Position numbers and translations under genes: made by a program | Shown here: in pieces, positions 1 to 64,000 of the stretch | Layout of the letters: each line of letters starts with the position of its first letter | Position numbering within the stretch: position 1 is the stretch's first letter | Source: Rhizaria sp. SCN 62-66 | Lineage: Eukaryota | Reading direction: 5' to 3' | NCBI GenBank assembly: GCA_001724265.1 | Contig: MEDY01000136.1 | Span: 1-64,000, forward strand | DNA: 64,000 bases | The notes under the pieces: generated by a model | Seen by the model: the letters and a program-made list of their open reading frames with translations, nothing else | Databases searched by the model: none | Told to the model about the DNA's origin: nothing

Positions 1-1218
1 AAGTGCTGTTTATCGGGGATGGGGAGCCTGGCCGAGTGCCGCCACACCACAAACATGTGGGGGAAGAGGCTCAATCGGCCCAATTCGCGACCCCCGTGTG
101 ATGACCAGCAGAGACACTGGGTGGCAAAATGCTAAGGCAAACATGTACATGGACAACAGAGGAGACACAGAAGAGAATAACAAGAAGAAAAGATACGTGA
201 AATAGAAACGAAAAATAGCAAAAACATTGACAACTAACTCAAGTATTAAAAATACAAGCGAAAGCACGAAATTAAGACAATGGCAATCTCACAAGTGCAC
301 ATGGAGTCACAGTGACACCACACAAGCGTGTGGCGCGGGGTTGCGAAACTGTGAGAAGGAACCGTGATCGTGAATGTGACTGTGTACATTGGGTGGTGGC
401 GACTGCAAGAAAGATAAAATGAATGTTACTATGGCTATGGAACGACGTGAAGACAAACAATGTGACAAAGAAAGGTAAGCTCGTGACCAGCCACAAAAAG
501 TGGCTGTGATGACTGTCACAACTCCAATAAGCAAGTAGTAGGGATGACGTTCACAGCGTTCTACGTGAGAGGGGTGTGGTGTTATGTAGCGCAATGACTA
601 TAGAGTCGGAAGGCGCTGGAATCGATTGTGCTTACGCTCAATGAGTGAGGGGATAGAGAGTATTTTGAGAGCCTCTTCTGTACTCTGGAATTGATGATGC
701 TGAGTTGAAGTTGTTGGTTAGGTTGCAAGATCCAAAGAATGTACAGGCTTGCTAGGAGGGGTAGTACAAATTGTAGCAGTGGAAGGTCGGCCACAGCCCT
801 TGTGAGTCAAAGGTGAGCTGTGCGTCTGGAGATATGACTCAAGTCACGAGTGCGGATGTCCATGTCACGGCTGCTAGCTACTCAAGCTGTCGGGAGCCAA
901 ACAGCGCAAAAAAAGGCGTGGTGAGTGGGAACCGACAAGTGTGGTACTAAAGCGAGCCGAAAAGAAACATGAGACAAACAGACGAGTTATTTTAAATAAA
1001 AAAGCTAACAAGCATGTAAACATTGAGAAGAAATATGAACAGCATACATACATCACAAACAAAATGAATAGCGTTGGCAAGACATAAGCGCAACGACCAA
1101 ATAGAAGAGGAATAGAGGCTGCAATAATAACATGGCAACAGAAAGACTCAGGGAAATGTTAACTGCGACATGACACAGCGTTGTGCAACGACTCCTAGTG
1201 CGCAGTTAGGTCGTTTCC

Positions 1219-4200
1219 TTACTGTTGCTTGGTGCCGGCGCCCATGGGCGAGAGCGGGAATACAAATGCGCCGCCCTGCTGGCCCACGCCGGCGCCGGTA
1301 CTCGTGGTCATGGGTCCGCCGACCGTGTCGCGGCGCGTGCGCGCGTACCGGCTCGTCGTCGGCGTCTGCGCCACGCCCAGCCCGATCCCGGCGCCGATGC
1401 CGCTGCCGACGCCGCCGCCGCCGCTAGCGCTGGTGCCGAGCTGGTGGTGGCGCAGACTCATTCCCGACACGCCCACACCGCCCACGCCGCCGGTGGCGTT
1501 GTTGCCGCTGCCGATGACGCTGTTGCTGCCGGTGGCCGCGGCGGGCGTCAGCGTGGCCGGGCTTGGGCAGTTGTCGCCGCGGCTGCCGCTGTAACCCGCG
1601 CCGCCGGTGTTGCTTAGGTGCGAGCGCGTGAGCGACAGCGGGGACGCCAGCGCTGCGCCGTTGCCGCCAGGGTGCTGCGTGAGCATGGGCGTCATCGCCG
1701 GGTGGCTCGGCCGCGAGGGCGGCGTGCCGGGCACCGCGCCGCCGCTGAGCCCGCCGCCGGGCGTGCCGGGGACGGCCGACGCCGCGCCGGGGCTCTGGCC
1801 CTGCTGCTGCTGCATCTGCATCTGCATCTGTTGCTGTTGCTGTTGTGACTGCTGGGACTGGACGGCGGCCGTGGCGGCGGCGACGGTGTTGGGCAGCCTG
1901 CGCGGGGACGCGGTGCGGCTGGGCGTCACGGACCCGGTGCCGGAATACGCGGCGCTTGGGCCCAGGCTGAAGCGGCTGCGCATGGCAGCCGCGCTCCCGA
2001 CGCTGCCGGTGACGGGCGTGCCGCCGTTATCGGGCTGCGTGCCGTTGTTGGCGTTGTTGTTGCTGTTGCTCGAGAGCTGGAGCTGCAGCGACGTGATCGC
2101 GGTCGCGCGCCGGTCGCTGCCACCCGCAGCGGCGACGCTGGCGGTGCTGCTGGTGGGCGACGCGAGCGCGGCGGCCATCGCGGAGGCCGACATCTGCGTG
2201 CTTGCGCGGCGCGACATGGGCATCGTCACGCTCAGCCCCACGCTGTTGGTGTTGCTGCCGGCGTGGTAGTTGACCGGCGTGCCCGTGCGGCTGCCCGCGC
2301 GGCTGCCGCTGCCGGCGACGGCCGAGGCCGGCAGCAGCAGCGGGGACCCGCCCCCGCGCAGTGTCGGCGTGTTGGCGCCGCCGCCGCCGTGGAGGCCGGA
2401 GAAGTTGGCCACGCCGTTGCCGTTGGCGTTGGCCGGGCCGGTGTAGGCGGCGCCGGAGCCCAGCGGCTGGCCGGAGGGCGAGAGGCGCAAGCGCGTCACG
2501 TCGGCCGGCGCGCGCGCGGTCTGCAGCATCGGGGACCCGCGCGCGGCCGCCTGCTGCTGCTGCTGCTGCTGTTGCTGCGAGTGTTGTGCGAGCGCGGTGG
2601 CCAGAGACAACCCGCCGTTGGTGTTGGTAAGGTGGCCCGGCGGCAGCACGGGGCCTGTGCCGGAGCCGCGGCCGTTTCCGAGCCCGCTGCCGCTGCTGCT
2701 GGTGCTGCCGTCGTAGCTGGCGTTAAACGCGCCGCCCGCGCCGCTGGCGTTGGAGCCCGCGTGGTAGGTGTTTGTGCGCTTCATGCCGTGGCCCGGCACT
2801 GTGCTGGCGAACCCGCCGTTGGCGCCGCCCGCAGCGCCGCCCGCAGCGTTGAAGGCGAAGTTGCTGCTGCCGGTGTGGGAGTGCGTCGCCTGGAGCGGCC
2901 GCACCGCGAGCGGCCCGCTCACCGCGCTCGAGACCGCGCCGGGGCCGCCGGGGCTGCTGACACTCGTGCTCGCGCTCGCGCTGACGCTGGCGCTGGCGCT
3001 GCTGCCCGCGGCGGCCGCGGCGACGGCAGCCAGCCCCAGTCCCAGCCCGGTGTTAAGGCTCGGGCTGCGGCTATGACCGCCCGCTGCCGCGCTGCCGCGC
3101 ACGGCCGTGGTGGCCGCGGTCGAGGCCACAGAGGCGGCCACCGACGGCGACGCAGGGACCGGGACCGGCACGGGCACCGACTCGAGCCCCGTGACGCCGC
3201 TGCCGTCGCCACCCACGCCAGCCTGGCCGTGGCCGCCGCCGCTGCTGCCGCCGTGGCCGTGGCCCCCGGTGCTGACGTGCAGCTGGCGCCGGAGCCCGCC
3301 GCCGGCCGACGCGCCGCTGCCCGCATTGGGAATGCCGAAATCGCCGTCGCCAGAACCCGCGGTGGCGTGCGCGGCGGCGGCGTTGGCGGCCGTCAGCATC
3401 CCGGGCCTCGAGCCGGGACTGACCCCGCTCGTGCCAGCGCCAGCGGCCGCGGCGGCGGCGGCGCCGAGCCCTGCCCCGCCAAGGCTGGGGGGCGCGAAGG
3501 TGAAGTGGCTGGCGTTGGAGAAGCGGCGCGAGTGACCCGGGGACGCGCCCAGCGGCAGCGCGGGCGCCAGGCGCGGCGACCGCGGCGGGGATGGCGACGC
3601 AAGCGCGCTCCCGTCCCCGGCGCCCGCGCCAGTGGCGCTGTTGATGTTGTTGCCGTCAGCGACGCCCACGCTGGAGCCGGAAGAGGGCGCGAGACGGGCC
3701 GCGACGCGCGGGCTCTGTGCGCACTGCGGGCGCGCCGCCGCGGGGGGCGCCACGGCCACGGCGATCGACAGCGCACTCCCACCATTGACGCCAGCGCCAG
3801 CGCTAGCGGAAGCGTTGGAGGACGAGGGCGTGAGGGGGGCGGGTGCGAAGGACGAGGCGCGCTGCGGACGCAGCTGCGACGGCGGCGACGGCAGCAGCGG
3901 CGCCGCGGGGGCTGCGGGCACGTTCGCGGCCGCGCTAGCGCTGGTGCTGTTCGTGGTGCTGCTGCTTTGCTCCGGAGCGGGCGAGGCGGGCGGCAGCGGC
4001 GCGACAAACACGACGCCAGTGCTGGTATTGCCGCCAGCGCCGGCGGCGGCTGCGTTGCTGCTGGTGCCGGTGGCCGCAGGGGACTGCGGCGACGCGCCGC
4101 CGCTGCCGCCCGCCGGCTTCGCCACAGCAGCGGCAGCGGCGGCGGCGGCAGCGGCAGCATTGGACGGAATGGAGACCGGAGTGGGCCGGTTGCCTGCGGC

Positions 4201-7164
4201 CGAGGCGGGCAGCGCGGTCATAGTCGCCGTACGCACCAGCGGCCGCCCAGTGGGGGCGGTGGGCGTGGCGTTGCTGGCGGCGGTGAGCGCAGCGGAGGGC
4301 ACAGGCACGGACACGGGCAGCGGGGCGCGGCCCTGCGCCTGCGCCTGCGGTTTCGCGGCGGCCGCAGCGGCAGCGGCGGCGGGAGCAGCAGGGGCAGTGG
4401 CAGCAGCAGCAGCAGATGCGGGAAGCGGGGGAGCGGGGGCGGCGGTGGGTGCCGCGGCGGCCGCCACGCGCGCGCGGTGCGCCTCGAGGGCCGCGTTGGC
4501 AATCTTCTTGACGCGCATCTCCTGCGCGAACAGCCCCAGGTCGGACTTGGCCTTCGCCGCCGCGGCCGCCACTGCCGCAGCCGCCGCGGCGGTGGCCTCT
4601 TCCTTGGCGACGCGCTCAGCCTGGCGGTCGGCGACCTCCTGCAGCGCCAGTGCGGCGGGGTCGAAGCTGTCAAGCGACGCGCGCGTGAAGAACGGGTGGC
4701 GTGCGGCGACGTAGGGTGTCCACCGGCGGTCTGGGTCCCACTGCAACAGACCTTGCAGCAGGTGGATGAGCTTGGCGCGCGTCGAAGCCTCCTTCTCGCG
4801 CGCGGCGGGCGCCAGGCTCTTCTTGTACGGGTAGGACATAACCAGGTCGCGCAGCGTGAAACCCTTGAAGTAGAGCTTCATGGGTGTCGCCTGTGTGCGC
4901 GACTCGGCCGCGTATGCCGCGGCCGTCTTAAGCACCCACGGCGACGGCGCGCCCAGCGCGTCTTTGACGAGCGGCACGCCGGCGTCGTCGAGCGCCCACG
5001 GCGACGGCGGCAGCGCGCCCGCCTCGGGGGAGACGCCGCTGTGGGCCGCCGAGTCGGGGTTCGGCAGCGGCGCGTTGGCGGCCCCGGGCGGCGCGGCCTC
5101 GGAATGCAAGGCGACCGTAGCGGCAGTGCGGGGCGCGAAGTATTGCGCGCCCTGCTTGGAGCGCGCGAGCACGTGTGCCGGGGGCAGGCCGACGGTGTTG
5201 ACGATGCGGGCGACCTAAAACAGCAAAAGAACACAGTGATTAATATCGATATGCATGTGTTAGACTCCACTACTAAAAAAAATGACATCGAAACTTCTGA
5301 AGGCGTTTTGTGATAAATAGAAAAAGAGATAGTGAGTAAACAAAGCGTTGCGTACCTGGTTGTACTGCGAAGAGCCGGGGAAGAGCGGGAGCCCGAGGAA
5401 AAGCTCAGCCAGAATGCAGCCCAGCGACCACATGTCAATAGCGCAAGTGTATGGCCCGCCGAGGAGCACCTCAGGGGAGCGGTAGAAGCGCGACTGGATG
5501 TACGAGTACACGGTCTGTGACTGCAGACACGCGGAGCCGAAGTCGATGACCTTAATGTCGGCCGAGGTGAGGCGGCACAGCAGCACATTCTCGGGCTTGA
5601 GGTCGCAGTGGATGACCTGCGCCTCCTTGAGCGTCACCAGCGCCTCAAGCATCTGTCGCCCGAAGTTGCGGATCAGCTGCAGGTTGACACCGCGGAACTG
5701 GTTCTGCTTGATCAACTCGTACAAGTTGACAGAGAGCATCTCAAACACGAGACACAGGTGACCACGGTAGCTGAAGTACTCGACAAGACGCAGCAGATGG
5801 CGCTTGTCATCGGCATCGTATGTCTGGTTCAGCAGCCGTAGAAGCTTGATCTCAACCCAGGCCTGTGTGTAAAAGAGAGAAAAATAGAAAAGAGATCAAA
5901 TATTAGTGTGATATTTGATTACAATAAGTGATGTGAAATAAGATCGAGTTTTAATAACGTTTCAATAAGGAGGTGAATTATCTGCGAGTATCGCAAAGGC
6001 ACGTACTTGGTTCGTATAGGCTGGTTTGTTCTTGATGACCTTGACGGCGCGGATCTGCCTCGTCTCACAATCCTCGCACTTAACAACCTACACGCGCGTG
6101 AACAAGAGAAAAAGAAAAAGAAAAAGAACAAGGAGTGAGCAACAATAATACAGGAACTCATGAGTCATACCGAGACTGAGCTAAAACAAAAATGCACAAT
6201 TGCACGCCTATAAAAGTCTTCTTGATTGCATTGCGTGTCGACGTACTTGTCCGAAAGTGCCCTGTCCAAGCGTCTCCATGACGCGGTAGGCCTTGAACCG
6301 CCCCGAATCCGAGTGCAGAATGTCCCCCACGCACATAATGAGATTGCTGTTCACGTTGTCGTGCCCGTTGTTGCCCACGCGCGCCGAGGGCTCCGTCAGC
6401 ACGCGCCGCGGGTTCGCGCTGCGGTGGTAGTCGAACTGTGGGTTGACCTTCTTGTAGAGCGGCAGCAGCTGGCGCGTCATGACGACCGTGGCCGGCGCGT
6501 CGGACGACACCTTCTGCACGGACCACCGCACCGGAACCGGCGCCGCAGGGTCCACCGCCACCACGGGGCCGGCAACCACGGCGGCCGCGGCAGCCGCGGC
6601 CTCGGCCGCGCTGCCCCCCGACGCCGTCACGGCGGCCGAAGCGGTGGCAGCGGCGGCCGCGGTGGCCGCGGGCTGCCCCGGGTGCTGCTGCGGGCGCAGC
6701 GCTGCGACGCGCGTCTGCCGCAAGGTATCCAGGTCCAGCCCGGAAGCCTCGAGCGCGGCGGGCGCGAGAGAAGATGGCGGGAGCCCAGTGTTGCGGCACA
6801 TGTTGAGCTTAAACGCGTGCGGGGTGATGCGCGCGCGGCGGCCCGGGTCGGGGCCGAACACGGGCGCGGCGGCCTTGGCGGCGCTCGCGGGCGCCGCACT
6901 TGAACTAGAGCTCGAGCTAGAACCGGCCACGGCTGTCTTTGAACCAGAGGTGGCGGCAGCGGTAAATGCGGGCGGGGACGCGGCCGGAGGAGGAGGGATC
7001 GGCGGCGGCACGGGACCTCCCGCACCGTGGCTGGAGCTATTGCTGTTGCTGGTCGTGTGCATTGGCAACGAGCTGGCGCTTGAGACGGAAGCTGTAGCGG
7101 CAGCGAACGACGCCGAGGCGCCCGGAATCCCCGCGTTGTGCGCGGCGACGGCGGCGGTGCTCAT
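1219..7164 (-). CDS. YAK1: YAK1-type DYRK family dual-specificity protein kinase, 4 exons, ~1833 aa, with a very long low-complexity C-terminal tail
   Basis: Exons 7164-6247, 6087-6007, 5862-5356 and 5214-1219 join in frame through GT-AG introns. Motifs: LGQGTFGQVVKC, AVKVIKNKPAY, HCDLKPEN, DFGSAC, activation loop YSYIQSRFYRSPEV, and the YAK1-typical pre-kinase VLTEPS...HDNVNSNLI. Ends in TAA. The ATG at 7164 is assumed as start. Confidence 0.9.
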
Positions 7165-9024
7165 ATCAAATGGCGGGGCGGCGCGCGGCGGTGTCTGGGT
7201 GTGCTGATGAGGGTGAGGAGCGTCGCACACTCGCGGTGGAGAGCGAGACGGGAGCTGGGGTGTTGGCGCTGAGAGAGAGTCCTAGCGAGAGCACTCAAAC
7301 AGCTGGAAAACGTCGCAAAACAAGTGTGTTATGATACATAAATGATTATATGTGAGTTTTGTGACGTTATAAGCTTATAGGAGCGCAGGCGAGATGTGGG
7401 GACGAGAATAATGGCGGCAGGTCTGATGAAAAAGGGGGGCGGCGGTCATATCACTGAGAATGCGCAGGCACAAAGCGGAGCTTGTAGACAGAATGGGGCA
7501 ACAAATCGCTAGAACAGATAAAATAATAGCTGGCCAAGCGGAAACAATTGCGAGGCAGGCATGATTTGATCGGCTTTGGCAGCGAATAATTCGGTAATGG
7601 AAGGATGTCTCAAACCGGCCTTCAAGCGTCAGAGCAAAAGCAATATTTTGGTTTACTGTGACAACATGGGACAATTTAATGAAAATATAAGCTAGTTAAA
7701 CTACGTGAAAATATCATACTTTCCGTGCACAGCGATAACACAGACCCGTGCGCCGGTTGAATGCGACAAAGAAGGAGACGTCGTGTGAGAGGGGCGGCCC
7801 ATCGTCACACGCTCGCCGCCAACGGTAGACTGTGGCGGGAAATCAAAATAGATGTCGGCAGCCGTAGTTTGACGACTCAAACGGACTTGAGTTGTGCTAC
7901 AACATTTTTTGCTTATGTGGGTTTCTGGTTTTTATTTGAAATGTGCTATTGGTTTGGTTGAACCCTTTTTCCAGCACATCTCAGTACTCTGTGTCGACCG
8001 GAGTGCGCGGTTATGCGTTCTTTTAACGGCCCCGCTACGGCATTACACACGCAAGCTTCTGTGGTACCGTTCCGTGTGCCTGTCTGTTAAGCCAATGTTG
8101 TATCTATTTGATAGCTACATGTTGTCTGGTGAGCTTGCTGCACGTCGCCGCAGTCTGTAGTGCGCGCACGGTCCCGCCGCATGTTTATCGGCGCCCACAC
8201 GGTGCCCTCTCACACTTCTGGTACATGCAATACGGCGCCCGGCTCGAGGCACTAGTGCATCCTGATCTTCTACTGGATGCCACGGCGCACATAGTGCGCG
8301 CTGTTGTATGATCTTACGGTCCTATGTCACTGCGTTACCAAGGTGCGCACCCGTTGAAAGGTCTGGATTTAGTGTGGTCTTGAGAGTACCGCATCGTCGG
8401 AGAGTCATGCCGGAGCGGCATTCGCGCGCATTCGCAACGCTTTCGTGTCACAGTATGTTGTTGGGGTGATTCCTTGGACTAATGTTGATGTTGGCGACTG
8501 TTATGACAGGCTGTCCATTCTGTAATTGCATCTGTGGAGCAACACATCGATACCTGTAGCTATGCTTATTGGACGACTTGCGCATAACAAATCGACATAA
8601 GATTGAATATAACCGCATGACAGTAAGTTACCATCGAGTACATATATTACTTCTTGAAGATGAGTCTATTGGGCTAAAGCTGAGTGATATATCGCGAGAA
8701 AAGGGTTTGGCGCGCCATCCTCTTGCTTGATGGGCGAGGGCTGGCGCGCCTCGAGATTGACGGAGATTGTTCAATAAACACTACCCAATATCCGTCAATG
8801 CGAGATCTGGGGACTTGCCGTATTTGCATTTGCGTTTTTGTATTTGGACACTTAATTATATTTCTTAACCCATCAGCTGTTCTTTGGTGTTCATTGTTTT
8901 GTTTGCCCTAGCTTTCGTCGTTGCGGAAGAGTGCAAATCTCTGCAAAACCTTGTTCTAGAACCCACGCCCCTGTGACCGCACACACGTGGTTTGCTCTCC
9001 GTTGAGTACTCACCTGCCGGGCTG

Positions 9025-12000
9025 ATGGATTCGGTTGCCGGCAGTGGACCCGGCAACCTTAAGGCCCTCGCCGACCGCATTCTGTCCCTCGCTCTCACCG
9101 ACGTCCCTGTCACATCAACCCCTGCCGCTGCCGCCGCCACTGCAGACTGCGGACAGAAACCGACTCCACTGTGGCAGCGCGACATCCAACAAGCGGGCCA
9201 CCCCTCGCTTGCGGGCTTGCCGCGCGCCCTGGCGCTTGAAGCTGGCGCCCCAACCGCGCACAACCTCTTCGCCTGCGCAGCGACCACTGACGCTCACACT
9301 GCCCACCTTCACACGAGCCGTGTTGACAAAAGCTGCACACTGCACGAGCAGCAACAACGGCGCTGTGTGTATGGCCCCCCTGTACCTGGCGCGTTTGCGA
9401 TTTCTCTCGCGCCACCAAACTGCGCCAGCAGTACAAGTGCCAGTGTTGAAAGGTCAGGGTCCGAATCTAGCTCTAGCTTAAGCTCTAGCTCAAGCTCTAG
9501 CTCAAGCTCTAGCTCAAGCTCTAGCTCCAGCTCCAGCTCCAGCTCCAGCTCTGCAAGCGCTACTGTTGAGACTCCCGACGCTGGCGCTGAAACAGTGCAG
9601 CTGCACCCGTCGATGCTGCCGTTCATCTCGCCCTCGCACGGCGGGCTGCCCACTCTCGAGGCCTTCCGACGCGTGTGCGCTCTGCCCACAGACTCCGCGG
9701 GCGCGCGCGCGGGGGCCGGGAACGGCGCCGACGACGACGACGCCGGCAGCCGCCGCCGCGGGCGTGCCGTGCAGGCGCGTGTTCGCGTGGCCAAGGTCAA
9801 AGGAACGCGTCGGAAATTCCTGGGCAGCAGATCACATAGAAACGGCGGCAAGCACGGAAAATCACGCAGCGGTGCGGACACCAGTGCAACCGTTGCCGAT
9901 GTAGAGACGGACGCTGACTCCTCTAACGGGAGCAGTGATGGCGGCAGCAGCTACCGGGAGAGCAGTGGCAGCGACAGCGAGAGCGATCCCGACAGCGACG
10001 GCCACGGCCACGACGACGGTGACAGAGAGAATGGTGACAGCGAGAATTGTGACAGTGATGACGAAGACAGCCAACGGCATTTGTCGAAACCCAACTCTGC
10101 TTCAAACTCCGATCATGACGACAACGATGACAACGATGACGACGGTGAGGACGACGAAGACACTGCCAACAAACGCAGTCGTCCTCTCAACAACGCGGCT
10201 AGGACGGGTGCTGCCAACTCAGCACACGGTGCTCACAAACGTGCTCCAGCTAGGATCAGCGCGTCTGCCCTGCTCGCCGCGTCATTCGACTTCACGCCCA
10301 AGCACTCCCTCACATCGCGCCTCGGCGGCGACACCGCCAGCCGCGTCGCCACAACCGCTCGCGACGGTGCGTGCGCAGGAATGCGCCTGCTGCCGCCCGC
10401 GCGCTCGGCGCTGGGGTTGTTCGTCACCGCGTTTGCGCCCTGGGCCGCGGCAGCGCTCGCGGCGCACGCGTCCCGCGCGCACGCGCAGCTGGACCGCGCG
10501 TTGCACCGCGAGTTGGCCACGTTCGCGCAGCAGCAGCAGCAGCAGCAGCAGCGCAAGGATGACAACAGTGTGAGCAATAATACTGGTCATACCACTGATA
10601 GTGATATTCGCACTTGTGTTGAAAACCAGTCGCATCCGCGGCAGCGGCCTTTCCGTCATCAAGAGACCGTGAGCAAAGCGCCCGCGGCACCCGCACTGGT
10701 GACCGTGAGCACCGCACACGGTCTGCTCGCAGCCGCGGCGGGCGGCTCGCTGGCGGCGGCTGCTCGGCGCCACACAGCGGCCGAGCGCACTCTGGCGCTG
10801 GCGCTGCTTGCGGACTAGGCCGACGGCGACGGCGACGGGGACGGCACCAACGACAATAACAAGCACGATATTGACAGTGATGGTGTGGACGAAGATGGTC
10901 ATGGCGAAAGTGACCGTGGGCAGGGGCGGGAGCACGTGCGCCGCGCTGCCCGCAAGGCCGCTGCGGCCGCGACTGAGTGGCCCCACGTGCTCGGTGCCAG
11001 TCTCGTCGCCAACGCGGACGGCAGCGCTGACCGCAGCGGCAACAGGAACAGCGACACCTACACGGACGCTGCGGCTACGGCTGCGGCTGCAGCGCACGGT
11101 GACGGGGTGACTGTGAGTCTTGACTATGCGTTCCCGGGTCTGCTGCTGCCACCGGCGCTCAGCCCTACCGTCACAGTCCTCGCACCGACGCTGCCGCCGC
11201 CTCCGCAGCAACCGCAGTCGCAACAAGCACTAGATCTGGCGACAGCGGCATCTATAGTCTCGACAACACAGGCAGTAACGCGGGCAGGCTCAAAGAGTGC
11301 TCCCAAGAAAAGCACTGGCAATGACGACGACGATGACGACAACGCTGGCTCGGACGCTGACGCCGGCGCCGGCGCTGAGGCTGAGGCTGACGCAAAGCCC
11401 GCGAAAGCCAGCGCCGCCGCCGCCGCACTCCCGAAGAAACGTCCCCGAGGCCGGCCGCCGAAGCGCCGCCGCCCCGGCCGCCCGGCCGCCGCGGCCCCCG
11501 TGTCCGCGCCCGTCATTGTCACCGCCAACGCCGCCTCGCTGGGGGCATCCGCGTCCGCGCCCGCGCTTGCGGTTACCGCTGCGACGCCGCTGCAACAACA
11601 GCAGCGGCTTCTGCTGCAGCGCCAGCAGCACCGGCAGCGGCAGTGGCTGCTGCACTGCGCGTGGCGCCGCGGCGGCGACTGGGCCTGGGGAGCGGCCGAC
11701 GCGGGCTCCGCCGTCGGCAACCACAGTCAGGGCCATGGCCACGGCTCCGGCCACGGAGCGGGCACGGCGCCGGTGGGCGTGCGCGGGCTCGTGACGCCCC
11801 GGCTGGCGCGCGCGGCGCTGCTGCCGTTTCCCTTTGGCTGCGGGCCACACTCGGCCTCGGTCGCGGTGGCCGCGGGCACGCTCGCGCTGGCACGGGGGCC
11901 GGCGGCGGCGGGCGCCGGGCCGGTGTCTGCGGCGGCGCTGGTGGCAACGCTGCCGCTGAAGATCAAGACTAGGCTGCTGGCGATGCAACAGCAGCAGCAG

Positions 12001-15000
12001 CGGCGGCAGCAACGAGCTCTAGGTACGGTTGGCAATGGCGATGATAGTGCAACTGACGACGCAAGCGCTGTGCGTGTCAATTCAACTAATAATTACGGTG
12101 GCTGTGATAATATTGATATTGCGGATGCTAGTGAGTGTATTATGCTGTTGCAACCGCAAAACAACAACTCGAATAACGACTCCCACATAAATCGTGTTGA
12201 GTCTGAAAATGAGCCGCTCTCGTCGCCGGCGCTGCTGCCCTACATCCCGACCCCCCAGGCCGTGCTGGCGCTGCTGACCGCAGTCTTCTCCGTGCTGCCC
12301 CCGTCGCTGCTGGCGCCTCTGTATGAGATCGAGCGCGCCGAGGCCGCGCGCTTCACTGCAGTGCTCGCCGCGGCCACGGGGCTCCCGGCGGCGGCGGGCA
12401 CCGCGGCGGCGGCGACCGCGGCGCTGGCACTGGCGCTGGCGCAGGGCACCGCCGTGCCCGCCGGTGACGCCGTGGTGCGCGAGGAGCGCGAGCGGGAACG
12501 AGGGCTGCAGCGAGAGTTCGGACCCTGGCCTGCGAGTGCCGGAGCATACTCCGGTGTCTCCAGCAATGCGAGCCTCCCAAATAGTTCCCCGAACTCTCGC
12601 TCAAGCGGTGATGGCGCTGCCGTGGACGCGGGCGGCGCGGTTCGTGTTGGCTTTGTGAGTGCTGAGGCCGACGCGCGCGCAGTGCTGCTGTCGGTCGCCA
12701 ACGCCGCTGCGCGCTCGTTTGTGCACTCGCTTCCGCCGCTCTGCCTGCAGTCGCAGTCACAACAAGTGCAGTCGCCGTCGCCGTCACGTGAACAGCAGCC
12801 GAGTGACGCGCGTTTGAAGCGGCTCCAGCGGCGACAGGCGCAACGGCGCGAGAAGTGGTTGCTGCTGCAGCGCTTGCAACGGACCCTGGCCACCGGCACC
12901 GTGAAGTCAGTCACTGAGACCGCAGCGGCAGCATTGGCTGCGGCGGACACAGCCGCGGTAGCGGCCGCAGCCGCTGTGGCGAGGGCACGCAGCGACAGCG
13001 ATGACGACGGCGTTGATGACGACGATGTCGACAACGAATATGGCGGCTCTCGCGACAATAGTGCGAGCTTAAGTGCGAGCTCTAGTGCAAGCGCCGCCAA
13101 CTCGAGCCGCCCCCGTGATGCCGACGACAGCACTGGTGGCGGCGACGGCGACGGCGAGGCCCAGTGGTGGCGGCTGCGGCGCGCCGCGGTGGCCTGGCTC
13201 ACGACGACGCCTGCGGGCCGGCGCAGCTGGTACGGGGGACTGCTGCGAGCACACCGCCATAGTATCGAGGTGGGGGGGCGCCGCGGTCGTAGTGAAGCGA
13301 GGGTTGGCCGCGGAGCGAGTGTTGCTGTGGGAGCTGCTGTTAAAGATGCAAGCGGCAGTGACAACAATGATGTTAGTGCTCCCCTCGAGCGCGCGGGGAC
13401 TGGAAGCAGGCGCACTCCCACAAGCACGACACATAATATCTCCGGTGTGAGCACAAGCGCGACGGCTCTTGTGTCGGCAGCAAGCCCTTCAGGCGCAAAT
13501 GCGGGCGCACTTGTTGCTTCAGGCGCGCGCAGTTCCGCGCAGACTGTGGGCAATAGCGCGCAGTCGCCGCGTGTCGCCGCCTTGCCCCCGGCCAAAAACG
13601 CCACTATTGCCGCTTTGAACCACACTGCGAGCTTGGCCTTCTTGGGCGCCAGCGGTCTCGACGACGACGACGAGGACTACGTGCAGACTCACGGGGAAAT
13701 GAACACTCAGACTGTTGTCTGTGACGACGGCGAAGCCAAAACCGATAACAACCTTTTTTATAATGCTACGAGTGCTGCCGGGAAGAACAGCAGCGGCGCG
13801 GACACCGGCGAGATTAGAGGTCATGAACATGACCGTGAGCACGACGTCGAGCTCGGTCTTGACGCTGATTCTGCGGCCAACGCTAACCATGCTGAGGCTG
13901 CCGACGCAAACATCCCTGCTCGTGGTCGCGACCATGATCTTGATCTCGAGGAGGTGGTCAAGATTGCCGCCAAGGTGGCCGTGACTGCAGAGACTCTGGG
14001 TCGGCGCGCGCGAGAATCGACTCGTGCGGCCGACAGCGATAGCAATAGCGCCAGCGCCAGCGACGACGATGACGACGACGACGATGACGATGACGGTGGC
14101 GTTTGGGATCTGCGCGCAAATGGCAATACTGGCGGAGACCAGTTTGGCCACATGTCGCTGCTGCTTCAGCAGGGTTCGGCCTCGCTTGCGCTTGCGCGCC
14201 ACGGCGTGGGCAGCAATGCCAGCGCCGAGGCCGTCCTAAGCTCGCTCGCCTCCGGTGGCGCTGGCGCTGAGACCGTCTCCTTCGCGCCAACTCTCAGTCG
14301 CCGCCGCAAGCGCGCGGCCGCCATTTTGAGCGCGCTGCTGCCGCCCTCCGCCGACGATCACGACGACAACAGCGACAACGACAAGCCCAACGACGGCTCC
14401 GACGGAGACGGCGGCGTCGACAGCGGCAGCGACCGCGAGCACGAGCCTGCGCCGGGTGGACTGAACCAAGAGCAAGACGACGAGCGCCAGCGCGAGCGCG
14501 CGCGCGCCCGGTTTCTGCGACGCAAGGTGGCGCTCGCGGTGCGCCACGCCGAGCCCGCTGCGCTGGACCGCGCGCTCGTGCCGCCGCCGCCCGCGCCGCT
14601 GCCGCGCTGCGAGCTGCTGACGGCCGAGTCGGTTGAGGTGTTGAAGGACGGTTCTGACTCAGACGACGACACCACGATCACCGACGCGAGCGGGGCTAAC
14701 GGCGACGCGGCGGATTGCGCGCGGGCTGCGAAGCTACAGGAAATGCATCAACGGCGCGAGCGCCGCCGGCAGCGCCGTGCTGAGGCAGCTGCCGCCGCCG
14801 CCGCCGCCGCCGCCTCTAGCAGTGCGCTGTCGGGTCCGCGCGAGTTCGGCGCGGTGTCGTCGTTCCTGCCCGGACTGCTGCCTGCCGCGCTGCCGCTTGC
14901 CCAGAGGGCTGTGTCCGCTGCGGCGGCGGCGGCGGCGGCCACAGCCACGGCCACGGCGGCTGCCGTGGGCAGCGAGACTGCTGACCCTGGGGTTGTCGCT

Positions 15001-18000
15001 CGCTCCAGCTCGCATGCAAGCGCCAGTGCGAGCGCCGTGGGCTCTCGCGCCGCCGCAGCGCCTGTGACCGCAATGACGGTGCGCGTGCCGCTGTGCCCGC
15101 CCGCGGCTGCTGCTGCGGCCGTGAACGCGCACTCGCTGCTGCCGCTGCTGGCTCGCTGCGTGGACGCGCATGACCAGGCGCCGCTGCCGCTGCCGCTGCT
15201 GCTGTTGCTGCTTCCGCCGCGTGCGCTTGTCTCCGCAGTCGACTGGCTCGCGCTCGCGCATGGTGCCGGCGTGAACAGTGCGCAGGCCAACAGCGGCGTC
15301 AAAGACAAGGGTACGAACAAGGGCCTTGTCGGCGGTGCTGCCGACGTCACGGATGCGACGCTGACTGAGGCCGTTGCGTGGCAGCTGTCCGGCGCCACCA
15401 TCGGCGCCAGCGCGCACGACGCAGGCAGCAGCGACGTCAGCGGCACTGCGCTGCTGCAGACGAGCAGTGGCGCCGCGCCCGCAGGTCGGGTTGGGGACGG
15501 CGGTGGCGTCCAGCAGCCGCAGCTGACGCGGTGGCCACTGCCGCTGCTCCGCGGCTCAGGTCGCCAGCTCATCGCCTTGGCCGCCGGCGCCAGCGTCGCG
15601 GCGGACAACGGCGGCGCCGCGGGCGACTGGTGGTTTAGCCCACCGCCGACGCTTGCCACGACGACCTGGAGCGAGCGCGTTCTGACCCGCGCACTTCTGC
15701 CGGACTCGGTGACGAGCTACGCTGCTCGCGACAGGAGCGCCACGCACAGCGCCAGCGCAAGTAGCGCCGCGTCCGCGTCCGCGAGTGACGCCGTCGCTGC
15801 CCCTATCCCCGCGATGGGTCCCGGCTTTGCGCCGCCGCGGCCCCCGATGCGCCGCGTCATCTCCGCCGTGGCGGCGACGGCGGCTGCGGCGCTGTGCGCG
15901 CCCGTGCTGGCGCGGCCGTGGATGCGCGCGGGCCTGCTGCTCGCCGCCAGCGCGTACAAGCTCGCCCCCACGCCGCCGCGCGCGCCGCGCCCGATCCAGC
16001 CGGTTGCGCCTGCGCCCCCCGGCCCCAGCAGCGGCGGCGCGGCGAGCAGCGGCGCGAGCTCGAGCGCAAGCTTCGACGGGATCGAAGCCGTGGCCGGGTG
16101 GACTGCGGACCCCGAAACGGCTGCCGCGCTGGCCACCGCGGCCGCTGGCGCCGTACGCCTGAGTGACGCGTACCGTGCCTGCGAGGACGCGCGCCAGGCT
16201 GCGCTGTGGTGCGCGGTCGCCGCTACCGCGGGCCGTGCCGGGCTGGGGCTGGGGCTCCACGGTGGGGGCGCCACCTCGCGGCGTCACCGCGGGGCTAGCA
16301 TCGGAGTCGGCGGCGGTGAAAGCGTTGACAGTAGCGACGGCGACTTCGATAGCGAGAGCGAGAGCGATGGCGACAACGAGCGCGCGCGCGGCGACTGCGA
16401 GCACGGCTGGACCGCCACGAGCAAGGGCGACGCCGCTGGTGCGGGGCTGGGGTGGGAAGAGGACGCCGCGGTCGCTGGCGCAGCGACAGGCGGGGCGGTG
16501 AGCAAGATGAGCGTCGAGTGGCCTGAAGACTACACCGACAGCACCCGCAATGCGAGCCAAGAGATCGCCAGCAGCCCCGGCGAGGACCAAGATGACACTG
16601 CTGTCGGTCGTCGCGGCCCTCGGCGCAACACCAGCTCTGCGGTTGGTGGCAGGCAGAACGGCGGCGACAGCGACGGCGAGCAGTCTGAGCAGTGTGACTC
16701 TGAGCCGCTGCTCTCTTTCCCGCTCAGCATGCCTGCCCATCTGCTTACCAACAGCAAGGTGGCGCTCGACCGTGGCCGCGATCGTGCAGCCTGTGCGAAC
16801 GACGATGACGACTATGACGATGGCACCATTGCCGCAACGGCGCGCAGCGTGGACCGTGTGTGGCGAGCTATGTTCCGGCACAACAAGTCGAACGCCTCGA
16901 GCTCTGACACAAGCCTGGACGCGCCCGCCGGCGTCAGCGGATCTCTCGGCAGCAACGACGCCCCTCTGAACGGTTCTACGCTTGCGACTGAAAACCTCCA
17001 CCCGTCGCGAGCCATGTCGAGCTCGGCGCACCCCACAGTGCGGCTGCGCGCGCGACTGCGCGATCTGGAGGCGCTCTGCCGGCTGCGCGACACGGCCACC
17101 ATCCGCCTCGCCGCCGCCGCCGCGTTCGAGGCCGACGCCGCCGCCGCGGCCGCCGACGCCGCTAGCTCTGGCGGCTACAATAGCACGTCTCGTGGTCGTG
17201 CTCTCGGAGCGTTTGGCGCTGCGCTGTCTGCGGCAGCGAGTGCAATCGGCGCCTCCAACTCCGGCTCCGACTCAAGCGCGATCGCAAACGCTCTGGCGAC
17301 GGGCCACCCGGCCGCGGCCCGCGCGCTGGCGCCGCGCCTGTTGCTGCCGCCGCGCACGCTGTCGGCCGCGCTTGCTCCGGCGTGGGTCACTGTCCTGCTG
17401 CCCCGTGTGCGCGTCGTTAACACCGACAATAGTGTGGCGAACAACAACGATGGTCACGACGATATCGTTGACGCCAGCGCGAACGTAAGGAGCGGTACGC
17501 AAACAGTGTGTGCGCTAGTACCGACGCGGGTGCGGCTCGACTTCAACGCGACAGCGCGAGTCTGGGCTGCGCAGGCGCGCGCATTGCTCGCGATCACTGG
17601 TCTTGCCACCGCCGCAAGCGCCGGCGCCAGCGCCAGCGCCGGCACCGCTGCAAGCAGTGCCGCAAGCGCTGGCGTCAATAGGACAGCTGCTGCGCCTGCG
17701 GTTGCGAGTACGAATGTGACTGTTCGCGGCCGAGGCGGGGGCAGGCGCAGCGATCGGGCCCCTTCCCGCGCTGCCAACACGGCCAGCGTTGCCGCAGCCG
17801 CTACCGCCGCCGCCGCGGGCGAGGGTGAGAGCGTCGAGTCCGGAGCCGGTGTGGGTGGCGGCATCAGCGTCAGCGTTGAAGGGCTCATCGTGGACTGGTC
17901 CGCGCTGCTGCGCCGCCGTCTCGCGCCGCACCTGCCCCCGCTGCCCGCGCCGTCCGGCGGCAGCGACGGGAGCAGCGGCACGCGCGGCGGCATTGGTCGC

Positions 18001-19875
18001 GGCCGCGGCGGCGCAAAGAGCAGCGCAGCAGACGCGGCGGGAGATGAGACTGCGGCGGCAATGACTGCGACTGTGTTGAGCGCTCGCCGCGCGCTGCTGC
18101 AAGCGCCTGCGCTGCCGCCGTCTTTCCCCGCTGGCGCCGTTGTCGGCGGTCTATGCGGTCTAACTTTGATCCAAGCGCTCACGCCGCACGCAGTGCAGGC
18201 GGATCTGGATTGCGGCACCCTGAGTGGCGCGCGCGCCGACTGCTTCTCTCGCCGTGCCGCTGAAGCTGTCGTGACGGTCCGCACTGCCGACAGGCTCGAC
18301 AAGACCAACACGGTCGATATCCAGAGCGCCGCGTCAGCATTGGTATCGGGGTCAGCGTTGGCGTCAGGTGCGCCTCATGCGTCTGCACCATTGGTGTCCG
18401 TGTCTGTTACGCTGCCCCCGCTTCTGCGCGCGCCCGCGCCGGTGCCACTGCTGCTGCCTGGCCGCGTCGCTTGGCCGCTGAGCGAGTCCGCGGTCTGGGG
18501 GCCCGCGGCGCCGCTCGCGCTGCGGGCCCTGGCGCGCGCGGACCGAGCCACTAAGACCGTCGCCAAGGCCATGGCGCTGCGGTTCAACGGACACTACAAC
18601 AGCGACATCACGGGTGTCGGCGGCAACGGCTCTGGTGCGGGTGGCGTTGGCGGCCCTACTGTCGATCGCCAGTCGTCGACTCGCATCACAACCTCTACTG
18701 CGACTGCAACGTCAGAGGCAGCACTGCTGCGGGCCGGATTCGGCGCCGGGCTGGGCGCCACGCCCGTCGCCGCGCTCGCCGCCACCGCTACGGCAACGAG
18801 CAACGCCCCCGCCCGCAGCTCTGTTGCGGGTGTAAATGCAAGTGCGAGTGCCGCGGGCGGGTTCGAGCGCGGTCTCGTGCTCGGCGCGGGCGTCGCGGGC
18901 GGACTTGGACTGCTCGACCACTGGGGCAGGCACACCGCGGCGGGTGGCCGTCATAGTAGCGACGCGGGGGCGGTCGCCAACGTCATCCTGCTTGTTGATG
19001 GGAGGAGCACTAGCGCTCGCTCTGCCGCCGTCGGTGAGTCTGACGCGGGGGAACTCCGTGACTGCTGCGCGTGTGCTGGTGACGCCATCGCGACAGACGC
19101 GCACCGCCGCAGCAGCCAGCGCCGCCGCAGCCGCCTTAACCGCAGCCGTCGGCGCGCTGTTGCTGTTGCTGCGCTCGCTGGGTCCAGCGTCGACGCCCCT
19201 GCGCCGAGCAAGAGCGCGCGTAAGGCTAGTCTGGGCGTCGGCGCTGATGTGGTTGGTGACCTCGCCACCACGCTCTCTGCCGCCACAGCCTCCGCCGCGA
19301 CTTCTGCGGCGGCCTCCGCTTCTGCTGCTGCGCCAGCGGCGACGGCAGGGACGGTAGCGGCGCCGAGGCTCGCCACGGCCAGCGCGGCCGGCGCGCGCGA
19401 GTCTGCCGCCGCCCTGGACTTGTTCCGGCGGGCACAGGTGCTTGAAAGCCAAGCTGCATCGAACCAAAGTCAGGCTGCCGCGCCCGCAGTAACCGATGGA
19501 TGGACCGCTGCTGCAGCAGGAGACGCGGGTGGTAGCACGGACATCAATGCTGCTGGCCGCTGGCCCTGGGACCAGTCCTGGCAACAGCAGGAGCAACAAC
19601 TGCCACCGCAAAAGAAGCTGGAATCCGTCATCGCCAGTACTGCGACTGAAACCGGGGCTGGCCGGCGCAAGCGTCCGCCTTTGCGACAGACTGCAGGGTC
19701 TAAGCCCGTCGCGATGATGGACTCGCTTCCTCAAGGCCTCTCGCGCGCCGTATTTGCGCTGCTGCAGTCATCGAGGTTTGTGTCTGAGGTTGCCGCCAAC
19801 GCGGCGACCAACAGCGGCCAACTGCAACAGCAGCAGCAGGAGAAGGAGCAGCAGGAGCAGCAGGAACAGGGGTAA
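9025..19875 (+). CDS. Giant Ala/Ser/Asp-rich hypothetical protein (~3616 aa) with an AT-hook-like motif; contains one in-frame TAG (10816-10818)
   Basis: ORFs 8992..10818 and 10885..19875 are in the same frame, separated only by TAG. The linker reads ADGDGDGDGTNDNNKHDIDSDG with no other stop. The first ATG after the upstream in-frame TGA (8974) is at 9025. KKRPRGRPPKRRRPGRP lies at ~11431-11484. Ends TAA TGA. Confidence 0.7.
9467..9552 (+). repeat. Coding (AGCTCN)n hexamer repeat encoding poly-Ser
   Basis: AGCTCT/AGCTCA/AGCTCC units are directly visible and in frame as a Ser run. Confidence 0.85.
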
Positions 19876-20094
19876 TGACGAGGGTAAGAACAGGTGAAAT
19901 GGTCCTAGCCACAGGGATAGACCCCTGGGCGACGGCCTGGGCACCAGTAAGAGCCTGAAGTTAAAAAGACCACAGTAATCATCCTCGCTGTCATCAAGTC
20001 TTGGGAGTCATCGTATTTATATTAGTTAGTTTTAAAACTATATATCTCTTTTATTTCGTTTCCAAACTTCTAACTCACAGAATATTGCACAGTG

Positions 20095-20126
20095 ATAAAT
20101 CACAGGGTTAATAAATCACAGGGTTA
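20095..20126. repeat. Perfect 16-bp tandem duplication ATAAATCACAGGGTTA x2
   Basis: 20095-20110 is identical to 20111-20126; intergenic or 3' flank of the giant gene. Confidence 0.9.
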
Positions 20127-20806
20127 AAAAAAGTTGTTGGTTGGCAAGCGAGCAGGATGCTGTTCCCAATGGTTAGTATCAACAGCGGTGGACGGAGGAG
20201 GGGATGTCTGCTGTGTTTGTTTTAAGTTCTTAATGTTTTGTTGTTGCTGATCTTTGCGATCCGGCTGACCAGGAGGTGCGCCAGAACGATCACAGCCACG
20301 AGAGTTGACAGCCGACCCACAAATTGGGTCGATGTGACTATAACCGTGAGGGCGGACCAACGTGGCCTTAAGCGACGATGACCAACTGTACACCAACCCC
20401 GGAGGCGAGCCGCAGCAGTGACTGCTCGAGCTAAAGTCGAGGGCTGACCTTGAAGGCGGATCAGCGTGACTGCGATGAAGATGGAGTAGCGAAGGTGGAG
20501 TTGTAGGCTTCGTGTTCGAAGAAGAAGAAGAAGATATTACTAGGACTAGTACTTGGATATGTCCGTTCGTCTACTTTCCTCACCTCGTCAGCTCTCAGAA
20601 TTGGCCGCGGCGAGCATAGCTACGCTGGCACACATTCGTGTTTACCAGCGCACAAGCTGCACCTGCACCGTGGATAACCTACGAGGAGTAAACGGGGTTT
20701 TCTTAACTCATAATTGCCACAGTTTGATCGTCAAAGTGAAAACCAAGAGTTGTGTGCTTGTGTTTGCAGGGATATACGTATACCATAAATATATATCTTC
20801 TTGAAA

Positions 20807-23342
20807 ATGATACCCTGGCTCGCAGATGTTGTTGCAAGTTTGACTGCACTTCTTGCGCAAGCATCAGTCGACACCGCGACATGGACACTCGCTGAGCTGC
20901 GCTCCAAAGGCCGCAACAGCTTTGACCGCCTTCACGATCATTCGCAGCTACCAGCCGAGATTTCGCGGCACCGCTGCGTTTTCTATGCTTGTTTACTGCG
21001 CGAAGCAGTCTCGCTTCTTTCATCGTCGCCCCCAACTCCCAATGCTTCCCACCTCTCCCCGCGCGCCATCTCGGACCACAGCTCCTGCTATGCTCTCATC
21101 GACGAGTCCTTCTCCCTCCTCCCGCAAGACGCTAGCCCAGCTTTGCGCGACAGTGCCCGGCTGCTCTCCGCGGTCGCGCTCATCGACCTCGCCGCGCTCT
21201 TCGGTCCGCACGGCGCGTCGACCTCCTCTGGCGGGCGCAGCGCGGGCGGACACATGGGCGGATACATAGACAAGGGCGCTGCTGACGCGCTGGCTTGCGC
21301 CGCTGCTGCGTGTGCCGAACGGATTCCCCACGCGCACACTTTGGCGCTGACAGCCCCCGTCAGGTCGAGTATGCGTGCAAGTGACAGCGCGAGCCAAGTC
21401 GACTCAGGCGTTGCTCTCGGTGTCGGCGGTGTCGGCGATGACGACGATGGCAACGGCAGCGACGAGGACGACGACGACGACGATGTCAGCAAATGCGCCG
21501 ACGGCAACCGCCCTCACGATCGCTGCAATGCGAGTGTACAGACTTTGCAGTGGTTGACGCGGCCTGTGGCGACTGTCCGCGCAGTTCGCTCTGTGACTGC
21601 GACCTCCGCTGCGTCCCAATTGCTTTCTGTCTCTGCCGCTGATGATACGGCCGCAAACTCGCAGCCAGTGCCAGTTGTGCTCCGAGCTGCTGCAGACGCG
21701 TGGGGGTGGACTGCGCACACTCGGTGGCCCTCGATCGGTTTGGCCGAGACGCAAACGCGAACGCAAACTTCACCCGCCACCACAGCAGATGCAGCGCAAG
21801 CCACGGCGGTCGACGCGTCTCCGCCCATGTCGTGCCTGGTGTCGGTGCTGTTGGCCCGCGTCTGGCCGCTGGAGCCCGCGTGGGTGCCGTACACGCGCGC
21901 GCACTGGCGGCCGACGCTGGCGCGCGGAGCTGCACTGTGGCGCGGTCTCTCGTCGCACTCTGGGCAGTGCCCGCGTCGCGCGAGAGAAGGCTGTGGGCCG
22001 GCAGGCAGTGAGGCCGGGCGCTGCAGTGAGTGTGAGCATGCGGGACTGTATCTTGCGCAGCACCCAGTGCTCGCGCGCGTGCCGCAGCTGAGGGGAGACG
22101 CGCCTGCGCCTGACTGCTGTGCGCTGCCGCCGCCGTCCCACAGCTCCAGCCGCCGTGTGTCCGCAACAAGCGACGCCACCGCTGTGCAGAGTCCGAGTGT
22201 AGGAGCTCGGCCGATGCTCGTGCTGCCAGCATCGGTGAGTGCGGCTGCTTTAGGGGCGGAGGCCGCAATGCGGCCGCGGCTGGCGCTCCCGGCTCCCAAG
22301 AACGCAGCAGCACGTCTAGCATTGCCCACTGCTTCTGCGACTGTGCGTGCGTTGAGTATGCACATCCCCCACGCAGGTGAAGCAGCGTTGACGTGCTCTG
22401 TTACCCCGACTGTGGAGCCCACGGTGAAGCGTGCACGGATTGCTGTCGCTGGTCCTGATTTGTCTACGACAACTTCTGACGCTGCAACAGAAGATAGTCT
22501 TGCCGCCGAAGATGAGGATACTATGGTAGTGAGCAACTGCTGGATTGGGCCCGTTGGCACGGTGTCTCCGTTACATACGGTACGTAACAAGACTAGCTCG
22601 TCGACTCATATTGGCAATCACGCTTGTTTTTTGTGGGAATATAACATGTACATGTATTCAACAAATTTGAATTCTAAATAGATTACTAGAGTAAATTGTC
22701 TAATTAAATAACGCAATGTGATTATTATACTCACTTCCTCACCCTTCCATCATTTCATTGTCACATACGCTCGCGGGCTCGTGCGTTCACAAACTTCCAC
22801 AGGATCCCGATGACAACTTGTTGTGTCAAGTCGTCGGCAGCAAAACCGTGGTGCTGTTCGCGCCCGCCGCTGGGCCCGCGCTGGGGCTGCGGTCACGGTC
22901 CGGCAAGCTCGCAAACACTGCGCGCGCCCGCATCACAACGCAGGTGGCAACGACAACTGCACAGGCACTCAAAGCGTCAGGCGCGGTCGCAGGCGAGAGC
23001 GCAGAGGCTGACCCAGTTGTGAGTGCAAACGTGGCTGCTCATAGGCATCTCGCGCTCCCCACAGTGCACATCGCGCTTCCTCACCCAGCCAGGGCGCGCA
23101 GCTCCAGTGCCTGTAAAAACGCTCGTCTCGCTGCCGGTGCGAGCGAGGGCGCGTGGCGCGAGGCCGAAGCGTGGGTAGCTCGGCTGGGGCCGGGCGACGC
23201 GCTGTACATTCCCCGTGGCTGGTGGCACCACGTCCAGGCGGATCAAATGCAAGCCACATCTGCGCAATCACAAGCCGCAGACGATCAAAGCAGCCCCGCA
23301 TTTTCCGCGTCTGTGAATTACTGGTGGCGCGTTCGGTCTTGA
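20807..23342 (+). CDS. JmjC/cupin-like oxygenase, JMJD5(KDM8)-like, 2 exons, ~770 aa
   Basis: Exons 20807-22579 and 22803-23342. Splicing restores WIGPVGTVSPLHT|DPDDNLLCQVVGSK (HxD iron ligands). Also YLAQH, LGPGDALYIPRGWWHHV and C-terminal SVNYWW. Ends TGA. Confidence 0.85.
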
Positions 23343-23393
23343 AATTAGTGTGTGAATACGTACTTGATCGATAGCAGAGCTGGCGCAATACAA

Positions 23394-26300
23394 TTAAAAA
23401 CTGTTGTTTTCAAAACCGCGATCTCCATGGAAATAAACCGTGGTCTCCTTCTGCTCTTCCTCACTCTCGCTCATGTCGTCCTCACTTCCAAGTTCGGCAT
23501 CACTCTCAGTCTCGCTGTCACTAACAGTGTAGTGGTTGTTGATGGTTGCGGCAGTGTTTATATCGTTGGTCGAGTTGAGAATCTCACCTTTGACAGAAAT
23601 GCGAAGTGCGCGCTCGTTCTTGATCGACACACTGCCCTCGGCCTTGAGCTTGTTTTTCTTCGCACTCTTCCGTTGCGGATATTCCTCATCGTCGAAAGTC
23701 GACGAGTAGATGATCTCGACCTCGCTGTCGCAGCCGGACAATCGCGCCCGCGCGCTTTCCTGTGGGCCGTAGATAGCGTCAAACGCGCGCTCCACGTCCT
23801 CGCCCGCGGCAACCCACGACGACGCGGCCGACAGCTGCGCCGGCACCGGCTCGGACCGCGGCGCGGGGGGCGGCGCGGTGCTGCCGCGGCCGCCACTGCC
23901 GGTGCGGGCGGGGGACGGGCGCCACGCCGCAGGACCCGGCCACGGCGTCGCGCCCACATCGCCGGCGAAGTAGTGGTCCACCCGATCCTTGTCCGTCGCG
24001 CGCACGGTGGTGTCGCGATTGCGGGCGGCGGCCGAGTGGGAGCGGAGACGAGAAGCCACGGCGTTGTCGTCGAGCAGAGCGTGGAGCTCGGAGCCCACGT
24101 AGCTCGAGCATGAGCCAAACCTGAGACAAGCAAAGAGAAGAATTTAAATAAAAAATAGTACATAAAGTGTGAAATCAACTGAGTCATATCAAATATGAGT
24201 CCGACGAAAGACAGACAAAAGATCCAAGTATTCTCCTATGTGACACTTGTTACGTTTTCTCGGTGAGCGTACCTGACGTAGATGTCATTGATGACCTTGT
24301 CAACAATGCCGTACGGCAGCGGCTCGTACGCGCGCCACGCATAGTCAACCATCTGCATCGGGGTAACCCGCGGTGGCGGATACCGGCTTTCGACGCCACT
24401 GTCGTCGTAGATGCCCTGGCCAGTGCTGAGCAAATAGCGGACATTCGGCAGCCGCTCTGCACGACGGTCGCGGTGGAGATCGTTGAAATATTTGTTGATG
24501 CCAGCATCATTGTTGCCGTCCTTTTCTTTAGCAAAACATTCATTAATGTAGGTATTAATCGAGACTTTCGGATCCATCATTTTGGCGTAAAGTGCGTCCG
24601 AGTACATAGCAAGTTCGTTCGGCGTCGTTGGGGTATTCAGTATCGTCCGGAACCTGGTATTACTCAACGCTCCACGCAAGCGCTCATTCGTGAACCCGGT
24701 AATCTCGCGCTTAGGCAGAACAGCAGTGCCAGTGCCGATGGTGAGTTTCATCTCATCGATGACGTCCTGGGTGTCAAGCCAGCCGATGCAGAGCCCGCCT
24801 GGCGAGAGCATGCGCTCGGTCTGTTCGCGCTGCCGCTGCGCCACAAAAGCAACGGCAGACAGCGGCAGCAGGCCGTGGCGCCAGGCAGGGATGATGCCGC
24901 GACGCCGGGACTCGAGCCATTGCTCCTGCTCGTCCGCCGCCGACGCCGAGGCCGCTGTGGGGGACGTGTTTCCGGTGCCGCTGTTGCTGCGGAGGGCACG
25001 CAAGTCGGCGGCGCGCTGGCTTTCGGCCTCGCGGAATCGCGCGAGAACGCGGCCCAGCTCGGCCACCAGCACTTCCTTGGCCTTGCCCGCAAGGGGCAGC
25101 GTCGCCACGTAACTGCGCGGGTCGAGACCGTAGCGGTACATGCGTAGCTTGTTACCGAAAGCCTTGACGTGAGGTAGCACGAAGTCTTTGCGCCACGCCA
25201 GAGGCAGTGCACCCTCTTTGTTGCGCACAGCCTTATCCTTTATCGAAGGTGCGACCTCGCTGCGATGGTCTCCCAACACAGCCCGAGTCGCCATCGCGAC
25301 TTGCAGCGACTCAATCTCTGCGTCAGCAGCGGCTGCAAACGTGGCCTGTCGCAGCGCCCATGCGCGCAGAGTCGATAAAAGTGCGAGCGCGCGCCAGCGC
25401 CGCTGCGTGTAGATGCGCCACTGCAGCGGCGTGAGTAGGCGCCGCACCGAGGGCGGCAGTGGCGTGAAAAAGGCCGACAGTCCCGCGAGCGCGATGTTGC
25501 TCATCAGCGGCGGCATCAGCGCGTGGCTGTTGTCGCGCCCCGTCTGTACGAACACCGTACCCGTGGCGAGCATGATGTCGTCCAGCGGCGCCATCGCGCG
25601 GACCGCGCGCGCCTCGGGTGTGTTATGGCAAGGGGCCGCGCGCGTGGCGACCACGGCGTGATGCGTGGGCAGATACGGCGGGCACGGCACGTTGCCGCCC
25701 GCGCCGCCCGGGACGTGGTGCCGGTACTGGTAGATGAGCTCCTCCGGGAACGCCAGCGTTCGGCGCGCGCGCGTGGCCGTCGCTACGGCCTCAGAGAACG
25801 ACATGAAGAGCTGCGGGCGCAGCATGATCTGGCGCGTCGAGTCCACGGATGCTTTACTGAGAGCATCATCACCATCGTCTTTGCTGACCGTGCGCTTGGC
25901 AGAGCGCCCGCGCTGTGAAGAAGAATTGGCAACCTTACCAGTATCGACAGTGATTTGAGCAGGGTTGACGTCGTCTTCACTCTTCGCAACGTTGCCAGCA
26001 CCAGCAGCAGTCGGCTTGATCGAGAACGTGCCTGACGCCTTAAGTTTGATTTGGCGCCCAGAACCATTGCCTTCAGTTTTGCTTGCGGTCGCCACGTTAC
26101 TGCGTGCCATGGACGCGTACGTCGCAGACGCTTTGCTATCATCATCAAACCGGCCGCGCTTGACCACAGGCGCAGCTGGAAGAGTGCTCTGCGGCACTTT
26201 CACGCCCTCGTCCGACCGGACCGTGGACTTAGACGCCGCGGCCACAGCGACAGCGGCCAACTCTGCAGGTGTGCGGCGGGTTGCCACTGAGATTGGGGAA

Positions 26301-29300
26301 GATGACCGTGTCACAGGTGAGGTCGCGTGCACAGGCGTTGCAGTGCTGCGCACCGCCCTCAAAGCGCGCACCTGGCCGATGTCGACACCGGTGGCTTTGT
26401 AGATCGCGGCGATATCCTTCATGTCGGCATCCGGCTCGTCGAATGCACTTAAGTCATCGCCATCGCTGTCACTCGTCGTGTCGCGTGTCCTCACGCCGTC
26501 CGCGCGCATGCGCTCGCGCGTTGCTCTCTTTGCTGTCGCTAATTTGTCGCGCGCATCAGCCTGTAGAGAGAGCGTCGATGTGGCATCAGCGCGCGAGAAA
26601 AGCGGCCAGTGCGCCGCGCCCACCGCGACAGCCGCGGCCACGACGGCGGGCACGCACGTCTTGTCCCAGCCGCCCAGCGCATCGTACGCCTCGTGGTCGC
26701 CGCAGCCCACGCTGCGCGCGAGATAGTGCAGGTTGTAAGGTTCGGCATCGCTATCGCTGGGGCTAGAGCTGCTGCCATCACTAGCGTTTGTCGCATCTGC
26801 TGCATCCCTGGGGGAGTTCCGATTCTCTTCCTCCTCCTCCTCATCATCATCTCGGTCGCGCATCAGTCGCTGCCGCTGCTGCAACTGCTGCTGCCGTTGC
26901 TGCTGTTGCTGGAGCGTTTGCTGATGTTGCTCCTTGCGAAGCCGCCTGCGGCTCTCGCGCGAGACTTCGCGCTGCTGCTGCCTCGCCTCGCGCCTGCGCC
27001 TGCGCTCCGCGCGCTGCTTGCGCCGCGCGCGGTCGATCCGGCGCGCCAGCTGCGGTAGCTTGTCGCGCGGCGTGACGTCGGCCCAGTCCAGCGCGTCGTC
27101 GTCAAGCCAGCTGAAGGTCGCGTCATGCTTGGTCACCATGTTGAACAGAGTCACCCGCTGCCGCGCCGCGGCCTCGGTCGCGGCCGCGGGGGCCGTGCTC
27201 GCCCACCACGGCAGCCGCGGCGCCGTCTTGGGCGCGCTGGCCGACCGCGGGATCGTGCCCGCCGCGTCCGCGCCGAGACGCCGCGACACGGCCAGCCAAA
27301 GCCGGCGCCAGTGCAGGTCGTCGGCGTCGCGCGCGCACTGCTCCGTGGCCACCGTGCGCGCCTCGATGTGCTTGTCCAGCGCCGCGCGCTCGCGGCGGGC
27401 CAGCTCCTCGAGCCGGCGCTGCTCCGCGGCGGCCAGCTCGGCTGCCACGAGCGCAGCGTCGGGCGGCGGCGGCTGCGGGGCGACCGGGTACCGCTGCATA
27501 AAGCTCTCGAGGCTGATGATGGTCTCGCCCGTGATGGGGCCTGACTGCGGAGGGCGCAGCCGGTCCAGCGGCAGGTCAGACGTGTGCGCCGCCGCCGCTG
27601 CCGCTGCCGCCGCTGCAGCTGCAGCATCAACAACAGCTGCAGCTGCGGCAGAAGCCGTGTCAGCATCATTATCGCCGTTCTGAGCATCATCCTGTACGAC
27701 GTCTTCGAGCCCCTGGTTCGGACCGAGGATGCGCTTGCCGAGGTTGGCGACGCTGCCGAACGCGGTGCGTGCGGCCCCGCGCTGCGGCAGCGTACGCAGC
27801 GACGCGGGCGCGGCGCCGGGCGCGCTGGTGACGCCCATCGGCATGTCCTGGCGCTTGTGGCGCGAGGACTGACGCGTGGACGTGACGGGAACGAGCACCT
27901 CCTTGACTTTGATGAACAACGGGCCCTTCTCGCGCTCCCGGGCCGCGAAGGCCGCGAGCTCCTCGTAGGTCATGTTGATGCCCGTGCAGGGGCCGACCCA
28001 GGTGAAGAGGTCGTCGCGCTTGCTCGTGTTACGCACGTGTTCGACCAGCGCCGCCGTTTTGGCCGTCACTGCGGGCCGCGGGTAGACAGGCTTGTGGTCT
28101 TCGTAGAAGCGTCTGTGCGCGCCCGCGGCGAAGACGACGCACGCCTCGTCGTCCCACGCGATGTCGTAAAAGCGCGAATCGCCCCACACCCACTCGAGCG
28201 CCCGCGAGCCCGTCAGCGTCACGACCTCGAACATCACCATCATCGGGGTCGTCGCCGCCGCCGCGGGCTTCGGCGCACGGACGGCCAGGCTGCTGCCGAG
28301 CTAGCCGACGCCGCAGCCGTCCCTGCGCAGGGCGGCGCTGCTAATGTGATGACTGGCTTGCTTCTGGTGGCTCTTGCCGGCACCGTTTTCGTCCAAGCTG
28401 TCGCGCGAGCTCACGTCCGACGCGTCCGAGTCTGACCCCGTGTCGCTGCCGCGGAAGTACTCGAGCAGCGCGGGCGACCCCGCGGCGCGCGCGGCGCGGG
28501 CCGAGGCGCGGACAGCGGCGATGGCGGCGCGACCGCTGATGCGCAGCACGAGCCCGCGTGCGGTCGAGTGCACGGTCGCAACTGTGGGCAGGCCGTCGGG
28601 GCCCACAGCGTCGACCACACTGTCGGTCACACTGCCCATGGCGCTGCCCACGGCGCTGGTCGCGGCAGCCGCGACCGCGGCGGCACTCGCTTTGCCGGCA
28701 AAACTCGCGCTGGGGCTGATGGTATTGGAGCGAGGGCCGCTCGTGGCGAAACGGTTGCCCCTTGTGGTATTATTGTTGCTGCTGTTATTACTTCTCCGGC
28801 TGCTGCTACTGCGAATGCTAATGCCGCTGCTGTTATCGCTAACGCTGATGGCGCTGCTGCTGCTTTTGCTCGAAGGAGTGAGCGAAGACGGCTGTAAAGA
28901 TGGCAATAAAGACGACGACGAAGAGTGCGAAGATGATGGCGCAGCAGAGCCTGGCTCACGCTTCACCAACTGCCCGGGCGGCGCAGCGCGGCTGGGTGTG
29001 CCATTCGCGGCGGGCACCACACCAAGCTCCTGCCTCACGAAGAGTGTAGGTTTAGCGCGGGCCTCACCCTCAGTATCGCTCTCGGACAAGAGCTCACCAT
29101 CACTACCCCCATCAGCGCCATCGTCGTCAGCATCGTCGTCGCCGCCGTCGCCGTTGTCGTCGAAGTCGGAGCTGGTCTCGATGGGGCCCATAAGGCCCGC
29201 GGGGGCCGTGACGAGCGCGATGTCGTCGACGCGGAGCTCCATGGCCGTGGCGTGGCTAGACATGGCAGCAATCGTGGCCACAATGCGCGCCTTGGCCGCC

Positions 29301-32011
29301 GCCTCCTCGGCATCGACGTCGATGCAGACGTCAGAGTCGAACCCTCCGTCACTCTCGCTCCCGCTTCCACGGCCGCGACCACCGGGACCGTCGCTGTCAC
29401 TGTCGCCTGAAGTGCTCGTGTCGCCGTCGCTTGAAGCGCTTGTGTCGCTGTCGCTGTCGCTGATGCTAATAGTGTCGCCAAACCCCATGGCACTCTGGCT
29501 CGCTGCCTTCCTATCGCCTGTCGCGGCTCTGCTGCCCGAGTGCTTCTGCAGGTGCATCTGCGCGCGCGCCTGCGCCTCCCGGTCAATCTCGCTCACAACC
29601 CGCACGACCGACTCAAGCCGCGCCTCGTGGAAGAGCCGCGGGAAGCGCTCCGCGTCGGGCTTGCGCCGCAGCAGCAGCGCGCGCGCCGCAGCGAGCTACG
29701 CCTCCGACACCGCCGTAACGGCCTTACCGCGCCCGGGCGACGACGGCGCCTTCTTCGCGGCGGCGGCGATGGCCGCGGCCTCGGCGAGCGCGGCACTCAG
29801 CGGCGGCGGGGGGGCGAAGCGCCCGTGGGGCTTGTACTCGCGGTCGCGCTCCAGATCGATCACGAACTTGGGAGGCGGCGGCGGGCGCGACGCCGCTGCC
29901 GCAACAGACGCGCTCGAGCTCTCAGCGCTTATGTTGCTGGTGCTGCCGGTGGGGAGCGGCGCGGCGGCCGCGGCCGAGGCAGCGGCTGCGGCGGCCGCGT
30001 CGGCAGCGGGGTCGGGCGGGAGTTTCGCGTACGCGGGCTCAGTCTCCGGCATCTTGGCCTCGATGCAGCGAACCTTGCGGTAGATGTACGCCGTTTTGCC
30101 CTCGGACGAGCCCTGCATGGTACACGAGAGCATGGCGACGGGCTCGACAACGTAGCCGAACTCGCCGATCACCATCTTGGGCGGCTGGAACGACACGAGC
30201 GCAATGCACGACTGCGACTGGTTGAAGAGCCGCGCGAGATGCACCTGCGTCTGGTGGCCGAGTGCGATATCGAACTGGTACACGTGCGTGAAGGGCTCGA
30301 GCGTCGCCATCTTGGTCGCGTCGCCCGCGGCGAAGCGCACGCCCGCGAGCGCGCCCGTGCCGTGCGGTGACGCCACGGCCGCGCGCACTGCCTCAGCGGC
30401 GCGCACAGCGTGCTCGGGCAGCGGCAGCGGCACGCCGCCGAGCCCGCGCGGCCGCAGCGCGGCGGGGTCGTCGCGCTCGCGCGCCTCATCACGCATGGCT
30501 GCGGCGGCCAGCACCGTGGCCACGCCGCCCGTCCAAGCCCACTCGCGGCCCGCGAGAGCCTCGGCCACAGCGGCGCGCTCCTCCCCCTGCCCGTGCGGCG
30601 GCGGCATCAGCACCGTCGGCACGTGCGGCAGCCCCAGCTTGGTGACCACGGCGCGCCACAGCGCGGGCGCGTCGGCGTCAGTCAGCGCCGCCACCTGCGA
30701 CAGAGGGAACGTGCCGGGGTACTCGTGCCGGTTCGGGCGCCGGCCGGAGCCGGCCGGGACAGCGGAAGCGGAGGACGAGTCGGTGCTGCCTTTCGCTTTA
30801 ACAGCAGGCTTCCCCTTGCCCTTGCCGTTCTTGCTCCCTTTGCTACTGTTGTTGTTGGTGGTGGTGGTGTTGCTGTTACTGCTGCGGCCGTTACTCTTGC
30901 CGCAGGTGCGCACGGGGGAGGCGGAGGCCTGGTGCCGGGCCGGGCTGGCTGCGGGCGTCGTGCTGCGGCCGCTCCGCGTCCTCACTCTGCTCCTGCTGTC
31001 GGCGCCATCGTCGTTGTCGCTGTCGTCGATGACGATCAAGTCATCGTCATCGTTGTCGTCGTCGAGCGCGTCGTCGTCGTCGTCGTCGTCGTCGCTGTCC
31101 TGCGTGGCGGCCTCCTTCATCAGCGACGCCGACTGCGGGTTGGCCCTCATAACGTCGTCGACGCTGCTCGCCACAGCGGCGCGCACGCGGGAGACGTCGA
31201 ACGGCGTCCCCGTGGCGCGCGCGCGCGCGTCTTCGGCGAAGACGGGCGCCACGAACGAGATGTTGTACACCGAGATATCGACGCGCGGACGCATGAGCTC
31301 AATGCCGGCGCTGATGCGGCAGCCGAAGGCCAGTGCGGCGTGCAGCGAGGGCTTGCCGAAGCCGGAGCCGATGTCGATGAAGGCCGAGGACGGGGAGAGG
31401 CCGGTGAAGAGGTGCAGGGCGATGAGGATGCGGTGCACGTCGCCGCGCGAGATCTCCCCGTACAGTGAGCCGCCGCAGCCCTCGCCGCCAAGCTTGTCGC
31501 AGAACCTGAGGCTGTCATAGAGCGCGCGCACGGCGACGGGGATGCCCGGCAGCGCCTGCTGAATGGCTAGGTTGACGCGCGGCGCGCTGCGGAGGCGAGT
31601 GATGCCCGCGCTGTGCAGGTCGTCCATCAGGGCGTACGCGCGGGTTTGCTCGACAACGCAACGCGCGCAGAACCAGCTCTCGTTCTCGCTCGGGAGAGGC
31701 TGGAGCCCCGGGTGGCAGTTGGCGTGAAAGCAGAGGCTGCAGCGGTCGCAGTACACGCCGCTGTTCTACCTCGTCGCTGTCGGGGCGGAAACGAGCGGTC
31801 ACGAGTAATAATGGGGAAAATAAGCAATCAATGAGTTTTTTCGCGCTTCAGTATGATGCGAAACCCGACTTGATAATGAACACGAAATGATGTGACGAAG
31901 AGGAGTTGACTAGTCAGATGTGTGAAGGGTCGACGGACCTGCGATGCTGCCGCAGTGGTGGCAGTGGGCATCGAATGAGTTCTTATCCGCGCGGTGCGCC
32001 CAGATAGACAT
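23394..32011 (-). CDS. PHD finger + DOT1-like class I SAM methyltransferase with a long C-terminal extension, 3 exons, ~2767 aa; three in-frame TAG codons
   Basis: Exons 32011-31939, 31776-24273 and 24120-23394 total 8304 nt, a multiple of 3. PHD: CHHC...CDRC...H..C...WFCARC. Methyltransferase: LYGEI, FIDIGSGFGK, GIEL, GDAT. In-frame TAG at 31766-31768, 29696-29698 and 28301-28303. Ends TAA. Confidence 0.72.
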
Positions 32012-32437
32012 AGTGCTGTAACGTTCGGGCGGGATTGAAACCCCGCGGGTGCGCTTTAGGCAAAATAATGACAATCTAGGTGGAGATTCTGGATTGATGC
32101 CTCGACCACTTGCGCGCGAAGAAAGGGGGCACAAAGCCTCCTGAGTTTGGAAAGGTATACAGCGACTTTGTGAGACACAATTAAAGTGTGTTGAATAATG
32201 TTGCAGCTCATAATTGGACAGACAAATATACCTCTATCAACGGTGTTTGCACAGCTCTTGAGCCTACTGAAATATGACCCATCTTCGCTCAATGGACTCG
32301 GACCAAATAATCCTTTTATGCAGTGACTGTGACCGTGGGCCGCTTGCTCGCTCGTAGTGGCGAGCCGTGGGGGGCGGCTGGTCAAGATGAGAGGGGCGGT
32401 CAAGACGGCGTTGCGCATAGCTTTGGTTTAACACACA

Positions 32438-33315
32438 ATGGTACGTCATTTTGTCTTTTTCGTGCACAACGTGATTTAATTCTGTCGGAAATAGTCTATC
32501 ATTTATTTAGCTCTTTGTTTTGGCGCCCCAAGCCCTATTTCTGAGCTTTGGAAAATCATCGAACCGTCACTCATGTCTGTCCTTGCTCTGTTTATCTCTT
32601 CCCCTTCGTCTCACCTCCACAGCGTATTGAGAAGTGTTATTTCTGCTCCGGGCCGATTTACCCCGGCATGGGCATCATGTTCGTGCGTAACGATTGCAAG
32701 GTCCGTCTTTTTTCCCTCTCCCGCACCCCGTTTCCCGTGGCTTGACTAGAGCTTTTCTCTGTTCTTCTGTGTCGCTCCCTTCGTCTCCACTCGCCCGAGC
32801 CTCACTCTTTCTCTTTCTCACCTCACTTCCTGCATCAACAGGCTCTCCGCTTCTGCAAGTCCAAGTGCTTCCGCAACTTCAAGCTGCGCCGCAACCCGCG
32901 TAAGATCCGCTGGACCAAGGCGTTCCGCAAGGCGCACGGCAAGGACATGGCCGTCGACTCGGTCTTCGAGTTCGAGCGCCGCCGCCACCGCCCCGTCAAG
33001 TACGATCGCGAGCTCATGGGCGCGACGCTGCGCGCGATGAAGCGCATTGAGGAGATCCGCCTGGCTCGCGAGGCGCGCTTCAAGGCGCTGCGCTTCCGCC
33101 TGGCTGCCAAGCAGAAGAAGGAGCACGCGCTGCGCGAGATCAAGGAGGGCATCGACCTCATCATGTCCCCGCTCGTGCGTCAGGGCAAGGACCTCAACCA
33201 GGACGAGCTCATCCGCCTCGCCAACGAGGTCTCGGACCGCGCCAAGGCTAACAAGGCCCGCGTGCGCGCCGGCAAGAAGCCCATCAGCATGGACGACGAG
33301 GAGGACGACGAGTAA
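32438..33315 (+). CDS. RLP24: Ribosome biogenesis protein RLP24 / RSL24D1 (eL24 family), 3 coding exons, 184 aa
   Basis: Exons 32438-32440 (ATG only), 32623-32700 and 32842-33315 give [32 protein letters not shown]...[17 protein letters not shown]...[18 protein letters not shown]. Ends TAA. Confidence 0.93.
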
Positions 33316-34032
33316 GCGCGCAGGCCTCCGCTCCGCTCTCTGCTCTCTCACGGAGCTTAACAACAATAACAACAGCAATCATAACAATAATAACAACAGT
33401 CAACATCAACAGCAATGCCTAGCCTCGTCTTGAAAAGCTGGGTCTGTCTCGCGCCGCCCCGGTGCCGCAGTCTTTGCGGCAGTGGCGGGTGCGCTCTCAC
33501 GCTCACAGCAAACGTCATCATTTCTCTCTTGTTACAATGTGCTTTGATGGCTTGGCCCTGTGTATGTGCGTGAAAGGACCGAGACTGGTCTTTCTGTCTC
33601 TCACTCCTGGATGTGTTTTTAGTTTTTCCTCATCTCTCGTTCAGTGCAGCTGTGAGCCGTTTTATTCATTTTACCTTGGTCGCGCGTCTGCTCTCTTGCT
33701 AGTCTAGTACGCTACGCTTGGTGTGGCGCCGATCTGTTTACAATAGTCGTATGTAACCGCAATCGGACCAATCGTCTGCTTGCGCAACGCGAACATGTGC
33801 TGTCTCTAGTCACAACCTGACTTAGGCCTGTCGTGCCCGCGGGTGTTCCTCATAATACAACAATATTTTAAAATCAAATTAAACGAATGTAAAGAAACGA
33901 GTTGTTTATTTGATATCATTGTCGAGAACTGTCTGGGTAAAAACTATAAAGAAATATAGAAAATTGAACTCACGCCTCGAACAAGCATGGATGTAAGTGT
34001 TGTTTCATTGTTTGCTAAGTATTCCCGCTTCC

Positions 34033-37000
34033 TCACGCCGAGGGCACCTGCTCGCCGCCGCCCGCCACGGCCGCAAAAAAGCTCACGAGCCTAATCCGCT
34101 CTGCGCCGCGCACGCCGCCCTGCCCGGTCACGGCGTCGGCGGCCGCACTGCGCAGCGCCCCGCGGCGGCACACGACCACGACGGTGGCCTGCGCGCGCGA
34201 GAGCGCCACGTTGGCGCGGTGCGCGTCGCCCACGAAGGCGAGCTCGCGCGCGGTCGGCGCGGCGGACAGCGCCGCCGAGAAGACCACTACGGGCGCTTGC
34301 TGGCCCTGGAAACGGTCCACCGTCCCCACGGCCACGTCCGAGAGCCGCGGGAGCTGCCCCATCGCGTCGGCGCTCGCGCTCGCTGTGGCAGCGGCGGCAG
34401 TGGCGGCGGCGGTGGCGGTGGCGGTGGCTTTGGCGGTGCGGCGGCCGCGAATGGGCGTACTGCGCGCGTCTGCCGCCGCCAGCGCCGCGCGGCGTGCGTC
34501 GGCGGCCGCGAGCGCCCGCTGCACGGCCTTGACCTGCGCGTTGTACGGCGACACGACCAGCACGTCGGCCGCAGTCAGCGCGCGCCCACTACTGCTGCTG
34601 TCGCCGTCGCCTGCGCCGGTGCCGAAGTTAAGCCGCCCGTGATCGAGCAGGTCCGCGACGATGCGGGCGACGGCGCGCGCCTCCTCGGGGCTGCACAGCG
34701 ATTCGCGCTGGCTGCCGCTGCTCAGGCCCAGCGCGGCGAGCTCGCTCTCGCCCGCCGCGCCCGTGGTCGTCGCGGCGGCGGCGCTGTCGCCGTCGCCGTC
34801 GTCGTCGCGGAAGAGGTGAACGGCGGGCCGCTGCGCGGTGTCCAGCGGCAGGCCTTCGAGCAGCTGCGCGAGCGCCTCCTTGCCGGTGACCGCGCCGCCG
34901 ATGCCGCCGATGCCGCCGCTGCCGCCAATACGGGCGTCGACGAACTTGGCGTCAGCGAACTTGGACGCGGCCACGAGCGTGTCCGCTGACGACACCACCA
35001 GCGTGAGGGAGTCGTCGTCAGCGGCGTCGTCGCCGTTGTTGTTGGTGGTGCTGCCGCTGTCCCAGAGCATTGTCACGACGCCCTGCTGCGGCAGCGTGTG
35101 TGCCAGCAAAGCAGACTGCGGCGCCGACACACGCAGCGACGCGACAGGCTTACTGCCGCTGCTGCCGTTGTCCGCGGACTGATCGCCAGTCTCGGCGACA
35201 GCGGCGGCGGACATGAGGTGGCCTCCGTAGAATGCGCGCGAGACGACGTCGCAGAGCGGGGGCGGCATGCGGTGCGACAGCGGCAGGAACAGGCCGCGCG
35301 CGGGCGGCACCACCCGCGGCGACGGCGTCAGCGCAACGTCCTCGCCGTAGAACTGCGACAGCAGCGGCTCCGACAGCACGCTGAGGCCGCCGCCGGCGCT
35401 CGCGGCCAGGTCTTTGGCAGCATCGTGCTCCGTGTACTCAGGCAGCGCTCTCGAGGGTCTGAACGTCGCTGCAGAGACGGGGCGAGGCTCGGCGATGACC
35501 ACGACGGCCCCGTCCTCGTCGCGTCCCGCGGCGTCTGCAGCGCTGCGGGCAGCGCGACTCCGGCTCCGGCGCGGCGCGTCGGAGTCGGCGTTGGCGGGAC
35601 AGCGCGCGACGCCGCGGAGCGCCCACTCGAGCGCCGACAGCGCAGCGGGGCCCTCGTGCGCGGCGCGGGCGGGCGCGGCGAGCTGCCGGTGGTCACCAAC
35701 GAGCGCGACCGAGCCCACGGCGCCCGACGCGAGCACGGCGGCGAGCAGCGGGAGCGCGAGCTGCCCCGCCTCCTCGGCCACCAGCAGCGGCACGGGCGGC
35801 GCGCCGGCGGCGCGGGCGAAGACGGCGGCGCCCGAGAGCGCAGGCGCGGACAGCACGGCCAGCTCGAGCCGGGCCGCCGCGCGGGGCGACAGCGCGCGCG
35901 CGACGTCCGCGTCAGTGGGGAGCTTCGTGCTGTCGGCGTCTTCAGTCGGCGAAATCGCAGTGGCAGTGTCGAGCTCGGTCGAAACCCACTCTGCGTCGTC
36001 GCAAGGAGTACTCGGTGCGAAGCCAGCGAATGACGGTACGTTTGCGGGTTTGGGCGCGGCCGGTGCGGAGCGTAATTTAGACAGCAAGGCAGGCGCCGAG
36101 CCCGCAGCATCATCGTCTTGACCGTGACGCCACAAAGCGGTGAGCTTCGTCTCAGTCAGCGCCGATGAGAGAAACGCCCACGACGATCCGCCGACAAGAG
36201 AGAAGATGTTCTCCCGGAATTGCTCTCCGGACACGACGCCGAGGGGCCGCTCCTTGTCGCCGCGTGGGGTGATCAGGCACGCAGACGCGCGCGGCTTCGT
36301 GATGAACGGCCAGAGCTTGCTCGCGGAGGCCGCGACCACGATCGCGCCGCAGTCCGCGGACTCGCCCTTAGACTCGCTGGGGAGGGTGACTTCTTCGAGC
36401 GCAACGATCAAGCCGTCGCCCGCACGCGGCATGCCCCTGTTCGCGGCTGAGGACAGCCCGGCCGCTGCGCGTGCGCTCACGAGGGGCTCGAGCAGCGGGG
36501 ACACGTTTTCGCCGAGCTTCGCGGCGATGAGCCCGCGCACCATGGCGAGGACGCGGGTCGGCGGAGCGCGCGACGAACTGGGTGACGCCGCGGGCGGCGG
36601 TGCGGGCGTCAGCGACGGTATAGTCACTGCGCGCACAAAGGGCACCGTCTTCCGCGCCGGCTGCGGCTGCTGGACGAGCGCGCGCGCAGTCCGCACGGTC
36701 GAGGCCAGGAGCCCGTCCACGGCGAGGTGCGTGTGCGACGTCACGCCCACGGTCACCGAGCCCAGCGGGGGCTCCTGAGGCACCTGCGTCAGCAGTAGCT
36801 GTGCCAGCGCGCGCGCCGTCAGCGTCGTCTTGCCCGTGCCCGGCGGCCCCTGCACGCACACCACCGACGCGGCGCGGCCGGTCTGCGCCAGCACCATACG
36901 CCGAAGCAGCTCTGCGAGCGCGGAGGCCGCGTCCGCAGGGTCGCTGCGCGTCACCGCGGCCGTCACGGCGGCGGCGGTGTCGGCCACGTGCGCGGGCACG

Positions 37001-40000
37001 CGCCGCAACAGCAGCGCCTCAAGCGCGGGCGCCAGCGCGCCGGGCGGGAGCGTGAGCGCCACGGCCGCGTGCGGGCCCACCGCAGAGGGCGCCGCGCGCG
37101 CGACGACCGCGCCGGGCGCGTGGGTCAGCAGCGCCGCCAGCGGGGGCGCGCCGAGGGTCGCGTGGAGCCGTGCGACGGCCGAGGCAGCGAGCGCGAGGCG
37201 CGACGCGGTGACCGTGAGCAGGTCTTCCGCGGCGGAGCGCAGCGCGGCCTCGAGCGCGTCGGTGTTGACGTAGTCGGACGGGAGCAGCGAGAGCCGCGCG
37301 GGCAGCAGCGAGCGCAGCGGCAGCGACTGCGGCGGCGGCGGCAGCGGGAGCCCGGCCGTAAGCGAGCTGTACTTGGCCTCCGCGAGCCGTGTAAGCGCCC
37401 CCTTGGTGAACCGCACCCAGACGAACCCTGTGGTGCCGCTGCTCCCCTGCGCCGGTGCCGTCGCTGACTCGGAGGCGGAGGCCGCGGCGACGAACTCGGC
37501 CGCCGCGCGCGCGGACGCCGGAATGGCGACGCGGATAACCGTGAGCGCGCCTATGCGCGCGCCGTGCACGGGCAGCGCCGAGGCGGAGCCCGTGTATACC
37601 TCCCACTCTCCGGCCGCGACCGCGGCGGAGACGGCGGCGGGCACGGCGCCCGGTGCGGCGGTGCTAACGGTGGTGTCGGCCGTGATGGGGTCAAGGCCGC
37701 GCAGAAAGCTCGCCGGTAGCGGCTGCGAGGCATCAAAACTGTAGCAGAAGTCGAGCCGCGTTGGCAGCTTCGACGCGAGACTCGGCTGCACCGCGCAGCC
37801 GCTGCGCTCCCACAGCAGACGCGCCACGGCGTCCGTCGCGGCCGCAGACGCGGCCTACGGGGAGGCGCCCGCAGCGAGCGCGGCGTCGAGGGCCGCGTCG
37901 GCCGCAGCGGAGCGCTCGTCCATGGCGACCGCGTTGGCGCCCGCAGGCGCGCCGACAACGAGTACGTCGGGCGCGGAGGCCGCGGTCTCGGCGCTCCGGA
38001 CCGAGTCGAACAGCCATTGAGACAAGGCGGGTATGGCCGCGGCGGCGCGCGCGCAGGCGGCTGGCGGCAGACGAGCGAGAGCCGCAGCCACGTTAGCGTC
38101 CTGAACCAGCTCGTCGTGCGTGCGCGCGCGCAGCAACGGCATGAGCGCGGTCGCGGCGCGCGCCTCGGTGGGGAAATAGAGCAGGCACGACGAGAGGACG
38201 CGCGCGCACAGAGCGAGGTCCGTGTCGGCGGCGAGCAGCACGGTGTCCACGGCCGCCGTGACGTCGTAGGGCGGCGGCGGCAGCGGAAGCGCGTCGAGCA
38301 GCGCGTTCAGGTGCGGCAGAATGGTGGCGTAGCGAGCCAGCGGCGCATCCCATGCGGAGCACGCGTCGGATTCGTTCGCGTCCTCCTCCTCCCCGAGCGC
38401 GGCCATGCGCAGCCGCAGTTCGTCGTCAAAGCGGGCGCGGGTGCGAACGTTACATGCAGCGAACGCATCCGAGTTGATCTTTGCCTGGACTTCGATGTCG
38501 TCATTGTCACCGAGCATTTCCGCAGCGGTGGCGCTCAGCGCGGCGACGGCGCGGCACAGTGTGAACAGCACGGGCGGCGGCAACGCCCGGTGCAGAGGCT
38601 GCGGCAGCGCGCGCGCGATCGCCCGCAGCGTGAAGAGCAGCGGCGCCGCGGCAGCCAGCGTGGCCGCGCGGGCCGGAGCCGTCATGTAGGCAAAGCCGTC
38701 CTCGGAGACCATGGCGGCGACCGCGGGCGGCAGCTCGAGCACGGGCGCGACCACGCGCGCGCCCACGGCCTCGGCCGCGTTGAGCTCGCCCTGCTCGGGG
38801 GAAGACGCGGGCTCGGCGGCGCCGGGGCCCGCGCGCGCGAATGCCTGCAGCGCGGCGGAGGGCGCGGCGGGCAGGCGCGAGAGCAGCGACAGCGCCGACG
38901 CCAGCGCGAGCGAAGATCCGGGCTCAGCAGTGGTGGCAGCGGCCAAGCCATTTTGTCTGTTTGAAGTCAAGCTGGTCGGTAAAACACTCTATGTCGCTGC
39001 CTCTGGGTCCGTATCAGCTGCCGGGGCAGCAGCGGCCGCCACGGCCGGCTGCAGGCGCGCGAGAGCGCGGGAGAGCGTGACGGCCTCGTCGATGCGCTTG
39101 CTCGGAGTCGAAATCGCCCCTGTGCCGACGCGCCCCTTCGCAGGCGTGCCCGCTGGCGTGCTGACAGAGACGGAGTCGCGCGCGGCGGTGAGCGCGGCGA
39201 CCGAGGAGTCCCGCACGGCGCGGAGCCAGAGCGTGACGTCGCGCAGGTTGGCGCAGTCGTCGCGGTTGTAGGCGCGGATGTCCACGAGCGCGGAATGGCG
39301 CGCCCACGGCACCGCGCGGCCCAGCGCGCCGCTGCCGCTCACGGTCACCGTCGCAGCCACGTCGTGCGCGGCAGCAACGACTTCACCGGCGCACTCCTCG
39401 GGGCTCGCGAGTGGCGAGCTCTTGTTGCCGAAAAGAGCTGCAGTGGCGCCGATGCTGCTGTTGCTGTTACTGCTGCAGTGTGTGTTGTCGGGGTCGGGGT
39501 CGCCGCTGCGCAGCCGCGCGATGTAGTCGGCCAGCCAGTCTGCGTAAGCACGAATACTGTCTTCTGCATTGGCTACGTCGCCGCCGCGGCCCGCGCCGGA
39601 CACCGTCACCAGCGCGCCCTGCGCCGCCGCACTGCCAGTCGCAGACGCAGAGCAGGTCGCTGCGTCAACACGCGCGTTGACGGTGAGCGTGGTGTCGGCC
39701 CATTGCGCGAGCGAGGGCGCGTGGCCGGCGCGGAGCACCTTCTCGACGTTCTTGAGCGAGTACCGCGGCTCGCCGACCGCAATTGCGCGCGTGACGAGCG
39801 GGTACACGTCGACAAAGAGCCCGCGCGCAATGAGCCGCTCAACGGCCACGGTGACCTCGGGGCCCAGCGTCGCGCTGTGGCGCCGCGCCATGCGCCGCAG
39901 CGCCGTCAGCTCGTATGGTGCGTAGTGATATACGCGCGGCGGCAGCGGCGGCGCAGCGCCCTCGGCGCCCTGTGCGCCCTCGGTGCCGTGTGCGGCTGCG

Positions 40001-43000
40001 CTGGCGTCGCCGTTGTCAGTGGCTGAGGCGACTGCGGTGAGGAAGCGCAGCACAGCGGCGAACATGACGCCCTCCTGGGGCAGGCTGTGGGCCCACCAGT
40101 CCACGAACGTCAGCGCGTCCTCGGTCGCGCCCTGAGACTCGGACGAGAGCGCCTCCTGCGCCGCCGCGGGGGGGCGCGCGGCCGCGGGCAGCGACGACAC
40201 AGCGCCCTCGACGACGGCGCCGATCATGTAGTCGAGATGCTGCGTGCGCGATTCGGCGGAGCCCCACTGCACGGCGCCAGGCGCAGTCGCAGTGGCGTCA
40301 TCACGACCGCGGCAAGTGGCCGCGGCGGCGGCGGCAGCGCGCCCGGCGGCCTCGGCCTGCGCGAGGTCGTCGAACGCAGGGTTATATAGCGTGAATCCCT
40401 CCATGTCGAAGTACACGTCGCCCACAGAGCCGACAGCGCCGGTAGAGTCAGCAGTCTCAGGCGTGGTATCATCAGAAGAGGAGGAAGCAGGCGCGCCGCG
40501 GCCCGCGTGTGGCAGTACTGCGAAGCCGCCGAGGACCTCCTCGCCCGCCTCGGCCCCGCCGGCGCTGTCGTCAGTCGCCGCGCCCTGTCCGCCCGCGGCC
40601 GCGAGCCCGGTTGCCGCGGCCCACGGCCGCCGCACGTCGGCGGCGGGCAGCGGTGCGGCCGCGGCGGCCGCGGCGGCGGCGTCGGCCAGGGTCCAGACGG
40701 GCGGCAGTGCGAGTCCCGCAGAGACGGCGCGCGCGGTGGCCGCCGCGGCCGCAGGGGAGGCGGCGGCCAGCGCGGCCGCGAGCTCGGGGTAGCAGCGTGC
40801 GGCTGACAGGCTGCGGAGCGTAGCGCGCGCCTGCGCCGCGGTCACGTGCACGGGGGTCTCGACGGCGGACTTGTCGTCGCTCTTGGCCGTAACCGTGATG
40901 GCCGCGGCCGCCGCGCGCGGGCCCGCGGCGAGCAGCAGCAGCGCGGCGCGCAGCCGGGCGCGGGCCGCCGTGGCGACGTCGCGCGACAGCTGCTGCAGCG
41001 CCGCCTGCAGCGCCAGTGGCTGCAGCGTCGCCGCAGGCAGCCCGGCGACGAAGCCGCTGCCGGCGCTGTCCGCGAACAGTGCGCTGCCGTCATCGCCATC
41101 CTCCTCGTCGTCGAACTGCCGGTCGTCGCCAAAAGCGGCGTCGCGGTCGGGAGCGGGTGCGAGCCCTACCGCGGCCAGGAAGCGGCGCGTCCAGTGCTCC
41201 GGCTCGTCCTCGGTCTCGGTCACCGCGCTGACGTCGTCATTGTGGTCGTCATCGTGCTTCTCTGGCATGGACGACAACGACGATAGTGCGTGCGGCTCAG
41301 TCGCCAGGCAGCGCGTCATGAGCCTCGCAGCCCAGCCCAGCCGGACCGCGACGTACCCCGGCACGGCGGCGGCGCGCGGCAGCGGCGGGAACGCGGCGCA
41401 GTCAACGCCGAGCACGTCGAGCGCGGCGCGCGGCAAGTAGACCACGCGCGCGGCGTTGAAGAGCACGCCCAGCCGCGCGAGGCGCGCCGCCGTGGGGATG
41501 CCGGCCGCGGCGAGCTTCGTGGCGTGGCGCGCGGTGACGCCCGCGACGGCGGACACGCAGTCGCGGCGAGCGAGCACCCAGGCCGCCAGCGCGGCGTAGC
41601 TGGCGTGGTCGGCTGCCGATGTGGGCAGCGCGGGCGGCGCGCGCTCGGGGTGGAAGGACGCTGCGAACTCGCCGTACGAGGCCGCGAGCAGGCGCGCGCA
41701 GCCCAGCGCGTGCGCCAGCGGGAAGCGGTGCAGGCGGCCCGAGCCCAGCGCTACCACACCGTCGCGGAAGCGCACCGTGGGTGGCAGCTGCGCGCGCAGC
41801 ATCAGCGCGTAGAGCGCGATCTGCAGCATCGCGGCCGGCTTGACTTCCGAAGACAGTTTCGCGTCCCACACGTCGTACACGATCGTGCCGCAGTGCGGGC
41901 ATGGGCCGTTCGCGTGGTGACCGTGACTGTGACTCGAGGCTGTCGCATCATCCTCGGGGTTAGTCTTGTTGTTGGTACTGCTCTTAGCGTTGCCACTCTG
42001 CGTCGTGGCCGCGCAGTCGCAGGGCACGCGGACGAGGAAGTCGAAGATGCCGTAGCAGCGCACGCTCTCGACGGCGCCCAGCTCGAACTCGCTGCCCTCG
42101 GCAGACGACACCGACACGTCCGCAGCGGCCGCGGCGGCCGTCACCATCGTGTTGGCCTGCTTGATCAGCTTCGCGGGCGCCGACTCCTGCGGCAGGCCAG
42201 TCCGCGGCTCCGTCACCGCAGCGCCGCCCCCGCCGGCGGCGGCAGCGCTGCCGGCCGCTGTCGCGGGCGCGGGCGAGGAGGGCGGCGCGAAGTCGCAGCC
42301 GCCCGTGGCGCGGGTCCAGATGTCCGCCTCGACTGAGCCCTGGTAGATGACGGCGACGCCCGCGGCCACGGCGGTGAGCGTGCGTCGCAGCCGCTCCGCG
42401 CGCGGGGCCGCGGCCAACGTGAGGTCTAACACGCACCCGCCGCAGTCGCACGCCGCACTACTCGCGCTAGCGTTGTTGCGGAGGCACGTGCAGGAGCGTA
42501 CGAGGCCGTCAAGCACGTGCGCCTCGTGGAGCAGGCCGCGCTGCATGGCGAGCGTCATCGCGGGCGCCGCGGGCGACACGGCGCTGTGCACGCGCGCGTC
42601 AACGGTCGCGCACATCTTCATGTGCTCACCCCACGGCGACGCCGCGAACGCGCACAGGCGCGACGGCGACGTGAACACCACGGAGGGCCGCACGTAACGC
42701 GGGTAGCGCGCCAGCACGGGCGCGAGCGCGGGCGCGGCGGCCCCGGCCGCAGCAGACGCGTCCGCAGGGCCGGCGTCGCCGTCGCCGTCAGCAGCGGCGG
42801 CGCCAGCGTGCGCGGCGAGGTAGCCCTCGACGGCGGCGTGCAGCGGCGGGAATAGCGCAACGCAGGCGGCGCGGTCGCGCAGCACGGCCGTCCGGCCGCT
42901 GGGCAGGCGCACGAACTGCGGCGGCGTCGCCAGCCCGGCGGCCTCGGACTCAGTCGCGGTCCCGGCGCCATTGCCCGAGCCGACCTCGGCCTCGGTCTGG

Positions 43001-44625
43001 GCCTCATCGAGCGCGGCCGCGTGGGCGGCGTCGGCCGCGGCGGCGAACACGGAGGGCGCGAGAAAGGGGAACGGGTGCGACGGCAGCGCGGGCGGCGGCG
43101 GCAGCGGCGTCCGTGCCGGCAGCAGCGGCGCAGCGCCGACGTCGCCACCGTTCGCAGCGCTGGCGCTGGCGTTCGCAGGGCTGCTCTTGACCGCGGCGCT
43201 CTTGCCCTTAGGAGTCTTGGCCGCGGAAGCGGGAGTCTTGGCCGCGGAGGCGGGTGTTTTGGCCGCGCGCTTCGCCGCCGTGGCCAGGCTGCGAGCCGGG
43301 GAGCCGACTACAAATCCCGCCAGCGCGGGGAAAGCGGAGGAGGCGGCGGCAGTGCGGGCGGGAGATGCTAGAGCCGAGGCGGGGACTGGGGCGGGGGCGC
43401 GGAGTACGGCGAGGTCCACGGGGTCCTCCCAGCCCGAGCCAGCGCCCCGGCTGGCAGCGGCATCGGCAGCGTCAGCCACCGGGGTCGACGGAGACAGATC
43501 GGTCGCGTATGCGCGAGCGGGCGTGCTGTGCGCCAGCGAGCTCGCGACCGCCTGAGGCTGAGTGCGCAGAGCGGGCGTGTGCACTGGCGAGCGCACTGGC
43601 GAGCGCAGAGGGGCGCGCACCGGCACAGTGGTGATTGCGCGCCTCGCGGAGGGCATCGCTGCGTCGTAGGTCGCGGCGGAGTCAAACGGCAGCTCCCATC
43701 CGGAGCCACTGCCGCCGCTGCTGCCGGTCGCGTCCCTGCTGCCGGTCGCATCACTGTTGTTGGCCACGGTGCTGCTGCTCACGGCCACTCCGCCGCGGCT
43801 GCCGACAGGAGTGGGGGCGCCCACGGTCGCAACGGTCCGCGCGCGCGGGGGGCCGAAGATCGCGGACACAGGGGCCGGCCCGTTGTTGTTGCGCGGAGAG
43901 CCGGTGCTTGCACTCGGCTGAGCGGCAGCGGCAGGGACTGGGGCCTGCGGGCCGAGCGCGTCCGCGTCGAAGGGGAGCTCCCAGCCCGACGCTGCGCCCC
44001 GGGCGTCCTCGTCCTCGCCCTCGGGGTTGTAGGGCCGCTCCCATCCCGACTGCGCCGGGGTCCGCGGTGCAACAGGAGCGGGAGCGAGCGCGGGCGCAGT
44101 GCGGCGCAGCATCGCCGCAGCCGCGGGGCACCGGGACGCGACTGCAATGGTGGCGACAGCGGCCAGGGCCGCACCGGGCGCCGGCGCGGGCGCGGGCGTG
44201 TTGAACGCGGCGAGGTCGAGGGGCGTCTCCCAGCCGCTGGGCGAAGGCGAGCGCTCGGGGCGCTCCGCCGACGCGACAGACTGCTTAATAGCGCTGTCGC
44301 GGGCAGACGCGGGAGGAGGTGCGGGAAAGCCGCTGGGGGCGCCGGAGGGAAAGTTCACAGCGCCTGACGCGAGCGGGCGGTAGGCGTTCTTGCCGTAGAG
44401 GTAGGAGCCCGCGGGGACGCGCACTACGGGCTGGTGTGCGGGCACAGAGGTGGCAGGGGCCGGGACAGGGGCCGGGTGCCCGCCCACTGAGGGGAACACC
44501 GAGCGGCCTGGACCTCCGTCGGCGGACGCAGTGGCGACGTCAGAGTGCGCGGAGCCGGACATTGCGCTCGAAACAGAGCGGTTGACCGCCGTGGCAGCCA
44601 TTTGGGTGACCTTTCGGGCTTGCAT
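34033..44625 (-). CDS. TM0106-family RecB-like nuclease + RNase H-like domain + SF1 (DNA2/NAM7-type) helicase, apparently intronless, ~3530 aa; two in-frame TAG codons
   Basis: Three same-frame ORFs are joined across TAG at 38989-38991 and 37855-37857. N-half motifs: RGLLHE, GVAVIYQG, GIFDFL, WDAKL..KP..MLQIALY, GDVYFDMEG, YHYAPYE, YSLKNVE, YNRDDC. C-half motifs: QGPPGTGKT, EEAGQ, LVGDHRQL, HRMPP, SPYNAQV, GTVDRFQGQ, NVALSRA. Ends TGA. Confidence 0.8.
43211..43266 (-). repeat. Imperfect 21-bp coding tandem repeat (AAKTPAS x~3)
   Basis: AAKTPASAAKTPASAAKTP in the nuclease-helicase N-terminal extension. Confidence 0.75.
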
Positions 44626-44720
44626 GGCTCTGTGTCAGCAACAAGAGTGAGGGGTCACCACAAAAGAGTGCAAGGGTAAGTTTGCCTATCCGGATGAAGC
44701 AGTTAAAGGTTTGCAGTCAA

Positions 44721-44738
44721 TATATAATTTTCGCGAAA
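44721..44738. promoter_or_regulatory. TATA-like TATATAA next to palindromic TTTCGCGAAA (E2F-like) in a divergent promoter region
   Basis: The motifs lie ~100 bp upstream of the nuclease-helicase ATG. A similar TTTGGCGCGCCA is at 8706-8717, upstream of the giant gene. Function is inferred only. Confidence 0.3.
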
Positions 44739-45420
44739 TAGTGAAAATAAAATAAATTGTGTGTTGGTCGTGGTATTTCTTTGGTTAATGCGTTGTACAT
44801 GGAATGGTTTGAGTCCACAGAAGAACGCTCACCGACGAGTTCTATACTGTGGATTGGTCTCTCTGCACACAGTTGGTGTAGTTTTTGTTTTCTTCGCCAC
44901 CAGCAGTCTCGTCGACGACCGACCCAAACCGGTTCGCAGGTCCGCTAAATGAGCTGCGAGTCGGTTCTGTCCGCACGTATGTACTGATAACAAATAATAA
45001 CGGTAGATTAGCTGTTTATCTATCCGATATTTTGTATTTGTCATATATAACGGACACTTCCCTTCGGTGCAGCAACTCTCCGCTTCGTCATTACGCTCAC
45101 CCTCCTTCACCCGCTCGTTCACCCTTTCTCACTCCGCCTCACACTCCTGCCTGATGGTCTGCACGCGGCAACCCTCTGCAGCTTGTTTACCCTTGCGTTA
45201 GGCGTTGATACAGCGCACGCACGTCGACCCGACCGCCGCCGCTGCCGCCGCGCGCACCTCTGGAGACAGGTCGCTCGCAAACTTGCTGCGACCACTCCCC
45301 TTCTTCCAACTAAGAGGTCTCTCTCTTTTCCCACTTTCTCGCTCTCTCGCCTTTGCGCCCATCCCAGCCACGGCCACCGCGAGAGAGAGCGTGTCTTGCA
45401 CGCCCCGTAGCACCGACTCG

Positions 45421-48400
45421 ATGGCCTCCGTCTCCCGCGGGAGCGCCAGCCCGGCCCCATCGGCCAAGACGACGCCGTTCGTCACGCCACACGTCTCCGT
45501 CGCGGGCGCCGCGCAGGGCCTGGGCCAGCAGGGACGCACTTCGTACTCGCCGGCGCACGCGCACACGCGCGGGCACGAGGGCGTCGACCACGAGGCCGCG
45601 GCCGCGGCGGCCACGGCAGCCAACCCCCGCGTCGCTGCCGTGCTCGCGGCCAGCAGAGCCCGCGCCAGAGCCAACGCCGATGCCAACAACCCCAACGCCG
45701 GCGATAGAGACTGCGACGAGGACGATGCCGGCCGGGAGAACGGCGACCGCTACGCCGGCACCGTGGCCGCGCTGCAGCAGCAGCTCCAAGCCGAACTGTC
45801 ACTCTCACAATCCCTCTCACAGCCCCACACGCAGCCCCAGCCCCAGCCCCAGTCGCCGTCGCCGTCGCCGCCGCAGCAGAGAACGAGCACCTTGGCCGCA
45901 GCCGGCGCGCGGCCCAGTGTGCTTGCGGGCGTGCGCGGGAGCGTGGTGGGCGGCGGCGCCGTGCTGTCCGCGGCCGCGCGCGCGCTGGCCGGCGCGGGCG
46001 CGTACCCGCCGCAGTCGCTGTGCCCGCCCGTCGCGCCGCACGCCCACTCGCGCGACCGCCTCAGCGACCGGGACCGCGACCGGCCGGGCGCGCGCGACCG
46101 GGACGGCGCACTGCGGGGCGAGGATCTGGAGCGCGCGGACCGGGAGCGCAACGAGCGCGACCGCTGCCGCAGAGAGCAGGCCGTGCTCCGCCGCCTCAGC
46201 GCGAAGCCCCACAGTGGCCACAACAACAGCGGACACGGCAACGTGAGCAGCGCGGGCGACAGCAGCAGCGACCTCGCCGTTGCCGCGGCCGTTGGCGACG
46301 CGAACGGCGCGCTGATGAACTACTCCGACCAGGACGACGACGTCGAGGATAGCGACTACGAAAACGACGCCAAGGCAGTCGCTGAAGCTGTCGCCGCTGC
46401 GGAGGCTGCGGCGGCGGCCGCGGGTTTTTCCATTTGCGATGACGACGACGACCACAACGGCAATCAGAACTATCCGCCGCCGTCGCTCACGCTCAGCCTC
46501 AGCCACAGCAGCCACGGCCAAACGAGCCAGAGCCAAAGCCAGAGCCAGAGCCAGCGGCAGAGCGCCGTTGCAGGTGCGCGTGTGAGTGCGAGCGCGAACC
46601 CTCCGACGGTTCCACCGCGCCCCAACGTGAACGGCGCCAACACGGGCGCAAGCTCGAGCGCTAGCGCCAACAGCGACGTCAGCTTCGCGCTGCAGTCGCA
46701 GTCGACGCTCTCGGCCTCGTCGCCGTCGCTGTCCCCGTCGCAGCTCTCGCTCGCGGTCTCGGTGCCCGCCTCGGCGCCCGCCTCGGCCGCCGGCTCCGGT
46801 CCCAGCACCCCCCGCCTTGCCCATACTAGCGGCAACAACGCGGGGGCGGTGACTGCCGGTCTAGCCGTCCCTTCGGCGCGCGCCACGAACAACAGCTCGT
46901 TCACCACCAACTCGAGCCCCGGCACTGGTAGCGGCGGCGGCAACGGTGCAGCCCCCGCGGCGCCCCAGCTCTCGCCCGCCAGCAGCGGCCATAGCGCGGC
47001 CAGCGCGGCCGCGAGCGCAGGCTCCAGCTCGCTGTTCCGCCACCAAGCCGCCGCCGCCGCTGCCGTTACTGCCGCGGGCGCCGCGTCGTCGTCGCTGTCC
47101 CCGGTCGCGGGGTCGCCCCACGGGATCCCCGGCTCCGGCCCCGGCCCCAGCGCCGGCGCCGGCTCCGGCGTGAGTGTAAGTGCGAGCTCCGGCAAGAGCA
47201 AGGTGGTCCCGCACGCCGACGCGCGCGCGCGCAACGAGCTGCAGGCGACGGTGGCGCGGCACGAGCGGCGCGTGCCGCCTGCGGGCGGCGCCGAGTACAT
47301 CGCCTACGAGATCGCCGTCGCGCGGCCGCCGCTGCAGTGGGCCGTGTGGCGCCGCTATAGCGAGTTTCGCGAGCTCGACGCGCAGCTGCGCAAGCTCGAC
47401 GCCGTGCGCGGCGTGCGCTTGCCCGCGCTGCCCAGCCGCAAGATGTTCGGCAGCCTCAAGGAGTCATTCGTCGACCAGCGCAAGGCGCAGCTCACCGTCT
47501 ACTGGGACGAGCTGATGCTGCTCATCGACGTTGTCGGCTCCACCAAGCCCTTCCTGACCTTCATCGGTGCGCTCAGGGTGCCCGTTGAGCCCACCGCGGC
47601 GCTCGCGGAACTGCAAGTACGTCACAACTTCTGTCGTTGGATTAGAAGATATCTTGCAAATATGTGTGATTATAATTCTAGTAAAATAATACTATTCCAG
47701 AAAGAACTTCCAAATTCCCGCTCATCGCTTGCTCTCGATTTTTTATTCTCTTTCTTTCCAGGACCGCTTTGTGCGCATGCAGACGCTGTTGACGATCGCG
47801 CGCGAGGGCGACGTGGTGCTGTTTCAGACGGCGGGCCTGCTGCAGCGCCTACACCGCGGGCTACTGAGCACCGAGTACGACCACGTGGGAATCGTGATCC
47901 GCATCCCCGAGTTCTCGACCTCGCCGTCGTCGCTGTTCCTCATGGAGGCCACCACGGACGGCGTGCTCACCTACCCGCTGCGCCGCCGCCTGCTCGCCTG
48001 GTCCTCGTGCGGCGCGCACCTGGCCTACCGCTCGCTGCGCATGCCGCGCTCGCGCGCCACGGCGACGGCGCTGGCGGACTTCGTGCAGGCCAACGACGGC
48101 AAGCCCTACTCGTTCACGCCTGCCAAGCTGCTGCGCCGCGCCTCGCTCAACAACGAGCGCGGCGAGGCCGACGCCTTCTTCTGCTCGGAGCTCGTCGCCT
48201 CGGCGCTTAAGTCGGTCGGCGCGCTCGCGGACCCGCGGCCCAGCTCGTCGTACCTGCCCGCCTCGTTCGGTGCCAAGGCTGCCACGCCGCTGCTCATGGC
48301 CGAGGGCTGCTCTTTCGCCGACGAGGTCCTCATCGAAGTCAAGCCGCTCGAGGTCTACTTCGCCAAGGAGGTTGCCGAGTCCGGCTCCGGCATCGGCGTC

Positions 48401-50560
48401 TACTCACCGGCGCGCAACGGCTCCGGTCTGTCTGCGGCGGCGCTGGCGAGCGCCCACGCGGCCAACGCGGCGGGCGGCACCGGGCGCGGGCGCGGCGGCG
48501 ACTACGGCTACGGCGGCAGCGGCAGCGTGAGCGTGAGCGGCAGCATGCGCGGCAGCGGCACCAGAGCCCTCGCGGCTGGCACCGCGGCGGCCACCGCGGC
48601 CGCGGCTGCTGCGGCGGCGGCCGCCGCGGCGGAGGCCGACTTGTACAGCAGCATACGCTCGACGTTCGGCAACGACAGCAGCGCGCAGAGCACTTTCGGC
48701 GACGACATCTACGTCAACAACGGCACGGGGGCTAGGGCAGGCGCCGGCGGCTTTGGCACCGGCTACGACTCTGCGTTCGGCTCCGGCTCGCCGTACGGGG
48801 ACGAGTCTGAGCCCGACACGCCGTCGCCCGCCACGAACGTCTTCGCCCTCTCCAACTCCAGCTCTGGCTCGAGTGCCAACGCCGGCGCGAGCGCCAGTAG
48901 CGGCGTCAGCAGTAGCGGCAGCAGCAGCGCGCACCGGAGCGGGGTGGGCCACTACGCGATGCGCAACTCGCCGCGGCTGCCCGCGCGCACCGCCAACGCG
49001 CACGCCGCGGGCAGCGGCGGTGGCAGCGGCAGCGGCGCGGTCACGGGGTACAACGGCGGCCAGCTGCAGCAGCTGCAGCACTTTGGCACTGGCAGAGTCA
49101 CCAGAAGCGCCAACATCCACAGCGCGAGCGCGAGCAATGCTAACTCCAGCTCTGGCTCTGGCTCTGGCTCGAGTGTCAGTGGCGGCGGCTTCACAGTCGT
49201 GGCTGCGCCTGGGCCTGCGCCTCTCACACTCAACAGAAGCACGAGTAGAGCGAGAGCCAACTCGAGCTTTGTCAATGTCACTACAAGCTCAAGCTCCAGC
49301 TCTGGCGCAAATGCAGGCTCTGGCGCGTCTCAATCCTTTGACTCAAGCACCAACGCCAATGTTAATGCTCACAACTCGAACAGCGCTGACTCTAGCACTG
49401 CGGCCGCTGCCGGCGATAGAAGGCCCAGTCTGTCCCAGAGGACGTCGGCGCCCGCGCTGCCGCTGCCCGCGCTGCCCCCGCTCGCCCACAACGCGCACGG
49501 CAGTGCTGACGGCGCCGCTGTCAACGAGAGCTTCGACCACAGTAGTCCCGCCAACGAGGACAATTGCGGCGATCAGTCTGACTCTCGCGACGACGCCGAT
49601 GACGCTGTCGACGACGGCACCTAGAGTGACTGCGCCGACTACCACGGCCACGATGGCGAGTGCGAGAACAGTGACAGCGACTGTGAACAGCTCCGCGACC
49701 AGAGCGCAGTCAACTGGGAGGAGGCCGCGACCAAGGCCTACGCGTCTCCGAAGCACTACAGCCGGAGCAGCGGCAACACCCCGGGCACGCCCAGTCTCTG
49801 CGCCCTTGGTGCGTCGCATAGAACCGCGAGCACCGGCAGCAACCACAACCACATCGCCGGCGCTGCTTCTGCTGCTCTTGGTGGCCCGAGTGTGCACGTG
49901 TCAGCGTCCGCGTCGCCGTCGCCGATCACGGTCACGCGCGCGCTGCTGCGCACGCACTCAAGCGCCAGCTCGCAATCGCACTCGCTCTCGCTCGCCCTCA
50001 ACAACAACAGCAACGGCAACTCCAATGTCGCTGGCTCGGGCACGAGCTCGCGGGCCGGATCGCGCGCCGACACGACGGCCGCCGCGGCCGCAGCAGCATC
50101 GGCAGCAGCCGCAGCCGCAGCGGCGTCCGTGTCCGTCTCGGCGTCGACGTCGACGGCGCACAGCTCACCCGGCGCCGCCGGCGGGGCTCTGGCCGCGACG
50201 ACGACCGCTGGCGCGAGCGCCGGCGGCGCGGGCGGCAGCACCTACAGCCTGGGCTCCGGCTCCGTGCTGGGCGGCTCGACCGCGAGCAGCGCCAACTCGC
50301 TCTCGCAGCTGCAGCAGGAGATGCAACACTCGCACACGCACCTGCAGGCGCTCTCCGCGGCGCAACTGCAGCACGGGGGCTCCGAACACGGCCACTCCGG
50401 CCCGTCCGGCCAGCCGCAGCCGCAGCCTCAAGGCCAAGGTCAGGGCCAGCAGGGTGGACTTTGGGCGCGCGTCAACGAGGGCGCGCTGGGCATGCCGCGG
50501 CTCGTGGCGAGCCCCGAGAATGAGTCCGAGCTCGTCATTGGCCGCTGGAAGGGCATCTAA
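45421..50560 (+). CDS. PX domain + permuted papain-like (NlpC/P60, YiiX/YaeF-type) domain protein, 2 exons, ~1664 aa; one in-frame TAG
   Basis: Exons 45421-47616 and 47762-50560. PX: YIAYEI...WAVWRRYSEFREL...LPALPSRK.FG...FVDQRK. Papain-like: GDVVLF, YDHVGIV, LMEAT..GV, GKPY, FFCSELVA (His before Cys). TAG at 49622-49624 is followed by 311 open codons to TAA. The start ATG is assumed. Confidence 0.78.
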
Positions 50561-51623
50561 CTCGCGCAGTGTCACTCTGAAACTTCTAGTTTTGTGATCT
50601 GTTTATTCCTTCTGTGTACTGGTACTACACGCTACTTAGTCTTCTTTTTTTTCTCTTAGTATCTGCTTCTGTTTTATCTTATTTCTTAATCCTATGCTTT
50701 CATAGCATGACGTTGTTTGTTTCCCTGTTGCATCCCACTCCCCTCTCCAATCTCTTCTTCGCTTCACTAGACATGCGCTATTTTCACAATAACAAGTATT
50801 ATTTTGTTATGTTGGCCTGTTTTTGATGTGCGTCACTTATATCTACACACTTCACAGTGGTTTTCTCCCCGTTACCTTAGCCCCTCCTCTTCGAACAAAC
50901 ATGCAGACTCAGATGTACCTTTTTGCTTTTATCACGTGTGCATATTATTTATCAGTGTTGAAACAACATACACTATTATTTTATTACTCACTTGAATTAG
51001 CTCGATGGTCTGTATTTCCGGTGTTTTACCATCGTCAAATTCATTCCAACCACATCTCGCTTGACGCGTGACCGATGATGCTTTGCTCACAGTCGCGGGG
51101 GGTGACTGTGGGCAGACTCTGGGCCGACGATCGACTGCGAATCGCCAATCGTTGCCCACCTTTGGCGACGTCGAAGTGGGGTTTGACATTTATGTATTTG
51201 GTTGTAAATTTTGTATGTCATGGGGCAAGGGCATGATTGTCGTAGCATTTAACAGTTTTGCGCTGGACGTTGGCCCTGCGCCAGGGGACCTGCTTTGATG
51301 GAGGAGAGCAAAGATCCATCTACTATCTGACTCAGCCGTCTATTTTCGTCTCTCCGCTCCCGTCGGTTGTCATTATAGCGATTCTTTCACCGCACACGGC
51401 CTAAAGCTGCTGTTTTATTTGCTGTTACCACTATCGCTTTCCTTTTCTTTTTTATCCTGTCCCTCTACACCTCTATTGATCCCCCATGCTACTCGTACCG
51501 ATCTGTTATTACTCTCCATCGATGCTCCAATCCTATGTCAGCTGTCCTAATTTGCTCACAAACAACATATGTTATATATCTCTTTTAATTGGTCTGCCTA
51601 CTTGTTGTAAAACGTAGAGCTCG

Positions 51624-54600
51624 ATGTCTAACCTCATCGAGAAGCAGTGCACGCTGCTCATCCCCTTCGACACCTCCGTCGAGGAGCGCAAGGAATCGAC
51701 TCTTATGGTACGTAAACGTCGAACTACACATAAAAACGCGCTTAAATCCTAACCACGCGTGTCAGAGGTTGCTTCTTGCTACGAATTTTGATCCTCGCTC
51801 CGTTTTTCTAAGAGGCTAACGCCAATCAGCTCCACCTCGCCCAATGCACATCCTTTCTCACCCCGTCACTCTCCTTCTCGCGCGCGCTCGCTTGCCCTTC
51901 GTTTGCATTCTTCTTTCTTAGAGTCAGCTTGAGTCTCCCGATGACGAGGTGAAGATTGCGACGCTGAAGGAGATTATTGTGCGCATGCTCAACGGCGACC
52001 AGTTCCCCAAGGTCCTCATGGGCGTCATCAAGTACTGCACGCGCTCCGAGAACCACACCATCAAGAAGCTCGTCCTGGTCTTTTTCGAGATTGTGGAGCG
52101 GAAGTCGGCCGACGGCAAGCTGCTGGCGGAGATGATCCTTATTTGCGACGCGATGAAGGCGAACCTGAACCACGCGAACGAGTTCATCCGTGGCAACACG
52201 CTGCGCTTCCTGACCAAGGTGCGCGACCGCCAGATCATCGAGTCGCTCGTGGCCGACGTCATCACCAACCTCTCGCACCGCCACTCGTACGTGCGCAAGT
52301 ACGCCGCGCTGGCCGTGCACGCCGTCTACGAGGCCTGCCCGGACCTAATCCCCGATGCGCCGGAGCTGGTCGAGGCGTTCCTCTTCGCGGAGTACAACCC
52401 CGCCGCGAAGCGCAACGCGCTGCTCTTCCTGCTGCACTGCGACCCCGCGCGCGCGCTGGGCTACCTCAACTCGATCCTGCCTACGGTGCACCTGCTGGGC
52501 GAGTCGACGCTGCTGGTCGTGCTCGAGCTCGTGCGCAAGGTCGTCGCGTCCACACCCGCCGTCAAGGGCCAGTACCTCCGCGCGGTGCACAACATGCTCT
52601 CGCAGTCTACGTCCACGCCCGTTGTGTTCGAGGCTGCCAACACGCTCGTCGCGCTCTCCGCCGCGCCCACGGCCGTGCGCGCCGCCGTCGGCGCATACTG
52701 CCAGGTCATGACCAGCTCCTCTGACAACAACGTCAAGTACGTCCTGTGGCTTAATTATTCCTTGCTCTTTCATTTGAAGTGAAAAACCACTCGTTTTTGA
52801 ACTGTTCCTTTGAAACTCTCTCACAAACAAATTATACTTCATACTTCTGTGTTCCTTATCTTTTAGGCTGATTGTGCTGGCGCGTCTGGCGAAGCTCAAG
52901 GCGCGGTTCGCGAGCATCCTGCACGAGCACGTCAACGACATCCTGCAGCTGCTGGCGACGCCCAACAGCATCATCCGCCAGCAGGCCGTCGCGCTCGCGC
53001 TCGACCTCGTCACCGGCAGCTCTGTCGACGCGCTCGTCACCGCCTTCCGCAAGCACCTGCTCCTCTCGCAGAGCTCCGCCGCGGGCGCCAACGGCGCCGC
53101 CGCCGCCGGGGCTGCTGCGGGCGCCGAGCAGCTACAGCAGCAGCAGCGCTCGTCCGCAGAGGCGTTCCGCAAGCTCCTGATTGAGGCGTTACACCGGTGC
53201 GCCGTGCAGTTCCCCTCGGTCGTCCCGGCGGTGGCGCCGACGCTGATCGCGTTCCTGTCGGAGCCGACACCGTGGGTAGCCGCGCTGGTGGTGCAGTTTC
53301 TCCGCGAGGTCGCCGAGGAGCACCCCGCGCTGCGCCCCGAGCTGCTCGCGCGCCTTGCCGCCGCGCTCGCCTCAGTCCGCTCCGCCGCCGCCCTCCGCGG
53401 CGCGCTCTGGATCCTCGGCGAGTACGCGGGCGTCAGCGAGGGAGTCACCGACGCGGCGCTTTCCCGCGCCGTCGCCGCCGTCGCCGCGGGCGCGGAGTCC
53501 GGGCTTGTGCTTGCCGAGGCCGCCGCCGCGGGCAACGCCGCCCGCGGCTGTCTCTCGGCCCTGCTCGCCGCGACGGAGCCGCTGCCCATCACGGGCACCG
53601 GGGCTGTTCCCGCCGAGGACGGCGCCGCGGCCGGCGCGCCCGTCGAGGGCTCGCCGCTGCGCGTCATGTTGGCGGGCTCTGAGCCATTCCTGGCGACGGC
53701 CGTGGCGACGTGCGCGGCCAAGCTGCTGCTGCGTCTGCGCAAGCTCTCACGCGCGCTGCGGGCGCCCGTGCCGCTGCCGTCGCCGCGCGACTCTGCGCGC
53801 GCGCTGCTGCTCGCGACCTCGCTGCTCACCGTCGCCGCGCCCGTGCTCTCGACGGACCCCAGCGCGCCGCGCGCGCCGCAGGAGGTGCTGCTCGAGTACC
53901 GCGACACGGCGCGCGCGCTCGAACACGACTCAGCCGAGCGCCTGCTGCTGTGTCTGCGCACCATGATGTCGCTGCACAACGCCGCCGCGGCCGACGGCGG
54001 CGAGGACGCCGACGCCGCCATCGCGGCCGCCGACGCGCTGCTCACCGGCGGCCGCGAGTCGTACCTGCTCGCGCTCCAGGACCAGCGCCGCCGCACCGCC
54101 GCCGCGCACTCCAGCTCCAGTTCCAGCGCCGGTGCCGGCGCTGCCGCGGGCGGCACCGTGGGCGTTGACCGCAGCGGCGTCAGCGGCGCCGACACGGGCT
54201 TCGGCTCGGGCGCACGCGAGGCCGCCTCGGCCGCCGCGGCGCTGGGACTGCCGGCCTCGGAGGCGACCGTGGGCAGCGGCAACGGCGACGGTAGCAGCCT
54301 CGCCAGCCCCGTGTCGAGCGGCAAGAGCAAGACGGGCGGGGCCATCGCGCGCGCCGCGGCGGCCGCTGCTGCCGCGGCCGCGGCCGTGCACAACAGCGGC
54401 ACCGTGGCCGCGGCGGCTGAGGTAGACGCCATCATCTCGATCCGGCAGCTGCGCCGCGGTGCGGACGCGGCGGTCGAGGCCGACATGGGCGAGGGGGACG
54501 GCGACGGCAGCGGCAGCGGCGCGGGCAACACGGCCGTCAATACGGCCGACGACCTGGACGTCGCGCTGCACGGCCGCAACACGCGCTCGGTGCTGGACTT

Positions 54601-55390
54601 GAGCAAGCTGGACCGCGTGTTCCAGCTCACCGGCTACGGCGACCCCGTGTATGCGGAGGCGCAGGCCACGGTGCTCGAGTTCGACCTGCTGCTCGACGTC
54701 ACGCTCGTCAACCAGACGGGCAAGCTGCTGCAGAACGTTGGTCTGGAGCTCCACACGTCGTCGGACATCCGCCTGGTGGACCGCCCGCAGCGGCTCGCGC
54801 TGCCTGCACAGGGCTCCGTGACGGTGCAGTGCGCCTTCAAGCTGCTGCGCACCGAGTCGGGCACCGTGCTGGGCAACCTCTCGTTCGATTCACCGCGCGG
54901 CGGCAGCGAGGCGCAAACGGTGATTTGCCTCAACCCGGTGCAGATCGACATCCTCGACTTCATCCTGCCCGCCTCGTGCGCGGACGCCGCGTTCCGCACG
55001 ATGTGGGCCGAGTTCAAGTGGGAGAACAAGATCACGGTCAACACGGACATCACGTCGCCCACGGCATTCCTGGCACACGTCATCGGCATCACGCACATGC
55101 GCTGCCTCACGCCGCCCACGGCTCTGGCGGGCGCGTGCTCCTTCCTCTCGGCCAACCTCTGCGCGCAGAGCATCTTCGGCGAGACTGCGCTGATGAACCT
55201 CTCCGTGGAGCGCACTGCCGAGGGCACGCTGGCCGGCTACATGCGCATCCGCGCCGTCACCCGCGGCATCGCGCTGGGGCTCGGCGGCAAGCTCATGGCC
55301 AACCAGCGCGCCGCTAAGGCCAACAACAGCCTCGGCGGCGCCGCCGCGCCCCTGACCACTATCCAGGTCCAAGCCGGCGGCTCTGAATGA
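51624..55390 (+). CDS. COPB1: Coatomer subunit beta (beta-COP), 3 exons, ~1140 aa
   Basis: Exons 51624-51707, 51922-52736 and 52867-55390. Motifs EMILIC, HANEFIRGNTLRFL, HRHSYVRK, DNNVK|LIVL, QLTG..DPVYAEA, FRTMWAEF.WENK, GYMRIRA.T.GIALGLG. Ends TGA. Confidence 0.95.
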
Positions 55391-55966
55391 GCACGCATGA
55401 TGAAGCAAAGCTGTTAAGTGAAAGGGCTTCGAGCATGTTAAGGCCATGACAAGCCAAGCAAACTAGGGCCATGTTGTGCTTGCATGCAATCGTTTATATA
55501 TAATATAAGAAAATGTTGGACCATCAAGCTGTCTACTGTTGTATCTTGATTAATTACAAAGAACGCGTCCATAAACGAGTACAATCTAGAATTATCAATC
55601 CTGATGCGTCATACGGTTCAGAGAGATGCATATAAGCGTCCGTTCATGTTTGTTTGAATAGTAAGCTGGATGTTCGCAACGTGTTGAAATACATCTGTAT
55701 ATGGTGTTTGATGAATGTTATTTGATGGTGTTGTTTTTTTGTTATTGGTAATTTGTCCGATTACGCATGCAAGTCGTAACAGAAACAACTGAACGTTTTT
55801 GGTTGAGAGAAATAGCTTTGTTGTTGATATCATAGGTAAAACCAAGCTATTAGCGAATCATCAAATCATTGCCACGAAAGAGAAAAACATATTAGAAAAA
55901 AAAGACAAAAAGAAGAAAGACAATTCTGAGCTCATGGCGCGAGAGCGTGCAGAGACGACTGTCGCT

Positions 55967-57986
55967 TTAGCCGCGCGCGGCGTAGGCGACGCCGCCGTGG
56001 TGGTGCGCGCCGTGGCCGTCCTCGTCCTCGTCGTCCTCGTCGGCCCCGTAGTCGGTCATCATGCCGCCGCGGCCCGCGCCGCCGGCGCCGAGCATGAGCC
56101 CGCCGCTGCCGACGGTGACGGCGCCGGCGGCGTCGTCGCCCGCGGCGCCCGCGCCGTCCTGCGCGGCGCCGTCCTGGCCGCGAGCCTGCTGCGCGCGGTA
56201 CATGGCCAGCAGTTCGTTGGTGCGCTGCTCGATGACGCCCAGGTAGAGCATCATGTTGCTCTCGGTGACGCCCGTAGATCCCATCAGCTCGGGCGCCACA
56301 AGCGCGGAGCAGCCGACCTTGTGAAAGATGGCGTTGATGCCCTCCTTGAGGCGGCCCATAGTGACGCTGCTCTCGGCGCTGCGGCGCGCGTAGTCGTCGG
56401 CCGTCTTGTCAGTCGCGCTCAGCTGCGACTCAAGCCCCACAAGAAGCTGCTTCTTGGCTGAGCGCGCGCCCGCCTCGCGCAGCGCCGCGGCCTCGCGCTG
56501 CGTCGCCGCCACCGACTCCTCCAGACGCTCGATCTCGCTCGAGAGGTCGTTGACGTAGTTGAACATGCGAAACGACACGTCCTCGGCCGTGACGAAGGTG
56601 TTGACCAGCTCGTCAATGTCCGTGATCTGCGTCGCCTTCTGAATCTTGGCGAAGGCCTCCTCGTACGTCTGCACCTTGGCCAGCGCCGCGCGGATGCTCT
56701 CGCCGTCCTTGCTCACGTCCTGTGAAAGAAAAAGTGAGTAAAACAAGACAAAGATCGAAGCGCATGAGTGTGAATATCAACAATCATGGAAATACTTAAG
56801 TCAAGAAACCAAATGTCAAAGCAATAAAGGATGAGAGACGAAAGTACGTACCTCGGCGCCGCGGCGCACGCGCTCCTTGAGCTGGCGAGCCTCCTCCTGG
56901 GCGCTCTGGCCGCTGCCGGCGGCGACGACCGCGGTGCTGTTGTTGCTGCTGGTGCTGGCGTCGGGCGCCATAAGCGCGGGTGTGCCGGTGCTGTCGTGCT
57001 TGATGAAGGCCTTCTTGGCGCGGTCATCCTCGATGGCACCCTTGAGCTCGCGCCATTCGGCCTCGAAGGCGGCCTGGTCACGGTCCGCCTGCTCCTTGAG
57101 CGCCAGCATCTCGCTCTGCGCCTCGTCGCGCGTCATGTACGCGTCGTTGGTCACCGACACAATCTGCTCCATGCGCGCCTTCTTGTCCTGCAGCTCGCGG
57201 TTGAGCTTCTTATAGATATCGTCAAACACGGAGCGCTCGCGCCGCAGCGACTCGATCTGCCCGCGCAGCTGCGTGTTATGTGCCAGCGCCTCGTTGAACT
57301 TGACCAGCGCCTTGTCCAGCCGGTTCTCTAGGATGCGGATCTGCTTCTGCACGGCCTGGTTGTTCTGGCGGAACGCGTTGACGCCGCCCATCTTCTTGCG
57401 CTGCTCCAGGATCGACTCGTTGAGCTGACCCAGGTGCTCGGAGAGCTTCTTCACGCGCTCGCGCTCCTTGGCAATCTTACGCTGATACAGCTCGCCCTGG
57501 TCCTGCAGCTTCGCAATCTGCGAAGACGCAGACATGTTGTTCGCCTGCTTAGCCTGTGACGCGCGATGACAAGATAGCAAGAATGAGAATGTGGGGGAAT
57601 GTGAAGAAAAGGTGAGGACAAAACATCAACATGAGGTTGTTAAAAGTAAAATACAGATATAACGTAGATAATTTTATCGTATAATACTCCTATTGTCGTA
57701 AAACACGTTGATCGTCTTCGCTTGCGTGTCAGCAACGTACCTGGCGGGTCTCGAGAGCGAGGTCCTCTTTAAGGCGCTCGTTGTCGCGCTTGAGCTTCTC
57801 AATCTGCTGGCGCTGCATGCGGAGCGTGCTCTGCGACTCCTCAGTGCCGTGGCGGCGCGAGAGCTCCTTAAGACGCTGCTTCATCTGCTCGTCCTCGGCG
57901 TCGGCGGCCGACGCGGGGGGCGCCGACGCAACCGTGTCGCCCAAGCCCTGCGTCGCTCCGCGCGAGCGGGGCGCTGCGGACGACAT
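55967..57986 (-). CDS. Outer dynein arm docking complex subunit (ODA-DC2 / CCDC114-CCDC63 family), 3 exons, ~566 aa
   Basis: Exons 57986-57741, 57553-56852 and 56719-55967. Coiled coil with KMGGVNA, KQIRILENRLDKALVKFNEAL, YEEAFAKI, F.MFNYVN, GVTESNMMLYLGVIEQRTNELL. Ends TAA. Confidence 0.88.
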
Positions 57987-58232
57987 CTGCTGACTGAGCG
58001 TGTGATGCAACGCAGAGATGGAAAGAAAAAAGTAGGGGTATTCGTGAGTGTGAGGAAACAGGCAAGGTAATGTAGATAGATCGAGTGCAGAGAGGCAACA
58101 ATAGCGCTCGTGGAGGCTTAGACAATCAAATAACGGGGACATGGAGGAGGCCTTCCGGCAGAGACACGCTTGCGTATTGGTAGGGCATTGTAAAAATAAA
58201 TAAATAAACAAAACGTGATATTCATAATAAAC

Positions 58233-58504
58233 CCGCTAGGTCACAAAACGACGGTGGCTTCACGTCCTCCCAGCCCATGAAAGATTGCCCACCTTGCCGT
58301 TACTAGTCTCGAGTGACTCGTTGGCCAAGACAGCCAGCAGAGTCGGTGGGCGAGTCTCTGACCAAGACAGACCGACTGGACTGTGAGGCGGCCTAAGTTC
58401 CGTCCGGCGGTCTGGCTCTGGACCGGCGGCCCTCCGACCGAGGACCGTCCGAGGGCTCGGGCAGCGCCAGGGCCGTCACGCGAATGGCTGCAGCGGTATA
58501 TTTT
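58233..58504. other. GC-rich intergenic element with nested inverted repeats; possible structured ncRNA
   Basis: Seven mutually compatible short stems were found by eye; the flanks are AT-rich. I recognise no family. Confidence 0.3.
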
Positions 58505-58728
58505 GATCGTGTTGGGGATTTGATAATTGTGCTTGGAAAGCCTTTGAGTTGTGTTTCGCGTTATACTTTGTTTTTTCGTCTCCATAAGGACTATTTTCCC
58601 CACTGAGGACAGAGGAGCCGTACCCTCTGTGCTCGCTTGTGTCGACTCCTCTCTGCCCGCCCGCACACTCGCGCTCACACGCCCTTGTTCTCCTTCGGCC
58701 CGCCTAATTTGTCTTTCAGAAGGTCAAG

Positions 58729-61151
58729 ATGGTTGTTTACAACTTCAAGACCATTGTCAAGGTTCCCGCCTCCAAGGGTACGTCACTATCCAGCTACTTT
58801 GCGTGCTCTCGAAGACCCCTCTCGAAGAGCACACCTATTCCTCCTCTCTCACGCTCGCCTCAACTCTGGCTTTCGTGCTCTATGCACCTATCTCGCCTTG
58901 ATTTATGTTGCCCATCTCCTTTTCTTTCGAATTGTCTTACTTTTCGTTCTCACCCTTTTCCGTTTTGTCGACTTTTATTCCCTGTTTCGCACCCTCGTTT
59001 TTCTCGCCCTCTTCGCTGCTCCCCCTATCATATCTTACACCTTCTCGCTTTGCGGCGTTGTTGTCCCCCGTCTTAGAGCTGATTGACATCATTCTCTCCC
59101 GCACGCAGCGCAAGACGCCGACGGTGTGCCACCGGGGCTGGTACATCCAGCGCATCCGCGACTTCTACGCGCGCAAGGTGAAGTTCACGTGCGAGTCCTT
59201 CACGGACAAGCTGACGCAGATGCTCAACGACTTCCCCCGTGTCGACGACATCCACCCGTACTACGCGGACTTGATCAACGTGCTTTACTCGAAGCACCAC
59301 TACAAGCTCGCGCTGGGCCAGATCTCGCAGGCGCGCACGCTCATCGAGAACATCGCCAAGGACACGCTCAAGTTCCTTAAGTACGCCGAGACGCAGTACC
59401 GCTGCAAGTGCCAGAAGCGCGCCGCGCTGGGCCGCATGGCCACGATTGCGCGCAAGCTGAACACGTCGCTGGGTTACCTGGAGCGCGTGCGCCAGCACAT
59501 GTCGCGTCTGCCCTCGATCGACCCCAACACGCGCACCGTCATCATCACCGGCTTCCCCAACGTCGGCAAGTCGTCCTTCATCAACAAGGTCTCGCGTGCC
59601 GACGTCGACGTGCAGAACTATGCCTTCACGACCAAGTCCGCGCACGTGGGCCACTTCGACTACCACAACTACCGCTGGCAGATCGTCGACACGCCCGGTA
59701 TCCTGGACCACTCGCTCGAGGACCGCAACATCATCGAGATGCAGGCCATCACGGCGCTCGCGCACCTCAACGCCACCGTTCTCTTCTTCATCGACATCTC
59801 CGAGTCGTGCGGCTACACGATCAAGAAGCAGGCCTCGCTCTACTTCATGATCAAGGAGCTCTTCTCCAACAAGCCGCTGCTGGTCGTTGCCAACAAGACG
59901 GACCTGCGCACGCTCGAGTCGCTCGAGGCCGAGGACCGCGCACTGATCGACGCCATCGCGGCGGACCGCAACACGCAGATCATCCCGATGTCCAACGCGA
60001 CTGAGGACGGCGTGTCCAAGGTCAAGGCCACGGCGTGCGACATGCTGCTGCGCTTCCGCTGCGAGCGCTCGCTGCAGTCGGCCAAGATGAAGCACATCGC
60101 GAACCGTATCAACATCGCGACGCCGACGCCACGCGACGACAAGCAGCGCGGCGTGTCGATCCCCGAGGCCGTGCTCAAGCGCCGCGCCGACGAGGCCGCG
60201 ACGCGCGAGCTGCTCATCAAGAACATGCGCGAGCAGGGCATCACCGACGAGGAGAAGCTCTCGCGCACGGCCGAGGAGGCCATCGTGGCGGGCCGTGAGA
60301 AGCGCGTGACGCTGCAGGACATTGTCGACGCCAACGGCGGGCCGCGCAACTTCATCTTCGACTACCGCACTTACCACGACCTGGCCAACCCCGACTGGCG
60401 GTTCGACTCGGTGCCCGAGTTCATGGACGGCAAGAACGTCGCCGACTTCTACGACCCCGACATCGAGGCCTGCCTCGACGCGCTGGAGCGCGAGGAGGAG
60501 GAGCTGCAGGCCGCCTTCGAGGAGTCCGGGCTGACGGCCAACGACGACGACGAGCTCACCGAGGAGCAGGCCATTCTGCTGGCCAAGATCCGGACCAAGA
60601 AGGCGCTCATGGCCGAGGAGGGCCGTCTGCGTCACGGCCGTGGCAACGCGCGCACGGCCGTCATGCCCCGCAACAAGCTGGGTCAGTCGCTAGCCCGCGC
60701 GCAGGAACGCCTGGGCGAGATCGGCCTCGACACGGAGAAGTTCACTGCCCTCGTCGAGGAGCGCTCCGAGGGCCGCGGCCGCGCCCGCAAGCGCGCGCTC
60801 GAGGACGCCCGTCAGCGCGGCGATGAGAGCGGCAGCGACGACGACGACGACGATGAGGACGCAGTCGATGAGCACGGCCGCTCGCGCTCCGTGTCGCGCG
60901 CCGTCAGCCGCATGCGCAACCACCCGTCGCACGTGCGCTCGCAGTCGCGCATGCACGGCCAGACCCCCGAGAAGGGCGACGGTTTCCGCGACGCCGAGAA
61001 CAAGCGCGCCGCCGAGCAGCGCGGCCGCCAGACACTGCGCCGTCTCCGCGTGCTCTCCGTCGCCTCCGAAGCGGACCGCCACGTGTACGACTGGAAGCCC
61101 AAGCACCTCAACGAGGGCAAGCGTGGCATCGGAAAGACCGACCGCCGTTAA
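58729..61151 (+). CDS. NOG1: Nucleolar GTP-binding protein 1 (NOG1/GTPBP4), 2 exons, 707 aa
   Basis: Exons 58729-58777 and 59077-61151. MVVYNFK, LSRTQRKTPT, GFPNVGKSS, YAFTTKS, DTPGILD, NKTD and C-terminal KPKHL..GKRGIGKTDRR. Ends TAA. Confidence 0.97.
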
Positions 61152-61884
61152 AGCAAAAGCACTCCTGTTGTTACTGTGCTCTCCTTTTCTTGTTTCTGTC
61201 CTTTTCTTGTTGCTTGGTGTCTTTTTCTTCTTCTGTTCTCTTCCTCTTTCTCTCGACTTGTCCTTGCTTTCTTTTGTTTGTGTTGTGGAGTGCTGCTGCT
61301 GCTTTGTTTGTGCTTGCAGCGCGATGCCGCAATGTTGGACCGAGAGAGAGAACAGAAAGCAAGGGAAAAAGTGTGCCGAGCACCGTACTTTTCGACAACG
61401 CTGCGATGCTTACGCCAGCAAAGCAAGCGACAGTGCTGCATATTACAACACTTTGACACGACCATGTGTTGTCGTGTGTAATGTGTAATGTACACTGTTG
61501 CTCTAGTGTCCTTTCAGTGTTAGAGAAAGTTAAACCTTGTCACGATAGTTTATAAATGTTAGTATGTTTCCTTCTGCTTGTTTTAGTTAGTTATCTTATA
61601 CGTAATACGTAATATTCTTTCTTCATTCCTACTTATACAAAGCAAAAATCAATATCGGATCGTACTTTAATGCGTGATTTAGATTGGAGAAGCTTCGTCG
61701 TAATGTATTGGCTATAGGTTTATATAACAGTCAAAGAATGCAACAACGGTACTACGCGTCGTTTGGGAAGGATAACTGGCCTTCCACTGTACTTGACGCA
61801 CACACGCATTCGTCAATCGTCGTTTAAGTACGCACAGCTTTGATGCGATTTGCTTGCTTGCTGTCGCGGCCCGCCGGTCGCCGC

Positions 61885-63592
61885 TCACTGCTTGGCCATG
61901 GTGGTGATGACGGCGTTGCTGCGGTTGTTAGCCCCGTTGACGGCGCCGACCGCGAGCGGGGCCATGACCGCCGCCGACGGCAGCGACGACGCCGCGGGCG
62001 CGTAAATCGACTGCGTCTGCTGATGCGCGCCGCCATCGGCGCTGGCGACGCCGCCACCGCCGCTGAACTGGGCCTGCGCGAGCGCGTTGCGCGCCGTGGC
62101 GGGCTGGTGGCCGGCGTAGCCGACGACGCCGCGGCGGATTGTTGCCAGCTGGTCCGTGTTGTCGAGCCGCGCGCGCGCCTGGCCGGGCGGCGCGTGGCGG
62201 AGCGCGTGCGCGCTGCCACTGTCGCTGTCGCCGAGGCGCGCGGCGGGCAGGTGGCCCGCGTAGCCCGCGGGCACACCCGGGAAGACCTTGCTCGTGCCGG
62301 CCATCAGGTCCGCCGTCGAGTAGGGCAGACTCGCCGCCGTCGCGGTGGCCATGAGTCCGCCGGCGTCGGCGCCCAGCGGCCGCGTGCGCTGGCGCGCCGT
62401 GAGCGGGGAGATGCCGGCCAGCGAGCCAGTCCCGGGTTCGCCCGACACGCGCGCGCGCGAGAAGGACCGCGCGAGCGCGTCGCTGCCCACGGCGGCCGCC
62501 ACGGCCTCCGAGTGCGCCGCGAGCGCCGCCGCCGGGTCCGTGAGGTCCTTGCGGTAGCTCGATTGAGCCTCCGAGGGCCACAGCGAGCGCGGCGGCACGC
62601 TCCAGCGCTGCGTGAACCCGAACGACTGCGTCACCGCGCGGCCCGCGCTCGCCGCGGCCGCGCCGGCCGTCGCGCCGGGGTTGCCGCTGCCGTAACCGCT
62701 GCTGTTGACGGCTCCGGTGGCGATGAAACCGACGCCGCCGCTGCTGCTGCTGCCTTCGTCATTCGCACTGCTGTAACTGCTACTGCTGTTGCCCGCGCCG
62801 TCGGCGTGCGCAATCTGCCCCGCAGTGCGCCGGACGAAGCCGGGCCCGCGCAGCCCCGCGCCGCGGAAGCCAGTGTAGTAGGCGAGCCCGTCGTTGCGCG
62901 AGGAGCGCGCGTCGAGGCTCTCCTGGCGCGGCAGCTGGGCGGAGAAGCCCGCGGGTCGGCGCGCGGCCAGCGTCGCGCTGTACGTCGTCTCCCACTGCGC
63001 CGCGCCGGGCCCGCGTGAGCGGTCGCGCGCCTGCAGCGTGTGGGCCGTCGTCAGCGTGTCGAACTGCGTGAACGCGGCCGACTTGGCGGGGACAGGCGCG
63101 GCAGCCGCGGCGGCGTCACCGTCGGCGTCGCCGTCGGCCACGGCGGCGGCCGCGGCGCGGAGGCGCGTCTGCGTGAGGTTGGACTTGGACATGGCAGAGC
63201 TGGGGCAGGTCCAAGGCCGGTGGCAGAGCCCGTACTCAGAGCGCGGCGGCAGCGCGCCCGCGGAGTAATTCTCGGGGAAGTAGGCCGAGCGCTTGCTCTG
63301 CGTGCCGTGCGAGTTGGACACCCACGTCGTCGAGTCCATCAGAGAGCTGCGCAAGTGCGTGTGAAAGATACGGGTGATGAGGGAAGATGAGAAAGGTGTT
63401 GTGAGTGTGCGTGGGTTTGGGATTCGAGACTAAAGAAGATAGCTTCTGGAGAGGATGATGTGATGCTGTTGTGACGTACTTGGGGCGGTGCTCGAAGTTG
63501 CCATACTTGAGGGCGGGGGCGTCGATAGGAGGAATATAGTCCCGCTCGAAGCGCTCAATGTGTCCCGTGTAGCCGGGGAGTTGAGACGACAT
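61885..63592 (-). CDS. GY(T/A)GH-repeat protein, probable ciliary microtubule inner protein (FAM166/CIMIP2-like), 2 exons, ~524 aa
   Basis: Exons 63592-63480 and 63346-61885 join in frame. Repeats LPGYTGHI, PAGYAGHLP, VGYAGHQP and YYTGF, plus WETTY. Ends TGA. Confidence 0.6.
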
Positions 63593-64000
63593 CTCTGCAC
63601 GATGCACGCGGTTGCCCAGAGAAGTGAGTCGTCAGTGCGAAGCAATGACCCAACACAAAAGGATGCAGGGGGGGATACAGAAATGATGTTGGCGTGATAT
63701 AAATGAGGACAGTATAAAAATCAGTGCGAGTAATTTGGAAATGTTTGTAACTGTGAGTTCAACGGTGTCTCTGGACCTCCACATGAGGTGAAAGTTAGCT
63801 GCCGTTACGTCTCTCAACCCAACCGCGACCGATCTCGATCGAGCCGTTTTGTTTGATGTCTTATGTGGCCCGAAATTCGAGCATACATTTCTCCATTATC
63901 CGTCGTTATTCCCTTCTGAATCTTCGGTTTTCCTTGTTTCTTTTATTGTCTCTCAACGATGTTTCAATTATACCTCAATCTTTCTATTTTCTGAACGCAT

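Follow-up and report, generated by a model that had tools for sequence, protein, structure and literature searches.

Does the triplet UAG specify an amino acid in the nuclear genes of an uncultured, very GC-rich eukaryote from wastewater bioreactors, in which UAA and UGA still act as stops? The question is raised by the 64,000-nt stretch of DNA analysed here (the window), where four long genes are interrupted in frame by TAG and by no other stop codon. As the first-pass annotation had proposed, we consider it probable that UAG is a sense codon in this organism, with UAA and UGA as the stops. The proposal is supported by the continuity of the coding signal, the contrast with the real stops and introns, the reading frame of a PHD finger, the colinearity with homologues and the presence of the same codons in other assemblies.

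Reading frames, terminal codons and coding signal

The seven TAG codons (Table 1) lie in frame at the coordinates and within the peptide contexts that had been given for them, and the claim that the reading frame stays open past each one holds as well, with 311 to 3018 codons to the next stop. TAA and TGA are still stops. Over the eight coding stretches of the window (14,258 codons), TAG occurs in frame seven times, TAA and TGA never, and all 11 genes end in one of the latter two. In agreement with the first-pass annotation, neither a premature TAA or TGA nor a frameshift was found in the 10,591 codons that carry the seven TAGs, and the genes terminate seven times in TAA, four times in TGA and never in TAG, a tally that covers the 11 genes of the window only and in which the terminal codon of 61885-63429(-) is provisional. 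Three more TAGs close raw open reading frames, at 24236(-), 22679(+) and 6205(-); the first two are located inside delimited introns, and the third inside sequence that is intron-like as judged by eye.

Table 1. Genes carrying in-frame TAG codons, one delimited intron and the seven TAG codons, with positions in the window
Feature	Position	Strand	Description
Gene A	8977..19875	+	3,632-codon low-complexity ORF; one TAG; TAA end
Gene B	23394..32011	-	PHD + DOT1-like; exons 32011-31939, 31776-24273, 24120-23394; 2,767 codons; three TAGs; TAA end
Gene B intron 1	31777..31938	-	162 nt, GTCCGT...CAG; ends 9 nt upstream of TAG 31766
Gene C	34033..44634	-	Nuclease-helicase; 3,533 codons; two TAGs; TGA end
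Gene D	45202..50560	+	PX domain + Peptidase_C92 + low-complexity tail; intron 47617-47761; one TAG; TAA end
TAG	10816..10818	+	Codon 614 of gene A (3,632-codon ORF 8977-19875); next stop 3018 codons on
TAG	31766..31768	-	Codon 28 of gene B (PHD/DOT1-like), exon 2; next stop 689 codons on
TAG	29696..29698	-	Codon 718 of gene B (PHD/DOT1-like); next stop 464 codons on
TAG	28301..28303	-	Codon 1183 of gene B (PHD/DOT1-like); next stop 1354 codons on
TAG	38989..38991	-	Codon 1882 of gene C (nuclease-helicase); next stop 377 codons on
TAG	37855..37857	-	Codon 2260 of gene C (nuclease-helicase); next stop 1273 codons on
TAG	49622..49624	+	Codon 1426 of gene D (PX + Peptidase_C92); next stop 311 codons on

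In genes A to D, TAG is found in frame 7 times in about 11,400 codons, a rarity compatible with a reassignment that took place recently or is poorly decoded. All seven codons lie in low-complexity or loop sequence, and the four genes to which they are confined are long and fast-evolving; both features count against the sense reading. When single stops with at least 250 open codons on each side were collected from all six frames, nine were obtained, six TAG and three TGA; each of the six TAGs falls in the best-scoring coding frame, and the three TGAs are all antisense to those genes. As TAG makes up just 604 of 2,611 when all stop trinucleotides of the window are counted, six TAGs among nine isolated stops are more than chance would give.

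The composition of the DNA distinguishes these codons from real gene ends. At nine true terminal stops, the GC content drops from 0.62-0.77 to 0.37-0.53, and a further stop follows within 0-32 codons in eight cases, the ninth being NOG1, where the 100 codons checked contain no second stop. Past the TAGs, in contrast, GC does not fall (0.67-0.74), GC3 is 0.73-0.90 after every one of them, and the next in-frame ATG is encountered 19-388 codons downstream. Furthermore, in 450-nt blocks the frame containing the TAG scores top of six on both sides for six of these codons and downstream for the seventh. Around TAG 10816, in particular, the frame of gene A is the best of six in 6/6 blocks, with small margins, and the following ATG in frame lies 388 codons on; a recognised domain or homologue of this gene was searched for, and none was found. 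In gene D, the GC-rich coding composition continues past TAG 49622 up to the TAA at 50558-50560, where GC changes from 0.71 to 0.39. The PX and peptidase reading frames of this gene had been annotated as separate; in fact, they belong to one gene and are joined by a 145-nt intron.

Splicing, the PHD finger of gene B and the colinearity of gene C

The eight real introns of the window are 130-223 nt long, with a GC content of 0.34-0.55 and the 5' ends GTACGT, GTCCGT or GTACGC, and one of them has TAG as its 3' end. Donor-like hexamers of the GTACGT type were sought in the 200 nt upstream of the six TAGs that lie deep in exons, and none was found; around TAG 29696, the lowest GC of any 60-nt window is 0.63. 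With no nearby donor and with exon-like flanks, and in line with the first-pass annotation, these six codons do not appear to be splice acceptors. For the remaining TAG, at 31766, the role of splice acceptor considered in the first-pass annotation has to be replaced by that of an in-frame exonic codon. Exon 1 of gene B ends in phase 1, and three candidate acceptors were compared: the CAG at 31777/31776 alone keeps the frame together with a complete Cys4-His-Cys3 PHD finger. With TAG 31766 as the acceptor, the frame is broken and the PHD pattern is lost. As the CAG is the only acceptor that restores both, TAG 31766 is codon 28 of the gene; it is located 9 nt into exon 2 and falls in the loop that separates the second zinc-ligand cysteine of the PHD finger from the third. 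The Pfam PHD match begins at the residue right after this codon, and a DOT1 match is located downstream of the PHD finger in that same frame. For residues 1880-2520 of gene B no relatives were found, and the Protein Atlas gave nothing useful on its C-terminal region or on the taxonomy of the organism.

Gene C is colinear with bacterial-type proteins that combine a RecB-like nuclease, RNase_H_2 and an SF1 helicase, and RNase_H_2, AAA_11 and AAA_12 are present on one chain in 6/7 of the homologues scanned. Compared with a family profile built from 55 single-chain homologues of 1,000-1,450 aa, gene C matches positions 8-515 before the TAGs and positions 668-1113 after them, in colinear order, and TAG 38989 falls between profile positions 515 and 668. 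Past the second TAG (37857..37855), the profile homology resumes at residue 2534, and weakly at 2444; the first in-frame ATG after this codon is 319 codons on, and the homology restarts 46 residues upstream of it. Moreover, the helicase half of the protein, which lies beyond both TAGs, shows a strong match to the family profile. Thus, as given by the continuity of the coding signal, the PHD finger and the colinearity of gene C, UAG occurs in frame in exons where translation is required.

A HMMER search with gene C against 1.84 billion representatives returned 424 matches at E up to 0.001. Among the matches listed, those above 51% identity were solely the organism's own three fragments, and for 146 of the 147 others listed, the strongest similarity was to the RNase_H_2-like region that precedes the first TAG, the remaining one matching just after this codon. 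Long relatives of residues 1500-2700 were sought, and none was obtained; a 651-residue query spanning both TAGs matched its own fragment alone, and the 90% clusters of the gene C fragments hold identical sequences only. A eukaryote-like orthologue (P0010), 36% identical to gene C, ends after 1,691 residues in contigs of 87-171 kb.

Other assemblies, RNA and alternative explanations

The DNA contigs of two runs, X2, which belongs to the study that is the possible source of the window, and X3, whose contig records are identical, cover five of the TAGs with no differences, and a contig from a separate study (X4) spans TAG 31766, again with none; the X4 contig at TAG 29696 stops 16 nt past the codon and was not counted as bridging it. 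In the ENA, Logan and JGI/IMG contigs, gene C is split by the gene calls at both of its TAGs, and the sequencing runs that contain most of the stretch are dated 2015 to 2025. Contigs of a poly(A) RNA library (X5), with 0-2 differences, are located before, between and after the two gene C TAGs; among the contigs listed, none bridges a TAG, and among the differences listed for this run, whose cover at the TAGs is unverified, none is at a TAG. Reads were compared at 90% likeness in a metagenome, where GC-rich repeats gave rise to hundreds of false joints.

It is conceivable, but unlikely, that UAG is ambiguous, acting as a stop in some contexts and being read through elsewhere by a near-cognate or suppressor tRNA. 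Codes of this kind are known (PMC4967479; bioRxiv 2022.04.12.488043), and the very low frequency of in-frame TAG, together with its limitation to long low-complexity genes, would suit a leaky codon; however, leaky reading would be very costly at codon 28 of the 2,767-codon gene B, and TAG terminates none of the genes, which with 11 terminators is weak evidence. We find it very hard to credit that the code is standard and that the TAGs are removed from the transcripts as parts of unusual in-frame introns rich in GC, or changed there through U-to-C editing. While none of the listed RNA contigs spans a TAG and 1/8 of the real introns does terminate in this triplet, the six deep TAGs have no donor-like hexamer in the preceding 200 nt and are flanked by exon-like sequence with coding periodicity, and the use of TAG 31766 as an acceptor would destroy both the frame and the PHD pattern of gene B.

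Just as hard to credit is a standard code with genes that are decaying or dispensable and have acquired the TAGs by nonsense mutation, or with TAGs that are assembly errors. With the codon usage of these genes, 63-64% of random nonsense changes would be TAG, and the finding of seven TAGs out of seven gives P about 0.04 only against this explanation, which is also favoured by the poor conservation of the affected genes and by the domainless character of gene A. In neutral decay, frameshifting indels are expected to be no rarer than nonsense changes; yet the codons that carry the seven TAGs contain no frameshift, TAA or TGA, the codon bias downstream of the TAGs is undiminished, and the helicase half of gene C keeps its strong profile match past two of them. 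The presence of the same TAGs in assemblies from several sources also speaks against this explanation. Finally, every TAG might really close a gene under a standard code, with a separate gene starting immediately after it in the same frame, and public prokaryote-style automatic gene calls do cut gene C in this way. We regard this as extremely improbable, since no TAG is followed by intergenic composition, unlike 9/9 true stops tested, the next ATG may be as far as 388 codons away, the gene C homologues are single chains, and the PHD finger would be split in two.

The putative UAG residue and the comparison with known codes

None of the seven TAGs occupies a conserved alignable column, in line with the first-pass observation that they are off conserved positions. 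The preference for Gln that had been expressed is unsupported, the data speaking neither for nor against it. The likelihoods of the TAG residue derived from its neighbours have a very small spread, in which Gln is low but not excluded. Close relatives giving a residue opposite a TAG were absent from the searched collections, as were internal repeats or paralogous copies opposite a TAG from the window, where ARAGORN detected no tRNA genes, Rfam gave no matches and eRF1 is not encoded. A metagenome scan with RLP24 recovered 30 loci; the top one (L001), with an RLP24 70% identical and no synteny, is the nearest relative recovered, and its open reading frames do not merge when TAG is read as Gln, which counts against the sense reading. 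A GC-rich wastewater protist with a UAG-only code was not reported in the open-access literature searched. The GC-rich exons of the window (GC3 up to about 0.9) and its spliceosomal introns of 130-223 nt are features that we take to be unlike those of a ciliate.

If UAG is a sense codon, it would be translated as an amino acid, with UAA and UGA remaining terminators. [quoted passage not shown]

UAA and UAG are described as being nearly always reassigned together, with UAG-only nuclear codes in few lineages (PMC5304391, PMC11687900). In the rhizarian exLh (Sainouroidea), where UAG encodes Leu, 384 in-frame UAGs in 71 genes have been reported (Panek et al. 2017, PMC5304391). As in our window, UAG is the only stop codon in frame and UAA the main terminator; according to the same source, highly expressed genes of exLh contain fewer UAGs, and a tRNA(CUA) is predicted (PMC5304391). 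Different from our seven sites, which lie off conserved columns, UAG in exLh is frequent and falls on such columns, so that Leu could be inferred there (PMC5304391). Iotanema spirale (Fornicata), in which UAG encodes Gln, shares with our organism the change of UAG alone and the retention of UAA as a stop (PMC5304391), but it is an anaerobic metamonad, and nothing in the window identifies Gln. UAG-only codes are also described for phyllopharyngean ciliates and Protocruzia tuzeti (Leu or Gln) and for Scotinosphaera (Ser) (PMC11687900), and, as in these lineages, UAG alone would have been reassigned here, independently. Stop codons are likewise translated inside genes in Condylostoma, in karyorelict ciliates and, for UAA, in Blastocrithidia; unlike in those ambiguous codes, the same codon is not terminal in our window (0/11 genes, a small sample).

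There is, in our estimation, an even chance that the window documents an independent, unreported reassignment of UAG alone, in a lineage distinct from ciliates, the rhizarian exLh, Iotanema and Scotinosphaera. The nuclear genome concerned would be extremely GC-rich and yet prefer TAA, the change would be at an early stage, with UAG still infrequent and confined to long disordered proteins, and the residue would maybe not be Gln. Since the public gene calls for this organism already break at TAG, alternative codes have to be taken into account when eukaryotic bins of such samples are annotated. If the sense reading of UAG is true, this organism would provide another independent data point on stop-codon capture, in a genome where GC3 is close to 0.9 and most genes end in TAA, and the case would test GC pressure against release-factor change as the driver of capture. 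It may also reveal how a reassignment begins, with few UAGs that are tolerated just in long, disordered proteins.

Gene content and provenance of the contig

The window (64 kb, GC 59 to 75%) contains spliceosomal introns and eukaryotic nuclear genes, namely, a DYRK/YAK1-like kinase, a JmjC-like gene, RLP24, beta-COP, the cilium gene ODAD1, and NOG1. Since the stretch was found in bioreactor, wastewater, and activated-sludge metagenomes of several studies, and exact matches to its proteins among database gene calls derive from ENA, Logan, and JGI/IMG contigs (up to about 66 kb), the window is a contig of an uncultured eukaryote. The JmjC-like gene and gene B are convergent, with approximately 50 nt between their stop codons. 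In the metagenome run X4, a second contig population occurs at positions 32649 to 33063, with at least 25 differing positions among those listed; 18 of these, from 32874 onward, are spaced at multiples of three inside the RLP24 exon, a spacing suggestive of a related lineage within this sludge sample. At 40655 to 40760, a GCN-type repeat draws hundreds of unrelated GC-rich metagenomic contigs at 90% likeness, and depth is inflated there.

In-frame TAG codons, introns, and gene ends

In eight coding stretches (14,258 codons), seven TAG codons occur in frame, with the coordinates and peptide contexts reported in the first-pass annotation, and, as it had also stated, there is no in-frame TAA or TGA. 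When TAG is read as sense, the flanking ORFs fuse into frames of 3,632, 2,746, 3,533, and 956 codons. Three further TAGs end raw ORFs. The earlier tally of terminators in the 11 window genes (7 TAA, 4 TGA, 0 TAG) was reproduced; TAA is the commonest despite a GC3 of about 0.9, which composition alone would not predict.

Features of the window bearing on the meaning of UAG
Feature	Position (strand)	In-frame TAG	Terminator	Remark
Kinase			TAA	
Gene A	8977-19875(+)	10816(+)	TAA	
JmjC-like gene	(+)		TGA (23340-23342)	
Gene B, PHD/DOT1-like	23394-32011(-)	28301(-), 29696(-), 31766(-)	TAA (23394-23396)	exon 1, 32011-31939
RLP24			TAA	
Gene C, nuclease-helicase	34033-44634(-)	37855(-), 38989(-)	TGA	
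Gene D, PX + Peptidase_C92	45202-50560(+)	49622(+)	TAA	intron 47617-47761 (145 nt)
beta-COP			TGA	
ODAD1			TAA	
NOG1			TAA	
ORF	61885-63429(-)		TGA	taken as single ORF
TAG ending raw ORF	24236(-)			inside delimited intron
TAG ending raw ORF	22679(+)			inside delimited intron
TAG ending raw ORF	6205(-)			inside intron-like sequence, read by eye

The 3,632-codon ORF of gene A has zero Pfam matches, a codon bias below that of its neighbours (GC3 0.61 to 0.87), and long tracts of Ser, Asp, Gln, and Ala. Gene D unites a PX-domain ORF and a Peptidase_C92 ORF through a phase-0 junction (GTACGT...CAG), and in its reading frame (1,737 codons, stop to stop) PX is accompanied by an amidase domain of the permuted papain-like type and by a long tail of low complexity.

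Boundaries were set for eight real introns (130 to 223 nt, GC 0.34 to 0.55), which have the donors GTACGT (five), GTCCGT (two), and GTACGC (one) and the acceptors CAG (seven) and TAG (one). The view that the six TAGs deep in exons, all but 31766, are not acceptors is borne out, as their surroundings are exon-like and no donor of the real-intron type lies within 200 nt upstream. The TAG at 31766 comes after an intron, exon 1 of gene B ending in phase 1; among the three available AGs, the first CAG alone preserves both the downstream frame and the complete Cys4-His-Cys3 PHD pattern, which makes this TAG codon 28, located between cysteine ligands two and three, and the Pfam PHD and DOT1 matches lie downstream in the same frame. 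Its use as an acceptor was rejected, since the frame shifts and the PHD finger is destroyed. The splice frame is decisive for this TAG being exonic.

A codon model was trained on 2,900 codons from recognised domains, and the six frames were scored in 450-nt blocks. In the blocks tested, the TAG frame was the top scorer on both flanks of six TAGs and on the downstream flank of the seventh. At nine true stops, GC falls from 0.62-0.77 to 0.37-0.53, and a further stop follows within 0 to 32 codons in eight of them (for NOG1, none in the 100 codons checked). Past the TAGs, GC is 0.67 to 0.74, GC3 is 0.73 to 0.90, the next stop lies 311 to 3018 codons downstream, and the next in-frame ATG is at 19 to 388 codons. 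Over all six frames, nine single stops have an open run of at least 250 codons on each side; they are TAG in 6/6 cases in coding frames and TGA in 3/3 in antisense frames (trinucleotide counts, 1,452 TGA versus 604 TAG). Thus, the continuous coding frame, the steady GC, and the distant next stops and ATGs rule out the TAGs as gene ends.

Colinearity of gene C and reproducibility of the TAGs

In gene C, the TM0106 RecB-like nuclease model is matched upstream of the two TAGs, and SF1 helicase models are matched downstream. A full HMMER search gave 424 matches, and RNase_H_2, AAA_11, and AAA_12 occur on one chain in six of the seven homologues scanned. A family profile built from 55 matches of 1,000 to 1,450 residues is colinear with gene C in ten pieces, profile positions 8 to 515 corresponding to residues 653 to 1820 and positions 668 to 1113 to residues 2444 to 3498; the TAGs (codons 1882 and 2260) fall in the linker between the two parts. 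The strong profile match begins at residue 2534, 46 residues ahead of the first ATG able to start a separate helicase.

With 3,533 codons, gene C is a hugely expanded eukaryotic version of the RecB-like nuclease, RNase_H_2, and SF1 helicase type, whose members are mostly 1,100 to 1,400 aa, and follows their profile padded by Ala-rich insertions. Protein P0010, from the homologue search, is a eukaryote-like orthologue of its N-terminal half (36% identity, not Ala-rich); it stops after 1,691 residues, about 210 beyond the RNase_H_2-like domain, without the helicase half, and its end lies inside long contigs (87,279 and 171,119 nt).

Five TAGs are covered by DNA contigs of the metagenome runs X2 and X3 with no differences; neither run is independent of the possible source, X2 coming from the same study and X3 having identical contig records. 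The TAG at 31766 is bridged, again with no differences, by an X4 contig from another study, and no variants at the TAGs occur among the differences listed in the run contigs. Gene calls in three repositories break off and resume at both gene C TAGs. A poly(A) RNA library (X5) has contigs before, between, and after these two TAGs with 0 to 2 differences, and none of the library pieces listed bridges a TAG.

Meaning of UAG

Coding continuity, the PHD splice frame, the colinearity of gene C, and the terminators support the original proposal, and UAG is probably a sense codon in this organism, with UAA and UGA as stops. Under the standard code, the TAGs would be nonsense mutations in decaying genes, or assembly errors, which we regard as very unlikely. 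Nonsense mutations are indeed TAG-biased here (63 to 64%), and because of this bias seven TAGs out of seven have a P of about 0.04; however, frameshifts are absent, the genes retain their codon bias, and the helicase half is still conserved. It is likewise very unlikely that the standard code holds and the TAGs are removed as unusual introns or changed by RNA editing; an intronic position was rejected from the missing donors near the six deep TAGs and the splice frame at 31766. A dual meaning of UAG, as both stop and sense, appears unlikely, since none of the window genes ends in TAG, in a sample of only 11 terminators.

As for the residue inserted at sense UAG, the preference for Gln in the first-pass annotation is not supported either way, its sole basis being the one-transition path from CAG. 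No relatives of the TAG-bearing regions closer than about 50% identity were found in the searched collections, nor any internal copy opposite a TAG in the window genes, and a neighbour-residue test did not discriminate.

In JGI metagenomes, the nearest RLP24 relative recovered (70% identity) is on contig L001 (229,366 nt; stretch 1 to 20390; GC 0.53), which is not syntenic with the window. Its ORFs 5817-8696(-) and 16091-16921(-) terminate at TAG and have a further stop 5 and 24 codons on, respectively, a pattern as expected for the standard code.

We found no report of a UAG-only code in a GC-rich wastewater eukaryote in the open-access literature searched. UAG-only reassignments described in PMC5304391 include those of the rhizarian exLh (Leu) and Iotanema spirale (Gln), and those in PMC11687900 include Scotinosphaera (Ser), Protocruzia, and several phyllopharyngean ciliates. 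The preponderance of TAA in the window resembles the dominance of UAA, which remains the main terminator, reported for exLh and Iotanema (PMC5304391). The code of the window would add to these known UAG-only reassignments.
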